Source of the DNA: an uncultured Spirochaetota bacterium
GTDB lineage: Bacteria > Spirochaetota > UBA4802 > UBA5550
Assembly: GCA_963827275.1 (NCBI GenBank)
Contig: CAWHAA010000004.1
Coordinates: 512,001 to 576,000, forward strand
Length of the DNA stretch: 64,000 nucleotides
Reading direction: 5' to 3'
In this document: positions 1-64,000 of the stretch, in pieces
How positions within the stretch are numbered: position 1 is the first letter of the stretch
How the letters are laid out: every line of letters begins with the position of its first letter
Position numbers and translations under genes: made by a program
The notes under the pieces: generated by a model
What the model saw: the letters and a program-made list of their open reading frames with translations, nothing else
Database searches by the model: none
What the model was told of the DNA's origin: nothing

Positions 1-525
1 GCCGGGGTCCGGGGCACGGAATTTCTTGTGGCGGAGGAGTTGAACAAAGGTCTGGTCGCCACTCTCAATGGAACGGTCGCGGTTACGAACGAAGTCTCCG
101 CTGACAAGCAGGTTATAGACGTGACCGGTGGGAAAGAGGTAGTCATCGAGATGGATAAATTGATGACTCTGCAGGACCTGTCCGCGGAGAACAGGAGGCT
201 CCTCGAGGGTATAACACGGAATTTCCAGGACGCGAAGAAAGAGATCCGGGAACGGTTTGAAAAAAAGCGGGAAGAGATCCGCAAGGCGGTGGAGGACCAG
301 CGCCAGAAGAACCTCGATTCGATTGAAAAACAAAAATCCATTGACCTGCAGAATGTGGAGGAACAGAAGGCGCTTGATAAGGCCAATGTCGAAAAATTGA
401 AGATCAATGCCGAGAAAACCGCCGACCAAGCAAAGGAAAGTGTCTCCAGACAGCAGGAAGAAGCAGAGCAGAAACTTGAAAGCGTGAAGCCGGATATAAA
501 GAAGTTCAAAGGGACTCTGGAATAG
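1..525 (+). CDS. FecR-domain protein with C-terminal coiled coil, 5' truncated by the window edge
   Basis: The frame is open from base 1 and reads AGVRGTEFLV, the FecR-domain motif, followed by a K/E/Q-rich helical tail. Confidence 0.7.
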   Translation, partial: AGVRGTEFLVAEELNKGLVATLNGTVAVTNEVSADKQVIDVTGGKEVVIEMDKLMTLQDLSAENRRLLEGITRNFQDAKKEIRERFEKKREEIRKAVEDQRQKNLDSIEKQKSIDLQNVEEQKALDKANVEKLKINAEKTADQAKESVSRQQEEAEQKLESVKPDIKKFKGTLE

Positions 526-581
526 GTTCTCTTTTCATCAGGCGCGGCTGAATGGCCGCATTGTTAATGCGATTTGTACGG

Positions 582-637
582 TTTTTACTCTGACCCCTCC
601 CGGGGATATTGAAAAGTAGAATTTTACTCTGACCCCC
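582..637 (+). repeat. Two tandem copies of the dispersed TTACTCTGACCCC motif
   Basis: tttttactctgacccc at 582-597 and ttttactctgaccccc at 622-637. Confidence 0.9.
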
Positions 638-666
638 TTTGCGGGAATATTTAACAGGCAAAGTGT

Positions 667-1929
667 ATGAAGAACGTTGGATTCATATCGACAAGAATAT
701 CTGGCACTGACGGAGTAAGCCATGAGATCGAAAAATGGGCCGCCGTGCTTGAGAAGAATGGCCTGTCCTGCTCCTATTGCGCCGGGGAAGTCGATCGGCC
801 ACGGGAACGCTGTCATGTTATCGATGAAGCCCATTTCAGGCACCCGGACATCGACACTATTAACCGGAGCGTATTTGGAAAAACAATCAGGCCGGAGAAG
901 ATAACCGACCTTATCCATGTGTTATCCGCACACTTGAAAAGCGAACTATCAAACTATATTCGGCGTTTTGATGTCGATTGTATAATAGCCGAAAATGCGC
1001 TTGCCATTCCAATGAATATCCCTTTAGGGATAGCGTTGACAGAGCTGGTTGCAGAGACCGGTATTCCGGTTATAGCCCATCACCATGACTTTGCGTGGGA
1101 GCGTGAACGATTCCTGGTCAATGCCGCTGGTGACTACTTGCAGATGTGCTTTCCGCCTGTACTGCCCTCCGTGCTCCATGTGGTAATAAATTCGCTCGCG
1201 CGGAGGTCTCTTGCGCATCGTCGGGGCGTGACAAGCACCGTTATTCCCAATACCATTGATTACGCCAATCCACCCAAACCGGCTGATCCCGGGGCAATTA
1301 AAGGGGTCAGAGTAAATGCGGGAGTGTCCGATGGTGAAATTTTTGTTCTCCAGCCCACACGCGTGGTGCCGCGCAAATGCATTGAGCGCTCAATTGACCT
1401 TGTGAGTGGACTTGCCGGCGCGGGCAAAAGGCTTGTAATCTCACATCCCTCCGGCGATGAGGGTGATGAGTACTATACACAATTGAAGGAATACGCGAAT
1501 ATGCGCCAGGTAAGTCTGGTCAGCATAGAATCGGTGGTATCGCCGGGCCGGTCGGTGTCAGAGCAACGGCCGTATACCATCGGTGAGGTATATCAGGCCG
1601 CTGATCTTGTTACATATCCTTCGGCGTATGAGGGATTCGGGAACGCCTTCCTTGAGGCAATTTATTTCAGGAAGCCAATTTTAATGAATCGCTACCCGAT
1701 TTTCATAGCTGACATTGAGCCAAAAGGTTTTGAGTTATGTCTTATAAATGGGTTTGTTACCGTTGATGTGATCAGGTATGTAGAGCGAATTCTTTCAGAT
1801 CCGGATGCTCGTAAGAAGATGGTAGATAAAAATTATAGTATAGCGAGCGAGTGTTTTTCTTATCAAAGGCTTGAAGATCTTTTAATGGGTGTGGTGGGCT
1901 GCCTCAGACCTCGATCTCCTTGCAGATGA
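667..1929 (+). CDS. Glycosyltransferase family 4 (GT-B; mannosylglucosylglycerate synthase-like)
   Basis: 420 aa with N-terminal DGVSHEIEKW, HHHDF, QPTRVVPRK and the GT4 signature YPSAYEGFGNAFLEA. Confidence 0.85.
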   Translation: MKNVGFISTRISGTDGVSHEIEKWAAVLEKNGLSCSYCAGEVDRPRERCHVIDEAHFRHPDIDTINRSVFGKTIRPEKITDLIHVLSAHLKSELSNYIRRFDVDCIIAENALAIPMNIPLGIALTELVAETGIPVIAHHHDFAWERERFLVNAAGDYLQMCFPPVLPSVLHVVINSLARRSLAHRRGVTSTVIPNTIDYANPPKPADPGAIKGVRVNAGVSDGEIFVLQPTRVVPRKCIERSIDLVSGLAGAGKRLVISHPSGDEGDEYYTQLKEYANMRQVSLVSIESVVSPGRSVSEQRPYTIGEVYQAADLVTYPSAYEGFGNAFLEAIYFRKPILMNRYPIFIADIEPKGFELCLINGFVTVDVIRYVERILSDPDARKKMVDKNYSIASECFSYQRLEDLLMGVVGCLRPRSPCR

Positions 1930-2632
1930 TCATTTCCGAGTCTTCTTCCTCCGGTCGAACTCGGTAGAGTATGCCATTTCTATCTGCTATTAAACTACGC
2001 GCTTGCAAGAAATTGCGAAATTCAGATTTGACACCGCAAACCTTGACGATGACCGCATTCGCCATCGCTGCACCCCGGACATAAATATCAAGATCACGCT
2101 TGAATTTTTCATCCGCAGATTCCTCTCTCCTTGGTGAAAAAGTAGGGGCAAATATTAGGTGAGTTCCCTGCTCGCGCATGAAATGAAAAGCATCGTCTTC
2201 AAATACATCGGCGCAGATAATCACTCCAAAAGTAATTCCATGTGCACTGAATACCTGATATAAGTCTCCTGGTGTTATCTTGCCCACTTCAGCAAAAAAG
2301 AGTCGTTTTTTACGATAACTACCCAATAGGATGCCATTATGAAACACAAAACAGGTATTGTAAGTTACCCCATTTGCAAGTTCTGGCATTGTCCCACCGA
2401 TAACAACGGTTGACAGTTCCTTGGATAATTTTGATATTCGCTGCAATTGACGTTTTTGGTTGTGGGGCGTTTGGTTCTGTGTGCCCAGAGCAGTGTTTAC
2501 GAAAAAATATTCGGGGAAACATATAAAGTGTGGCTTGAAACTTCGAAACAGGCTGGTGTCAGAGTGAGTTATAGGGACTCCAAGCGGTTTTTGAGATATT
2601 ATAATTCGAAGTTTCATGACTACGTTTCCCAT
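1904..2632 (-). CDS. Carbon-nitrogen hydrolase (nitrilase superfamily)
   Basis: Catalytic triad motifs FPEYF (Glu), YRKK (Lys) and IICAD (Cys). Confidence 0.85.
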   Translation of the reverse strand: MGNVVMKLRIIISQKPLGVPITHSDTSLFRSFKPHFICFPEYFFVNTALGTQNQTPHNQKRQLQRISKLSKELSTVVIGGTMPELANGVTYNTCFVFHNGILLGSYRKKRLFFAEVGKITPGDLYQVFSAHGITFGVIICADVFEDDAFHFMREQGTHLIFAPTFSPRREESADEKFKRDLDIYVRGAAMANAVIVKVCGVKSEFRNFLQARSLIADRNGILYRVRPEEEDSEMIICKEIEV

Positions 2633-2673
2633 GCAACTAGTAATCTTTTATTTAATAATATCAAGAGATTTTA

Positions 2674-2685
2674 GTGTCAGAGTAA
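2674..2685 (-). repeat. TTACTCTGACAC motif copy downstream of the RAYT gene
   Basis: gtgtcagagtaa on the + strand. Confidence 0.75.
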
Positions 2686-2848
2686 CATTATTTTAGTACT
2701 GGAATAGCATAGTAGCAAAAATATCTAGTAATCTGGGATCTATGGACTTTAAAGATAATCAGAACTGATTTGAATTTTAAGGAGAGAAGGCTTAATAAAA
2801 TAAGCTAAATATTTGTACTTCTGGAATTCCAACTGTTGCGATAACCAA

Positions 2849-3448
2849 TTACCCAAACAGGCTTTCCGGGAAGATTCGCTTTCTATACCTTTCTTCGTAT
2901 TCAAGAAATTTTCCGACCCGTTCCTCGAAGGTAGCCCCCAGCTTTACAAAATATTCATGCAGGGTGATGGTTACCGGCGGAATGAATTCCTTGCTCAAAT
3001 AGCAGCGGATAGACCCATACTTGTAATCTCGGGGATCTGCGACAGTTTTGCTTTTTACCGGATTATAGGCCATATAAAGCAATATTACGAAAAACGTCGA
3101 AACCGGGTCGTCAGTAAGTTCAATAATGGTATCGCTGAAGCGCTCATTCCAGAAGGGGCCAATCCTGCCCATGATCCGGTTATATCGCCGTGCAAATTGT
3201 GACTTGATGAACTGCATGATACGAGAAATGGACTCGCCGCCATCAAGCGTACGGATAAGAAAATGGAAATGATTGGCCATGAGGGTATAGTTGATCAGCT
3301 CAAAATGGTATTTTTCAAGCGCCAGGTCTAAGACAAAAAGCATCAAGTCTTTCATCTCATCAGAATGCATGAGGTGTTTTTTCTCGATGCAGCGTGACAT
3401 GGTGTGATAGGTATGTTCCGGCAGGCAGTTCCGTTGTTTTCGCGGCAT
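2849..3448 (-). mobile_element. REP-associated tyrosine transposase (RAYT)-like HUH/Y1 transposase
   Basis: MPRKQR...TYHTMSR N-terminus, HUH motif NHFH, FWNERF, catalytic-Tyr segment YMAYNPVK and DYKYGS. aaggagg RBS upstream. No tnpB nearby. Confidence 0.88.
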
Positions 3449-3531
3449 GGCGTCCTCCTTTGCTTGTGGGATGTCTTGCTTGCGTTTGCTGTATATACGA
3501 ATGGGAGGCCGCCTTCTGGTAATAATTTTAT

Positions 3532-3547
3532 GGGGTCAGAGTAAAAA
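3532..3547 (-). repeat. TTTTTACTCTGACCCC motif copy upstream of the RAYT gene
   Basis: ggggtcagagtaaaaa, the exact reverse complement of 582-597. Confidence 0.9.
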
Positions 3548-3567
3548 AGTTAAATATAAAAATAAAT

Positions 3568-3639
3568 TTCATTCCAAGACTCTTTGCCGTTTATTCCCTC
3601 CCACGTAGCTTTCATTCCACAAAACGTAGCATTCATTCC
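3568..3639. promoter_or_regulatory. Four helically phased TT(C/T)ATTCC direct repeats in the divergent RAYT/sigma promoter region
   Basis: Copies end at 3575, 3597, 3618 and 3639 (periods 22, 21, 21). The last two extend to acgtagcWttcattcc. Confidence 0.5.
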
Positions 3640-3766
3640 TCTTGGCTTGCGTATTTTTAAAAGATTCGGTATTAATTATTACAACAATATGCTTCCTTTG
3701 TTCTGGTCCCGGGATGGCCGGCATGGAAGGCGTATTGTGATTTTATTGTTATGGTGAGGAGGGAAT

Positions 3767-4321
3767 ATGTCAGAATTAAATTATGCCGATGCCGGATTTG
3801 ATGAGCAATTTTCCATTAATTATCGAAAGTTTTCTCTGGCGGTAGTGAGGTTCCTGAAAAAAATCATCTATGACAGAGACATCTGCGAGGAACTGTGTCA
3901 GGATGTATTTCTCAAAGTATACGAAAGAAAAGTTCGGCTTGATCCGGATGCGCCTCAGACGCTGAATTATTTATTTACCATGGCAAAGAATATGGCCATA
4001 GATTATCTGCGGCGCAGAAGGTCCGAAGAAGACAAATTGAAGTATTTGCGCCTTGATGAAGCGCACATGGACCGCCAATTTTATGAAAATATTGAAAACA
4101 TATGTCTGCGCGGGGAGATTATCTCTACTTTAAGGGATACGATTGATTCTTTTCCTCAAAAACAACGGACTCTATTTATCGCTAAGAATTTATTCAATAT
4201 ATCAAAAGCCACACTATCCAAAGACAGCGGCATTTCTTTGTATCTATTGAGGCAGATGGAGGGTGAAATCGTTCGTAAGATAAAAAGCAATCTCGGGCAT
4301 TTCTTTGGATATAATGATTAA
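3767..4321 (+). CDS. ECF-type RNA polymerase sigma-70 factor
   Basis: Region 2 motifs EELCQDVFLKV and YLFTMAKNMAIDYLRR, with region 4 after IDSFPQKQR. gaggaggg RBS. Confidence 0.85.
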   Translation: MSELNYADAGFDEQFSINYRKFSLAVVRFLKKIIYDRDICEELCQDVFLKVYERKVRLDPDAPQTLNYLFTMAKNMAIDYLRRRRSEEDKLKYLRLDEAHMDRQFYENIENICLRGEIISTLRDTIDSFPQKQRTLFIAKNLFNISKATLSKDSGISLYLLRQMEGEIVRKIKSNLGHFFGYND

Positions 4322-4498
4322 CAGAATAATCTTGACAGGAAAAACATAAAAAAGATAAAGAAAAAATTCGAGAACCGGGACTCCGCGTCCGTGGCGCGCG
4401 ACGGCGGTACGTCCGTCTATCTATTTAAGAAGATAGAGCGTGAGTTCAACCGGCGGGTATGGGACTCCCTATGGCACTATTTTTCCGGCGCAGAATAA
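4322..4498 (+). pseudogene. Startless remnant of a paralogous sigma factor C-terminus (region 4), in frame behind the sigma stop codon
   Basis: Hand translation gives ...NRDSASVARDGGTSVYLFKKIEREFNRRVWDSLWHYFSGAE*, which aligns gap-free with the last 41 aa of the upstream sigma. Confidence 0.65.
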
Positions 4499-4502
4499 TG
4501 TA

Positions 4503-4546
4503 TTGACAAAAAAAGAGACCGGGATATGTTGACCGAGCGCTCGTTC
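4503..4546 (+). promoter_or_regulatory. Sigma70-like promoter and palindromic operator upstream of tetR
   Basis: TTGACA at 4503-4508, 16-bp spacer, TATGTT at 4525-4530, then the palindrome cgagcgctcg. Confidence 0.45.
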
Positions 4547-4575
4547 GGTATTATATTATAATCATAAGGGGGGTC

Positions 4576-5256
4576 ATGGCGCCCGCGCAAGGGGCTCCGG
4601 AAGCCATGGAAACAAAAAAAAGGGGGAAAAACGTACCGACACAGATCAAGAACCAGGACCTGGTCGCGAAGCGACGGCGGCAGATTATAGACGCGGCCGT
4701 GCGTCTGTTCATAGAAAAAGGTTTTCACAAAACGACCACCCGTCAGATCGCCGCCGCGGCCGGTCTGCCGATCGGCTCCATGTATGAATACGTGGCCTCA
4801 AAGGAGGACATCCTCTACCTTGTCTGCGACGCGATACACGCCGAGGTCGAGAAGGGCGTGATCGAAGCCATGGCCCGGGCCAGCAAGGGGAAGAACATCC
4901 TGGCCGGGGCTATCCGGGAATACTTCCTGGTGAGCGACCGTATGAGCGACCACATCCTGCTTATCTATCAGGAGACGCAGTCACTCCCCCGCCAGTGGCG
5001 CCGCAAGGTGCTGGAGAACGAGGTACGCATTACCGGGATCTTCATTACCCTGATCAAGCTCCTGATATCCTCCGGCGATCTGCCGCCGCGCGGTGACCGC
5101 GCAGTAGAAGTGGCGGCACACAATATCGCTGTGCTGGGACACATGTGGACCTTCAGGCGATGGTTCTTCACCCGGCACTACAGCATCGAGGAATATATCA
5201 AACTCCAGACCGAGTTCATCCTTGGATCGTATAAAATGAAGGAAAAGAAACAATAA
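4576..5256 (+). CDS. TetR/AcrR family transcriptional regulator
   Basis: N-terminal HTH IIDAAVRLFIEKGFHKTTTRQIAAAAG...MYEYVASKEDIL, directly upstream of icmF. Alternative start at 4606. Confidence 0.9.
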   Translation: MAPAQGAPEAMETKKRGKNVPTQIKNQDLVAKRRRQIIDAAVRLFIEKGFHKTTTRQIAAAAGLPIGSMYEYVASKEDILYLVCDAIHAEVEKGVIEAMARASKGKNILAGAIREYFLVSDRMSDHILLIYQETQSLPRQWRRKVLENEVRITGIFITLIKLLISSGDLPPRGDRAVEVAAHNIAVLGHMWTFRRWFFTRHYSIEEYIKLQTEFILGSYKMKEKKQ

Positions 5257-5271
5257 AAAGACTTGATAAAA

Positions 5272-5287
5272 AATGGAGCGCTTCATT
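5272..5287. promoter_or_regulatory. Candidate TetR operator upstream of icmF
   Basis: Quasi-palindrome aatggagcgcttcatt shares the gagcgct core with the site upstream of tetR and follows TTGATA at 5263. Confidence 0.4.
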
Positions 5288-5322
5288 AATCAACGGGATT
5301 ACGCAGGGAGAATATTCAGGCC

Positions 5323-8300
5323 ATGAAACAAACGACCGCAACCAAAACTGAAAAAAGCCCTTCGGGGGCATCATCACATGTGCACGGGATATACAGGCCG
5401 AAGAACAGGGTCCGGGTCGTAACCGCGACGTCTCTCTTTGATGGCCATGACGTGGCCATCAATATGTTCAGGAGGATCCTTCAGGAAACAGGCGTTGAGG
5501 TGATTCATCTGGGTCACAACCGATCCGTCGATGAGATCGTAAGCGCAGCAATAGAAGAGGATGTGCAGGGGATTGCCGTTTCCTGTTATCAGGGCGGGCA
5601 CGTCGAATTTTTCAAATATATAATCGATCTCCTGAAAGAGCGGGGGGGCCCGCATATCCGGGTCTTCGGCGGCGGGGGCGGCGTGATCGTACCGGAGGAA
5701 GCGAGCGAGCTCGAGGAATACGGCGTGGCAAAAATCTATACGCCTGAACATGGCGCGCAGATGGGCCTTCAGGGCATTATCAACCACCTTGTAAGTGAAA
5801 TTGATTTTCCGATTCCGGACGCTGTCGCGACTGATATCTCTCTACTTTCATATGATAATAAAGCTGCGATCGCCCGGCTCATCACCATGGCGGAGACGGT
5901 TGATCCCCGTGGTTCTGATAATTACGCGTCGATTCGCCAGCTTGTCCGCAAGGCTGCCGGTGAAAGAAAGATGCCGGTCATCGGGATCTCCGGCACCGGT
6001 GGCGCAGGCAAGTCGTCAATAATCGACGAGATCATTGTGCGCTTTCTGCATGATTTTAGTGATCTGCGCGCGGCGGTGCTCTGCAGCGATCCTGCAAAAC
6101 GCAGGAGCGGTGGTGCGCTGCTGGGCGATCGTATCCGGATGAACGCGATCACGAATCCCCGTGTATATATGCGCTCGTTTGCCGCCGGCCAATCCAATAT
6201 TGATTTTTCTGAATCGCTGTCCGATGCGCTCGCCGTTGTAAGGGCGGCCGGCTTTGATCTCGCGATAGCGGAGACGGCGGGCGTGGGCCAGGGAAGCGCC
6301 GGTCTTACCGATCTCGCCGATGTGTCGGTCTACGTGATGACCAGCGAGTACGGCGCGGCATCGCAGCTCGAAAAAATCACCATGCTCGATTATGCCGATG
6401 TGGTTATCGTGAATAAATTCGAAAAAGAGGGCGCGGATGATGCCCTCCGCGACGTACGGAAACAGGTCCAGAGGAACCACAAGGCATTCGACAGGTCGCC
6501 TGATGAGATGCCGGTATTCGGTACCATCGCTTCCCGGTTTAACGACGACGGCCTTACCGCCCTCTATCATTTTCTGCTCGATTGTATCAATGAGAAAACA
6601 GGGAGCAACCTGGTTTCGGGCCTGCCGCGACCGGATCGGCGGACATCGTCATCCAAGACAATAATAATTCCGTCCCGTCGCACCCGCTACCTGTCAGAGA
6701 TAGCCGATACGGTGCGTGACTACCATAAACGCACCGTGGAGCAGGCGGATATCGTGCGCGCCATATGGCACCTGCGGGAATCTGCGACGCGGCTGGCGGA
6801 ACGGGGCGATGCCGCTGGTGCGGTTGAACGGCTTACCGAGGAAGCGGCGCGCATGGAACCGCTGATCGAAAGCGAGACAACGTATCTCCTGTACCAGTGG
6901 GACGTCATCAGGGAGGATTACCGGAAGGATGAGCTCGTGTATCTCGTGCGCGACCAGGAGGTCAGGACGCCCCTGTATTACGAGTCCCTTTCCGGCAAGA
7001 AGATCCCCAAAATCGCCCTCCCGCGTTTCACCGACCCTGGCGAGGTGTATCGCTGGATGCGCGAGGAAAATATCCCCGGCTGGTTTCCCTATACGGCGGG
7101 CGTATTCCCGTTGAAGCGGATGAACGAGGACCCCACCCGCATGTTCGCGGGCGAGGGAAACCCGGAGCGGACCAACGCGCGCTTCAAGCTCCTGTCCGCC
7201 AATTTCGCAGCGAAGCGCCTCAGCACCGCATTTGACTCGGTCACGCTCTATGGCCGTGATCCTGAGACAAGGCCGGATGTCTACGGCAAGGTGGGGACTT
7301 CCGGCGTGAGCGTGTGTACGCTTGACGATGTGAAGGTCCTCTACGGCGGGTTCGACCTTACAGCGCCCGCGACCTCGGTTTCAATGACCGTAAACGGCCC
7401 GGCGCCGATGATGCTCGCAATGTTCCTGAACGCGGCGATTGACCAGCAGGAAGAACGGTTCGCGTCTCAGACGGGGCGGCAGCCGAATGCGGAAGAGCAT
7501 GCAAGGATACGCACCGATGTGCTTTCGAACGTACGTGGAACGGTGCAGGCCGATATATTAAAAGAAGACCAGGGCCAGAATACCTGTATTTTTTCTATCG
7601 ACTTTGCCCTCAAGATGATGGGAGATATACAGCAGTTTTTTATTGATAATAACGTGCGCAATCTTTACTCCGTGTCGATATCCGGCTATCATATCGCAGA
7701 GGCGGGAGCAAACCCGATCACACAGCTGGCCTTCACGCTGGCCAACGGATTCACCTATGTGGAATACTATCTCTCGCGCGGCATGCCCATTGACAGCTTT
7801 GCGCCGAACCTCTCCTTTTTCTTCTCAAACGGCATGGACCCGGAATACACGGTCATCGGTCGGGTGGCGCGTCGTATATGGGCAGTTGCCATGAGGGAGA
7901 AATACCGTGCCGCGCCGCGGTCGCAGATGCTCAAATATCACATCCAGACATCAGGCCGGTCGCTTCACAGCCAGGAGATACAGTTTAACGATATCCGTAC
8001 CACGCTGCAGGCACTCTGCGCGGTGTACGATAACTGCAATAGCCTCCATACCAATGCCTATGACGAGGCCATCACGACACCCAGCCGCGAATCGGTACGC
8101 CGTGCTCTGGCGATACAGCAGATCATCAACAGGGAATGGGGTCTGGCGCGGAACGAAAACCCGGAGCAGGGGAGCTTTATCGTTGAAGAGCTCACCAGTC
8201 TTGTCGAGGAAGCGGTGCTCGCGGAATTCGACCGCATCACGGAGCGGGGCGGGGTGCTCGGCGCGATGGAAAAGGGCTACCAGCGGAGCCAGATACAGGA

Positions 8301-8640
8301 AGAATCGATGCACTATGAACACCTGAAGCACTCCGGGGGGCTCCCCATCGTGGGGGTGAACGCGTTCCTTGACGGCGAGACGTCTCATGGCGGCGAGATA
8401 GCCACCGTTGAGCTCGCTCGCGCCACCGAGGAAGAGAAGCGCTCACAGCTCCGGCGCCTGGACGAATTTCACCGCCGCAATGCACATGAAGCGCCGCGTG
8501 CGCTGAAAAAACTTATGGAGACGGCATTGTCGGGAGGAAACGTTTTTGCAGAAATGATGAACACCGTCCGCTACTGCTCCATAGGCCAGATCACGAATGC
8601 GCTTTACTCTGTGGGCGGCCAGTACCGGAGAAGCATGTAG
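5323..8640 (+). CDS. icmF: Fused isobutyryl-CoA mutase/MeaI GTPase (IcmF)
   Basis: 1105 aa: B12-binding domain (FDGHD, SCYQGGH), P-loop GTGGAGKSS with ETAGVGQ and NKFE, and a mutase barrel (EDPTRMFAGEG, KYHIQTSGRSLH, GGQYRRSM). Confidence 0.95.
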   Translation: MKQTTATKTEKSPSGASSHVHGIYRPKNRVRVVTATSLFDGHDVAINMFRRILQETGVEVIHLGHNRSVDEIVSAAIEEDVQGIAVSCYQGGHVEFFKYIIDLLKERGGPHIRVFGGGGGVIVPEEASELEEYGVAKIYTPEHGAQMGLQGIINHLVSEIDFPIPDAVATDISLLSYDNKAAIARLITMAETVDPRGSDNYASIRQLVRKAAGERKMPVIGISGTGGAGKSSIIDEIIVRFLHDFSDLRAAVLCSDPAKRRSGGALLGDRIRMNAITNPRVYMRSFAAGQSNIDFSESLSDALAVVRAAGFDLAIAETAGVGQGSAGLTDLADVSVYVMTSEYGAASQLEKITMLDYADVVIVNKFEKEGADDALRDVRKQVQRNHKAFDRSPDEMPVFGTIASRFNDDGLTALYHFLLDCINEKTGSNLVSGLPRPDRRTSSSKTIIIPSRRTRYLSEIADTVRDYHKRTVEQADIVRAIWHLRESATRLAERGDAAGAVERLTEEAARMEPLIESETTYLLYQWDVIREDYRKDELVYLVRDQEVRTPLYYESLSGKKIPKIALPRFTDPGEVYRWMREENIPGWFPYTAGVFPLKRMNEDPTRMFAGEGNPERTNARFKLLSANFAAKRLSTAFDSVTLYGRDPETRPDVYGKVGTSGVSVCTLDDVKVLYGGFDLTAPATSVSMTVNGPAPMMLAMFLNAAIDQQEERFASQTGRQPNAEEHARIRTDVLSNVRGTVQADILKEDQGQNTCIFSIDFALKMMGDIQQFFIDNNVRNLYSVSISGYHIAEAGANPITQLAFTLANGFTYVEYYLSRGMPIDSFAPNLSFFFSNGMDPEYTVIGRVARRIWAVAMREKYRAAPRSQMLKYHIQTSGRSLHSQEIQFNDIRTTLQALCAVYDNCNSLHTNAYDEAITTPSRESVRRALAIQQIINREWGLARNENPEQGSFIVEELTSLVEEAVLAEFDRITERGGVLGAMEKGYQRSQIQEESMHYEHLKHSGGLPIVGVNAFLDGETSHGGEIATVELARATEEEKRSQLRRLDEFHRRNAHEAPRALKKLMETALSGGNVFAEMMNTVRYCSIGQITNALYSVGGQYRRSM

Positions 8641-8723
8641 TCATATCCCTCTGTTTTTATGGTAAAATTCTCTTCCTGCTGTGAATTAAACTGAAGCTGG
8701 CCAGCCTGATTTGATAATAAGAC

Positions 8724-8814
8724 TGCTCTGACACCTCGTTTTCAGAATATTTTACTCTGACCCCGGTTTCCCATTTTCAATTTACTCTGACACCAAATAT
8801 TTACTCTGACCCCA
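8724..8814 (+). repeat. Cluster of four TT(A/G)CTCTGAC(C/A)CC motif copies
   Basis: Copies at 8724 (tgctctgacacc), 8750, 8781 and 8800, with unrelated short spacers. The last overlaps the sulfatase stop codon. Confidence 0.9.
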
Positions 8815-10738
8815 GGCCTTTCCTTCGTGGCGGTTCAGATGTAGGCCAGAGTCTGTTTGAATTCAGTATTTTCTGATTAATGTAAATATCCATGAGCCTT
8901 TTTCGCAGACGCTTCATCACTGCGGGCTTCCCTCTCCCGGCAAGATTGTGCTCCTCCCGGGGATCGGTCGTGAGGTTAAAGAGATATTCTTTGCCGGTTT
9001 CGGAATGATGAATGTATTTCAATGGATATTCCACAATGCCAAGGAACAGGCCATTATACGGTTGTATCAAGTATACCGGTCCTGTTTTTACGCCAGGTGA
9101 CACCAAAGATTGCCCGAGAAAATGCGTTTTCACGCCTGATATGCCCGCAATGTCGAGTATGGTGGGTGCGATATCGAGCTGGGAATAGGCCTCGTTGAGG
9201 ATGCGTGGCCCAATTCTGCTGTTCCATAGTATCAGCAGGGGGGTCCGGAAGACCTCATCGTAGAACCCGACTTCATTGTGCGAGATTCCATGTTCATTAA
9301 TTGGAAAACTGTGATCGCCGGTGATAATTACAGCTGTGTTGGCGTGTTGCGGTCGTTTGGCTATTCCTTTCAACAGGTCTCGAAGACCCTGATCGGATAA
9401 ATGGATGGAATTGGCGTAGCGCTGATCGATCGTAGTGGGGTCAGAGTAAATCAAACACTTATCTTTCGGTACGTAATCGAACCACATATGGTTCGATGTC
9501 GTTGCCAGGAGAGCGAAGACCGGCCTGCCGCCGTTCCGCTGCCTGATGCGTTCCATCTGGCGGAGGCATAGTTTATAGAAGAGGCCGTCCTCGGGGCCCC
9601 AGCCCCATACCTGCGGGGCGTCCGCATCAGTCAAAAATTCGTAGGCGGAATGGATATGCCGGAAGCCGGCCTTTTTCATAAAGGCCCTGGTGTTATCGAA
9701 ATCGAGCTCGCGGGCGGCCTGCATGAACAGTGTGTCATATCCGGCATCGTGCAGTAGCTCCGGGAGCGCCCTGAAGGAAAGCTCGGGGAATGACGTGAAG
9801 ATTTTTCCGCGAATGCTCGGTAGCACGGACAGCAAGACCGCGGCCTGTCCCTTGCATGTCTGGACGGAATTGCCGTAGAAGCGCTCGACGTAGAGGCCGC
9901 GGGGGATGAGTGAATTGAATACCGGCGTTATCTCCTTTCCCTCCGGGGACTTCTTCCTGACTACATTGGCGTTATATGATTCAACCATTACCAGGACAAT
10001 ATCCGGCCTGGATGATCCCCTCGGAAGGGCCGGCGACGCGTTGAATGTTGTCAGGTACGGGTATCCGCTAACGCTGATGCCGGCCATGGGGTCCTGGAAG
10101 GGATAGCGGAGGATTCCCCGCAGGAGGCCGGTGAATTCATCATGGGTCTTGACCGGCAGCAGCAGTATCACCGCATAGAGCAGAGCGGCCACGACTGTTT
10201 TTTTCGCCGCATGCGGGTATTCTGGCGGGGATACCAGAATTTTTTTCCGCCAGTGAAGCATGAGCAGGAGTACGAGAGATATCCCGATTATGATGAAGAA
10301 CCAACGGGGAAAAATTCCGATGATGGTGTACCAGGATTCCTTGTAAAAGCCGAGGGTGAAATTATCGATAATGATGGAACAGTTGAGCGGGATGTGTGTT
10401 ATGAGATAGTAGGTGTGTATCATTGTAAACAGCGTTAAAAAGAGCATGTTGATGACAAGCCGTACCGCCCGCACCCTGCTGGCCGCAAGGTTGATAAGCT
10501 GGACCGCGACAGTGGCCGTGAATATGCTGTAACAGATATACAGTGCCGATGTTATGGAGAGATCGAAAGGCCGTATGCCGTAACGCCGCTGGAATCCGTA
10601 TAAAAAAAATATCATGAGGATGACTGTCAGGGTATTCATGCAGCCAAGATCCAGGGGGAGCCACTCACGTACCAGCTCGCGATATCTGCGGGCTCTCTTT
10701 GTGATTATGTCTAACGTGGTGGTATCGCTCCTTGTCAT
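8801..10738 (-). CDS. LTA synthase/sulfatase family membrane protein
   Basis: N-terminal TM helices, DIVLVMVES, catalytic Thr region GNSVQT, IITGDH and SQLDIAPTILD. Confidence 0.85.
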   Translation of the reverse strand: MTRSDTTTLDIITKRARRYRELVREWLPLDLGCMNTLTVILMIFFLYGFQRRYGIRPFDLSITSALYICYSIFTATVAVQLINLAASRVRAVRLVINMLFLTLFTMIHTYYLITHIPLNCSIIIDNFTLGFYKESWYTIIGIFPRWFFIIIGISLVLLLMLHWRKKILVSPPEYPHAAKKTVVAALLYAVILLLPVKTHDEFTGLLRGILRYPFQDPMAGISVSGYPYLTTFNASPALPRGSSRPDIVLVMVESYNANVVRKKSPEGKEITPVFNSLIPRGLYVERFYGNSVQTCKGQAAVLLSVLPSIRGKIFTSFPELSFRALPELLHDAGYDTLFMQAARELDFDNTRAFMKKAGFRHIHSAYEFLTDADAPQVWGWGPEDGLFYKLCLRQMERIRQRNGGRPVFALLATTSNHMWFDYVPKDKCLIYSDPTTIDQRYANSIHLSDQGLRDLLKGIAKRPQHANTAVIITGDHSFPINEHGISHNEVGFYDEVFRTPLLILWNSRIGPRILNEAYSQLDIAPTILDIAGISGVKTHFLGQSLVSPGVKTGPVYLIQPYNGLFLGIVEYPLKYIHHSETGKEYLFNLTTDPREEHNLAGRGKPAVMKRLRKRLMDIYINQKILNSNRLWPTSEPPRRKGLGSE

Positions 10739-10899
10739 GCGTATAAGTTAACATGGAATCATTGTGTCCTGTCAATAGTTTATCATGGATGCCGGTGGTT
10801 CCCGCGGGCTTAAAATTATCATTGACGGATAATGGGATGTTTTAAGATGATCATTGAGTGATGGACGTGATCCGCAAAATCCGCTGTTTGAGAGGGCTT

Positions 10900-13086
10900 A
10901 TGAAACGATTGATTTCTGCTGCTCTTCCGACCCTCCTGCTTGTTCTCTTTTTTGCGATTTTATCTGCGAATCCTGCGAGTGCCGGGCCGGTCACGCTGGA
11001 TCCATCTATCGATCAGTATGTTTTTACAAAACAGGTTGAATATATCGAAGACCCGGACAGGACACTGACCATTGAAGATGTATCGCAGGCGACAGGGCAG
11101 TGGACCCGTCAAACAGAAAACGCGTTTAACTTCGGATTTACAAAATCGGCATACTGGTTTAAATTTTCGGTGAAGAACCCCCTGGATTCCGCCATCAGCT
11201 GGTTCCTTGAAATAAATTATCCGATGCTGGATTCGATAAAGCTCTACATCCCCCTCGAGAAAGGCGGCTTTACCCTGAAGGAAACCGGCGACCACCTGCC
11301 TTTTTCACACCGGGATGTCGCTGATAAAAATTTCATATTCCTGCTCAACGAGGAACCGGGCACCCATACGTATTACATGCACGTCGATACTACCAGTTCT
11401 GCAAATTTTTCCATGATCATGTGGTCCACGAAAGGGGACCGCAACCGGCTTACCGCCGAGCTGCCCGTCATATGGATCTATTACGGCCTTATGATGATCA
11501 TGGTCTTTTATAACCTGTTTATCTTTTTTTCTGTCCGGGATATCAGTTATGTGTTTTACGTGCTCTTTATCTCGTCGTGGATACTTATGCAGCTGACCCT
11601 GAATGGTTTCGCGTTTCAGTATCTCTGGCCGAACTGGATCTGGTGGGCCAACAACTGTCTTCCATTTTTTACTTCAAACATCAATCTCTGGTCCGCTTTT
11701 TACCTGCGTTCGTACCTGCAGACCAGGGATAATCATAAAATAATCGATAAAATAGCGCTCTATGGCATCGCGCTTCCCTCTGCTGCGATGATTCTCATAT
11801 CACTCGTCGCGCCGTACCGTATAGCAATGATGGCGGCCACGATGTCATCTCTGGTCATAACTATCTTTTATTTTACTGTGGGGACCATACTGGTGCTGCG
11901 AAAAAACCGTGCCGCGCGGTTTTATCTGATAGGTTTTTTGGCGTTAATGATCGGCATCGTAGCATTTACCCTGAAGACCTTCGGGGTGGTGCCTTCTGTC
12001 TTTATCACCAACTGGGGCATGCAGATCGGATCGGCGGCCATGGTCTTCTTCCTGTCTCTGGGATTGGCCGACAGGATCAGCTCCATGCGTAAAAACCTGG
12101 AGGTGCTCTTCAAGGAGCAGCAGGAAAATGAAAGGCTGGCGCTCGAACGGGCGAAGTTCCTCGAGGGTGTTGTGCGTACGGCGAACTCCATTTCCGATGA
12201 ATTCACGAGGATGAGCCGGGAGCTGGACTCGGTTAGCGGGACCCTTGCCATGCTTTCTTCCGAGCAGGCGTCAAGCAGCGAGGAATTCTCGGCAACCTTC
12301 GAGGAGCTGACGGCGGCGACGGAGCATATCCATAAATCATCGGTCCGGCAGAAGGATGAGGGCGACAAGTCCAGGCACATGATTGATGAATTGAGCGGCG
12401 CCCAGAAAAACATGGTTGACGAGAGCATGAAGGTCGCGGAGAGCGTCAGCGAGATTTCGAAGTCCGCCACCAGCACCGAGGCGAGCCTCAAGCGGATGAA
12501 TGAAAAGATGACGATGATCAACGCCGGGGGCAATGAAATCAGCGAATTCGTCACGATCATCGATGACATCTCCGACAGGATCAACCTCCTCAGCCTGAAC
12601 GCGGCGATAGAGGCGGCCCGTGCCGGCGAATACGGGCGGGGGTTTGCGGTGGTCGCGGACGAGATCGGGAAGCTCGCCCAGGCGACGTCCGATAACTCAA
12701 AGCAGATCGCGGAGAAGATCAGGAAGATCATCGGGGACATCGAAGAGGGTGCCACAATAGTCGGCAGCACGAAGCAATCGACCGATGTCATTTTCAGCAT
12801 GCTCGGCGATATCCAGCAGCGTATCGACCAGGTCAAAAAAATCATGGAGGTTCAGTCAAGGGGAGTGCATATGGTTGTCAAGCAGACCGCCGTCACCGAC
12901 GAGGTGTCCCGCGGTATTGCGGCCGCAACGACCGAGCAGATGACCTCAATGAACCAGTCCCTCAAGACGATTGAACGGCTTTCAGAAATGGCGGTTGAAG
13001 TGTCCAGGGTGAACGACAGGATAATACAGATGACCAGGACGATTATGCAGAAATCGGACGAGCTTTCTCGCGTTGTAAACGCATAA
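10900..13086 (+). CDS. Methyl-accepting chemotaxis protein with 7TMR-DISMED2/7TM-DISM sensor
   Basis: Signal peptide, DISMED2-like [14 protein letters not shown], seven TM segments and the MCP hairpin [29 protein letters not shown]. Start set at ATG 10900. Confidence 0.9.
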
Positions 13087-13147
13087 CGAAATCCGCTCCT
13101 CCCGGCGCCGGGGTTCGGATCGATGTCAGCAGTATGCTCCGCGGTTG

Positions 13148-13531
13148 CTATTTATGGCATCCGGCGCACTGCGCCTGCTTCGGCGCCGCTGCAGCGGTCA
13201 GGTGACATTCGCCATAGCATTTCTTGTGCACGAGCTTTTCCGCCCCGGGCCCGAAGTGGCATCCCTGGTTGGAGCACTTGTCGTTGATTTTTCCTTTATG
13301 ATGGCAGGTCTTGCAGGCCTTCCCCTGTGACGCGGCCTTTTTTTTATGCGCGGAATGGTCGAATGCCACGGCCTTCTGCTGCGGGGCGGCGGATAGTTTT
13401 GTAATTACAAGGGGGGCGTTAGTTGTTACGGCCTGCTGCTCCGGTTCCTTCGGGGCCTCCTCCTTCTTGCAGGCGACCGTGAGGGCAATACACGCGGTGA
13501 TGACGAAAAAAATCGGAACATACTTTTTCAT
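13148..13531 (-). CDS. Lipoprotein-anchored tetraheme cytochrome c3-family protein
   Basis: Lipobox LTVAC, the c3-type FDHSAH motif and heme motifs CKTCH, CSNQGCH, CYGECH and CAGCH. Start MKKYV follows aggagaagg. Confidence 0.75.
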   Translation of the reverse strand: MKKYVPIFFVITACIALTVACKKEEAPKEPEQQAVTTNAPLVITKLSAAPQQKAVAFDHSAHKKKAASQGKACKTCHHKGKINDKCSNQGCHFGPGAEKLVHKKCYGECHLTAAAAPKQAQCAGCHK

Positions 13532-13657
13532 GGTCCTTCTCCTGGCGGCGCTTATATTGTAAACAATCATGCAGCCGTTTATTGATAAAAAGCAAGAGTT
13601 TTTTCGATCGGGCCGGATAGCGTGTGATCGTCTGTCGTGTGCGCGCGGCGGGTCCTT

Positions 13658-14821
13658 CTATCTCACCGGCAGGGTGAGACGCGCCTTCCATTCGTCCAGG
13701 ACCGGCCGGGCAATGCCGTCCTGGTCATAGAAGCCGGTGTCCCGCCAGGCCTTGAGGATGTCTTCCGGGGACCCCAGGCCCCCCGGGACCGGAGTGGACC
13801 AGAGCACGTCATAGTCGCGTACGAGAAAATTTACCACGAAGAGCAGGTCGTGCTCCTGCGCCTCGTCCAGGAGGAGGTTGAAATAATAGCGCTGTTTCTC
13901 CGCTGTTCCGGCGAGAGTAATGTCGGGCTCGTAGGCGGTCATGGTGAGCTCCTCCGCCGGAAAGCTTGTCTCGGTGATGCACGCCGGTTTGGCGCTCAGG
14001 GCGAATATCCTGTCAAACATGTCCGCCGGCAGTGTCCCGCCGGAGACCTCGGCAAAAAATGGGTGGAGCGAAATGGCGTAGTAATCGGTGTAATCGATGA
14101 TATCGGACAGGGCGTTCATCTGCTCCGTGTGGTCCGCGCCAGAGTAACCCTCAACGAGGTCAATCCCGGTAAGGGTGACGAAGATGGGGAGGGACGGGTA
14201 TTCGGCTTTGAGAGTGGCATAGACATCCTGCTGGAGACTGACGTACGCGTTCCAATCATCCGCTCCCATTTTTTCCATGACCAGGTTCACCTCGACGCCT
14301 ACCGCGATGTAATCGGGATTGAAATATTCGATAACGCGTCTGCAGTAATTGAGATACGCGGTTTTTACCTCAGCATTGTCGAAGGCGTATCCGCTCCAGG
14401 GAGCGGTGAGGGGCTGGTTGTCGCCGGTGGCATTCCAGATCGGCGCGAGCCCGTCGCGCATGCTGTTGATGGGGGTGATGGCGACGTAGAGCTTATGGCC
14501 GGCCGGCGTGCGGCTTTTGCGGATATCCCAGTCATCCATGATTTTCGTCGTGTAGGGATATGTATCAGTCAGGGCGTCGTCCCATGGAATGCCGTTGTCA
14601 AAGTGGTGGGCCATCAGGTCCGCGTCGGTCCGGATCTTGCTGTACACGTACTCAATTTTATCCATGCCCGATATATCATAGGGGAAGGGCGTCAGGCCCA
14701 TGTAGTAGCTCCGGGACGCGAGGAGGAAGGGCAGGGCCCCTGAATCACCGGCGCCTGTTTTGCCGGCACATGATAGTGAGAAAAATATCCCGCAAAGAAT
14801 AACGATGCATGATTTGCGCAT
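13658..14821 (-). CDS. Putative glycoside hydrolase lipoprotein (clan GH-A-like TIM barrel)
   Basis: Lipobox FSLSC, IAVGVEVN (acid/base), AISLHPF and KPACITETSF (nucleophile). Confidence 0.6.
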   Translation of the reverse strand: MRKSCIVILCGIFFSLSCAGKTGAGDSGALPFLLASRSYYMGLTPFPYDISGMDKIEYVYSKIRTDADLMAHHFDNGIPWDDALTDTYPYTTKIMDDWDIRKSRTPAGHKLYVAITPINSMRDGLAPIWNATGDNQPLTAPWSGYAFDNAEVKTAYLNYCRRVIEYFNPDYIAVGVEVNLVMEKMGADDWNAYVSLQQDVYATLKAEYPSLPIFVTLTGIDLVEGYSGADHTEQMNALSDIIDYTDYYAISLHPFFAEVSGGTLPADMFDRIFALSAKPACITETSFPAEELTMTAYEPDITLAGTAEKQRYYFNLLLDEAQEHDLLFVVNFLVRDYDVLWSTPVPGGLGSPEDILKAWRDTGFYDQDGIARPVLDEWKARLTLPVR

Positions 14822-15102
14822 ACCGGCATCTCCCTTGATAATCCTGATAATAATACAGGAAATTTTATGTCAGGGCAAATATTTTTTGTCAAAATACCTC
14901 TTTTGCTCAGGTAATTCGCAGATTGACGTGGGCCGGGGTGCTTTTTTAAAAATACAATGCCCCCGTAACCGGATCCTGATCGGACATAAGGTGCCAGCGG
15001 GAAGTCGCATGGCGACATTCAGGTCTGAAAATTTCTTATTGAAAAAAATAGGGCATTTTATAAGGTGTGCCCTAACTTTAAAAAGGGCACAAACAAGAAA
15101 AC

Positions 15103-15327
15103 ATGACCAAAACAGCGGTAAAGCATTCTGTTAAGATAAATTATGAAATGTGCAAGGGGTGCGGCCTCTGCATCGCCTATTGCACGAAAAAAGTCCTCAG
15201 AGAGTCGGAGCACCTGAACAAGTCGGGCTATCATTATGCCGAGCCGGACGATGCGGCCCAGTGCTCCGGGTGCATGATCTGCACGATGGTCTGCCCGGAG
15301 GTCGTGATAGAGGTATATGATGAGTAA
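15103..15327 (+). CDS. 2x[4Fe-4S] ferredoxin, delta subunit of 2-oxoacid oxidoreductase
   Basis: CKGCGLCIAYC and CSGCMICTMVCP. Confidence 0.9.
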   Translation: MTKTAVKHSVKINYEMCKGCGLCIAYCTKKVLRESEHLNKSGYHYAEPDDAAQCSGCMICTMVCPEVVIEVYDE

Positions 15328-16387
15328 AGTATTCATGAGCGGGAACCACACCTTCGCCGAGTCCGCCATCCGGGCCGGCTGCAGGTGCTATTTCGGCTAT
15401 CCCATTACCCCGCAGAACGAGCTTGGCGAGTACATGGCCGACCACATGCGGAAGGCCGGCGGCGTGTTCATCCAATCCGAAAGCGAGACCGCGGCCATCA
15501 ACATGGTGATCGGCGCGGCGGCGACCGGGACCAGGGCAATGACCTCCTCCTCGAGCCCGGGCATCAGCCTGAAGCAGGAGGGCATCTCCTTCCTCGCCGG
15601 GTTTGAGCTCCCCGCGGTCATCGTGAACGTGATGCGCGGCGGCCCGGGACTGGGCAACATCGCGCCGGCCCAGGGCGACTACTTCCAGGCGACCCGCGGC
15701 GGCGGGCACGGCGACTACCGGACGCCGGTGTTCGCGCCGGCCTCGGTGCAGGAGATCGCCGACCTCACGCTGCATGCCTTCAACGTCGCTGACAAATATC
15801 GCACGCCGGTCATGCTCCTTTCCGACGGCATGATGGGCCAGATGAAGGAGCCGGTCGTGTTCCCCGAGCCGGTCAAAGAACTGCCGGCAAAGGAGTGGGC
15901 GCTGAAAGGAAGGGGCGAGGGCCCCAGCCGGTACCTCTGCTCCCTCATCCTTGACGCGCTGGAGATGGAGCGCCACAACTGGAAGCTGGTGCGCAAGTAT
16001 AACGAGATCGAAAAGAATGAAGTGAAGTTCGAAGAATACATGATCGATGACGCCGAAATTGTCGTCATAGCGTACGGCACCACCGCGCGCATCGCCAAGG
16101 GCGCGATCAAGCGGGTGCGCAAGGACGGCGTCCGCGCGGGTATGATACGGCCCATCTCCCTCTGGCCCTTTCCCAAGAAGGTGCTGAACGATCTTGCGGG
16201 CCGGATCAGGCAGTTCATCGTGTTCGAGATGAGCACCGGCCAGATGCTGGAGGATGTCCAGATCGCCCTCGAGGGAAAGGCGGACATCACGTTCCACGGC
16301 CGGCCCGGGGGCACGGTGCCCACACCGGTTGAGTTCGCGCGGATAATATACCGTGAATACCAGAAAACAGCGAAGAAAGAAAAATGA
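15317..16387 (+). CDS. vorB: 2-oxoacid:ferredoxin oxidoreductase alpha subunit (VorB-like, 2-ketoisovalerate type)
   Basis: FGYPITPQ, QSESE, TSSSSPGISLKQEGIS and RGGPGLGNIAPAQGDY. Confidence 0.88.
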   Translation: MMSKVFMSGNHTFAESAIRAGCRCYFGYPITPQNELGEYMADHMRKAGGVFIQSESETAAINMVIGAAATGTRAMTSSSSPGISLKQEGISFLAGFELPAVIVNVMRGGPGLGNIAPAQGDYFQATRGGGHGDYRTPVFAPASVQEIADLTLHAFNVADKYRTPVMLLSDGMMGQMKEPVVFPEPVKELPAKEWALKGRGEGPSRYLCSLILDALEMERHNWKLVRKYNEIEKNEVKFEEYMIDDAEIVVIAYGTTARIAKGAIKRVRKDGVRAGMIRPISLWPFPKKVLNDLAGRIRQFIVFEMSTGQMLEDVQIALEGKADITFHGRPGGTVPTPVEFARIIYREYQKTAKKEK

Positions 16388-17136
16388 AACTGAAAAACGC
16401 ATGGCCCCGGTATTATAAAAAGGACGTGGTCACCCACTACTGCCCCGGGTGCGGCCACGGCATCGTGCACCGCATCGTCGCCGAGGTGCTGGAGGAGATG
16501 GACCTTGGCAAGCGCGCCATCTGCGTGAACCCTGCCGGGTGCGCGGTGCTCGCTTATCTCTATTTTGATTTCGACGTGATCGAATCCGCCCACGGCCGGG
16601 GCACGGCCATCGCCACCGGCGTCAAGCGCTCGCGGCCCGACCTGTTCGTGTTCACCTACCAGGGCGACGGGGACCTCTCCGCCATCGGCACCGCCGAGAC
16701 CATACACTCTGCCAACCGGGGCGAGAACATCTGCGTTATTTTCATCAACAACGCGGTGTACGGCATGACCGGCGGGCAGCTCGCCCCCACCTCGCTCATC
16801 AATATGAAGACGACCACCACGCCCGCGGGGCGTGACCCGAAATATGACGGCTATCCCCTTCACATAACTGACGTTGTGGCGCAGTTCCCCGGCGTTGTCT
16901 ACGCCGAACGGGTGGCCGTGGACGGCCCTGCCGGCATCAGGAAGACGAAGAAAGCGATCGCCAACGCCTTTCAAACGCAGGTTGACGGGCTCGGGTATTC
17001 GATCATCGAAGTCCTGTCACCCTGCCCGACGAACTGGAAGCTTTCCCCGGTGGATTCCTTCAAGTGGATCACCGAGGTGATGGCGAAGGAATATCCTACG
17101 GGCGTGCTGACCGACAAGAGGAGCAAGAAGGAATAA
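16384..17136 (+). CDS. 2-oxoacid:ferredoxin oxidoreductase beta (TPP-binding) subunit
   Basis: HYCPGCGHG, YQGDGDL...NNAVYGMTGGQ and SPCPTNW. Confidence 0.92.
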   Translation: MKLKNAWPRYYKKDVVTHYCPGCGHGIVHRIVAEVLEEMDLGKRAICVNPAGCAVLAYLYFDFDVIESAHGRGTAIATGVKRSRPDLFVFTYQGDGDLSAIGTAETIHSANRGENICVIFINNAVYGMTGGQLAPTSLINMKTTTTPAGRDPKYDGYPLHITDVVAQFPGVVYAERVAVDGPAGIRKTKKAIANAFQTQVDGLGYSIIEVLSPCPTNWKLSPVDSFKWITEVMAKEYPTGVLTDKRSKKE

Positions 17137-17137
17137 T

Positions 17138-17677
17138 ATGCTGGTAAGAATATTAGCGGCCGGTTCCGGGGGGCAGGGGGTCCTGACCATCGGCAATACC
17201 CTCGGTAACGCGGCGATGATGGATGACTACTTCGTGACCTACCTCCCATCGTACGGCGCGGCCATGCGGGGCGGAACGGCCAACTGCACGCTCTGCATTT
17301 CGGACGAGGAGGTGGCGTCGCCCGTTGCGTCTGCGCCGGACATCCTCGTGGCAATGAACCAGCCGTCTCTCATGGCCTTCATCACCAGGCTCGAGGCGGG
17401 CGGCCAGCTCCTCTATAACGCTGATCTTGTCGATTTTGTGCCCGAGCGGGGCGACATTGACATGTTCGCGGCGCCGGTGAACCGCCTGGGCCGCGAGCTG
17501 GGGAGCGAGCGTTCGGCCAACATGGTCATGCTCGGGGCCCTGGTAAAGATGACGGATATAATCAAGATCGATACGATATTCAAGAGCGTCGAGATGATGA
17601 TGGGGTCTAAAAAGAAGCTTGCCGAATCGAGCATCCATGCTATAAAGGCCGGATACGACGGGTTTCCGTTTAAATGA
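17138..17677 (+). CDS. 2-oxoacid:ferredoxin oxidoreductase gamma subunit
   Basis: AGSGGQGV, PSYGAAMRGGTANC and NMVMLGA. Confidence 0.92.
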   Translation: MLVRILAAGSGGQGVLTIGNTLGNAAMMDDYFVTYLPSYGAAMRGGTANCTLCISDEEVASPVASAPDILVAMNQPSLMAFITRLEAGGQLLYNADLVDFVPERGDIDMFAAPVNRLGRELGSERSANMVMLGALVKMTDIIKIDTIFKSVEMMMGSKKKLAESSIHAIKAGYDGFPFK

Positions 17678-17715
17678 CCTCCGGCGATTAAAGCATTATT
17701 AAAAGGATACACACC

Positions 17716-18144
17716 ATGTCAATAACCCAGGTCTCAATCGCGGTTGACAACGCACCCGGCAGCCTCTACCGGGCGAGCTCGATCCTCGAGAAAGAGCAGA
17801 TAAACATTAAGGCCATCATGGCGGCCACTGATCTGAGCCCCGTGCAGGTGCATATGGTCGTTGACGATCCGGACAGGGCGGTGAAAGTGCTGGAGATGAA
17901 CCGTTTCACGGTTACCACCAAAGAGGTCATCGCCGTGGCCGCTCCCGATCATCCCGGCGGGCTCAACGCCATCCTCAGGCCGCTCATCGAGGCGAAGGTC
18001 AACATCGACGCCATGTATCCCTTTATCTATCTCAAGGGCGATGAGGCGGTCCTGATCCTTGATGTTGATAAGATAAAGGAAGCCAGGGAGGTGCTGAAAA
18101 AGCACTGGGTGAAGACTTACGGCGGCGAGATATACAAGTCATAG
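17716..18144 (+). CDS. Tandem ACT-domain amino-acid-binding protein
   Basis: Two ACT repeats: DNAPGSL...INI and PDHPGGL...VNI. Confidence 0.85.
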   Translation: MSITQVSIAVDNAPGSLYRASSILEKEQINIKAIMAATDLSPVQVHMVVDDPDRAVKVLEMNRFTVTTKEVIAVAAPDHPGGLNAILRPLIEAKVNIDAMYPFIYLKGDEAVLILDVDKIKEAREVLKKHWVKTYGGEIYKS

Positions 18145-18153
18145 GGCGGGTTG

Positions 18154-18288
18154 CCGATAGTTATCGGTACTGTTTAAGTATTAATTTACTCTGACCCTGC
18201 GACGTCACACATTAATTCCGATAGTTATCGGTAATAAAGTTACTCTGACCCCGCAATCACATGCAAGAATCCCGATAGTTATCGGTAA
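18154..18288 (+). repeat. Mosaic repeat: three CCGATAGTTATCGG hairpins alternating with two TTACTCTGACCC motifs
   Basis: Hairpins at 18154, 18218 and 18272, motifs at 18186 and 18240. Confidence 0.9.
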
Positions 18289-18345
18289 AAAGGCAGAAAA
18301 CGCTGGTTCTATCTTCCCGGTCTGTCCCGCTCCACCGACCGCAAT

Positions 18346-20196
18346 TCAGCGTATTATTTCGTTTCTGTTCCGCAGGGATTCAATCTCTCGGTTGATCATG
18401 GCCTTGATTTCCCGGTCCTTTCCCCCGCGCATGTATCCGAGCATCTCGATGATGTTCCTGGCGGACAGGACCCGCGGGACAAACACGTAATCGGCCCCTT
18501 CCGCGTACATCTTCAGGGCCCGCTCTATGCTCTCGGCGGTAACGATTATTTTCGCCTCCGGGCAGATTTCTTTCATATGCCTGATGATCCTCAGGTTATC
18601 GGTCCCAACGAGTATCGTGTCAGGTATGGTTGATATGACGATTTTCGCGTCATGGATGCCCGCGTGATGCAATGTGTCAGGGTGGCTGATGTCCCCGTAC
18701 ACGACCTTGATCCCCATGCTCTGGAGTGACTCGTGTATCTCCGGATTGAAATCCACGACTATTATCTTGTTCTTCAGCGGGATCCCGTCTGCGTCGTTGC
18801 CGGTTTCAATTATATCATGCAGCAGGGAGCTTGCGGTGCGGAAGAATCCGAGTATGGCGATCTCCCTGCTGTGTGCCGCTCCATCCTTCTCTTCCGCGGA
18901 TTTGATCTCCCTGAATCCGATTTTTTTCAGCAGGGACGCCCCGCCTTTCTGGATGGCGTCGCTGTATTTAATCATGTAGGTCGATACGATCGAGGTGATG
19001 ACGAAGACGAATATTATTATCGACATCGTGTCGCGTGAAATATGGCCGGCCGTCACGCCGAGGGCGGCGATGACCAGCGAGAATTCGCTGATCTGGGCGA
19101 GGTTGATGGGCGTCAGGAGGCTTACGCGAAGGCCGTTTTTCAATGAATAGAGTACGGGGAAGACGGCCAGGAACCGGGACGCTATTAAAAACAGCGATAC
19201 AACCGCGGCCGTTGCGAGTATCGCGGTATTATCGAGCGGGTTGGGTATCTGCATGCCCAGCGACACGAAAAAGAGCGTGACGAAAAAATCCCTGATATTG
19301 ACCACCTTCGCAATAACGTCGAGGTTGTAGGGAAAGGTTGATATCGAAACGCCCGCGATCAGCGCCCCCATTTCGAGGGAGAGGTTCAGGAAATTCGCCG
19401 CGCCGCAGACCAGGAAGCACCATCCAAGCGAGGAAACAAGCACAAGCTCCGGGACCTTTGCGACCGACTTGAATACCCGGGGTAATATATATTTGCTGAT
19501 CAGCATGCTGACTGCGACGAGGAGCAATCCCCTGCCGAAGGAGAGCAGAATCTGGACAATGTCGGGGTTTGCCAGGTTCGGCTGTATGCCCAGAAGAAGT
19601 ATTGCCCAGAGGTCCTGGAACACGAGGATCCCCAGCGTAAGCCTGCCGGCCAGCGTGTCCAGCTCGAATTTTCCATACAGAAGCTTGACGACTATCGCGG
19701 TACTGCTGAGGCCGCAGCACGTGGCCAGGTAAAGGAGGTCATAGGTGCCCGTGCCCAGAGTGTAACCCATCAGGAGGAAAAATCCAATGCCGAGGGCCAG
19801 CGTTAAAGGGAATTGGGTGAGTCCACCGATGATGAGTGATTTTCCCGATTCTTTCAGCTTCTTAATGTCTATCTCGAGTCCGATCAGGAAAAGGAGCAGT
19901 ATGAGGCCGAAATGGGATATTGTTTCGATGTCATGAGCGTTCTGTATGAGCCCCAACCCCATGGCGGGCCCGATCACTATTCCGGCTGCCAGGTATGCCA
20001 GGAGGAGCGGCTGCTTGAGAAGGTGGCCGAGGTACGCCATGACAGTAGCCGCAAGTATTGCTATGCCGACGCCGCTGATCATGGTGTCGCCCCTGCCGCC
20101 CTCCGATTCGGCTGCGGTCAGTGATGCAGCCAGGGTCAGTAGCATTATTATTGTATATAAAAGGCAATAACGGATCGGTTCTGATGTTGTCCTCAT
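18346..20196 (-). CDS. CPA2/Kef-type cation:proton antiporter with C-terminal TrkA-N (RCK) domain
   Basis: LLFLIGLE, SSTAIVVKLL, GILVFQD, AQISEFS and C-terminal VVYGDISHPDTLHHAG. Confidence 0.9.
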   Translation of the reverse strand: MRTTSEPIRYCLLYTIIMLLTLAASLTAAESEGGRGDTMISGVGIAILAATVMAYLGHLLKQPLLLAYLAAGIVIGPAMGLGLIQNAHDIETISHFGLILLLFLIGLEIDIKKLKESGKSLIIGGLTQFPLTLALGIGFFLLMGYTLGTGTYDLLYLATCCGLSSTAIVVKLLYGKFELDTLAGRLTLGILVFQDLWAILLLGIQPNLANPDIVQILLSFGRGLLLVAVSMLISKYILPRVFKSVAKVPELVLVSSLGWCFLVCGAANFLNLSLEMGALIAGVSISTFPYNLDVIAKVVNIRDFFVTLFFVSLGMQIPNPLDNTAILATAAVVSLFLIASRFLAVFPVLYSLKNGLRVSLLTPINLAQISEFSLVIAALGVTAGHISRDTMSIIIFVFVITSIVSTYMIKYSDAIQKGGASLLKKIGFREIKSAEEKDGAAHSREIAILGFFRTASSLLHDIIETGNDADGIPLKNKIIVVDFNPEIHESLQSMGIKVVYGDISHPDTLHHAGIHDAKIVISTIPDTILVGTDNLRIIRHMKEICPEAKIIVTAESIERALKMYAEGADYVFVPRVLSARNIIEMLGYMRGGKDREIKAMINREIESLRNRNEIIR

Positions 20197-20205
20197 GGTG
20201 CCTCC

Positions 20206-20616
20206 TCAATGCAGGTTCGGGTTTTCTTTTTGCTTCATCAGAAATGACTTGAATCGTTCAGATTGCACTATGGCCCTGCAGGTAAAGAGCGAAATGGTAA
20301 AGGCCAGGTAGAAATACCCGAAAAAAACCTGTGTTGCTGCGATGATCTTGCCGCCCATGGTCGCCGGTATTATATCACCGTATCCCACGGTCGTCTGGGA
20401 TGTTATGCTGAAGTAAAAATGGTCCAGGTAGGAGGTCGTGTGGCTTAGTGCCGGCTCGCAGGTGTTGTATTTCAGCGATGGGGCCCCCTCAAAAAAGGGG
20501 AGCATCAGGTAATAGCAGAGTGAATAGATCACCGCTGTGCCGAGATACAAACAGATTACCAGGTATGTGCTCCGGGGATTATTGATGATATTCCACGCAT
20601 TGATCTTCATGGTCAT
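20206..20616 (-). CDS. Minimal two-TM potassium channel (Ion_trans_2)
   Basis: K+ selectivity filter TTVGYGD between two TM helices, with no cytoplasmic gating domain. Confidence 0.85.
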   Translation of the reverse strand: MTMKINAWNIINNPRSTYLVICLYLGTAVIYSLCYYLMLPFFEGAPSLKYNTCEPALSHTTSYLDHFYFSITSQTTVGYGDIIPATMGGKIIAATQVFFGYFYLAFTISLFTCRAIVQSERFKSFLMKQKENPNLH

Positions 20617-20836
20617 GCTTCCTGTTTTGTGGATTGTTTTCTATAGTATCTATCGTCAGGCGGTGAAAAGTGATTAATATACAAAAATAAAATAATAGAC
20701 ATTAATGTCCTGATATATTAATTTGTTTGTATGGCTTCCTTGTGTTAATGAGGAAGGCCATCTTGTCGCAATGTTCTCTTGGTTTTTCATGCAGCCGGTT
20801 CAGGTAATGATTAAAATCAATTACAAAGGAGCAAGC

Positions 20837-21703
20837 ATGCTGCTGCCTCCGCGAAGAATCCTGCTCGCAACAGACCTGAGCGCTCGAAGCGATCGGGCAC
20901 AGGACCGGGCCGTATCGCTCATGAAGATGTGGAATTCCGAGCTTGTGGCCCTCCATGTCCTGGAGGCGCCGAATGAAATCGGCGGAATCGCCCACATCCC
21001 TTTTTTCCCCTATCACAGGCCCAATGACCGGCGCATATTTAAGGCGCGGAATCAATTGCTTGAATCCATTGGCGATATCGGTCCGCGCATAACCGTGCGC
21101 ATCGAGGAAGGCGTGCCGCATGAGGCTATCATCCGGATTTCAGAGGAGGAGGGGTGTGATCTCATCGTCTGCGGCGTCGCGCGCAACGAGGTCCTCGGGC
21201 GCTTCACGCTGGGGAAAACGGCCGATCGTCTCATGCGCAAATCGGACAGGTCTATGCTGGTGGTGACCGAGCGTGTTCTGGCGCCCTACCGGAAAATCGT
21301 GGCAATAACCGACTTGTCGGAAGAATCGAAAAGGGCGATCGAGGTCGCTTCGAACTGGTTTCCCGAGCAGATGCTATCGGTATTGTACGCGTATTCCGCT
21401 CCCCGCTCGTCCTCGGTTGATAATATCGACGACTATCGAGAAAAGATGCGTCAGGTGGCGCAGCGCGATCTCATAAAATTTCTTGATTCGGCTGACGTGG
21501 CCGTTGAACGGCGCGCGCGCATCACTATGCTGGTCGAATTCGGGAAGGCAACAACCCTCATCAATGGCCTGCTTCAATTTTCCGATGTGGGGCTGGTTGT
21601 CGCGGGTCTGCACAGACGCGGTTTTTTATTCGATGCCGTTTTCGACAGTGAGGCAAAGCGCATCATATCCTCCCTTTCCTGTGATGCCTTGATCGTCCGA
21701 TGA
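20837..21703 (+). CDS. Tandem universal stress protein (USP)
   Basis: RRILLATDLS...DLIVCG...LGKTADRLMR plus a second USP domain. ATG 20837 follows aaaggag. Confidence 0.88.
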   Translation: MLLPPRRILLATDLSARSDRAQDRAVSLMKMWNSELVALHVLEAPNEIGGIAHIPFFPYHRPNDRRIFKARNQLLESIGDIGPRITVRIEEGVPHEAIIRISEEEGCDLIVCGVARNEVLGRFTLGKTADRLMRKSDRSMLVVTERVLAPYRKIVAITDLSEESKRAIEVASNWFPEQMLSVLYAYSAPRSSSVDNIDDYREKMRQVAQRDLIKFLDSADVAVERRARITMLVEFGKATTLINGLLQFSDVGLVVAGLHRRGFLFDAVFDSEAKRIISSLSCDALIVR

Positions 21704-21829
21704 AACTGCATGTGGAGTGCTGCTATACGGCCCATGCGTGGGTCTGTGCGCCAGCTGCCGATTGTAACGGTCGTCGGTCCAGGAAGCAATAATACGTTTT
21801 GCCTTTTTGCTGTCACGGATATAATCGGA

Positions 21830-23524
21830 ATGACTATGAACGAATACAATGTATTGATGACATTCGTCGGAAGCCTGGCGGCCGCACTGGTTCTCGGATA
21901 TTTGGCCCAGTGGCTGAAAATATCACCCATCGTCGGCTACCTCCTGGCCGGCATAGCCGTTGGCCCGTTTACTCCCGGCTTCACGGCACAGCAGGCGATT
22001 GCCCATCAGTTCGCGGAAATCGGCGTGATCCTTCTGCTTTTCGGCATAGGGCTGAGGTTCCATCTCCGCGAGCTGGCCGCCGTATGGCGGATCGCGGTGC
22101 CGGGCGCAATAATCCAGAGCGCTTTTTCAACTGCGGTGATGGCGGGCTTGTTGCACCTGCTTGGCTGGAGCTGGAGCTCCGGGGTCGTCCTCGGCCTCGC
22201 GATTTCTGTCGCGAGCACTGTCGTCATGGCCCTTGTGCTTGCGGAGCGGCACGACCTGCACGCGCCCATAGGACACATCGCCATTGGGTGGACGGTCGTT
22301 GAGGACATCCTCACCGTTGCATACCTTCTTCTCCTTCCGATTGTTTTTTCCGGCGATGGCGCTGGCGGCAGGGAGGCGGGATGGGCGCTCGCGATAACCG
22401 CGCTAAAAATTATCGGTTTGGCCGGCTCTGTTGTTGTCCTCGGCCGCTGGGTTATTCCATGGGCGCTGGAACGAATAGCGGTTACCCGTTCGCGTGAATT
22501 GTTTACTCTGTCAGTCCTGGTCATTGCCATGGGCATTGCTGTCGGGTCCTCGAAACTTTTCGGTGTTTCCATGGCCCTAGGGGCTTTTCTTGCGGGACTC
22601 GCGGTCGGCCGATCGGAATTCGCCGCCCGGGCCGGCGGTGATGCCCTGCCGATGCGCGACGCTTTCGCCGTGCTCTTCTTTGTTTCCATCGGTATGATGT
22701 TTGATCCCCGAAGTCTCGTAAACGAGGCGTTGGTCATTGTCGTTGTTCTATCGGTAGTGCTCGTCGGCAAGCCGCTTTCCACCTTGCTTACGGTACGCAT
22801 CCTTGGCAGACCGCTGTCAACAGCAATTCCCGTCGGCGCGGCCCTTTCGCAGGTGGGGGAATTCAGCTTCATTCTCGGGGTCGTCGCCAGGGATCTCAAC
22901 CTGTTGAGTGAAGCCGGCTGGAATGCAATGATAGCCGCGTCAATTATATCAATTGCTCTTAATCCATCAATTTACCGGTTTGCGCGGCGTATCTCTTCAC
23001 GGGCGGCAAAAAGCGTGCCTCCCGCCGGTGAGCGGCCGGCGGTCGATCCCCGGAAGTGCATTCTGGTCGGCTACGGGCCGGTCGGCAAAACCGTGCACCG
23101 CCTCCTGGCCGAACGCGGCGCGGTACTAACGGTAATAGAATTGAATCTTGATACGGTCCGCCGCCTGAAGGCCGAAGGATGCAATGCTCTCTATGGCGAC
23201 GTATTAAGACAGGGGACGCTGGAAGAGGCGGGCATAGCCGAGTCAGGAAGTCTCATTATTTCAGCCGATGTCGATGATGCGGCGGAGATCGTCAGACGGG
23301 CGTGCATTCTGAACAAGGACCTGCGTATTCTCGTGCGGTGCGCGCATCTCCGCGATGTCCCGGCTATCCGGAAAGCGGGGGCGACGGTTGTGGCTGCGGG
23401 TGAAGTTGAAGTGGCGGTTGCGCTTGCCGAAGCGGTTATCGAGGAGCATGGTTTGGATAACGGTGTTATGGCCGTGCGGCGTAAGGACATTCGCAGGGGC
23501 CTGTATGAGCCCTCTTCTGACTGA
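21830..23524 (+). CDS. CPA2 cation:proton antiporter (YbaL/RosB-like) with TrkA-N domain
   Basis: SPIVGYLLAG, AEIGVILLLFGIGL, SVASTVV, SQVGEFSF and ILVGYGPVG. Start at 21830 or 21836. Confidence 0.9.
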   Translation: MTMNEYNVLMTFVGSLAAALVLGYLAQWLKISPIVGYLLAGIAVGPFTPGFTAQQAIAHQFAEIGVILLLFGIGLRFHLRELAAVWRIAVPGAIIQSAFSTAVMAGLLHLLGWSWSSGVVLGLAISVASTVVMALVLAERHDLHAPIGHIAIGWTVVEDILTVAYLLLLPIVFSGDGAGGREAGWALAITALKIIGLAGSVVVLGRWVIPWALERIAVTRSRELFTLSVLVIAMGIAVGSSKLFGVSMALGAFLAGLAVGRSEFAARAGGDALPMRDAFAVLFFVSIGMMFDPRSLVNEALVIVVVLSVVLVGKPLSTLLTVRILGRPLSTAIPVGAALSQVGEFSFILGVVARDLNLLSEAGWNAMIAASIISIALNPSIYRFARRISSRAAKSVPPAGERPAVDPRKCILVGYGPVGKTVHRLLAERGAVLTVIELNLDTVRRLKAEGCNALYGDVLRQGTLEEAGIAESGSLIISADVDDAAEIVRRACILNKDLRILVRCAHLRDVPAIRKAGATVVAAGEVEVAVALAEAVIEEHGLDNGVMAVRRKDIRRGLYEPSSD

Positions 23525-23528
23525 TTAT

Positions 23529-23578
23529 TTACTCTGACTCCCGCAATCACCTGCAATGATACCGATAGTTATCGGTAA
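23529..23578 (+). repeat. Direct-repeat copy of the motif+hairpin unit at 18240-18288
   Basis: ttactctgactcccgcaatcacctgcaatgataccgatagttatcggtaa differs from 18240-18288 by 1 indel and 4 substitutions. Confidence 0.9.
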
Positions 23579-23732
23579 GAAAAGCAGCAGTACTGTCATA
23601 AACCTGATTGTTTCGAATAAAATGTCGGTTATTTGGGACAGTTATAAAATACTTCTTGAAAATTCACCTTATACGCTGACCATCACCCCTGTCATTAAGA
23701 ATCCATCAGACGGCCACGGCCGCGGAGAAAGC

Positions 23733-24500
23733 ATGATCACACTCGGCATCGACATCGGTTCAATCACCACCAAGGCGGCGGTCGTAAAGGACGGGAAGCT
23801 CCTCGGGACGCGGGTGGGCTTTACCGGCTACAATATCGAAAAGGCCTGGCGGCACGTCACGGAAGAGCTCCTCGGCGGGCTGGGGCTTGAATTTTCCTCA
23901 CTGGAGAAGATCGTCTCCACCGGTTACGGCAGGGCAAGTGTCGAGCCGGCCCACAAGTCTGTCACCGAGATCACCTGTCATGCCGCGGGGGCGCATTTCT
24001 GCGCGCCGCACATCCGTTCCATCATTGATATCGGCGGCCAGGACTCGAAATCGATCGTCCTCGACGAGAATGGGAAAGTAAAGGATTTCGTCATGAATGA
24101 CAAGTGCGCGGCCGGCACCGGTCGCTTCCTCGAGGTCATGGCGCGGGCGCTGCAGATTGATCTTGAGGATTTCGGCGATATCTCCCTCATGGCGGAAAAG
24201 CCGGGGAAGATATCGAGCCTCTGCACGGTGTTTGCCGAGTCGGAGGTCATCTCCCTCATCTCCCGGGGGGAGTCGCGTGAAAATATCGTTGCCGGCATCC
24301 ACGAGTCGATCGCGATGCGGATCTCGGCCATGGCCAACCGTGTGGGCGTGCGGCCGCCGCTCATGATGACCGGCGGCGTGGCCAAGAATGTCGGCGTGGT
24401 GAGGGCGCTGGAGAAGAAGCTCGGCATGCCGATTGAAGTGTCGGAGCACGCGCAGGTGATGGGCGCCATCGGCGCGGCGGTGCTGGCCAGGGATGTGTGA
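23733..24500 (+). CDS. 2-hydroxyacyl-CoA dehydratase activator (HgdC/HadI-like ASKHA ATPase)
   Basis: GIDIGSITTK, STGYGR, IDIGGQDSK, MNDKCAAGTGRFLE and CTVFAESE. Start MITLG follows ggag. Confidence 0.92.
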   Translation: MITLGIDIGSITTKAAVVKDGKLLGTRVGFTGYNIEKAWRHVTEELLGGLGLEFSSLEKIVSTGYGRASVEPAHKSVTEITCHAAGAHFCAPHIRSIIDIGGQDSKSIVLDENGKVKDFVMNDKCAAGTGRFLEVMARALQIDLEDFGDISLMAEKPGKISSLCTVFAESEVISLISRGESRENIVAGIHESIAMRISAMANRVGVRPPLMMTGGVAKNVGVVRALEKKLGMPIEVSEHAQVMGAIGAAVLARDV

Positions 24501-26072
24501 TTACTCCGGGTACCCGGTGATTTCGTGGATCCTCCTGAAGAGCGGCTTCAACCGCGGGTATATGTCCCGGTACACCTTCCGGTAGAGCTCGTCGTAGAGG
24601 CGGTGGTTTTCCGGTATCGGATCGAACACGTCCCGGAGACGCGTCATGGCCCTCACCGCTTCCGGGAAGCCGGGATAGAGACGGAGCCCCACGGCCGCGT
24701 TGATGGCCGCACCCAGCGCCGATGTCTCGTAGGTGTGGGGGCGCTCCGCCGGGAGGCCGAATACATCGGCCGTTATGCGCATCGCCATGTCGCTCTGCGA
24801 CCCGCCGCCCGAAACCCGGAGGCGTGAGATGGGCGTCTTCGTTTTCTTTACCGTGAACTCCGATCCTTCGCGCAGGGCGTACACCAGTCCCTCGAGTATA
24901 GAACGGTAGAGGTACGCGCGGTTGTGCACGTCGCCGAAGCCTATGATCGAACCTTTCGCGTAGGGGTCCATGTTCGACCCGGGCGACCAGTAGGGCTGGA
25001 GCATAAGCCCCATTGACCCGGCCGGCGTGTTCCGTATCAATTCGTCGAAGAGCTTTTCCGGCGCGACGCGCTTCTTCTCCGCGATCTCCTTTTCCCTGAG
25101 GCCGAATTCCTCCCTGAACCAGCTCACCATCCAGAACCCGCGGTATACCATAACCTCCGTGTAATACGCGCCCGGCATCGCCGCAGGGTAAGGCGGCACC
25201 ATGGGAACAAGCTCGATATACCGGTTTGACACCGTGTTGAAGGTCGCGGTGGTGCCGAAGCTCATGCAGCCGATATCCGGCGTGAGGCTTCCTCCGCCGA
25301 GGATCTCGCATCCTTTGTCAGTCCCCGCGGCGAAGACGGGAAGGCCTGCCGGGATGCCGGTCTCGTGCGACGCGCGCCGGGTGATGCGCCCCATTTTCTC
25401 CGACGGCTTCACAAGGCAGGGCAGCTTTTCCCGCTCCACCTGGAAGAGCCGCCACTTGATGTCGTGCGGTCCGGCCCAATTGTATGTTTTACTGTTGAAC
25501 GGCAGGTAGCCGACGTTGTTGCTGGTAGAATCGGTGTACTCGCCCGTCAGCATGTAGGTGAAGAAGCCGGAGAGGTAAAGGTACTTGTGCGTCTTCTCCC
25601 ATATGTCCGGCTGGTGCTGGCGGATCCAGTTCGCCTCGCAGATTTCAGCAACGCCCTGGACAAGGTCAAGCTTGTTCACCGCGCGGAGCAGGGGCCGTGC
25701 GGCCGCGGGTATGATCCCGCTTGCGTCCGCCTTTCTCTGGTCCAGCCAGGTGATGGCCGGGCGGAGAGGCCTGCCGTCCGCGCCGAGATTAATCATCGTG
25801 GCGCGCTGGGTGGTAAGAGTGACGCCCGCTATCCGCTCTTTTGCCCGTCCGGCCTTTTTGAGGAGGCCGCGGCATGATGCGCAGAGCATGCGCCAGTAAT
25901 AGTCAGGGTCCTGTTCCGCCCATCCCGGATGTTCGGCGTAATAAGGCACGATAGTAGTCTTTACAATATTTACGATGTTCCCGCCGGTATCGATCAGAGC
26001 CGCCCGTATCGACTGGGTCCCGGCGTCGATGGCGAGTATCAGTTCTCCGCTCGTGGTCTTTTGTCCCTTCAT
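24501..26072 (-). CDS. FGGY-family carbohydrate kinase
   Basis: LAIDAGTQS, PGWAEQDP, AITWLDQR, SGGGSQS and ETSALGAA. Start MKGQK follows aaggag; the ORF-track extension is repeat DNA. Confidence 0.9.
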   Translation of the reverse strand: MKGQKTTSGELILAIDAGTQSIRAALIDTGGNIVNIVKTTIVPYYAEHPGWAEQDPDYYWRMLCASCRGLLKKAGRAKERIAGVTLTTQRATMINLGADGRPLRPAITWLDQRKADASGIIPAAARPLLRAVNKLDLVQGVAEICEANWIRQHQPDIWEKTHKYLYLSGFFTYMLTGEYTDSTSNNVGYLPFNSKTYNWAGPHDIKWRLFQVEREKLPCLVKPSEKMGRITRRASHETGIPAGLPVFAAGTDKGCEILGGGSLTPDIGCMSFGTTATFNTVSNRYIELVPMVPPYPAAMPGAYYTEVMVYRGFWMVSWFREEFGLREKEIAEKKRVAPEKLFDELIRNTPAGSMGLMLQPYWSPGSNMDPYAKGSIIGFGDVHNRAYLYRSILEGLVYALREGSEFTVKKTKTPISRLRVSGGGSQSDMAMRITADVFGLPAERPHTYETSALGAAINAAVGLRLYPGFPEAVRAMTRLRDVFDPIPENHRLYDELYRKVYRDIYPRLKPLFRRIHEITGYPE

Positions 26073-26089
26073 GGCATTCTCCTTATAAT

Positions 26090-26178
26090 CCCTCCCCCTT
26101 GAAGAGGGAGGGCAGGGTGGGGGCGGGTCCACCTCGCTTTTTTTCACCCTCTCCCGGCCCCTCCCGTCAAGGGAGGGG
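26090..26178. repeat. Inverted REP-like doublet (CCCTCCC...GGGAGGG family)
   Basis: ccctcccccttgaagagggagggcagggtggggg and caccctctcccggcccctcccgtcaagggagggg lie in opposite orientation, each with an internal hairpin. Confidence 0.7.
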
Positions 26179-26194
26179 AAACGGCGGCTTTAGC

Positions 26195-27886
26195 TTAATC
26201 GAGTCCGAGCGTGCCGCCCGGGTTCATGATTTTATTCGGGTCAAAGTGCTTCTTAAGTGTGCGGATCACGGCCATCTGATTCTTCCCGATGTGGGACTCA
26301 AGCCAGGGAGCGATCATCCTCCCCATGCCATGGTGGTGGCTCGGGGAACCGCCGTGCCTGGTGATGGCTTCTATCACGTTGCGCTGGAAGTCAATGTATG
26401 ATTTCACGCTGTCCATCTTCATGATGAATATGAAATAGAGGTTCGTGCCCTGGGGATAGAAATGGGACGCGTGGGTCATGCAGATGGTGCCGGGCCGCTT
26501 CTTGATGAAGGCCCGCACCCCCTGGTGCAGCCGGTGCAGGTTGTCCCAGGTCACGGCTGTTTCAAGGGTATCGGTTACGATGCCGAAATCGCTTAAATCC
26601 TCCCGCATGTAGGGCTTGTGGAAGCGGGTCTTTTCCCATTTCTTTGTCGCGAAACCGGTAAGGGACATGGCGCCGTGCCTTGAACAGATTTTTCCTATCA
26701 TTTTTTTCACATGGCGCGCATATCCTTTCTCGCCTTCTGCCGTGGCGATCAGCATGCACCGCTGCATCGGCTTATAGCCGCGCAGGCGCATGAAGTGGTC
26801 GATGGCAGTGCCGTGGATGCCGAAGAGCTTTAGTCCCACGTCGGTCTCTTCCGGGTCGGATATGCGGTACACGGCGGGCATGCCGAACTCGCCCTGCATC
26901 ACTTCGCGGCTCGCATCGACCGCCGCCTCCCAGGTCGGGAACATGTAGGAGAGGCGCTGACGGTTCGCCGGCATGTACCGGAATATCTTCATGGTTACTT
27001 CCACCAGGATGCCGAAGGTCCCCTCGCTTCCTTTCATGACGTCGTTTACCTTGGGGCCCGTGGCAGTGCCGGGGTAGTCGAGGGTCCTGATATCGCCGAC
27101 CGGCGTCACGTATTCGCCGCTCAGCATGATGTCGCAGGCATCACCGTAGTAGGTCGATGCCTGGCCTGAACCCAGGGTCACGACCCATCCTCCGACCGAG
27201 GAGTATTCAAAGGACTCGGGGAAGTGTCCGCAGGTGTAGGCGTGCTTCGTGCCGTACTGCTCGCGCGCCCGGTTCAGCGCCTCTTCGTATGCGGGCCCGA
27301 ACATGCCGGCCTGGACAACGGCGGTGTGGTTCGTTTCGTTGATGCTGATGAGCTTGTTCATGTGGGTCCCCGTCACCAGGGTCACGCCGCCGCGCCTGGG
27401 CCTGAGGCCCAGTGTCACGGATGACCCGCCGCCGTAGACATAGACGGGGATCTTCCTTTTATTGCAATGGGCCACGATCGCGCGAACGTCATCCTTGGAG
27501 CGGGGATGGAGCACCACGTCGGTCACGGTGCCGATCTTTTTGCTGCGGAGTTCCAGGGCCTCCTCCATGGTCTTGCCCCGGCTGTAGCGGAGGCGGCTGT
27601 AGGCATCGAGGGCCACGTTTTCCTTTCCGACGATCCTCTCGAAGGCCCTGATGTCCGTCAGGGCGATCCGCATCTTCTGCGTGACCGATACCTGCTCCAG
27701 GCCCTCCTGCTTTTTTTTTCTGAACTCGTCGTCGGTCATGCCGAACTCTTCTTTCATCATGCTGTACCAGGCGTTGCTCGGGTGTTCGAAGCCGTCCGGC
27801 GCGCCCCATTTGAATATCGAGCGGTAGGACCCTTTCGGCGGCGCGGTCTCGGTCCAGTCCGGGATAAATCCATTATGCTTTGACAT
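26195..27886 (-). CDS. FAD-binding oxidoreductase, alkyl-dihydroxyacetone-phosphate synthase-like (VAO family)
   Basis: YGGGSSV, GHFPESFEYSSVGGW, GSEGTFG, HASHFY, SHHHGMG and FDPNKIMNPG. Confidence 0.85.
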   Translation of the reverse strand: MSKHNGFIPDWTETAPPKGSYRSIFKWGAPDGFEHPSNAWYSMMKEEFGMTDDEFRKKKQEGLEQVSVTQKMRIALTDIRAFERIVGKENVALDAYSRLRYSRGKTMEEALELRSKKIGTVTDVVLHPRSKDDVRAIVAHCNKRKIPVYVYGGGSSVTLGLRPRRGGVTLVTGTHMNKLISINETNHTAVVQAGMFGPAYEEALNRAREQYGTKHAYTCGHFPESFEYSSVGGWVVTLGSGQASTYYGDACDIMLSGEYVTPVGDIRTLDYPGTATGPKVNDVMKGSEGTFGILVEVTMKIFRYMPANRQRLSYMFPTWEAAVDASREVMQGEFGMPAVYRISDPEETDVGLKLFGIHGTAIDHFMRLRGYKPMQRCMLIATAEGEKGYARHVKKMIGKICSRHGAMSLTGFATKKWEKTRFHKPYMREDLSDFGIVTDTLETAVTWDNLHRLHQGVRAFIKKRPGTICMTHASHFYPQGTNLYFIFIMKMDSVKSYIDFQRNVIEAITRHGGSPSHHHGMGRMIAPWLESHIGKNQMAVIRTLKKHFDPNKIMNPGGTLGLD

Positions 27887-27899
27887 GGTTTGTTCTCCC

Positions 27900-29342
27900 C
27901 TATGTTAGTTTTATCAGGTGTGACAGCGGGTTGACCAGCTTCCCGTGTGTTTTATTCATGAAAGCCCTCGTCAAAAGGTAGAGCGATCGTAACGGATTGA
28001 TGGGCGCGAGCTTCATGGGGTTCACTTTCATGAGATGGCACATCGATTCCGTGGTGGCGCGCAGGTCGTTGCAGACGCCGCTCCGGTACACGCGCCGCGC
28101 GCCGAGCCGCCGCTCCAGGCCTTCGGCCAGCTCCTCGATGGCGCAGTGGCCGGCAATCAGGACCGGCCCGCTGATCGAGTCGATCTCCCCGCGGTCGAAT
28201 CCCTTGCCCATCACCAGCGTCCATCCCCCCCTGCCGTTAAAGTCTTTCACGAGGGACTGCAGCACGGCGAGGGGATTGTTGACGCACCCCTCGCGGCAGG
28301 CCATCTCCCTGCCGCGAATGATCCTGACGCTTTCCGGAAATTCCGGATAGAGATCGAAGGGGTATTTGCCGCCGAATTTTTTCAGGTCCCCGATGATGTC
28401 GATGTTCTTCATGTCCCGGTAATCGCCGCGCAGCGTTATATCGCCGGGCTTTTCCACGCCGTCACCCAGGCCGCGCTCGATGGCCAGCCTGAGGTGCGGC
28501 ACGTCGGCGACGTCGTAGCCGAATACCTGCGCCCCGACGATATCCGCCGCGACCACGTTGGGGCTCCCGATGAGGATGCGGAATGGCTTGACGCAGGTAT
28601 CGGCGAGCGCGAGGGCGTTGTAGTGGCCGTAGATGCTCCCCTCGACCCCCTCAATCAGGGTGAAGTCGGGCCGCACGCGCGCGAGCACGTCGACGAGCTT
28701 GCTGTGGAGATTGTAGTTGTGGTCGTAGCCCCGGTCTTCGTGGCGCGGGAAAGCCCACTGGTTCTTGATGCCCAGGGTCACGACGCCCATGGAGTGGGTC
28801 TTCAGCTTGGGGAGGTTGATGTAGAGGTTCTCATCGCGCTTCGCGATGAGCTTGTCGGCCACGGTTTTCGATATGCGGAGGGTGTTCCAGTCGTATCCGC
28901 GGGGCCGGTCCGTGAAGGTGGTCTCTGTCGTTTTTTCCTCGTCGAGGTAGACCGGCACCGCTCCGAGTTTCCTGCATATCTTCGCATAGCCCGTAATCGC
29001 GAAGACGAGCCGGGTGATGTTGCACTGGGTGGAATTTTCGAAGACGTAGATATTCCTGGCTCCCGCTTCCTTCCAGTAGCGAATCACCGCCTCCAGCGCT
29101 TCGGGACGTGTATGCGCATACGGCTTCGAATCGACCGCGTTTGGCTTGATGTACACGTCTCCGCTCGATTTCAGCATTTTCTTTCCGCCGTACGCGTCGA
29201 AGATCTCCTTCACGCCGGCGGTAAGCTCCTTTTTCATTAATTCGCCGAGGGGCCGGTATGCCTTGAAGGTGCCGTCACCGTGCGGGGCGGCGAGTTTTTT
29301 TATGTACACGCTTGTTCTGTCTTCCGGTGTCGTGCCGCTCAT
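27900..29342 (-). CDS. DUF362-family protein with C-terminal Cys-rich (possible Fe-S) region
   Basis: VYIKPN, INLPKLKTH...TLGIKN, NVVAAD and C-terminal ACREGC/GHC/GVC. Confidence 0.75.
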   Translation of the reverse strand: MSGTTPEDRTSVYIKKLAAPHGDGTFKAYRPLGELMKKELTAGVKEIFDAYGGKKMLKSSGDVYIKPNAVDSKPYAHTRPEALEAVIRYWKEAGARNIYVFENSTQCNITRLVFAITGYAKICRKLGAVPVYLDEEKTTETTFTDRPRGYDWNTLRISKTVADKLIAKRDENLYINLPKLKTHSMGVVTLGIKNQWAFPRHEDRGYDHNYNLHSKLVDVLARVRPDFTLIEGVEGSIYGHYNALALADTCVKPFRILIGSPNVVAADIVGAQVFGYDVADVPHLRLAIERGLGDGVEKPGDITLRGDYRDMKNIDIIGDLKKFGGKYPFDLYPEFPESVRIIRGREMACREGCVNNPLAVLQSLVKDFNGRGGWTLVMGKGFDRGEIDSISGPVLIAGHCAIEELAEGLERRLGARRVYRSGVCNDLRATTESMCHLMKVNPMKLAPINPLRSLYLLTRAFMNKTHGKLVNPLSHLIKLT

Positions 29343-29403
29343 CGCGATCCTCCCTGCAAAAAGTGCGCGCCGCTCCCGGCGCGTTCCGTGTCCGCATTCC
29401 GCT

Positions 29404-31038
29404 TCATATAACGGGCAGCGTCAGCAGCGCGGACAGTTTCTCAATCTCCGCGGCTGTTTTCGCGCCGTCCCAGTTCAGTTCGCGCGCGGCCGCCTCCGCG
29501 GTCTTCCGTATAACGTCGACGCCGGGATGCCCGAGCGTGCCGAGCCCTGTCCTCCGGAGCATGATGTCCGGAAGAGTACGGGCCATTTCATGGCGTACCG
29601 CGTATACAACCTCCGCCAGTATCTCTCCGTCGTTGTTAAGGGGCCGGGCGAGGGTGGCGTCGTCCCTGGCGATATCGCAGACCAGGCGGTAGTCGCTTCC
29701 GTAGGCCATGCCGAGATAGTTCATCGTATTGCCGGGGAGTATGTTCTCCGTTCCGAGCGCCGAGGCGAAGGCCTGCAGGTCGGGGATTTCGCATCCTTTT
29801 AAAAATTCATCCGCCGTTGTGCAGTGTTTCATCTTTCGTCCCGATTTTTTCCGGACCTCCGCCATCACCTTCTCCGCGAGATTCCTGCTGGTGGTGTATT
29901 TGCCGCCTTCGACCGTGATCAGGCCGTCGAGTCCGTCAGCCGCGTTGTCGTATATCTCGTAGCGGCGCGACGAGCCGTAGGTGCCGGCGGTCTGTGTCTC
30001 AACGAGGGGGCGGAGGCCGCCGTAGGCATGGCGCACGTCGCCGTACCCGAGCGTGCCGCTTCCGAACGACTCGTTCACCTCGTCGATCAGCTCCTGTATG
30101 CTCTGTCGCGACACGCGGTAGCCGTCGGGCCCGCCGGTGTATTCCTTGTCGGTGGTGCCGACGAGGGTGTGCCCCCGCCAGGGAACGAAGAAGATGTGCC
30201 TGCCCCGCGTGGTCCTGAGTCCCACCATGTGGCTGTTGACCGTTTTGTCGGTAATGATGTGAATTCCCTCTGAGCGGGTAATATGACGCGCGGTGTCGCG
30301 GTGAAGGGCCTTTGCCAGGAGGATGTCGGCCCAGGGCCCGGCGCAGTTTATGACCAGCGACGCCCTGATCTTCAGCGTGGAGCCGCCCAGCTCATCGGTT
30401 ACCACGACGCCCCGGACTGATTTGCCCTCGACGATGAAATCGTCAACACGGGCGTAGTTCGCGACCCTGGCGCCATGGTGCGCCGCGGACCGGATAAAGG
30501 CGAGGGTGAGGCGCTCCGGGAAGGAGCTCAGGCAATCGTAATACACAAACCCGCCGTTCAGCCTGGCGGGCCGCACGCCCCCCTCCGCCGCGAGCACCTC
30601 CTTGCCCGACATCGAGCGGTGGCCCGGAAGCCGCTTGGCATGGTCCCGCGTCCTCCCTTTATCGAAGGAGAGGATGTCGTAGAGGATCATGCCGGCCCTC
30701 ATTACCTCTCTGCTGTTCATGAGGCCCTGGCCCGTGTAGGTCGCGATCAGGCAGGGAAGGGGGAGCACCAGGTTCGGCGCTATATTTTCCAGGATCCGCC
30801 GCTCGCGCAGCGACTCCCGGACCAGGGCCACCTCGCCGTTCGCGAGGTAGCGCAGGCCGCCGTGTATCAGCTTTGATGTCGCGGATGACGTGGCCGCGCC
30901 GAAATCGCCTTTTTCAACGAGGGCCACTGAAAAGCCCCTGCTCGCCGCGTCATAGGCAACGGCGGCGCCGGTGATGCCGCCGCCGATAATCACCATGTCG
31001 AATGTTTCTCCGTTGTACTGTTCGATAAATCGTTTCAT
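29404..31038 (-). CDS. FAD-dependent glycerol-3-phosphate dehydrogenase/oxidase (GlpD-like)
   Basis: IIGGGITG, TSSATSKLIHGGLRYL, NCAGPW, GTTD, GLRPL and GGKYTT. Confidence 0.9.
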   Translation of the reverse strand: MKRFIEQYNGETFDMVIIGGGITGAAVAYDAASRGFSVALVEKGDFGAATSSATSKLIHGGLRYLANGEVALVRESLRERRILENIAPNLVLPLPCLIATYTGQGLMNSREVMRAGMILYDILSFDKGRTRDHAKRLPGHRSMSGKEVLAAEGGVRPARLNGGFVYYDCLSSFPERLTLAFIRSAAHHGARVANYARVDDFIVEGKSVRGVVVTDELGGSTLKIRASLVINCAGPWADILLAKALHRDTARHITRSEGIHIITDKTVNSHMVGLRTTRGRHIFFVPWRGHTLVGTTDKEYTGGPDGYRVSRQSIQELIDEVNESFGSGTLGYGDVRHAYGGLRPLVETQTAGTYGSSRRYEIYDNAADGLDGLITVEGGKYTTSRNLAEKVMAEVRKKSGRKMKHCTTADEFLKGCEIPDLQAFASALGTENILPGNTMNYLGMAYGSDYRLVCDIARDDATLARPLNNDGEILAEVVYAVRHEMARTLPDIMLRRTGLGTLGHPGVDVIRKTAEAAARELNWDGAKTAAEIEKLSALLTLPVI

Positions 31039-31039
31039 T

Positions 31040-31759
31040 TTATTTTTCCCCTGTACGGTGTTCTGTCAGGTAGTGTATCGTTTTACGCTCGGCGTATACG
31101 AGGAGGTCATACATGATCCTCCTGGATTTTTCCGGTTCCTGGCCTTTTATCGACTCGTATATGTCCCTGTAGAAGTTCATGGTGCGCCTGACGTTGGCCT
31201 GCTCCTCGAAATAGTAGGTCAGCAGCTGTGCGACCATGCCGCTGTTGTTGAAGAAGTTCAGCACGATAAGAAAGGGGATGTTCCTGCTCGCCCGGGCGAT
31301 GAGCCGGTACAGCATCATGTCCCTGTCATTCAGGGGAATGTCGTTGTCTTGTATGATGCGGTCCATCTCAACGAGGTCCTCCTCCGTCCTGTTCAGGGCC
31401 GCCTGATAGGCCACATCCGGCAGGATGAGCCTGCGGAGGTCAAGAAGGCCCTTCAGTATTTCGATATTGATGCCGCCGCCCGCGGTTGCCAGGGCCCGCA
31501 GGAGGTCCATGTTCCCGCTGTCAAGGTAGTCCTTGACATAGACGCCGTCGCCATGGCGGATTTCAACAAGGTCGAGCATCTCGAGTTTTTTGAATGCTTC
31601 ACGCACAGTCGCTCTGTTGACGTTCAGCCTTTCGGCGAGGTCGCGCTCCGGCGGGAGCTTGTCCCCTTCCCTGAATTCTCCGGATAGTATCTGTTCCTGG
31701 AGCTGGGTAACGATCCCTTCGTGCAGCCTGGTTTTCTGAAGCGGGTTGAGTATTGCCAT
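31040..31759 (-). CDS. GntR/FadR-family transcriptional regulator
   Basis: wHTH GDKLPPERDLAERLNVNRATVREA plus an FCD-type C-terminal domain. Confidence 0.92.
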   Translation of the reverse strand: MAILNPLQKTRLHEGIVTQLQEQILSGEFREGDKLPPERDLAERLNVNRATVREAFKKLEMLDLVEIRHGDGVYVKDYLDSGNMDLLRALATAGGGINIEILKGLLDLRRLILPDVAYQAALNRTEEDLVEMDRIIQDNDIPLNDRDMMLYRLIARASRNIPFLIVLNFFNNSGMVAQLLTYYFEEQANVRRTMNFYRDIYESIKGQEPEKSRRIMYDLLVYAERKTIHYLTEHRTGEK

Positions 31760-31776
31760 GATCTATTCACCTTTTG

Positions 31777-31795
31777 TGGTCGGGTGGTCCGACCA
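31777..31795. promoter_or_regulatory. Candidate FadR-subfamily operator
   Basis: Inverted repeat tggtcgg-gtggt-ccgacca containing TGGT-N3-ACCA, 18 bp upstream of the regulator start. Confidence 0.65.
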
Positions 31796-31970
31796 ATTTT
31801 AATATACTCAATCCCGTCCAGTCAGTCAAGGCGGGAGGCAAAAAAAATCAACAACAGGGGAATTTTGTAAGGTGTCTGTTGATCGGGGGGAGATGGGTAT
31901 GCCGGGATAATAATAAAAAAATTATATCAAAAAGTGGTTGAAATTTTTTATGTCTCATATATTATGTCTC

Positions 31971-32041
31971 TTAGGCTATAATTCAATACCTCCTTTTGAT
32001 AACGTATATTTATCCCCCCCAGGGGCACGGGGGGATTTTTT
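31971..32041 (+). ncRNA. Candidate ~70-nt small RNA with an anti-Shine-Dalgarno motif
   Basis: TTGAAA-16-TATTAT promoter at 31938-31965, internal ACCTCCTTT, and a GC hairpin plus T-run at 32012-32041. Confidence 0.35.
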
Positions 32042-32075
32042 ACCGCTTATCCAAAAAAAAATCCGGTGACAGACG

Positions 32076-34913
32076 GTGGCTCCAGAAACGGATTCTTCGA
32101 CAGGTGATTTTTTTTCCGATGAGACCGGGGAAGGGCCCGATCTTTTTGCGACGCCGGCGGCGGAGCCGCGCAGAGGGCCCCGTGATGCCGTCAGCGGCGC
32201 CGGCCATATCCTGGGGCTCATCAAATCGGCGATACCGGAATACAATCCCCGCTTCCCGCTCCGCGTGGAGGCGTACGCGCTCCAGCTCGCCTATTCCCAC
32301 AACAAGATTCTCTCCCTGTCAAATTCGCGCACGAGGATACTCGCGCACCAGGTCGCGTGCGCCCACCGGGTCATGAGCGCGCTGAACCACCGGTTCCTCA
32401 TCGCCGACGAGGTGGGCCTCGGAAAGACGATAGAGGCAGGCCTGATCGTCAAGGAGCTCGAGTACCGGCACCGCTACCGCCGCATGCTCATCATATGCCC
32501 CGCCTCCCTCATGTACCAGTGGCAGAACGAGATGCGGAGCAAGTTCAACGACCGCTATGTCATCATGGACCGGAGGGAGATGAACCGTGTCCAGGCCGCG
32601 CGCCCTGGCGCCAACCCGTGGGAGGCGCACGAAAAGATGATCTGCTCCCTCGATTTTATCAAGAACCGCCGCTACCTGAAGCTCCTCCAGAGCTCCTCGT
32701 GGGACGCGGTCATTTTCGACGAGGCGCACCGCCTGCGGCGGGATTCCCGCAGGGCAACGCTCGCCTACGAGGCGGCGCAGGTCATAGCGGAGCGGGCACG
32801 GGCGCTCCTTCTCCTCACGGCCACCCCGTTCAGGGGGAACCTCGACGAGCTCTATTTCCTCATCGCGCTCCTCGACCGCAACGTCCTGGGGCCCTTCCAG
32901 TCCTATTATAACGATTTCTGCGTCGACAACGCCGATCTTTCGCACCTTCGTAAAAAAATCGCGCCGGTGCTGATACGCCGCACCAAGCGCGAGGTGGGCG
33001 GGTTCACCAGGCGATGCGCGCGGACCGTACGGTTCGATCTCTACCCGGATGAGCGCGCGCTCTACGACGAGACCACGCGGTACGTGGCCGAGGAATTCAA
33101 CCGCGCCATGCAGAGCGAGAACCGTGCCGTCGGCTTCGTCATGACCATATTCCAGAAGCTCCTCGATTCCTCGACCCGCGCCCTGGGGCGGGCGCTTGAG
33201 CGGCGGATGCGCCGGCTCGAGGAGCTTGCTGACCGCGCCGATATCGAGCGCCGGGTCGACCGTGAGGCCGCCATCGACGAGCCTGACATGATCGACGACG
33301 TCGATGACGTCGATGACCTGGTCTGCATTGCCGCAAGGAAAACGGTCGCCGAGATGAGGAAGGAGGTCGAGACCCTGCGCCGCCTTGTCGGCATGTCGGA
33401 GGCGATCAGGGTCAACAAGAAGGCGGAGAAGCTCGTCCGCCTTATAGGCGAGTTGAAGAAGAAAGGCCGCCGCAAGTTCCTCATCTTCACGCAGTTCAGG
33501 ACGACGCTGGAATACCTGTCCGAGGCCCTGTGCGGGTATGACGTCGAGGTGTTCCACGGCTCCCTGAACCGCGATGAGAAGGAGCGCGCCATGGCCCGCT
33601 TTAAAAACGAAGCCGAGATCCTCATCTCCACCGAGGCGGGCGGCGAGGGGCGCAACATGCAGTTCTGCAATATCATCGTGAACTACGACCTGCCGTGGTC
33701 GCCCCTCAAGATCGAGCAGCGGATCGGCAGGCTCCACCGCTTCGGCCAGGCGGAAGATGTCTTCATCTATAATTTTTCCACCAGGGACACCGTGGCGGAG
33801 CGGGTCCTGGAGATCCTCAATAACAAGCTCCGGCTCTTTGAAGAATCGATCGGCGCGCCTGACGTGCTCCTCGGAAAGATGGAGGACGAGCTGAAGCTCG
33901 GATCGCTTTTCATGGAGATGGCGGCCGGCCTCAGGACCGGACCCGCGCTCGACGACGAGGTGGAGCGCCGGATCGAGACCGCCAGGCATGAATATGAAAA
34001 GATCTCGGAGCTCGAGGTGGCGGACCACATCGATTTCAACTACGACGAGTACTACCGGATCACCATGAAGGAGCGGACGTTCTCGAACATGCGGATTGAG
34101 CGGTTCGCGGCAGCCCTCATGCGGGAAGACGGCTCCGCGTTGCAGGTCTGCGCCCCGGAGGGGGGCGGGCTGTACCGCGTCCCCCGCGATGAAGGCGGGA
34201 CCGCAGCCATGCGGCTCGGTACCTTCGACAGCGGCATGGCGCTGGAGAACGAGCAGCTCGAATTCCTCGCATTCGGCCACCCGGCGATCGACCGGCTGGC
34301 GGCGTCCTGCCGGGAAGGCTCCTTCGGCGGTTTCACCGGCATCCGGTATGTCCGGTCTGACCTTCCCGTGGAGGGCATGGTGTTCTACTTCATGACGACC
34401 TACAGTACGGTGACCGAGACCCGTGAGCTCGTCACGGTGGCTGTTATGCGCGACGGCGATCCGGACGGGGATTCCCTCGAATCGCTTGAATCGGAGCTCT
34501 GCTGCCAGGATTTCAGCGTGCCGCCGCGCGGGCCGGACCCGCGCGCAGCGGCAATCGCCGCGGACGCCGATCATTATTTCGACCGCGCCCTGGAGCGGCT
34601 CAACCGGAAGATCGCCGCGCGGAAGGAGTCCATGAGCGAGAACCTGGATATCGGCATTGACCCGGAGATGGACAGGGTCAGGGAGTCTTACGACAGCAGG
34701 ATCGCGGAGCTCGAGGAGAAGCTCGGGCTCCTCGAGGCGCAATTCAAGTGGTACGGGAGAAACATGAAGGGCGTCATCACGCGCACGAAGAACCAGATCG
34801 ATAAAGCGCGTTCCGAGCGCGAATCGCTCCTCAGAAAATACCGGGGCTACCTGGGTATCAGGCACGAGACGGGGCTCCTCTGCGCCGGCATATTCCTGTC
34901 GCGGCCCGTCTGA
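32076..34913 (+). CDS. SNF2-family helicase/ATPase (RapA/HepA-like)
   Basis: IADEVGLGKTIEAG, FDEAH, LLTATP, STEAGGEGRNMQ and EQRIGRLHR. Start codon uncertain. Confidence 0.9.
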   Translation: MAPETDSSTGDFFSDETGEGPDLFATPAAEPRRGPRDAVSGAGHILGLIKSAIPEYNPRFPLRVEAYALQLAYSHNKILSLSNSRTRILAHQVACAHRVMSALNHRFLIADEVGLGKTIEAGLIVKELEYRHRYRRMLIICPASLMYQWQNEMRSKFNDRYVIMDRREMNRVQAARPGANPWEAHEKMICSLDFIKNRRYLKLLQSSSWDAVIFDEAHRLRRDSRRATLAYEAAQVIAERARALLLLTATPFRGNLDELYFLIALLDRNVLGPFQSYYNDFCVDNADLSHLRKKIAPVLIRRTKREVGGFTRRCARTVRFDLYPDERALYDETTRYVAEEFNRAMQSENRAVGFVMTIFQKLLDSSTRALGRALERRMRRLEELADRADIERRVDREAAIDEPDMIDDVDDVDDLVCIAARKTVAEMRKEVETLRRLVGMSEAIRVNKKAEKLVRLIGELKKKGRRKFLIFTQFRTTLEYLSEALCGYDVEVFHGSLNRDEKERAMARFKNEAEILISTEAGGEGRNMQFCNIIVNYDLPWSPLKIEQRIGRLHRFGQAEDVFIYNFSTRDTVAERVLEILNNKLRLFEESIGAPDVLLGKMEDELKLGSLFMEMAAGLRTGPALDDEVERRIETARHEYEKISELEVADHIDFNYDEYYRITMKERTFSNMRIERFAAALMREDGSALQVCAPEGGGLYRVPRDEGGTAAMRLGTFDSGMALENEQLEFLAFGHPAIDRLAASCREGSFGGFTGIRYVRSDLPVEGMVFYFMTTYSTVTETRELVTVAVMRDGDPDGDSLESLESELCCQDFSVPPRGPDPRAAAIAADADHYFDRALERLNRKIAARKESMSENLDIGIDPEMDRVRESYDSRIAELEEKLGLLEAQFKWYGRNMKGVITRTKNQIDKARSERESLLRKYRGYLGIRHETGLLCAGIFLSRPV

Positions 34914-34995
34914 GCCCATGACGGCATCTTTTTTTTTATTGACATTATTCCTGACGGATATGTATTGCTTGTAATATTTTTTATGCAGGGGCGCC

Positions 34996-36627
34996 ATGCA
35001 TTTCGTATCCCTAAAATACCTGTTATTTTTCATCGCGGTCGTTTCGGTCTTCTTCGCGATCCCTCAGCGGTTCCGGTGGATGTTCCTCCTTGCCACGAGC
35101 TATTTTTTCTACATGACATGGGACCCGAAGTATGCCCTCCTCCTCCTTACGACGACCACCATCGTGTACGGCACCGGCCTGCTGATGCAGGACCGCCCGC
35201 AAAATCAGAAGAAAACGCTGGCCGCCTTCAGCCTGGTTGCGAACCTGGGCGTCCTTTTTGCATTCAAGTATTATAACTTTTTCAATAACAGCATCAAAGA
35301 CCTGTTCGGCCTCTTCGGCACGACCTATGATGTGCCGGCCATGACGCTGCTCATGCCGGTGGGGATATCCTTTTACACCTTCCAGGCCCTCAGCTATACC
35401 ATCGACGTGTACCGGGGCACGCGGAAGGCGGAGCGTAATTTCGGGATGTTCGCCCTGTACGTGAGCTTTTTTCCCGTGATCCTTTCAGGACCTATCGAGC
35501 GCTCGACAACGCTCCTTCCCCAGTTCTACGAAAAGACGGAATTCAACTACGACCGTGTCGTCAACGGACTTCTGCTCATGGCGTGGGGCTTCTTCCAGAA
35601 GCTGGTCATTGCCGACCGGCTGAACGCATACACCAGCCTGGTGTACGGGAGTATCGGCGTTTCGTACGGCGAGTTCGGCGCGCTCAAGGGTCTGCCCCTT
35701 CTGGCGGCAGCGTACCTCTACCCGATACAGATCTTCTGCGATTTCTCGGGATATACCGATATCGCCATCGGCACCGCGCAGGTGATGGGGTACAAGCTCC
35801 TCCCCAATTTCCGCCGGCCTTTTCTCTCGGTCTCCATCGGGGAGCTGTGGCGGCGATGGCACATGTCGCTCATCTCCTGGATACGGGACTACCTGTACAT
35901 TCCGCTGGGAGGCAGCCGGGTCTCGCGGCTGCGGTGGTATTTTAACCTCGTTTTTGTTTTCACGATGAGCGGCCTCTGGCACGGCGCGCAGTGGACCTTC
36001 GTGACCTGGGGCGCAATGAACGGCGCCATGATAGCGGTAAGCCGGCGCACCCAGACGATACGGGAGCGGGTGCGCGACGGGATTTTCGGCGCCATGGGTG
36101 CGGTGCCTGCCGGCGCGTTTTTTGCCCTCTGCGCGGCCATGGCGCTCATCGCGGCGCTGGGCGGCAGGGCGGGGATAGCCGGCATCGGCGGCAGGGCGGC
36201 GGCCGGGGCCGGGGTGCTCCTGTTCCTTGCGCTGGGCATCATGAAGAAGCGGGGAGCGCCGTACCTGGCGTTTATTCTGAAGCTCAAGCGTTTCTGGCTG
36301 ATGTTCGCCACCTTCAACCTTTTTGCATTCGGCGGCGTGTTCTTCAGGGCAAAGAGCATGTCGGACGCCTGGTATATCCTGACCCATTTCCTCGGGACGA
36401 ATGTCCTGCACCTCTTCATTGCGGTCAAACCCCTGGATTTTTTAATCATGCTCCTGCTGATCGTCTTTCTTCTCGTTATCCACAACATACAGGAAAAGCG
36501 CGGGAGCATACGCGCGATTATACGCTCAAAACCCTTTCCGGTGCGCTGGGCGTTCTATTATCTCCTGGTCATGTCGATATTCGCCGGGATGCGCCAGACA
36601 GGCGGATTCGAGTATTTCAGGTTTTGA
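34996..36627 (+). CDS. MBOAT family O-acyltransferase (AlgI/DltB-like)
   Basis: PVGISFYTFQ, SGPIER, DFSGYTD, WRRWHMSL, YIPLGG and SGLWHGA. Confidence 0.92.
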   Translation: MHFVSLKYLLFFIAVVSVFFAIPQRFRWMFLLATSYFFYMTWDPKYALLLLTTTTIVYGTGLLMQDRPQNQKKTLAAFSLVANLGVLFAFKYYNFFNNSIKDLFGLFGTTYDVPAMTLLMPVGISFYTFQALSYTIDVYRGTRKAERNFGMFALYVSFFPVILSGPIERSTTLLPQFYEKTEFNYDRVVNGLLLMAWGFFQKLVIADRLNAYTSLVYGSIGVSYGEFGALKGLPLLAAAYLYPIQIFCDFSGYTDIAIGTAQVMGYKLLPNFRRPFLSVSIGELWRRWHMSLISWIRDYLYIPLGGSRVSRLRWYFNLVFVFTMSGLWHGAQWTFVTWGAMNGAMIAVSRRTQTIRERVRDGIFGAMGAVPAGAFFALCAAMALIAALGGRAGIAGIGGRAAAGAGVLLFLALGIMKKRGAPYLAFILKLKRFWLMFATFNLFAFGGVFFRAKSMSDAWYILTHFLGTNVLHLFIAVKPLDFLIMLLLIVFLLVIHNIQEKRGSIRAIIRSKPFPVRWAFYYLLVMSIFAGMRQTGGFEYFRF

Positions 36628-36644
36628 AAACGTGAGGACGGGAA

Positions 36645-37574
36645 ATGATAAAATTAATATATAAATCCGCCATCCTCGCAGGGCTCGCGTTTGTTACGAT
36701 TTTCGCCGTCATATACCTGCAGCCGGTTGACCAGAACAAGTATCTTGCGGCGACCATCGACAAGCACCGCCTCCTTGAAACGACGCCGCAGCCGCGGATC
36801 ATATTCGCCGGCGATTCGAACCTCGCGTTCGGCCTCAACAGCGAAATGGTGAAAGCGGCGACCGGCTGCAATGTCATCAACATGGGGCTCCATGGCGGGC
36901 TCGGGCTCAACTACTACATGGACGAGCTGAAGCCGCACCTGAAAAAAGGCGATATCGTAATCATCGTCATCGACTACCAGAATTATTTCTTCGACGGCAG
37001 CGGCGCCAACACCCTGGTGGAGATCACCATCTTCAATCCCGGCATCATCCGCTATTATTCAACGGATTCGCTCTATAACTTCATCGTCGCGGTGCCGCTT
37101 GCGTTCCAGCGGCGTCTCCAGGGCGCCTTTTCCTCCGTGGGCGACGATATGGCGTTCATGCGCTCGGCCTTCAATGAATACGGGGACAACGTCGCGCACC
37201 TGAAGCTTCCGCAGCCGAAGCTCCTGGCGCCCGAGCGGCCGATGCCGGAGAAGGTGAGTGACGGAGTGCTCCGCCTCTATAACGGGTTCTATGATGAATG
37301 GCACCCCCGGGGCGTCCGCATATACCTTTCCTTTTCGCCCCTCCTGATACAGGACCGGGCCAAACAGGTGAAGGCCCTGGGCCTGCTCTATAAAGACATG
37401 GTAAACAGGGTGAAGATACCCCTGATAGGCCTGCCGACGGATTTCATGTATCCGGCGGATATGTTTTATGATAATATTTTCCACCTCAACGGCAGGGGAC
37501 GCGAGCTCCGCACCAGGGCGCTGATCCGGCAGATGAAAAAGATCCCCGAGCTTGCCGCCGCACCCAGGAAGTAG
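36645..37574 (+). CDS. SGNH-like periplasmic partner of the MBOAT protein (AlgJ/DltD-like)
   Basis: N-terminal anchor, GDS catalytic Ser, INMGLHG and C-terminal DNIFHLN (DxxH-like). Directly downstream of the MBOAT gene. Confidence 0.7.
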   Translation: MIKLIYKSAILAGLAFVTIFAVIYLQPVDQNKYLAATIDKHRLLETTPQPRIIFAGDSNLAFGLNSEMVKAATGCNVINMGLHGGLGLNYYMDELKPHLKKGDIVIIVIDYQNYFFDGSGANTLVEITIFNPGIIRYYSTDSLYNFIVAVPLAFQRRLQGAFSSVGDDMAFMRSAFNEYGDNVAHLKLPQPKLLAPERPMPEKVSDGVLRLYNGFYDEWHPRGVRIYLSFSPLLIQDRAKQVKALGLLYKDMVNRVKIPLIGLPTDFMYPADMFYDNIFHLNGRGRELRTRALIRQMKKIPELAAAPRK

Positions 37575-37845
37575 CCGGTCACGAAGCGTCTGCTTCTGCC
37601 GGTCTGGCCCCCCCATCAGGGCGGCAGCAGGGCCCTGAAAATTAAAAATGAGAACTATATATGCTTTTGCGCGGTCAAAACCGGAGGATACGGCTCGCAT
37701 GCCGCATGGAAGAAAAAATCACGCTCATGAAAAAAAAGTTTGCCTTGCCCTGTTCTTATTGTACAAGGAACAAACGGCTCTGCAAGCATGCCGGCAGGGG
37801 CCGGGTTCATGAAAAAATTGACGTACTGGTGTTGAAAGGGGAACG

Positions 37846-39198
37846 GTGATGAAGGGAAAAGCTGCCTCGAAATATCGCGTGCTGTATGTCTGCGCCGCCG
37901 TGCTGGCCCTGGCGATGTTGCCGGGCGGTATGGTTCGGCCCGGCGGGCCGTTTGCGGCTTCAGCGGAGGTGCCGTCGGTGCAGGCCGATGTCCGGCAGAA
38001 GAAGGACGAAATAGTAAAGAGGTACAGGGATAAAAAGGAAGAGCTTGTTCGCAGTCCGGATGAGATGAAGCAGATGCTCGCGGACATCCAGAAAAACATA
38101 AAAGAAAAGAACCTGCATTTCGTCGTCGGGATCAATGATATGATGAAGTACAAGATCTCCCGGATCACCGGAGCACAGGTGCCCGGGAACCTCGAACAGG
38201 ACGCCAGGGTGCAGTCTGAGCTGGGCAGCAGGCTGTGGAATGATTTCATGAAAAAATACCGTGACCATCTCGGAAAAAAAGGCGATGACGGGGAACGCGG
38301 CCGGAACGGGACAAAGGGCGAAAGCGAATATTATGAAGATATCGACATGGACCGGCAGACAGAAGAGGACCGGAAAGAGGAATATCAAAAAGAGAAGGAA
38401 GAATCCGCTTTCAAAGAAGAAAAAAAGATAGAAGAGGAGAAAAAAGAAGGAAAACCGGAAGAAGTGCGGACTGACATAGAAAACGCGCCTTCCCCCGATT
38501 CCTCGGCGTTTAACTGGGTCAGCAGAAACGTGGTCTCGCCTGCCAAATTACAGGGCGTATGCGGAAGCTGCTGGGCGTTCTCCCCGGCGGCCGCCCTTGA
38601 GGCGAATTTCATGATCAGGAAAAACTGGAACCTTGACCTTTCCGAGCAGCACATGCTTGACTGCGCGGAGGTGGAGCAGCCGGCATACCGGGGCGGCAGG
38701 GTGGTGGCCATAAAGAGCAAAGCGGGGACCTGCGGGGGGGGATGGTACGGGCCGGTGTTCGAGTATTACCGGACGCACAGCGTGCCCCTGGAGAGCCAGG
38801 TGCCCTACCGGTTCAAGGAGTCGACCTGCGTCGCTTCCGGGACGTCAAAATATAAGATCGTCTCCTGGGGATATGTGAAGTCAAACGCGGGGATCCCCTC
38901 GGTCCGGGAAATGAAAGAGGCCCTGTGCACGTACGGCCCCATTGTTGCCTGCCTGAAGATAACCCCCGCGCTGCAGGCGTACCGGAGCGGAATATTCGAT
39001 GAGTTCACCGAGTGCAACGGCGAGAGGGACATCAATCATGCCGTCACCATCGTCGGGTGGGACGATAAAAAGGAAGCCTACCTGGTGAAAAATTCATGGG
39101 GGGGCCTCTGGGGAGAAAAGGGCTTCTTCTGGATTAAATACGGGTGCAATAACATAGGCTACGGCGCGGCATGGGTCGTGGTCAACAGCATGGAGTAG
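37846..39198 (+). CDS. Secreted papain-family (C1A) cysteine peptidase
   Basis: Signal peptide, QGVCGSCWAF (Cys), LSEQ, NHAVTIVGW (His) and KNSWG (Asn). Confidence 0.92.
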   Translation: MMKGKAASKYRVLYVCAAVLALAMLPGGMVRPGGPFAASAEVPSVQADVRQKKDEIVKRYRDKKEELVRSPDEMKQMLADIQKNIKEKNLHFVVGINDMMKYKISRITGAQVPGNLEQDARVQSELGSRLWNDFMKKYRDHLGKKGDDGERGRNGTKGESEYYEDIDMDRQTEEDRKEEYQKEKEESAFKEEKKIEEEKKEGKPEEVRTDIENAPSPDSSAFNWVSRNVVSPAKLQGVCGSCWAFSPAAALEANFMIRKNWNLDLSEQHMLDCAEVEQPAYRGGRVVAIKSKAGTCGGGWYGPVFEYYRTHSVPLESQVPYRFKESTCVASGTSKYKIVSWGYVKSNAGIPSVREMKEALCTYGPIVACLKITPALQAYRSGIFDEFTECNGERDINHAVTIVGWDDKKEAYLVKNSWGGLWGEKGFFWIKYGCNNIGYGAAWVVVNSME

Positions 39199-39251
39199 CC
39201 GTGCTGCGGCGGACAGGCGGGCGATGATACTGCAAGGTGAATGGAGGCCAT

Positions 39252-39656
39252 ATGCGCGATAAACGGTTTGTGAAACATCTTCCCCTGCCGGCGCTTTTAT
39301 GCTTTGTCTTCCTGTTCTGCTTCTGCGCCAGTAAGCCCGTCATGACGCTCACCGGCGCCGATAACGGGACCAGGGTGGAGATAAAAACAGGCGATGTCAT
39401 CGAGGTGTCGCTGGAGGCGCAGCTCGGCACCGGATACGGGTGGGAGGTGGTCTCCCGGCACAACAATCTCGTCCTTGTTGGCGAACCGGTACAGGCGCCC
39501 GTTGGGAAAGCGAAGCCGGGAGGGCCGGAGCGCCAGACCTTCCGGTTTAAAGCGGTGGAAAAGGGCGAATCCGGGCTTGTGCTCCGGTATGCGCAGGGCT
39601 GGCGCGGGGATGCAGCGGCCCAGAGGGAATTCACCGTTACGGTGCTGGTAAAATAG
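39252..39656 (+). CDS. Chagasin/I42-family cysteine peptidase inhibitor
   Basis: DNG...GDVIEVSLE...TGYGW...F.F.A...G...L.Y...W pattern and a probable lipoprotein signal. ATG follows ggagg. Confidence 0.75.
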   Translation: MRDKRFVKHLPLPALLCFVFLFCFCASKPVMTLTGADNGTRVEIKTGDVIEVSLEAQLGTGYGWEVVSRHNNLVLVGEPVQAPVGKAKPGGPERQTFRFKAVEKGESGLVLRYAQGWRGDAAAQREFTVTVLVK

Positions 39657-39726
39657 CAATCAAAAAAATGCTTGTTTAATCCCGGCGCTGTACGAAAGAT
39701 ATGAATCGGGAGAAAAGAAAACGGCA

Positions 39727-40884
39727 ATGAGGATCATTAATTTTATCATATTTCTCGGCATCGTTCTCAGCATCATGGGGGCGGTGAACTACTATATCTG
39801 CCTGCGGGGATGGCAGGTCCTTCCGAGGGACCCGGCCGTGCGCATCCCGTACCTCGTGCTGTTCGTGTTTTTTGCCGTTTCATATCTGGCCGGAAGGGTG
39901 CTGGAGCGCTTCTCCATCTGTACCGCCAGCGAATGCCTCATCTGGATCGGGTCGTTCTGGTTGGGCCTCATGCTCTACCTCTTCCTCGGCGCGCTCCTCT
40001 GCGACCTGCTGCGACTCGTCAACTGGATCGCGGGGATCGTGCCGGTGCCCTCCGACCACTACACGAGGGCGAAGCAGATTGCCGCGGCGGCGGTTGCCGC
40101 GGCCGCGGTCATTGCGGTGCTGGCGGGCTTTTACAACACGCTGCATCCCCGTATCAACCGGCTCGCGATCGACATACCGAAATCCGCGGGGGGCAGGAAG
40201 TCCCTGGATATCGCCCTGGTGACGGATGTGCACCTGGGCACCATCATAAAGAACGCCCATTTGCAGAAGATGGTGGACATGGTGAACGTGATCAGGCCCG
40301 ACGTGGTGCTCCTCTGCGGCGACATCGTTGACGAGGACCTCGCTCCCGTGATACAGAACAACCTCGGCGAGCTGCTCCGCACTATCCGGTCCCGCTTCGG
40401 GACCTACGCGGTGACCGGGAACCACGAGTATATCGGCGGGGTCGATGCCGCCTGCCGGTACCTTGCCGAGCATGGCGTGACCATGCTGCGCGACAGCGCG
40501 GTGCAGATCGGCGGCACGATCTACATAGCGGGCCGTGAGGACCGGAGCATCGGCCAGTTTAACGGGGGGAGGAGGCTCCCCCTGGAGGAGCTTCTCAAAC
40601 AGGTCGATACCGCGCGCCCCGTCATCCTGATGGACCACCAGCCGTTCCGCCTCTCCGATGCGGCAGGCCGCGGCGTCGACCTCCAGGTCTCCGGCCATAC
40701 CCACCATGGCCAGCTCTGGCCCTTCAATTACCTCACCGGCCTGATCTACGAAGTGAGCAGGGGCCACAAGTTGATCAACGGTACGAACTTCTACGTGTCA
40801 TGCGGCTTCGGCACCTGGGGCCCGCCCGCGAGGATCGGGATGGTGCCCGAGGTGGTGCACCTCCACCTGCGGTTCAAGAAATAG
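39727..40884 (+). CDS. Membrane-anchored metallophosphoesterase (YkuE-like)
   Basis: Four TM helices, DVHLG, GDIVD, GNHE, HQP and SGHTHHGQ. Confidence 0.9.
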   Translation: MRIINFIIFLGIVLSIMGAVNYYICLRGWQVLPRDPAVRIPYLVLFVFFAVSYLAGRVLERFSICTASECLIWIGSFWLGLMLYLFLGALLCDLLRLVNWIAGIVPVPSDHYTRAKQIAAAAVAAAAVIAVLAGFYNTLHPRINRLAIDIPKSAGGRKSLDIALVTDVHLGTIIKNAHLQKMVDMVNVIRPDVVLLCGDIVDEDLAPVIQNNLGELLRTIRSRFGTYAVTGNHEYIGGVDAACRYLAEHGVTMLRDSAVQIGGTIYIAGREDRSIGQFNGGRRLPLEELLKQVDTARPVILMDHQPFRLSDAAGRGVDLQVSGHTHHGQLWPFNYLTGLIYEVSRGHKLINGTNFYVSCGFGTWGPPARIGMVPEVVHLHLRFKK

Positions 40885-40904
40885 CGCCGCGCCGGCCCCG
40901 CGTG

Positions 40905-41924
40905 ATGAACAGCCTGCATCGAACTATCGCCCTGGCATTCCTCGCGTCGCTCCTGTGCGGCGTCATGCCCCGCTGCGCCGCGCCCGCGGGCCGGGAAGGG
41001 GCTGACTACCCGCGCCGCTACGAGTTCCGCGAGGTCTGGGGCTACCTCATGAAGGGAGAGGAGAAGGAGCTGACCGGCAGCGAGCCCTTCACCGATATAC
41101 TCTACTTCGGCGTCTCGGTTGACAGGGAAGGAAAGCTCTTCGGTTCGATCGCGCCGCCGCAGCTTCCCGTCGCGGGCGTAACGCCGCGGGTCCACCTGGT
41201 CGTCTTCAAGCTGGCCGATCCGGCGCTCCTCCATACCTGTCTCGCCAAAGAAGGAGCGGTGCGTGAAAACCTGATCAACGATATCGCCGTGTCCGCGGAG
41301 AATTTCGCCGGGATCCAGATTGATTTCGAGTCGCTCCTTCCGGAGGACGGCGAGGCCTTCAACTCCTTCCTCGCGGAGCTGAAGGTGCGGCTGCCGGAGC
41401 GGGTCCTGAGCGTGGCGGTGCCGGCGCGGCTGAACGGCAACGGCAACGGGAAAAAAGCGTATGACTATACGGCGCTTGCCGGCATAGCCGACCGGGTCTT
41501 CGTCATGGCCTATGACCAGCACTGGGAGACGAGCGCGCCGGGCCCCGTGGCCTCGCTGTCATGGTGCGCCGGCGTGGCAGACTACGCGGCGTCCGTCGTT
41601 CCCCCTGACAGGCTCGTCATGGGGATCCCCCTCTACGGGAGGGCGTGGCAGGAACGCAAGGTAAACCGGGCGGTGACCCACCGGCGGGCGGTTGAGCTCG
41701 CGCGCCGGAGGCTGAAAAAACAGGCCGGGCCCGCGGAGCACGGACCGAGCTTTGAATATGTCGAGCAGGTCACCGTGAAGGTGTTCTACGAGGATACCGG
41801 GTCGATCCACGAAAAGCTGCGCCTGTACGAGTCGCACCGCGTCCCCGCCGTCGCGTTCTGGCGCATCGGGCAGGGGCCGCCCGGGTTGTGGCGCACGATA
41901 GTTATCGGCGGCGTCAGACCTTGA
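40905..41924 (+). CDS. Glycoside hydrolase family 18 protein
   Basis: GIQIDFE, VMAYDQH, PGPVA, MGIPLYG and AFWRIG. Start placed at ATG 40905. Confidence 0.8.
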
Positions 41925-43989
41925 AGAACGCCACGCGCGACGAAAGGCTTTCCGCGATGGCGGAGAGCTCTTCCGCGTTTGCGGACATCTCCTCCGAGCT
42001 GGCGGAGTTCTTCTGCGAAAGCTCGTTTATGTAGGATACCGCCTTCACTATCTCCTCCGCCGCGATCTTCTGCTCGTCGGTGGCGGCCCTGATGGTGTTC
42101 GCCATCTCCTGTACTTTTCCCGCCTCGGTGTTCACGATCTCGTTGCTCGAAAGCTGCTTTTCCATGTTCTGGAAAATAAGGTCCATCATGCGGGCTATCG
42201 TTTCGACCCCTTCGATGATGTCGCTCATGACCCGGCCGGCCGTCGATGCGCTGTCGATCCCCTTCCGTATCTCGTCCTTGTTCCCCCTGACAAGGCTGTC
42301 GATCTCCTTCAGGCTGGATGCGGTCTGGTCGGCGAGCTTGCCGATTTCATCCGCCACGACCGCGAACCCGCGGCCGGCGTCGCCGGCCCGGGCCGCCTCG
42401 ATGGCGGCGTTCAGGGCGAGCAGGTTCACCTGTTCGGAGATGCCGTTTATTATCTCGATGATGTTTGTCATCTCCTCCGATCGCTTGCCGAGGGAAGACA
42501 TGCTGAGGTTCATGGCGTTCAGGGAGGCCCCCCCCGATTGCGCCTTCTCGGATATCTGGCCGGTCAGGCCGAGCCCCTCCTTGACCCGTATGCCCATGCC
42601 GTTGATGGTGTCGGACAGCTCGTGCATCCGCTCGACGAGGGCGGAGAGGCTGGTGAACTGGTCATTGGCGCCGTCGCTCACGCTTTCCAGTCCGGAGGAG
42701 AGCTCTTCCACCGTTGACATGATCTCCTCAGCGGAGGCGGCCTGTTTCTGTACGTTTTCCGTGAAGAAGCCCGAGGAGGCCGACATCTCGCTTGCTGCCG
42801 AGGCGAGCTGCATGGATATGTCCATCATGTTCTTCACGATCCCCGAGATTTCATCGAGGAACTGGTCAAGGCTCTCGCCGATGTCGCCGATCTCGCTTTT
42901 TTTGTCTATCCCGGTCCTGACCATGAGGTCGCCGGTCGACATTTTCCGGATGGTCGCGATGATTCGATTGATCGGCTTCATTGTTTTCCCGAAGGCGTAA
43001 TAGACGACCAGCGCGATGACGGCCATGAATATCAGGGCGGAGACAAGGTAAAATGCCACCATCGCCCGTACCGACGAGAGGGCGTGCCTCCGGTCGACCT
43101 CGATGAGGAAGACCCACTCGAAGTAGCTGTACCATTTCCATATCCCGATGACCGTGTTGCCGAGGTGCCCGGTATACTCCCCGCTCCCGGCGGTTTTATC
43201 CGCCACGCAGCGCGACACGCCGTCGACCGGCTTCCCGGATTCAGGGTCGGCGAGGATGAACCCCCCGTCTCCGTTCCGGTATTCGAATTGGCCCGATGAA
43301 AGTATGAGACGGCCGTCCCTGTCGGATAGATACGCGTGGCCCCCCTCCCCCAGGTTTATCATGCTGATCGAGTCTTCAAGGATCGCCATGTTGATGAAGG
43401 TGACAACATGCCCGGTGATCGCGCCCCGCTCCCCGGGCAGCTGGTAGACCGGATAGCTGATCGGCTGGCTGACGGAACGGTTCTTCGTGCCGGTCAGTAT
43501 GACCGGCGCGGCGATATGCACGTCGTCGCTGTTTCTGATCTCATTATTGATGCGCTTGACCGCGATGTCCGCCCAGAGGGCCGAGGTCGCGTGGCAGACC
43601 TTCCCGCCGCGGCCAAGGAGAACGATGCCGCTGTACACCCCCTGGTCGAGCATGATGCCGTTGATATAGTCCTTCGCCAGCGGGGCGGCACGTCCTGTTG
43701 CTGCGGTCAGGTTGAGGGCGGCGATGACGTCAGGGGCCCCGGCGATCTTCTCGGTGTTTTCAACCCGGAGCTCCATCCATTCTTCTATAAACTCGAACTG
43801 CTTTGTCGCGATTTCCATGTAGGTGCGCTTGGTAAGGGAGGAGATGAGGCGCTGGTTGATCGCATAGTTGATTGCCATGAAAACCATGAGGACCGCCAGG
43901 ATGATTCCGCCCATGATGACATAGGTGTTTTGCTTTTTCAGACGGAAGCCAGGGACCTTCAAATTGAAAATTTTTTGTACGAATTCCAT
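41914..43989 (-). CDS. Methyl-accepting chemotaxis protein with Cache sensor and HAMP domain
   Basis: Two TM segments flanking a Cache-like domain, a HAMP domain and [29 protein letters not shown]. Confidence 0.92.
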
Positions 43990-44074
43990 GACATGCCTCG
44001 CAAGGTGGTATCGAATCCGTGTCCCCCGGCACGGGAAGTGTTATATTTAATGATGATCTGAACAGGGGCGTTTG

Positions 44075-45019
44075 TCAATTCCCTTTTTTTTGCCGATGAT
44101 ACGAGAATTCCAGCACGGCGCCTATCGCCGCCGGGATTATGGTGAAGATAATGCCGCCCGCGATGATCTCGAGCGGCCCGGAGAATTCACCGCCTTCCTG
44201 TTCGGCCATGCCGATGATGAGCAGGGCCCAGAAGAGGGCGCACAGGGCGAAGATTGTCCTGGATATGACGATTTTATACCTGCCGCGTCCCGCCGGGGCG
44301 GCCTCCCGCGTCATGTCCTGCGCCGTATCGGGCCGCGCGCCCCAGCGGCGCGCGGACAATGCCGCCCCCTTTTTCAGACAGACGGCGCCGAGCGCAAAAA
44401 TGGCGATCACCACCGGGACGACCAGGAAGGCCGCCGCCGTCCCCGACAGCACGAGGGTGTCGTACGCGCCGTGGACCAGGAAGGCGGCAAAAAAGCCGGC
44501 CGCTATCCTTCTCCTGCCGGCGGCCGGCGAGGGCGCGAACCGGGCCATGCCGACGAAGTATCCCATGATCACGCCGGTAAAGGTGTGGAGGGGAACGGCG
44601 GTTACCGCCCGCATCACGCCGGTGACAGGCCCGTTCTGCACGACATAGAGGACGTTTTCGACAAGGGAAAATCCGATGGCGGCCGCGCCTGCATACACGA
44701 TCCCGTCATTCTCTTCGTTGAAGTTGGCGTTGTTCCAGATGAACAGGAGGACCACCGCGAGCTTGGCCGCCTCTTCGACCGGTGCTATCACCGCGAACGA
44801 CCGGTACGCCGCGCCGGCGAGCCCCTCCGATGCGGGAAACGGTATCTGGATGAGCAGCGCTTCCGCGACCGCAACGGGTATCACCGCGGCCGCGCCCAGG
44901 AGGAGCGTTTTCAGGATCAGGCCGTGCGGCTCCGGCTCCAGCCTGTCGAGATGGTTGATGTAGAGTAAAAAGGCCAGGGGAGGGGTGACGGCAATGGTCA
45001 CGAGGATCAGGAGGTCCAT
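44075..45019 (-). CDS. prsW: PrsW-family intramembrane glutamic protease
   Basis: D.LEPEP, APVEEAAK, DGIVY, GFSLVEN.LY, PLH and HGAYD. Confidence 0.88.
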   Translation of the reverse strand: MDLLILVTIAVTPPLAFLLYINHLDRLEPEPHGLILKTLLLGAAAVIPVAVAEALLIQIPFPASEGLAGAAYRSFAVIAPVEEAAKLAVVLLFIWNNANFNEENDGIVYAGAAAIGFSLVENVLYVVQNGPVTGVMRAVTAVPLHTFTGVIMGYFVGMARFAPSPAAGRRRIAAGFFAAFLVHGAYDTLVLSGTAAAFLVVPVVIAIFALGAVCLKKGAALSARRWGARPDTAQDMTREAAPAGRGRYKIVISRTIFALCALFWALLIIGMAEQEGGEFSGPLEIIAGGIIFTIIPAAIGAVLEFSYHRQKKGN

Positions 45020-45034
45020 GCGGTGTTCCTTGCT

Positions 45035-46129
45035 TCAGTCTTTCAGCTTGTAGTCCCGTTCCCTGAAAAGGATGATGCAGGCATCGACCGCATCACCGTC
45101 ATAGAGAACGCCCCGGTTGCTGTGAATCTCATCAAGCGCCCGCTCCGTGCCGATCGCGCGGCGGTAGGGCCGGTGCGATGCCATGGCCTCGACAACGTCC
45201 GCCACGGCCATGATCCTCGCCTCCGGAATTATTTTTTTTCCCGATATCCCGGCGGGATACCCGGAGCCGTTCATGCGCTCGTGGTGCTGGAATACCGTCA
45301 TGGCGACCGGCCAGGGGAAATCGATGTCCTTCACGATGTCGTATCCCATCTGGGTGTGCGTCTTGATCAGCTTGAACTCGATATCGGTCAGGACCCCCGG
45401 CTTGCTCAGTATCTCCGCGGGCACGGAAATTTTTCCGATGTCATGTATCGAGCCGGCGATGCGGATCCCGTCGATCCTGTCGCGGGAAAGTCCCATGACG
45501 GACGCGATGGCGCGGGCCAGGTCGGCGACCCGGCGGTGGTGTCCCGCCGTGTAGGGGTCCCGCACCTCGAGCGCGAGGGAGAGGGCCTGCACCGTCTGGC
45601 CAAGGGCCTTGCGTATGGTTTTAAAGCTTTCCTCGAGGTCATGCTTGCGGCCCCGGTCGGTGATATCGCGGATGATGCCCCGGAAGCCGGTCGGGGTCCC
45701 CTCGGGCGAGCGGATCAGGGAGGCGGAAATCTCGACTTCGCGCACCTCGCGGTCCTTTTTCATAATCTCGTACATGGTGGGCTTCATCGAGGACCCGGTT
45801 CTGTACAGATCACCAAACAGTCTCTTCAGATTTTCGGCGGTTGCGGCGTCCATCAATTCCCTGTAGTTTTTTCCGACAAGCTCGCCCGGGGGGTAGCCGA
45901 CTATCTGCCCCATGGCCGCGTTGCAGAAGGTATGGACGCCGTTGAGGTCGATTTCCCAGTAGCCGTCATCGATTTCGTCGAAGATGCGACGGTAATCGCC
46001 GTCAGTTGCGTGCGGGTCAGCGTGCGTACCGGGCCCCTTTTCAGACATCGGGGCTGCGCCGGCCCGTTTTTTGAGGGTTTCCAGCTCTTCGATAATCTCT
46101 TTTTTTGTTTTCGATTTATATGGATCCAT
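45035..46129 (-). CDS. PAS-domain HD-GYP phosphodiesterase
   Basis: PAS/PAC domain, RDPYTAGH, IHDIGK, HHERMNGSGYP and VADVVEAM. Confidence 0.92.
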   Translation of the reverse strand: MDPYKSKTKKEIIEELETLKKRAGAAPMSEKGPGTHADPHATDGDYRRIFDEIDDGYWEIDLNGVHTFCNAAMGQIVGYPPGELVGKNYRELMDAATAENLKRLFGDLYRTGSSMKPTMYEIMKKDREVREVEISASLIRSPEGTPTGFRGIIRDITDRGRKHDLEESFKTIRKALGQTVQALSLALEVRDPYTAGHHRRVADLARAIASVMGLSRDRIDGIRIAGSIHDIGKISVPAEILSKPGVLTDIEFKLIKTHTQMGYDIVKDIDFPWPVAMTVFQHHERMNGSGYPAGISGKKIIPEARIMAVADVVEAMASHRPYRRAIGTERALDEIHSNRGVLYDGDAVDACIILFRERDYKLKD

Positions 46130-46387
46130 GGACAGTAGTGCGTCATACTAACGGGATTGTTGGAGGATTTCAATTAATATTTGTATTTTTTTATCAATAT
46201 GACATAACAGGAGGCGGTATCCGGCGGCGGGTGTTCCTGCCGGTAATAATCCCGTTGTAAGGCCGGGCATGATTTTTTATTTGACAATCCGAGAAAAAAA
46301 TGCCACCGTCGGATAGTGCCATACTGTCAGGATGCGTGTAAACACCCCCGTACCACATCCGGAAAACGTTGCAGTGGATGATTGATT

Positions 46388-46762
46388 ATGGAAAAAAGAA
46401 ACACCATCAGGGTCCCATTTCATGTACGCTCGGTTGTCAAGCACCGGGACCGCGTCATTGAGGGAGAGGTGGAAAACCTGAGCACGGGCGGCATGCTGCT
46501 CAAAACCCCGAATGATATAGCCGCGGGCGAGTCAGTCTCGGTATCGATATTTTTATACGGCTCCAGCTCGCACCTTGCCCTCAATATCGCGGGCACGATC
46601 GTTCGTCACACGGGCGCGAGCGTGGCCATCAAGTTCACCGAGCTCGACCTGGATTCGTTCATACACCTGCGGAATATCGTGTCACGCAACGCGTTTGACG
46701 AGGAAAAGGTGATCAGGGAATTCCAGGAATTCAACGCCGAAGATGCCATGAAAGATCAATAG
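46388..46762 (+). CDS. PilZ-domain protein
   Basis: RxxxR (RNTIR) and NLSTGG c-di-GMP-binding motifs. Confidence 0.85.
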   Translation: MEKRNTIRVPFHVRSVVKHRDRVIEGEVENLSTGGMLLKTPNDIAAGESVSVSIFLYGSSSHLALNIAGTIVRHTGASVAIKFTELDLDSFIHLRNIVSRNAFDEEKVIREFQEFNAEDAMKDQ

Positions 46763-47694
46763 CTCGACCACGCGGTCTCGAGTCGCTTGTTCCGGGCGTT
46801 TTCCGCCACGCGGAGCAGCGCGCGGTCGCGCTCCCATCCGGTCCGTGTTTTTTCATCAGCGGTTATCCAGTATTCATCAAGCCCTTCAATGAGTGATCCC
46901 ATCTGCGCGTGAAGGCCCCCGACGGCGATGTGCAGGGCCGGCGACGACTGGTCGTCGTGCGAGAGGGTACGCGCGCATGCGATGGCGGCAATGATCCGCT
47001 CTTTCACGGCGTGCGGCCAGCGAAACAGGCACGCGCAACGGAAGAGGTAGCCCAGGACGGCGCTCTCGACATGAAGGTCCTCGATGGTGCGGAAGGGCTT
47101 TATGTAGCCGGTGTAGCCGTCACCGGGGAGGAGGTCCCGGTCGGCTACGGCGACATCGCTAAACGCCACGGTGCCGTGGCTTATCTCCGGCACGAAGGTG
47201 AGGCCGGTCATCGCGTTGACTTCCACGCCGGGCGCGCTCCTGCCGACCAGCGCCATCCGGAGCATGTTTTTCCCGTCCGGCGACGTTCCCGTCGAGGCTG
47301 CCACGAGGAGGAGCTCGGCCTCCATCGCCATGGTGACGAACTTCTTCCCGCCGTTGAGCGTCCAGGACCCGCCATCCGCCTTTTTCAGCGATGCCCGTAT
47401 CGACGACGGGTGTCCGCCCTTTTCCTCGGTGACGCAGAAGGAGACGACGGCGCGTTCCGGGAGCGACGGCACGAGCCGCCTGAGAGCGGTCTCGTAGCCC
47501 GCGGCGAACGCGTAGGCGGTACGGTCGGCAAGGAACCCGCCGATGACCGCGCGGTCGGCCGGGGAGTCCCATCCCGCCGCCTCGCCGTCGAAGCGTTTTT
47601 TCCAATCGGCGACCGATGCGAGCTCAGCCGTATCGACCCGCTCCTGACGTGCGAGGAGCCATCCCAGTATCCCGGACCCCGTGTTTGTTTCCAT
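46756..47694 (-). CDS. Acyl-CoA dehydrogenase-like protein
   Basis: SFCVTE, WTLNGGKKFVT, PEISH and KPFRTIED. Confidence 0.75.
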   Translation of the reverse strand: METNTGSGILGWLLARQERVDTAELASVADWKKRFDGEAAGWDSPADRAVIGGFLADRTAYAFAAGYETALRRLVPSLPERAVVSFCVTEEKGGHPSSIRASLKKADGGSWTLNGGKKFVTMAMEAELLLVAASTGTSPDGKNMLRMALVGRSAPGVEVNAMTGLTFVPEISHGTVAFSDVAVADRDLLPGDGYTGYIKPFRTIEDLHVESAVLGYLFRCACLFRWPHAVKERIIAAIACARTLSHDDQSSPALHIAVGGLHAQMGSLIEGLDEYWITADEKTRTGWERDRALLRVAENARNKRLETAWSSY

Positions 47695-47808
47695 GGCGCT
47701 ATCCTTTTGAAAGTGGTCTCATGCCGCCCGTTGCCGCATCCTGTATCAGGATGTAGGGCGCGTGCCGTTATTGTTCAATAACAATTTTCAACAATTTTCG
47801 CGTCCCGC

Positions 47809-48486
47809 TCAGATTACGAAAATTTCCATCAACACCTGGTAGGAATAGTTCAATTCCTTCATGAGGTGTTCCCTGCCGGGGTTCAGGTCGGGGTGGAAGG
47901 ACCTGGCCAGCTCGTGGTATCTCGCCTGTATGCGCTTTTTCGTGGGGCGGGACAGGCCGAACACCGCCAGCGCCCGCTCGACCTCCCCCCGGCGGAGCGA
48001 GTAGATGACGACGCCCTTCATCAGTTTTTCGAGCACCGGGCTTGTTCCGAAAGAGATGTTGTCCGGGTTGGTGTAGAAATCGCGGAGGGGGTCAAACGAA
48101 GGAGCGGCCAGGACAAGGGGATCGAGGTGCTCCGGACAATAGCCGTCGTCACCGGCGGCGCGGCCGCAGTAGCGGCCGGTCCCGGGAACGTAATGCCTGC
48201 ACGAGCCGGGCCCCGGCACCCGCACGAGCCTGATCCTCATCGGGTCAAGGTGGAGGTAATAGCCCCGCGCGCCCGCATCGGCTTTCAGGCGGTAGAGCGC
48301 GTGGAAGAGCGAGAAGTGGAGCTCGAACAGCCGCTCCCTCCCCGGGGGGATCCTCCGCTCTCCGGTGGCCATCTTCAGCAGGTCCGTTTCCGCCGCGGGC
48401 CCGTCAAGTCCGTCGAGCATGCTGAAGAGCGCGGTCGTGTCGAATTCTTTCAGGCGGGGCCCCCCGCCGCCGCTTCCGGCCGTCAT
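47809..48486 (-). CDS. DnaJ-related protein with C-terminal J domain
   Basis: LFELHFSLFHALYRL N-terminal domain and C-terminal YHELARSFHPD...LNYSY. Confidence 0.75.
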   Translation of the reverse strand: MTAGSGGGGPRLKEFDTTALFSMLDGLDGPAAETDLLKMATGERRIPPGRERLFELHFSLFHALYRLKADAGARGYYLHLDPMRIRLVRVPGPGSCRHYVPGTGRYCGRAAGDDGYCPEHLDPLVLAAPSFDPLRDFYTNPDNISFGTSPVLEKLMKGVVIYSLRRGEVERALAVFGLSRPTKKRIQARYHELARSFHPDLNPGREHLMKELNYSYQVLMEIFVI

Positions 48487-48498
48487 AATCGCGCCGCC

Positions 48499-50913
48499 TC
48501 ATTCCCTGAGGAGGACGACCGTCACACCGTCCCCCCCTTCGCCCGACTCGCCGGGCCGCTGGCCCGCGGCGTAGGGACTGCGCCGGAGGTTGGCCCGCAC
48601 CGCCTCCTTCATCGCCCCGGTCCCGTGCCCGTGGATGACCACTGCCGCGTCGATCCCGGCGCGGACCATCCGGTCGAGGTCACGCTCCATATCGCGCAGC
48701 CCTTCCTCCACCCGCTTGCCCCTGAGGTCGATGGTGTTGTACGCGGTCTGGATCACCGGCGGAATTTCGCCGTCCGTCCGCCGAACCTCCTCCTTCGCGG
48801 GTTTGCGCGCGGCATGGCGCGCGGGGCGGTCCCCGGTCCGGAGCGGCCGGTGCAGGTCGCCGAAACCGAAGGTCGACCTGATGGCGTTCCCCATGAGCAC
48901 CGATGCCTGCCGCCGCCCGCCGTCGACCGACTCGACCACGGCCTCCTGCTCCAGGGAGAGCACGAACACGGTGTCGCCTTTCTTTAGCGCGTCGGGGTCG
49001 ATGGGAGCGTAGCGGTCCGGGAAAAGCTTGCCCTTGTCGCGGCGCAGGTCGCCGTGGACGGTGTCTTCAATTTTACGGACCTCCTGCCTGGCGCTCCCCG
49101 CCTCCTTCATGTTCATGCGCTGGAGCCCGGCGATACGCGCGGTCACGAGCCTGCGGTATTCCTTCAGGTCGTCCAGGAACTCGATCCCCTCCTTCTGCTT
49201 TATCTCCTGCGCGCGCTTTTCAAGGAGCCTCATCAGCTCGTCGTATTCGCTCTTTTCCTTCTCGAGTCCCGCGGCGAACCCTTCAAGGCGCGATTTCTTT
49301 TCATCGAGCTCCTGCTCGTAGGCCTGGACCTTCTCGATCAGGGCCTCCATGCTGATCTCCCTGCTGTCGAGGAGGGACCGCGCGCGGGAGACGACGCCGC
49401 CGGGGAGGCCGTAGTTTTTCGCTATCTCGATGGCATAGCTCACGCCGGGCAGGCCCGCGATCAGCCGGAAGGTGGGCCGCAGCGTGTCCAGGTCGAACGA
49501 GACCGAGGCGTTCCTGAACCGGGGATCGACGGACGGGAGGTCCTTCAGCTCGGTGTAGTGCGTGGTGACCACGATCCTGCTCCCGGTTTCGACGAGCGAT
49601 TCGAGGATGGCCTGCGCCAGCGCCGCGCCCTGGCGGGGGTTGGTCCCCACGATGATCTCGTCGATGATGACAAGCGTTCTCTCGCTCGCGGCCGAGAGCA
49701 TTTCGTTGATGACCACGATCTGGCCGGAGAAGGTCGAGAGCGACTGCGACAGGCTCTGGTCGTCGCCGATGTCGGCCAGTATCCTGTCATAGATGCCGAT
49801 GCGCGAGTCGGGACCCGCCGGCAGGTGGAGCCCGAGCATCGCGAAGAGGACGCACAGGCCGATGGTCTTGAGGAGGACGGTTTTGCCGCCCGTGTTCGCG
49901 CCGGATATGATGAGGCAGCGGTACGATTCGCCGAGGTTGATGTCGTTCGCCACCACCGTGTCCGGCGACATGAGGGTCAGGATCGGGTGGCGGGCCCCGT
50001 AGAGGACGATCTCGCCCGAGTCCGCGACCTCCGGCTCGGAGCACCTGGTGTCGATGCTGAAGCGCGCCGCCGCGGCGAGAAAGTCAAGGGCGCCGATCAC
50101 GTCGAGGTTCCCGAGGAGCGGGCCCGCGTGCTCCGCCGCCTTCGCCGAGAGGGCGCGGAGTATCCTGGCGGTCTCGGCCTGGAGCTCCTTTTCCAGCATG
50201 AGCGCCCTGTTGTTGAGCGGCGTTATTTCAACGGGTTCGATGTAATAGGTGGCGCCGCTCGAGGATATGTCGTGCACCGTGCCCCTGACGCGCTCCTTCA
50301 TCCCGGCCTTCACCAGGATGACGTACCGGTCATTGCGGGTGGTGGAGACCTTCTCCTGGAGCACGGCTTCCATGTTCGGCGCGTGGATGATGCCGGAGAT
50401 CTTCTTTTCCATCTCCTGCCGCGCGGCGCGGAGCTCGTCCCGGATCCTCCCGAGCTGCGGGTACGCGCTTTCGCTCAGCTCCCCGGTATCGGTTATCGAG
50501 CCGGTAAACAGGTCGGCGATGCCGGCAAGCCGGTCCATCCTTCCGTGCTCTTCCGCGAGGAGGGGAAACTCGTCCTTCGCCTCGCGTAAAAATTTCAGGG
50601 TCCTGCCCGATGCGATCATGAACGAGCGCAGCGCGGCCAGCTCCTCGAGCTTCAGGATGCCGCCCTTTTCCGCGATGGCCACGCACGGCCCGATATCGGT
50701 GATACCGGAAAAATCGGGCGCGCGGTTCCGGCCTGTCATTTCCTTCAGGTTGCTGATCTTCCTCATGCGCGTCCTGGCCGCCTCGGGGCGGAGGGGGGTG
50801 AGGCCGTCAACCAGCGCGGCCCCTGCCGGCGTCGCGCACCGGCCGCGCAGCGCTGCCCTGATAACGGGCCATTCGAGGACTTCAAGGACGCGTGGGGTGA
50901 TATGCTCGTTCAT
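48499..50913 (-). CDS. mutS2: Endonuclease MutS2 (Smr domain)
   Basis: SSSGATYYIEP, ARHP, ISGANTGGKT, DIGDDQS..QSLSTFS, TTHY and Smr motifs IDLRG/IHGHGTG. Confidence 0.93.
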   Translation of the reverse strand: MNEHITPRVLEVLEWPVIRAALRGRCATPAGAALVDGLTPLRPEAARTRMRKISNLKEMTGRNRAPDFSGITDIGPCVAIAEKGGILKLEELAALRSFMIASGRTLKFLREAKDEFPLLAEEHGRMDRLAGIADLFTGSITDTGELSESAYPQLGRIRDELRAARQEMEKKISGIIHAPNMEAVLQEKVSTTRNDRYVILVKAGMKERVRGTVHDISSSGATYYIEPVEITPLNNRALMLEKELQAETARILRALSAKAAEHAGPLLGNLDVIGALDFLAAAARFSIDTRCSEPEVADSGEIVLYGARHPILTLMSPDTVVANDINLGESYRCLIISGANTGGKTVLLKTIGLCVLFAMLGLHLPAGPDSRIGIYDRILADIGDDQSLSQSLSTFSGQIVVINEMLSAASERTLVIIDEIIVGTNPRQGAALAQAILESLVETGSRIVVTTHYTELKDLPSVDPRFRNASVSFDLDTLRPTFRLIAGLPGVSYAIEIAKNYGLPGGVVSRARSLLDSREISMEALIEKVQAYEQELDEKKSRLEGFAAGLEKEKSEYDELMRLLEKRAQEIKQKEGIEFLDDLKEYRRLVTARIAGLQRMNMKEAGSARQEVRKIEDTVHGDLRRDKGKLFPDRYAPIDPDALKKGDTVFVLSLEQEAVVESVDGGRRQASVLMGNAIRSTFGFGDLHRPLRTGDRPARHAARKPAKEEVRRTDGEIPPVIQTAYNTIDLRGKRVEEGLRDMERDLDRMVRAGIDAAVVIHGHGTGAMKEAVRANLRRSPYAAGQRPGESGEGGDGVTVVLLRE

Positions 50914-51153
50914 GCCGTCTCGGTGTATGAAGGATTCAATCGTACGCCTGTCACTACCATGCTGTCGATATAAACGGGGGCCGAGTCAAGTAGAATTATT
51001 CATTTTTCGTCCTGCGGTGTATTGGCAGGATCAAGAATCTGTCCGGAGACAATCGGCACCGGCGCCATGTTTTATCATTTTTGTGATTGACTTATAGGGT
51101 CATCTGTACCTATTTTTCAAAAATTCAATTTTTCAATGATGTGATCGCTATCA

Positions 51154-52617
51154 ATGCTCTATAATTCATTTGAATACATTTTTGTCTTTCTGCCGCCGGC
51201 CATGGTGATATTCTTTCTCCTCGGGCACCGGGGGCTGCCCGGCGCGGCCCGGGCATGGCTTCTGCTCTGCAGCATTTTTTATTACAGCTACTGGAACATC
51301 AGCCATCTTCCCCTCATTGCCGGCTCAACGGTCATCAATTTCGGCATCGGCTGGGCCCTGGCCGGCGGCATGGACGCGCCGGCGGGGATCTCCCGCAGGG
51401 CGCTGCTCCGGGCGGGCGTTCTCTTCAACCTGTTCATCCTGGGGTACTACAAGTACACCGGCTTTTTCATCGAGACGGCGAACACCCTGTTCGGCGCGGG
51501 GCTGGCCCCGCTGAACATGTCCCAGCCGGTTGGCATAAGCTATTTTACGTTTATCCAGATCGCCTTCGTGGTGGCCGCGTACCGGGGCGCGGGCAGGGAG
51601 GGAAGCATCCTGAATTACGGGCTCTTCTCCGCCTTTTTCCCCCAGATCCTCTCCGGTCCCATCGTGTATCACAAGGAGATGATACGGCAGTATGCCGACC
51701 CCGGCAACACGAGGGTGAACTACGACAATCTCATGAAAGGGGTCCTGATGTTCTCGATCGGGCTCTTCAAGAAGACGGTGATCGCCGACAGCCTGGCCGT
51801 GTGGGCGGTGCAGGGCTTTGACCACGCGCAGACCCTGAATTTTTTCGAAGCCTGGTTCACCTCCCTCTCCTTCACGTTCCAGCTCTACAATGACTTCAGC
51901 GGCTGCATCGACATGGCCAACGGGATCGCCCTGATGCTGAACATCCGGTTCCCGCTCAACTTCGATTCTCCCTACAAGTCCCTGAGCCTCCAGGAGTACT
52001 GGCGCAAGTTCCACATGACGCTGATACGGTTCCTCCGGGACCACGTGTACATACCGCTGGGAGGGAGCCGCAAGGGACAGGCGCGCCTCTACCTGAACAT
52101 CATGGCCATCTTCATCGTCGCGGGCCTGTGGCACGGCGCGACGCTGCCGTATGTTGCCTGGGGCGCGGTGAGCGGCGTCGCGATGATCATCAACCGCCTC
52201 TGGAGCAAGTCCGGGAGGAAGATGGGCCGGTACCCGGCGTGGTTCATCACCTTCAATTTTGTCAATATCGCCAACCTGATCTTCAGGGCCCCCAGCCTGG
52301 GTGACGCCGGGAAAATACTCAAGGGCATGGCGGGGCTGAACGGCGTAATGCTCCCGGAAAAGCTGAGCGGGTTCACGTTCCTGGGATCGGCGGGCATCGG
52401 GTTCGGCAAGTGGCTTGACAACATCGGCGGGGAGAGGTATTACCTCATATATTTCCTGGTTGCCGCGGCGCTGATCGCCTTCCTCGGGAAGAACGCCAGG
52501 GAGCTTTCTGAAAAGATGAAGCCGGACCTGAAGTGGGGGCTCTTCGTCGCGCTGCTGCTGGGCGCGGGCCTGCTGCACATGACGCAGGTCAGGGTGTTTC
52601 TGTATTTTAACTATTGA
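51154..52617 (+). CDS. MBOAT family O-acyltransferase (AlgI-like), second copy
   Basis: PVGISYFTF, SGPI, DFSG, NFDSPYKS, YIPLGG and AGLWHGA. Confidence 0.92.
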   Translation: MLYNSFEYIFVFLPPAMVIFFLLGHRGLPGAARAWLLLCSIFYYSYWNISHLPLIAGSTVINFGIGWALAGGMDAPAGISRRALLRAGVLFNLFILGYYKYTGFFIETANTLFGAGLAPLNMSQPVGISYFTFIQIAFVVAAYRGAGREGSILNYGLFSAFFPQILSGPIVYHKEMIRQYADPGNTRVNYDNLMKGVLMFSIGLFKKTVIADSLAVWAVQGFDHAQTLNFFEAWFTSLSFTFQLYNDFSGCIDMANGIALMLNIRFPLNFDSPYKSLSLQEYWRKFHMTLIRFLRDHVYIPLGGSRKGQARLYLNIMAIFIVAGLWHGATLPYVAWGAVSGVAMIINRLWSKSGRKMGRYPAWFITFNFVNIANLIFRAPSLGDAGKILKGMAGLNGVMLPEKLSGFTFLGSAGIGFGKWLDNIGGERYYLIYFLVAAALIAFLGKNARELSEKMKPDLKWGLFVALLLGAGLLHMTQVRVFLYFNY

Positions 52618-52627
52618 GACTGCGCTC

Positions 52628-53713
52628 ATGGACAACACAAAAAAATACTGGCTCGTAAAAACAGGGCTCCTGTCGCTCGTCATTCCCCTGCTGGTCATGG
52701 GCTTTAATTATTTCATGGACCCGCTCTGGTGCTTCCGCATCTCCCACAGGTACAACCAGCGCCAGATGGAGATCGACGAGCGCAAGCAGAAGACCAACTA
52801 CATAACCTACCGCGATTTCAATTACCGCGGGCTGCTGATCGGCTCCAGCCGGGCCGCGTTCATCTCCCAGTATTCCTTCAGGGGCCTTCCCGTGTACAAT
52901 TACTCGGTGAACGCTTTCAGGATAGACGAGCTTTCGCCCTTCACGAACTACGCCAAGAAGAGGAACGGCCGGGATTTCGACTACATCTTCCTCGGGCTTG
53001 ATTTCGAGAATGCGGGCCGGTACGCCGCCGACCCGGCGACCCTGGCGGCCGCCGGTGCGAACATAGAAGAGAGCAACTCCCTCTTCTACCGTGTGAAGAC
53101 CCTGCTCAGCATCGACACCGCCAGGCATTCCTGGAAGAACCTCGAGAACTACCGCAAGGCCCCCTGGCGCTACTATGACAGGAACAACGTGGAGCATACC
53201 AGGAAGCACACCGAGGAAGAGCTCGTCGGCATCTACACGATGCACCTCCGTGAATACACCGATAAAAAGACGTCACGCTACCGCAATTTCGTGTATAACG
53301 AGGAATACAAGGGATACCTGGAGCAATATAAAAAAGAGAACCCGCGGAGCTCCATCGTCGTTTTCGTCACGCCGACGGCGCTGCCGGTCATGGAGATGGT
53401 TGTGGCCTATGGCCTGCTCGATGATTATTTGCGGTGGCTCTCCGAAATCGTCGATGTGTACGGCGAGCTGTACCTCTTCATGTACCCGAACGCGGTCACC
53501 AGAGACTACTTCAGGTATTTCTTCGACCCGGGACACGCCTATCCCTGGGTCGGGGACAGGATGGTCGATGCCATCTACAACAAAAAAATCAACGGCGACA
53601 CCGAATTCGGGATGCTCGTCACGCGGTCCAACTTCGCGGAGAAGCGCGCGCTCCTCGCGCGTCTCATGAGCGGCGTGCGCGATCCCCGTTTCGGACCGAT
53701 GATCAGGGACTGA
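52628..53713 (+). CDS. Periplasmic partner of the MBOAT protein (SGNH-like)
   Basis: N-terminal anchor NYFMDP, IGSSR and FFDPGH (DxxH). Adjacent to the MBOAT gene. Confidence 0.65.
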   Translation: MDNTKKYWLVKTGLLSLVIPLLVMGFNYFMDPLWCFRISHRYNQRQMEIDERKQKTNYITYRDFNYRGLLIGSSRAAFISQYSFRGLPVYNYSVNAFRIDELSPFTNYAKKRNGRDFDYIFLGLDFENAGRYAADPATLAAAGANIEESNSLFYRVKTLLSIDTARHSWKNLENYRKAPWRYYDRNNVEHTRKHTEEELVGIYTMHLREYTDKKTSRYRNFVYNEEYKGYLEQYKKENPRSSIVVFVTPTALPVMEMVVAYGLLDDYLRWLSEIVDVYGELYLFMYPNAVTRDYFRYFFDPGHAYPWVGDRMVDAIYNKKINGDTEFGMLVTRSNFAEKRALLARLMSGVRDPRFGPMIRD

Positions 53714-53938
53714 CCGCCGGCCGCGCCCGCAGCGCGGCCGACCCCCGCGGCAGTCCGAAAATTCGTAACAAAGGCCCCGCCCGCGCACCATAAAATCAGT
53801 ATAAAAATTCGATAAATTACTTGATATTTTTTTAAAAAATTTAATTTTGGATACTTACACGGGTTAATCCTGACCCGGCCCCGTTATTTTCGCAAACGGC
53901 TGGCACTAATCTACGATATAGTTTCGGGAGAACGACAA

Positions 53939-54286
53939 TTGGGCAATGATGATTCACGCCGTCCCTGGGGTTTTTACGAAAATTTGACCGATGCGGCCGC
54001 CCACAAGGTGAAACGGATCACCGTGTATCCGGGAAAACGCCTCAGCCTTCAGAGCCACGCGCGGCGCTCCGAGCACTGGTTCATCGTTGAGGGCGAGGCG
54101 CTGTTTACGCTGAATACCGATGTCACTTCGCTCCGGCCCGGCATGGCCGTCGACATCGCGCGGGGCGACCGGCACCGCATCGAGTGCACCGGGTCGAAGA
54201 ACCTCGTGTTCATCGAGATCCAGACCGGCGATTACTTCGGGGAGGATGACATCATCCGCCACGAGGATGATTTCGGCAGGGCATAA
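53939..54286 (+). CDS. Mannose-6-phosphate isomerase type II C-terminal cupin protein
   Basis: RPWG, LSLQSH..RSEHW and IEIQTGDYFGEDDIIR. TTG start. Confidence 0.88.
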   Translation: MGNDDSRRPWGFYENLTDAAAHKVKRITVYPGKRLSLQSHARRSEHWFIVEGEALFTLNTDVTSLRPGMAVDIARGDRHRIECTGSKNLVFIEIQTGDYFGEDDIIRHEDDFGRA

Positions 54287-54307
54287 TCTTACTACCAGGA
54301 GCCATCC

Positions 54308-55238
54308 ATGATTACCGTCCGGGGAATAACGAAGCGGTTCGGCGATATCACGGCCGTGAACAACATCTCCTTCAGCATCAGGGAAGGGGAGATTACCGGC
54401 CTGCTCGGGCCCAACGGCGCGGGAAAGACGACGACCCTGCGCATGCTGACCTGCTACCTGAAGCCCGACAGCGGGACAATATCGATCGGGAAGTACAGCG
54501 TGGAAGACAGCCCGGTCGAGGTCAGGAAGACCATCGGCTACCTGCCCGAGTCCGCGCCGGTCTATAATGACATGCTGGTGTACGATTACCTCGCCTACAT
54601 TGCGGAGGTGAGGGGGATGGACGCCCCCGGGCGCATCGCCGAGATCGGCGGCCTCTGCGGCATCAACGACGTGATGCACATGATGATCGGAGAGCTCTCG
54701 AAGGGCTACCGCCAGCGGGTGGGGCTCGCCCAGTCGATGATACACGACCCGGACATCCTCATACTCGACGAGCCGACGAGCGGCCTTGACCCGAACCAGA
54801 TCATCGAGATCCGCAACCTGATCCGCGAGATCGGGAAGAGAAAGACGATAATTCTGTCGACCCACATCCTGCCGGAGGTCGAGGCGACCTGCGACCGGGT
54901 CATCATCATAGACCGGGGCTCCATCGTGGCCGACGACCGCACGGAGAGCCTCCAGGCCGTCATCGGGCGGCGAAAAGCGGGTCCTGGTGAGCGTGTCCGG
55001 CGCCGACTACCCGGCGCTCGCCGGCGCGCTTTCGGGCATCCCCGGCGTCATGAAGGTCGACGAGGTCCCCGGGACCGGGCTCGTCTCGGCGCGGGTGACG
55101 GCCGGCAGCGGCGCGGAGGTGCGGCCGGATATTTTTAAAATGGCCGGCGCCAACGGCTGGATACTGTATGAAATGACGCAGGAACAGCGGAGCCTTGAGC
55201 GGGTGTTCGGCGAGCTGACCGGAGGAGGTGCGAGATGA
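54308..55238 (+). CDS. ABC transporter ATP-binding protein (GldA-like), +1 frameshift near 54965
   Basis: GPNGAGKTT, LSKGYRQR, LDEPTSGLD and STH. The expected tail (...SLERVFGELT) is in another frame after ATCGGGCGGCGAA. Confidence 0.85.
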
Positions 55239-56002
55239 AGCTGCAGAACGTCACTATCAGGGAAGTGCTCATCGACGCGATGGCGCGCGTCAGGACCGGC
55301 GCCCGGGAGCCGCTGGCCATCATGAAAAAAGAGCTGATGACATACTTCTACACGCCGATCGCGTATATCGTGATCACCGCCTTCCTCGTGGTCACCGGGT
55401 TTTTCTTTTTCAAGGACTTCTTTTATTTCGGTCAGGCGGAGATGCGGGGCTTTTTCCAGTTCCTGCCCCTCGTCCTGACCCTGGTGGTCCCCGCCATAAC
55501 GATGCGCCTCTTCGCGGAGGAGATCCACAGCGGCACCATTGAAACGCTCATGACCCTCCCGGTCACCACGCTGGACGCGGTGCTGGGCAAGTTCCTGGCC
55601 GCGACCGCCTTCGTGTCGATCATGCTGGCGCCCACGCTGATCTACCTGGTGACTATCATCATCGTGGGATCGCCCGACCCCGGCCCGATCATCGGCGGGT
55701 ACCTGGGGGCGGTGCTCCTCGCCGGGGCCTATTCGGCGGTGGGGATACTGACGTCGTCACTGGGAAGGAACCAGATCATCGCTTTCATCGCGGGCCTCAT
55801 CGCCTGCTTTTTCCTCTGGCTGATCGACAAGATCACCATCTTCCTTCCCTCGAAGCTGGGTTTCCTGGAATACCTGGGGACGGATTATCATTTCAGGAAC
55901 ATCTCCCGGGGCATCATCGATTCGCGCGACCTGGTGTACTTCCTGTCGATTATCGCGATATCGATTCTCCTGACGACAAAAATCCTCGAGGACAGGAGAT
56001 AG
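55235..56002 (+). CDS. ABC-2 permease (GldF-like)
   Basis: KEL..YFYTPIAY, PAITMRLFAEE..SGT.E.L.T.P, GKF, NQIIA and GIIDSRD. Confidence 0.88.
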   Translation: MKLQNVTIREVLIDAMARVRTGAREPLAIMKKELMTYFYTPIAYIVITAFLVVTGFFFFKDFFYFGQAEMRGFFQFLPLVLTLVVPAITMRLFAEEIHSGTIETLMTLPVTTLDAVLGKFLAATAFVSIMLAPTLIYLVTIIIVGSPDPGPIIGGYLGAVLLAGAYSAVGILTSSLGRNQIIAFIAGLIACFFLWLIDKITIFLPSKLGFLEYLGTDYHFRNISRGIIDSRDLVYFLSIIAISILLTTKILEDRR

Positions 56003-56008
56003 AAGCGT

Positions 56009-58213
56009 ATGAAGAGCAGGGAAATGTTACGCAGCATGTCGGCAGTATTCAGGCGCGCGGTCTCGCGGGTGCGCGCGGGCGGGAAGGACACGGGGCCGGA
56101 GCGCACCCGCGCCATACAGCTCGGCCTCACCATCGTCATAATAATCCTCATCAACCTCGCGGGCCTGACGCTGAATTTCCGGTGCGACCTCACGAGGAAC
56201 GATACCTACTCCCTTTCGGACCGGAGCAAGGAGATCGTGTCGTCGCTGAAGGAGAACCTCAAGGTCAAGGTGCTTTTTTCAAAGGACCTCCCGGCCCAGC
56301 ACATGTCGATTTACCGCTACCTCATCGACATGCTCGAGGAGTACGATTATTACGCGAACGAGTATTTCAGCTACGAGGTCGTCGGCGAGAAGGAGCTGGA
56401 AAAGCAGGCCGCCGATTACGGGATACGGCCGGTGCAGAGCCAGGAGTTCGACAACGACCAGGTCAAGGTCCGCCGCACCTACATGGCGCTCGTGATCCAG
56501 CAGTCGGACGTGGTCGAGAAGATCGTGGCGATCACCGACCCGACCGGCCTCGAATACAATATAACCTCCCTCATGCAGAAGATGTCAGGCAAGATAGACG
56601 GGCTCCTTCGCCTCGAAAAGCCGATCCAGGTGCTGTTCTTCATGGATTCGGCGCTGAAGGCGCTCCCGATTGACGGCATCGATACGCTCGGCGACAGGGT
56701 CGGGGAGGCGGTGGCGAAATGCAACACGGCCAATTACGACAAGCTCCGCCTCCAGGTGATCGACCCGTCCGCCGACAAGGACGCGGCCGCTTCGGCCGGC
56801 CGGTACGGCGTCGCCAGGCTGAACTGGAAGGCCGGCACGGACCGTACCGGAAGGTTTATCCCCGCGGGCGAGGCCTACCTGGGGATCGTCCTCAGGAGCG
56901 GGGACAAGGCCGAGCGCATAGAGCTTTCCGTCGCGCCGACGCTCATGGGGAAAAACGTGATCACCGGCCTGGACAAGCTCCAGGACCGCATCAATGACGC
57001 GGTCGGGAACCTGGTGAGCGCAAATCCGCGGATCGGCTACAGCACGGGCCACGGCGAGGTGGACCTGAACGACCAGCAGTCGCCCCAGGGCGGCGCGCTG
57101 CTGAAACAGGTACTCTCGGACGTGTACGAGATCCGCGAGGTTGACCTGACGAAGGAAGACATCCCCGCGGACCTCGGCCTCCTGATCGTTAACGGCCCCC
57201 GCAAGGAGTTTACCGAACAGGAGCTCTACCGCATCGACCAGTTCCTCATGAAGGGCAAGGGCGTCATCTTTTTCCTTGATTCTTTCAACGAGATCAACAT
57301 GGGCCGGCAGAACATGTTCGGCGGCCAGCCGATGGTGCTGCCGGTGAACACCGGGCTCGACCCGCTTCTCGGATTTTACGGGGTCTCGGTGGACAAGAAC
57401 ATCGTCATGGACGCCAGCTGCGCCAGGGCCCCCGTGGCCGGGGCGGTCAAGGACATATACTACGTTCCCATCATCAGGAAGGCCGGCTTTGACCAGGACA
57501 GCGTCATAACCAGGTTCCTCAGGGGCATGGTCTTTATCAAGGCGTCGTCGGTCAGGGCCGACGACGCGAAGATAAAGGAGCGGAAGCTCGCGAGTGTCGA
57601 CCTCGTGGCGACATCCGACGAAAGCTGGCAGATGACGGGACAGATAAACTTCAACCCGTTATTAATGATCCCGCCGGAGAACAAAAACGAGATGAAGAAG
57701 CAGGTGCTGGCGCTCCTCCTTTCCGGCAGGTTTGAGAGCTATTTCAAGGGGAAGGAGGCGCCCCGTCCCCCTGATGCCGGCGGCGCCGCGCCAAAGGAGA
57801 CCTTCTCCGTCGGCAAGATGGACGCTACCGTGCCATCGGCAACCTCCCGCATCATCCTGGTGGGGACCTCCGAGATCACGCGGTCCGGCTTCCTGATGAA
57901 CTCGAGGCGGATCCTCTCGAGCGCCATGGGAACGGGCGAGGAGCAGGACAGGGTGTTCTCCAACGGCTTTTTCATACACAGCATGGCTGACTACCTCCTC
58001 GGGAATTCCTTTGTCCCGGAGATGAGCAGCAAGAGCCTGGACTACAACCCGATCGACAAGACCGGCGACACGACAAAGATAATCTTAAAAAGCCTGAATA
58101 TAGCGGGCGTGCCCCTCTTCGTCATCCTGGCCGGTCTCCTGATATGGAAACAGCGGTCACGGCGCAGGAAGGGCATCCAGGAGCAATTTGCTGCGGAGGC
58201 GCGGCATGAATAA
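56009..58213 (+). CDS. GldG-family ABC transporter auxiliary protein
   Basis: DLTRNDTYSLS, LEYNIT, GHGE, IDQFLMKG and a C-terminal TM helix. Confidence 0.85.
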   Translation: MKSREMLRSMSAVFRRAVSRVRAGGKDTGPERTRAIQLGLTIVIIILINLAGLTLNFRCDLTRNDTYSLSDRSKEIVSSLKENLKVKVLFSKDLPAQHMSIYRYLIDMLEEYDYYANEYFSYEVVGEKELEKQAADYGIRPVQSQEFDNDQVKVRRTYMALVIQQSDVVEKIVAITDPTGLEYNITSLMQKMSGKIDGLLRLEKPIQVLFFMDSALKALPIDGIDTLGDRVGEAVAKCNTANYDKLRLQVIDPSADKDAAASAGRYGVARLNWKAGTDRTGRFIPAGEAYLGIVLRSGDKAERIELSVAPTLMGKNVITGLDKLQDRINDAVGNLVSANPRIGYSTGHGEVDLNDQQSPQGGALLKQVLSDVYEIREVDLTKEDIPADLGLLIVNGPRKEFTEQELYRIDQFLMKGKGVIFFLDSFNEINMGRQNMFGGQPMVLPVNTGLDPLLGFYGVSVDKNIVMDASCARAPVAGAVKDIYYVPIIRKAGFDQDSVITRFLRGMVFIKASSVRADDAKIKERKLASVDLVATSDESWQMTGQINFNPLLMIPPENKNEMKKQVLALLLSGRFESYFKGKEAPRPPDAGGAAPKETFSVGKMDATVPSATSRIILVGTSEITRSGFLMNSRRILSSAMGTGEEQDRVFSNGFFIHSMADYLLGNSFVPEMSSKSLDYNPIDKTGDTTKIILKSLNIAGVPLFVILAGLLIWKQRSRRRKGIQEQFAAEARHE

Positions 58214-59153
58214 AAAAATCGCGATCAGCATATCAATCATCGGGGTCCTGCTCCTCTACCTGATTGCAAGCAACATCAGGCGCTCCGGCGGCGTCCCGGA
58301 CCTGCCGAAGCTGGAGGGGAGCGCAGACGAGATCATCGTAACCGGCGGCAGCGGCGTTGTGACCCTCGTCAAAAAGGACGGCAGATGGGCCACGGGCGAA
58401 AGCGGCTTCCCGGCGGACGCGAAGAAGGTCGGGGATATCGAGAAGCTGTTCGGCGATATCCGTATAACCGACCTGATCTCATCAAAGGGCTATTACGCGC
58501 GGTACGACCTGACCCCGGACAAGTACGGCGAGGTCATTATCAAGAGCAAGGGCGTTGTAGTGAGGAAATTCAAGATCGGGAAAAAGAGCCCCACGAACCG
58601 CCACACCTTCATCCGCATCGGCGACCAGCCTGAGGTATACCTTGCCGAGGGCACGTTTGACCCCGTCATGAACAAGACCGTGGACGATTTCAGGGAGCGT
58701 GAGATGCTGAAGATCGCGCCCGATACCGTTTCGGAGTTGACCGTCGAGCACCGGGGCATGACCTTTGCGTTTTACCGGGCGGCCGGTAAAACGACCGCGG
58801 ACAAGAAAGAGGCGGACAATAAAGCGAAACCGGCCGCGTGGGGGAGCTGGTCGTGCCGGGGCTATGAGGGCGTCCGGCTTGACGAGGCCAGGGTGAACGC
58901 CCTTGTCAGCGCGCTGAATCCGCTCAGGGCCACGTCATTCCCGGACATGCAGAACGAACCGATGCCCCCGAAGATGTGCACCGTGAAGGTGAAGGCCCGT
59001 GAGAGGGAGGCCGTGCTTACCGTGCACAGGAAGGGCGACGCGTATATCGCCACCACGTCGGAGAGCCCCTACGTGTTCGGCGTGGAGAAGTGGAGCGTTG
59101 AAAAGTTTTTCGTCACCGGGATCGATGCGTTCAGGGCCCCGGGCAAGCAATAA
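58206..59153 (+). CDS. DUF4340-like protein of Gld-type ABC operons
   Basis: N-terminal TM, FPAD, YDL, IGK...T...TFIR and DDFRER. ATG overlaps the GldG stop. Confidence 0.7.
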   Translation: MNKKIAISISIIGVLLLYLIASNIRRSGGVPDLPKLEGSADEIIVTGGSGVVTLVKKDGRWATGESGFPADAKKVGDIEKLFGDIRITDLISSKGYYARYDLTPDKYGEVIIKSKGVVVRKFKIGKKSPTNRHTFIRIGDQPEVYLAEGTFDPVMNKTVDDFREREMLKIAPDTVSELTVEHRGMTFAFYRAAGKTTADKKEADNKAKPAAWGSWSCRGYEGVRLDEARVNALVSALNPLRATSFPDMQNEPMPPKMCTVKVKAREREAVLTVHRKGDAYIATTSESPYVFGVEKWSVEKFFVTGIDAFRAPGKQ

Positions 59154-59299
59154 CCGGGCCTCCCGGGATTAAAAAAACCGGTTTCCTGAATGTAATTGAC
59201 AGAAGATCAAACCGGCTATCTGGTAGATATGACCGCGGGCGGAGCGTCTCCCCGGTCCACGCGCCGGCAGCAGGCACTCTATAAAAAGGTCACAGGCTG

Positions 59300-61706
<2,407 letters not shown>

Positions 61707-61731
61707 CGCGCCCCGGCCGCCCCGCGGGGGC

Positions 61732-62046
61732 TCAGGAATAGTGAACCGCCAGCCAGACCGTCATGGTGTCAGGGTCCGTCCATGTGACCCTGTGTTTTGT
61801 GCGAGAAGGAATGTTCAGATAATCGCCCTTTTGCAGAGTAAATTTTTCCCCGCTTTCGAAAATAATCCTGCCCGACCCTTCGAGCACAATGACCCACTCG
61901 TGTTCCTCCTGGTCGTACCAGCCCTGTTCCGGCGAGGCGTGTCCCCTGGAAATAATTCGTTCAATCCTGATGTTTTTGAGACTGAGCAGCTCATCGAAGG
62001 ATTCGTGCGCCGGGTCGGCGGGTAATGAAGAAAATATGTTGGCCAT
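61732..62046 (-). CDS. Small cupin-domain protein
   Basis: RIERIISRGH.SP..GWYDQ..HEWV, HRVTWT and TVWLAVHY. Confidence 0.85.
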   Translation of the reverse strand: MANIFSSLPADPAHESFDELLSLKNIRIERIISRGHASPEQGWYDQEEHEWVIVLEGSGRIIFESGEKFTLQKGDYLNIPSRTKHRVTWTDPDTMTVWLAVHYS

Positions 62047-62167
62047 GATTTTTGTCCCGTAGCAGAAATGTTGGCTCGGGATCCGAGCCTATATGTCAGT
62101 CTCGTCCCCGGCAACCATTTAATATACATGTCGCAAAATAACGAATGTATGACATTTATTGTCAAGA

Positions 62168-62292
62168 CCCCCCCCGTCCCCCGTAGGGGGCGTGTGATAA
62201 TCCGCCAGCAAAATTCAGAAGATTTTAATATTTAACCAAATTGAATCAGTAAAAAAATCTGTGAATCGTGCCCCCTGCGGGGGACAGGGGGG
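62168..62292. repeat. Inverted REP-like doublet (REPIN/MITE-like)
   Basis: ccccccgtcccccgtagggggc and gccccctgcgggggacagggggg are near-perfect inverted copies around an AT-rich ~78-bp spacer. Confidence 0.75.
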
Positions 62293-62380
62293 AATTCCTG
62301 TGGGAATGTTCGTTAGAAGAGCGTGGTTATTTCATGGGCACGTGACCGCCGCCGCGCTTGAGCGGCCCGGAGAGGGGAGC

Positions 62381-62416
62381 GCGAAGGGGAGAGGCCGGGA
62401 AGGCCTTTCCCCTCGC
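62381..62416. repeat. Strong GC-rich hairpin (REP-like or terminator-like)
   Basis: gcga(a)ggggagaggcc-gggaa-ggcctttcccctcgc. Confidence 0.45.
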
Positions 62417-62562
62417 ATGAATTACTCAGCCCCGTCCCAGCAATAGGTGCAGATCTTTTCTTTCGGAAGCCCGATGGCCTGGATGAGATTGACAACTGTT
62501 AGGCTTATATCACTTAGAAGTATGCCATGTGAAAAATAATTATTAAGTAAAATAAAACCCCA

Positions 62563-62614
62563 TTTTTATACATATTCCTCTTGACATGTATAAAAAAAGC
62601 CGTTTTCTATACAT
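62563..62614. promoter_or_regulatory. Triple inverted ATGTATA(A/G)AAA operator-like sites over the fic promoter
   Basis: tttttatacat at 62563, atgtataaaaa at 62586 and ttttctatacat at 62603, around TTGACA at 62581. Confidence 0.55.
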
Positions 62615-62633
62615 ATTATGGAATGAGGAATGT

Positions 62634-63710
62634 ATGGCATTTATTCTCAAACCCCTACCCCCCATTATTGATCTTGAAACAAAACCTATATTAAAAAAGG
62701 CCGCATCTGCTCATCGTTTTCTGGCAGAACTAAAAGGCGTATCGGGTACAATACCGAACCAGGGTATTCTCATTAATACACTATCACTGCAGGAGGCAAA
62801 GGATAGCTCCGCCATTGAGAATATTGTAACGACAAATGACGATCTCTATCGTGAAGAGCTTTTTCCTGATTATGCTATAAATGCTTCGGCGAAAGAGGTG
62901 CGAAATTATGTCATAGCCCTGAAAACCGGATATAATCTTGTTCGGGAAAACGGCCTTCTTACCGCGAATTATATTGAGACAATACAGGCGGCTCTTGAAA
63001 AGAACCGTGCGGGATTACGTAAACTCCCCGGTACGGACCTCAAGAACGATCTTACCGGCGAGGTTGTTTATACTCCGCCTCAGGACCTCGCGTCAATCGT
63101 TTCTCTCATGACGAATCTTGAGCGATTCATAAACGATGACAGTTCCTATGACGCCGATCCGCTTGTGAAGATGGCGATGATTCACTATCAGTTCGAGAGC
63201 ATACATCCCTTCTATGACGCGAACGGAAGAACGGGGCGCATTATAAACGTACTCTACCTTGTGCTGAAAGGACTCCTTGATATTCCCGTCCTGTATCTGA
63301 GCAGATATATTATCCGCAGCAAGAATGAATATTACGGACTTCTCCAGAAGGTGCGTGACGAGTCGGCATGGGAACAATGGGTCCTGTATATACTCACCGG
63401 TATTGAAAATACGGCCAGGCAAACTATCGCAACCATACAGGATATTAGAGAAGCATTGATGGACTACAAGCATCGGATACGAAATACCCATAAATTCTAC
63501 AGCCAGGACCTGATAAATAATCTTTTCTTTCATCCGTATACAAAGATTGAATTCATTGAGCATGATTTAAAGGTGAGCCGCCTTACCGCTGCAAAGTATC
63601 TCGACATGCTTGCCGAAGACGGTTTTTTGAGGAAAGAGAAAATCGGGAGATCCAACTACTATATAAATACATCCCTTTACTCTATTCTTACCAGAGAGTA
63701 TGAAATATAA
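62634..63710 (+). CDS. Fic-family protein (class II-like, with inhibitory helix and C-terminal HTH)
   Basis: SSAIEN inhibitory motif, Fic motif HPFYDANGRTGR and a C-terminal wHTH-like segment. Confidence 0.92.
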   Translation: MAFILKPLPPIIDLETKPILKKAASAHRFLAELKGVSGTIPNQGILINTLSLQEAKDSSAIENIVTTNDDLYREELFPDYAINASAKEVRNYVIALKTGYNLVRENGLLTANYIETIQAALEKNRAGLRKLPGTDLKNDLTGEVVYTPPQDLASIVSLMTNLERFINDDSSYDADPLVKMAMIHYQFESIHPFYDANGRTGRIINVLYLVLKGLLDIPVLYLSRYIIRSKNEYYGLLQKVRDESAWEQWVLYILTGIENTARQTIATIQDIREALMDYKHRIRNTHKFYSQDLINNLFFHPYTKIEFIEHDLKVSRLTAAKYLDMLAEDGFLRKEKIGRSNYYINTSLYSILTREYEI

Positions 63711-63806
63711 TAATGGGTCTTTCGTATAACAGGCCGTTTATTTCTTGCCATATTTTATCCGTGTAATAAATTATTGATTGCTGTACGTCGTTGCGGGGGG
63801 ATTGCC

Positions 63807-64000
63807 ATGTTTTCATTTGATGAGGCGAAGTCGAGAATTTCCGGGCTGGTCGATGATTTTGACAGAAAGATTGATATCATAAAGAAAGGCGGCGCCTACA
63901 AGGAGGCGAATGTCGAGGACGAGTACATCAAGCCGCTGTTCAAATACCTCAACTGGAACATTTCAAATGAGGGGATACGCAATATCGCCGAGAGGGAATT
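63807..64000 (+). CDS. Probable restriction(-modification) enzyme N-terminus, 3' truncated
   Basis: Hand translation MFSFDEAKSRISGLVDDF...YKEANVEDEYIKPLFKYLNWNI resembles the start of type IIG/HsdR-N nuclease domains. Only 64 codons are visible. Confidence 0.5.
   Translation, partial: MFSFDEAKSRISGLVDDFDRKIDIIKKGGAYKEANVEDEYIKPLFKYLNWNISNEGIRNIAERE

Follow-up and report, generated by a model that had tools for sequence, protein, structure and literature searches.

A TIRYT-type Y1/HUH transposase gene and its 13-nt end motif: comparisons suggest slow rewriting of the surrounding DNA

The transposase cassette and its motif

The window, a 64,000-nt stretch of DNA from an uncultured Spirochaetota bacterium, carries a Y1/HUH transposase gene in a cassette bounded by copies of a 13-nt motif, together with further copies of that motif in and between other genes. 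Its features are as follows.

585..636, + strand: two intergenic motif copies (585-597, 624-636), from the motif scan
667..1929, + strand: glycosyltransferase gene, vertically inherited, AT-shifted (fourfold-site GC 0.53 versus 0.86-0.90)
1303..1315, - strand: motif inside the glycosyltransferase gene, in this genome only
1554..1566, - strand: motif inside the glycosyltransferase gene, common to genome G009, absent from 11 other orthologs
1904..2632, - strand: carbon-nitrogen hydrolase (nitrilase) gene, AT-shifted (0.39 versus 0.76-0.93 in orthologs without the transposase gene)
2555..2567, - strand: motif with one mismatch inside the nitrilase-family gene, common to G009; four orthologs have neither motif nor gap
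2673..2685, - strand: right (downstream) end motif in direct orientation; its last base is T, and identity with the copy on contig C1 stops before this T
2673..3544, - strand: motif-bounded cassette (blastn, 2674-3567 matches C1:83049-83941 at 99.3%)
2849..3448, - strand: Y1/HUH transposase gene, 199 aa, TIRYT / TnpA-Y1 subclass 2.1-like, clade A (PF01797, E 3e-10)
3532..3544, - strand: left (upstream) end motif, position conserved in 27 of 29 clade-A loci
3767..4321, + strand: ECF-type sigma factor gene, AT-shifted (0.55 versus 0.70-0.94)
8723..8813, + strand: cluster of four motif copies (8723, 8752, 8782, 8801) between convergent genes
9437..9449, - strand: motif inside a sulfatase-family gene, with 3 and 5 differing bases but no gap in two orthologs
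18154..18285, + strand: composite array of three CCGATA(GT)TATCGG hairpins alternating with motifs 18186-18198 and 18240-18252
23529..23575, + strand: motif copy with one mismatch, then a hairpin

The cassette comprises, in order, the upstream motif, a conserved T-run/CGTA promoter-like stretch that follows it closely at constant spacing, the gene, a 163-nt spacer and the downstream motif; a scan for sigma-70 promoters gave chance-level results. A second copy lies on contig C1, and an 881-nt contig piece covers 2674-3554 in runs X1 and X5. Here and in three copies in genome G016, the right end of the cassette is a junction after motif base 12. These comparisons show cassettes to have been copied between old sites. 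At some sites copying halts at a stop codon rather than at the motif (both sites of G009, locus L097 of G016 and loci L103/L104 of G008), which ordinary gene conversion explains. Among 18 empty orthologous sites, 5 have a motif within 700 nt (versus 5.4% by chance, p 0.002) and 2 within 300 nt (p 0.2).

The transposase has an intact HUH motif (N59-H60-F61-H62) and Y125-x3-N129-P130, the combination that places it in TnpA-Y1 class 2 (RAYT-like). It scores below cut-off against both NF047646 (73.2 bits, cut-off 80) and NF033573 (23 bits, cut-off 55). The first Foldseek match of its structural model (pLDDT 90.6) was 4ER8 (E 1.5e-7, TM 0.62/0.74), so that the predicted Y1 fold is nearest to TnpA-REP. 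Compared with the subclass 2.1 key motifs as listed in Table 1 of PMC6006769 (NH[YF]H, W[EQ]/FQ and a downstream serine motif), it has NHFH, W then N, and G-S in place of S-S. Pfam gives PF01797 alone, and the protein ends at residue 199 with no distal HTH/DnaA-like C-terminal domain. Neither the Y-x3-Q motif nor the subterminal hairpins of IS200/IS605 were found in the transposase and cassette ends, and no GTAG/GTGG-tagged hairpin of the REPtron type (RAYT groups 2 and 3) lies next to the gene, the ends having no folding signal. A true GTAG REPtron is present elsewhere in the same genome (C4:639.7 kb). A wide homolog search returned 11,753 matches; viral contigs yielded no relative, and a search for same-species strains with or without the gene returned none.

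Within the window, TTRCTCTGACMCC occurs 10 times exactly versus 0.01 expected. Allowing up to two mismatches yields 15 copies (10 exact, 5 with one mismatch) and zero past 23541; these are the copies listed by an earlier, sequence-only reading, which likewise saw none further on. The whole genome holds 152 exact copies versus 0.12-0.27 expected under Markov models of order 1-5. The CCC variant accounts for 126 of the 152 and reads GGGGTCAG on the opposite strand, while the ACC variant is one base off GGGGWSAS. Copies lie on either side of the gene in the same orientation (3532 upstream, 2673 and 2555 downstream, all on the gene's strand), and the motif is polar and forms no hairpin, both as first described; no conserved secondary structure was detected at the cassette ends (median z -0.7 to +0.2; 26-27 ends per class). 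A literature search with the motif strings gave, among the matches listed, unrelated titles.

Of 31 genomes that have a close homolog, 29 carry the motif, versus 1 of 10 without, and it stands 75-99 nt upstream of 27 of 29 clade-A genes, which bears out the earlier proposal that it is cognate to this transposase clade. Read on the other strand, the core of the CCC variant fits GGGGWSAS, the TIRYT terminal consensus (PMC3733652, PMC6006769). The pairing of gene and motif is therefore already known, and its earlier description as an undescribed system is not borne out. That the enzyme is domesticated is also doubtful, since the genome holds five full copies, two of them identical. Inverted repeats around the gene, a further TIRYT feature, are absent from the window, where the ends are direct, as they are in 26 of the 28 clade-A loci having enough sequence; 9 of 11 clade-B loci have inverted ends. 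The best explanation is that the gene encodes a TIRYT-type Y1/HUH recombinase with the 13-mer as its polar end motif, and we infer that the motif is also its probable nicking site.

Motif gain inside neighbouring genes

Four copies in the window (1303, 1554, 2555 and 9437) fall within protein-coding genes, and copy 8801 overlaps the sulfatase stop codon. At 1303, the five scored orthologs show 6-9 differing bases, and all 12 orthologs are gap-free; at 1554, nine motif-less orthologs align gap-free and two have a one-codon gap, with each of four scored orthologs differing at 4-5 bases. Of the 30 in-gene site bins aligned across loci, 24 show gap-free replacement, and one tandem array accounts for three of the six gapped ones. 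Non-carrier orthologs, whose 50-90% identity makes the ancestral states approximate, depart from the consensus at 5.6 of its 13 bases, compared to 9.2 for random sequence and 3.6 for background divergence. Their per-position match of 0.26-0.79 revealed no required target core.

The coding DNA lying up to 3 kb from clade-A genes contains 11 perfect copies, shared ancestral copies included, in 147,874 strand positions, versus 0 in matched orthologs; from 3 to 10 kb there are 0 in 298,976 positions. Motif density falls with distance from 34 to 5.7, 4.4, 2.6, 2.1, 0.6 and 0.4 per 10 kb (45 loci), and beyond 1 kb copies lie on either strand. Orthologous sites share 46 of 68 copies, though flank identity is mostly 0.5-0.8. 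Taken together, these findings show that new copies arise within about 3 kb, by overwriting bases at sites already half resembling the motif, and that copies stay intact between species. The suggestion that the motif marks where DNA is exchanged or rewritten holds in both senses, for cassette ends and for in-gene replacements respectively.

The same gains might come from a mutation ratchet such as that proposed for HIP1, in which the protein, bound to the motif near its own gene, protects it or biases repair towards the strand that bears it, and ordinary point mutations climb towards the consensus and stay there with no template (PMC4390886, section 3.4). Sites do begin as partial matches and copies are retained, one synonymous change is enough for some gains, a trpE-like gene gained the motif by purely synonymous change, and sites without the gene in G004 and G016 are one base off those of the carriers G007 and G011. 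The local AT shift described below would also fit altered mutation or repair. Although 2-mismatch sites are enriched near clade-A genes (8 vs 0), perfect copies dominate, and 3- and 4-mismatch intermediates within 3 kb of these genes are neither enriched nor depleted (38 vs 29 and 229 vs 254, respectively). Moreover, amino-acid identity of codons under the motif is 53% versus 71% for whole genes, so that several non-synonymous steps per site would be needed. We regard the ratchet as unlikely, if still a serious contender.

Motif copies also differ with the clade of the nearby gene. In the eight genomes that carry both clades, A occupies position 3 in 29 of the 44 copies lying 0.4-3.5 kb from clade-A genes and in none of the 20 close to clade-B genes (Fisher p 2e-7, the copies being not fully independent). 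Of the 31 copies of the CTCTGGCACC variant in G017, 22 lie in 5.8 kb round one homolog, in trpE-, trpGD-, PRTase- and RsmG/SpoU-like genes; a second homolog has 16 copies of another variant in 20 kb and zero of the CTCTGGCACC variant. These distributions show each transposase variant ringed by its own motif variant, even in one genome.

Such halos are not explained by a diffusible protein and count against host selection for binding sites, in which a domesticated protein or host factor would need many sites round the gene for autorepression, silencing or local chromosome folding, and selection would assemble them out of point mutations. The left copy does stand at a fixed distance, just upstream of the conserved promoter-like stretch, and copies are strongly retained, as a regulatory role would have it; yet the gene is multi-copy and is gained and lost at sites, its neighbours are unrelated genes, and one housekeeping gene holds up to 10 copies. 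Selection of this kind is improbable.

AT shift of neighbouring genes and a companion hairpin

Genes neighbouring the transposase are shown by ortholog-matched comparisons, on which we relied because a first gene finder had lost low-GC genes, to drift to AT at synonymous sites. The GC deficit is graded by distance from the gene (17-23 loci per bin) and exceeds that found beside AT-rich stretches lacking it (-0.125 to about -0.09). It is weak at the C5, C9 and C10 copies of this genome, and near the gene there is hardly any excess of G-C swaps or protein divergence. Other genera showed lower values near than far in 11 of 15 loci, amid large genome-level GC differences. A classical REPtron used as control gave no shift at the 1 usable locus of 3.

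Strand-specific deamination was rejected, A and T being raised equally in both gene orientations, as were lone motif clusters as AT-shifted "ghost" sites, which showed no shift. Present-day hypermutability was rejected because strains show no excess of differences near the gene: contigs of run X1 gave, among the differences listed (40 of 634), 1/2703 nt and 3/881 nt near it versus 125/13,251 nt further away. That a foreign low-GC, motif-rich island came with the transposase and nothing was rewritten, as its AT-rich gene and spacers and the generally lower GC of genes by AT-rich gaps (0.74 vs 0.84) might suggest, is very improbable and already largely refuted, since neighbours are syntenic in five relatives, the glycosyltransferase nests within its genus group and the deficit has the gradient and excess given above. 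An island of low GC around a gene of this kind is not necessarily foreign DNA.

The motif copies at 18186, 18240 and 23529 were correctly noted, but the sequence-only reading overlooked a neighbouring independent hairpin, the imperfect palindrome CCGATA(GT)TATCGG, 20-22 nt from these copies. It occurs within 60 nt of 82 of the 152 genome motif copies. As the enzyme's cognate REP it was rejected, being nearly absent beside the genes (38 of 40 loci have none within 3 kb, the exceptions being one at 672 nt and one far-upstream array); 3 genomes that lack a close homolog have at least 5 copies each, and 8 that possess one have 0-1. A GIY-YIG (Ssn-like) nuclease partner was also rejected: the hairpin core is absent at 12 of 14 PF01541 loci, and the other two have one core each and so are not bracketed.

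Proposed mechanism and relation to known systems

These findings suggest slow rewriting of the surrounding DNA by the transposase, and cis-acting, enzyme-templated overwriting by this TIRYT-type enzyme is, in our judgement, somewhat better than an even bet. Acting mostly next to its own gene, the transposase would bind the motif in transiently single-stranded DNA, nick it via a 5'-phosphotyrosine and pass the strand to a similar site close by. If that joint were reversed or repaired, or if a full cycle of insertion and excision took place, the motif would be left over the target, frameshifting outcomes in genes being purged by selection. The same nicks may fix some cassette ends, repeated gap repair may move synonymous sites to AT, and away from the gene a pre-existing hairpin repeat would be a favoured target. 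In favour of this reading, IS608 acts on gaps in the lagging strand, about 1.5-2 kb long (PMC5027513); motif copies on both strands beyond 1 kb differ from the strand-specific action of IS200/IS605 and count against templated overwriting. So do the failure of a required target core to emerge, the copying that halts at stop codons, the strain differences and the barely raised G-C swaps and protein divergence near the gene, the weak AT shift at C5, C9 and C10, and G021 (89% complete), which has 69 variant-motif copies and in which no Y1 gene was found. More broadly, and with slightly less than even confidence, TIRYT-type HUH enzymes may be local cis genome editors that overwrite near-matches with their 10-13-nt end motif, without indels and within a few kb including housekeeping genes, swap motif-bounded cassettes between old sites and alter the local mutation spectrum.

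Subclass 2.1 is the largest RAYT-like group, in 14.9% of species (PMC6006769), and no activity test of it was found in the literature searched. The locus supplies a minimal 13-nt substrate whose junction follows base 12, naturally occurring pairs of enzyme and motif variants between which specificity could be swapped, and a halo of about 3 kb as a footprint that can be measured. In-place motif writing, if true, would give a mobile gene a new means of recoding the genes of its host. It would be natural short-patch templated DNA writing by a single 200-residue protein and would provide a RAYT subclass present in about 15% of species with a first concrete activity, and the enzyme would be a candidate small DNA-writing tool.

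The closest known system is the TIRYT / TIRtron (Di Nocera et al. 2013, PMC3733652), which corresponds to TnpA-Y1 subclass 2.1 (Quentin et al. 2018, PMC6006769) and RAYT Group 1 (Bertels et al. 2017, PMC5581495). It shares NH[YF]H with YxxxNP, the lack of a GTAG REP, a flanking motif fitting GGGGWSAS, dispersed copies as singles, dimers and clusters, duplicates commoner than in other RAYT groups and, in clade B, classical inverted ends. Clade A differs in its direct ends and a repeat of 13 nt only, and the transposase in its length (199 aa vs a median of 238) and in lacking the distal HTH/DnaA-like domain present in all 20 TIRYTs placed in 2.1. The portions of the TIRYT literature searched report no direct ends, cassette copying between old sites, in-place copies in neighbour genes, variant-specific halos or local AT drift.

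REPtrons (RAYT groups 2-3; E. coli TnpA-REP, PDB 4ER8, PMC8266576) share the predicted fold and a cognate repeat next to the gene and across the genome, and their enzymes cut and strand-transfer ssDNA at CT or CA near the repeat (PMC8266576). Unlike theirs, the motif here has neither GTAG tag nor hairpin, and in-gene copies are mostly replacements, whereas intragenic REPs are described as in-frame insertions. IS200/IS605 elements (IS608, ISDra2) have the same Y1/HUH fold and near-identical copies within genomes, and their work on local ssDNA gaps is a plausible parallel; they differ in having YxxxQ rather than YxxxNP, subterminal hairpins and tnpB, in contrast to the direct 13-nt ends at old, syntenic sites seen here. 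HIP1 of cyanobacteria (PMC4390886) is likewise a short word, proposed to arise and persist by biased substitution rather than insertion, yet it is an 8-nt palindrome, genome-wide and methyltransferase-linked, whereas the present motif is polar, 13 nt long and concentrated within 3 kb of the transposase gene, with steep decay. The prochlorosin-linked TnpA-REP (bioRxiv 10.1101/2020.03.09.984088), whose authors saw no GGGGWSAS repeats and noted in an addition that there was no strong evidence for causation, differs in that change occurs by indels within one gene family; as here, a subclass 2.1 enzyme is proposed to diversify neighbouring genes.

The transposase gene and its motif

The gene and its cassette occupy the following positions:

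2849-3448, minus strand: the transposase gene (Y1/HUH)
2673-3544, minus strand: the cassette (upstream motif, transposase gene, spacer and downstream motif)

The sequence-only reading had called the product a RAYT-like HUH nuclease, and this held: the protein matched PF01797, carried NHFH and YxxxNP motifs, and gave a confident structure model whose best structural match was E. coli TnpA-REP. The 13-mer TTRCTCTGACMCC was present in 10 exact copies in the window, compared to 0.01 expected. With up to 2 mismatches allowed we recovered exactly the 15 copies listed earlier, and none past 23541. The 4.13-Mb assembly held 152 exact copies (0.12-0.27 expected). The proposed tie to this RAYT clade was likewise upheld by genome-wide counts: among 41 genomes of the order, which as kin are not independent, 29 of the 31 in which a close homolog (E < 1e-40) was present carried the motif, compared to 1 of the 10 without. 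One genome, G021, is a counter-case to the pairing, having 69 copies of the variant GTGTCTGGCACC (loci L145-L151), some near hairpins, despite no Y1 gene being found in its 89% complete assembly.

We compared 40 loci from the genus, picked among full-length matches, comprising clade A with the window gene (29 loci, 56-72% identity) and clade B (11 loci, 43-48% identity). An upstream motif stood at 75-99 nt in 27 of the 29 clade-A loci, bearing out the suggested enrichment beside homologs. The first downstream copy was direct in 26 clade-A loci and inverted in 2, one locus being cut short, and was inverted in 9 of 11 clade-B loci. Homologs more remote than these had motif variants of their own. 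Four runs mismatched the window at position 3 of the 8723 copy (8725) and in the final base of the one at 8752 (8764); tolerated motif positions vary between strains at these bases.

Cassette exchange and motif copies in neighboring genes

Window 2674-3567 and C1:83049-83941, on another contig of this genome, were 99.3% identical. Identity began a few bases ahead of the upstream motif and ended after base 12 of the downstream motif, the same end base as in at least three cassette copies of the relative G016. The window site was also occupied in G009, while the C1 site was filled in G011, filled by another gene lineage in G001, and empty in G004 and G016, where a decayed motif was left. The cassette sites are old. 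Two G016 loci (L096 and L100) held 99% identical cassettes at sites that other species share, which argues that cassettes are replaced, or homogenised, at their existing sites. The shared stretch ended at the stop codon in G009, in G008 and at a further G016 locus (L097); therefore, the motif serves as an end in only some exchange events. Depth over the cassette piece (2674-3554) was 1.4-1.6x that of its flanks in three runs, below the twofold level that two fixed copies would give, but depth taken from contigs is too coarse for a conclusion.

Copies inside genes were aligned to orthologs. Against 12 glycosyltransferase orthologs the copy at 1303 aligned gapless throughout, and the copy at 1554 faced a one-codon gap in two of them. 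When every aligned gene was pooled, 30 site bins had a non-carrier ortholog, and 24 of these lacked any gap within 12 nt. Non-carriers differed from the consensus by 5.6 bases, compared to 9.2 at random and 3.6 for background divergence. The main competing account of such copies is that point mutations ratchet towards the motif, as proposed for HIP1 (PMC4390886); we consider it the less likely one. Coding DNA within 3 kb of clade-A genes held 11 perfect copies versus 0 in matched orthologs; none occurred at 3-10 kb, three control patterns had no perfect match in relatives' genes, and sites with 3-4 mismatches were not enriched within 3 kb. Motif density, 34 per 10 kb closest to the genes, fell smoothly with distance to 0.4. 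Amino-acid identity was 53% in codons under the motif versus 71% gene-wide (23 sites). Copies, once gained, last: 46 of 68, a count that takes in cassette ends and repeated pairs, were common to orthologous sites. At C1:81057-81138, inside a gene 2 kb from the C1 cassette, the motif had expanded in frame as a 21-nt tandem repeat.

The copies around a gene, its halo, were variant-specific. Where both clades occur together (8 genomes), an A stood at position 3 in 29 of the 44 copies close to clade-A genes and in none of the 20 close to clade-B genes. In G017, 22 of the 31 genome copies of CTCTGGCACC fell within 5.8 kb of one homolog, in genes for anthranilate synthase, a TrpGD-like protein, a phosphoribosyltransferase and an RsmG/SpoU fusion (10 copies inside the last), nearly all gapless versus distant orthologs. 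Around a second G017 homolog, 16 copies of another variant, more widely spread (47 in the genome), lay in 20 kb, with none of the first variant. The extreme halo, G017:C46:16651-22444 (L168), had 28 CTCTGGCAC copies round one homolog.

We lean towards transfer by the protein itself. Acting beside its own gene, it would pass the end motif to near-matching sites close by; upon reversal, repair or re-excision the motif would stay in place of the old bases, and selection would purge frameshifts. Related enzymes nick ssDNA and link the 5'-phosphotyrosine end with a 3'-OH (PMC8266576), and IS608 exploits gaps some 1.5-2 kb long on the lagging strand (PMC5027513).

Local AT drift and a separate hairpin repeat

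We compared GC at fourfold sites with syntenic orthologs lacking the transposase gene. Values were 0.39 for the nitrilase (0.76-0.93 in orthologs), 0.53 for the glycosyltransferase (0.86-0.90), 0.55 for the sigma factor (0.70-0.94) and 0.77 for the TetR and mutase genes (0.87-0.94), with farther genes roughly level. By domain matches, window 5323-8640 is a fused B12-binding/MeaB/acyl-CoA mutase gene, which we take to be IcmF-like. Neighbors were AT-shifted in G009 too, where the window site is occupied. The clade-A deficit was -0.19/-0.24 in the nearest 1.5 kb and had shrunk to -0.08 by 6-10 kb. GC near the gene was below that farther away in 10 of 12 independent clade-A site clusters (p 0.005), and the same held for 5 of 6 clade-B clusters (p 0.09). 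AT-rich stretches without a transposase gene had flatter profiles, and the glycosyltransferase nests inside its genus group. The shift was strand-symmetric, G-C swaps and protein divergence were hardly raised, strain differences near the gene were low, and this genome's C5, C9 and C10 copies showed a small shift; all of these argue against a strong mutator.

Many motif copies (82 of 152) lay within 60 nt of the imperfect palindrome CCGATA(AC/GT)TATCGG, mostly spaced 8-11 nt on either side in units of 42-46 nt. This hairpin is an independent repeat family, with 145 exact copies in this genome and presence in 28 of 41 genomes:

window 18154-18285, 23562-23575 and 41895-41908: hairpin sites
C4:712.9k, C5:19.2k and C7:112.7k: its own 19-22-nt tandem arrays

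It occurred without an exact motif in G021 (84 copies) and G017 (47), and almost never adjoined transposase genes; 17 of 70 lone motifs lay within 3 kb of one, versus 0 of 82 hairpin-paired motifs. A single in-gene hairpin (C5, ~335.5 kb) aligned without gaps to the gene's ortholog at locus L102, so hairpins may also arise in place. At C7:273448-279892 the core recurred every 288 nt, probably the period of a 96-residue protein repeat.

Relation to known transposases

A second, unrelated Y1 gene of this genome (C4:639666-640223, L144), with YxxxQ in place of YxxxNP, lies between arrays of GTAG...CTAC double-foot hairpins and is a classical REPtron. A T-run with CGTA ~16-20 nt on lay upstream of the genes of both clades and of the REPtron gene; this promoter-like stretch, seen at window 3450-3530 and most loci, got no score in a sigma-70 scan. 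Two genomes of family f6 (G035 and G040) had 19 and 24 matches to the window transposase, many partial, an IS-like expansion.

In the literature covered, which took in few subscription journals and included bioRxiv 10.1101/2020.03.09.984088 and the accessible part of 10.1101/2021.07.10.451892, we found no report of direct-repeat TIRYTs, of in-place motif copies in neighbor genes, of variant-specific halos or of local AT drift. Figure 9 and the non-text supplements of the 2013 TIRYT paper may list closer repeats. TIRYTs are subclass 2.1, described in the accessible text as without REPs and with a distal HTH (PMC6006769), and Group 1, whose duplicates are the most numerous among RAYT groups bar IS200-like Group 6 (PMC5581495). 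The description of the system as undescribed gave way here: on the opposite strand the motif core, GGGGTCAG, fits GGGGWSAS, the published consensus of TIRYT terminal repeats (PMC3733652), and the gene-motif pairing is therefore already known in kind.
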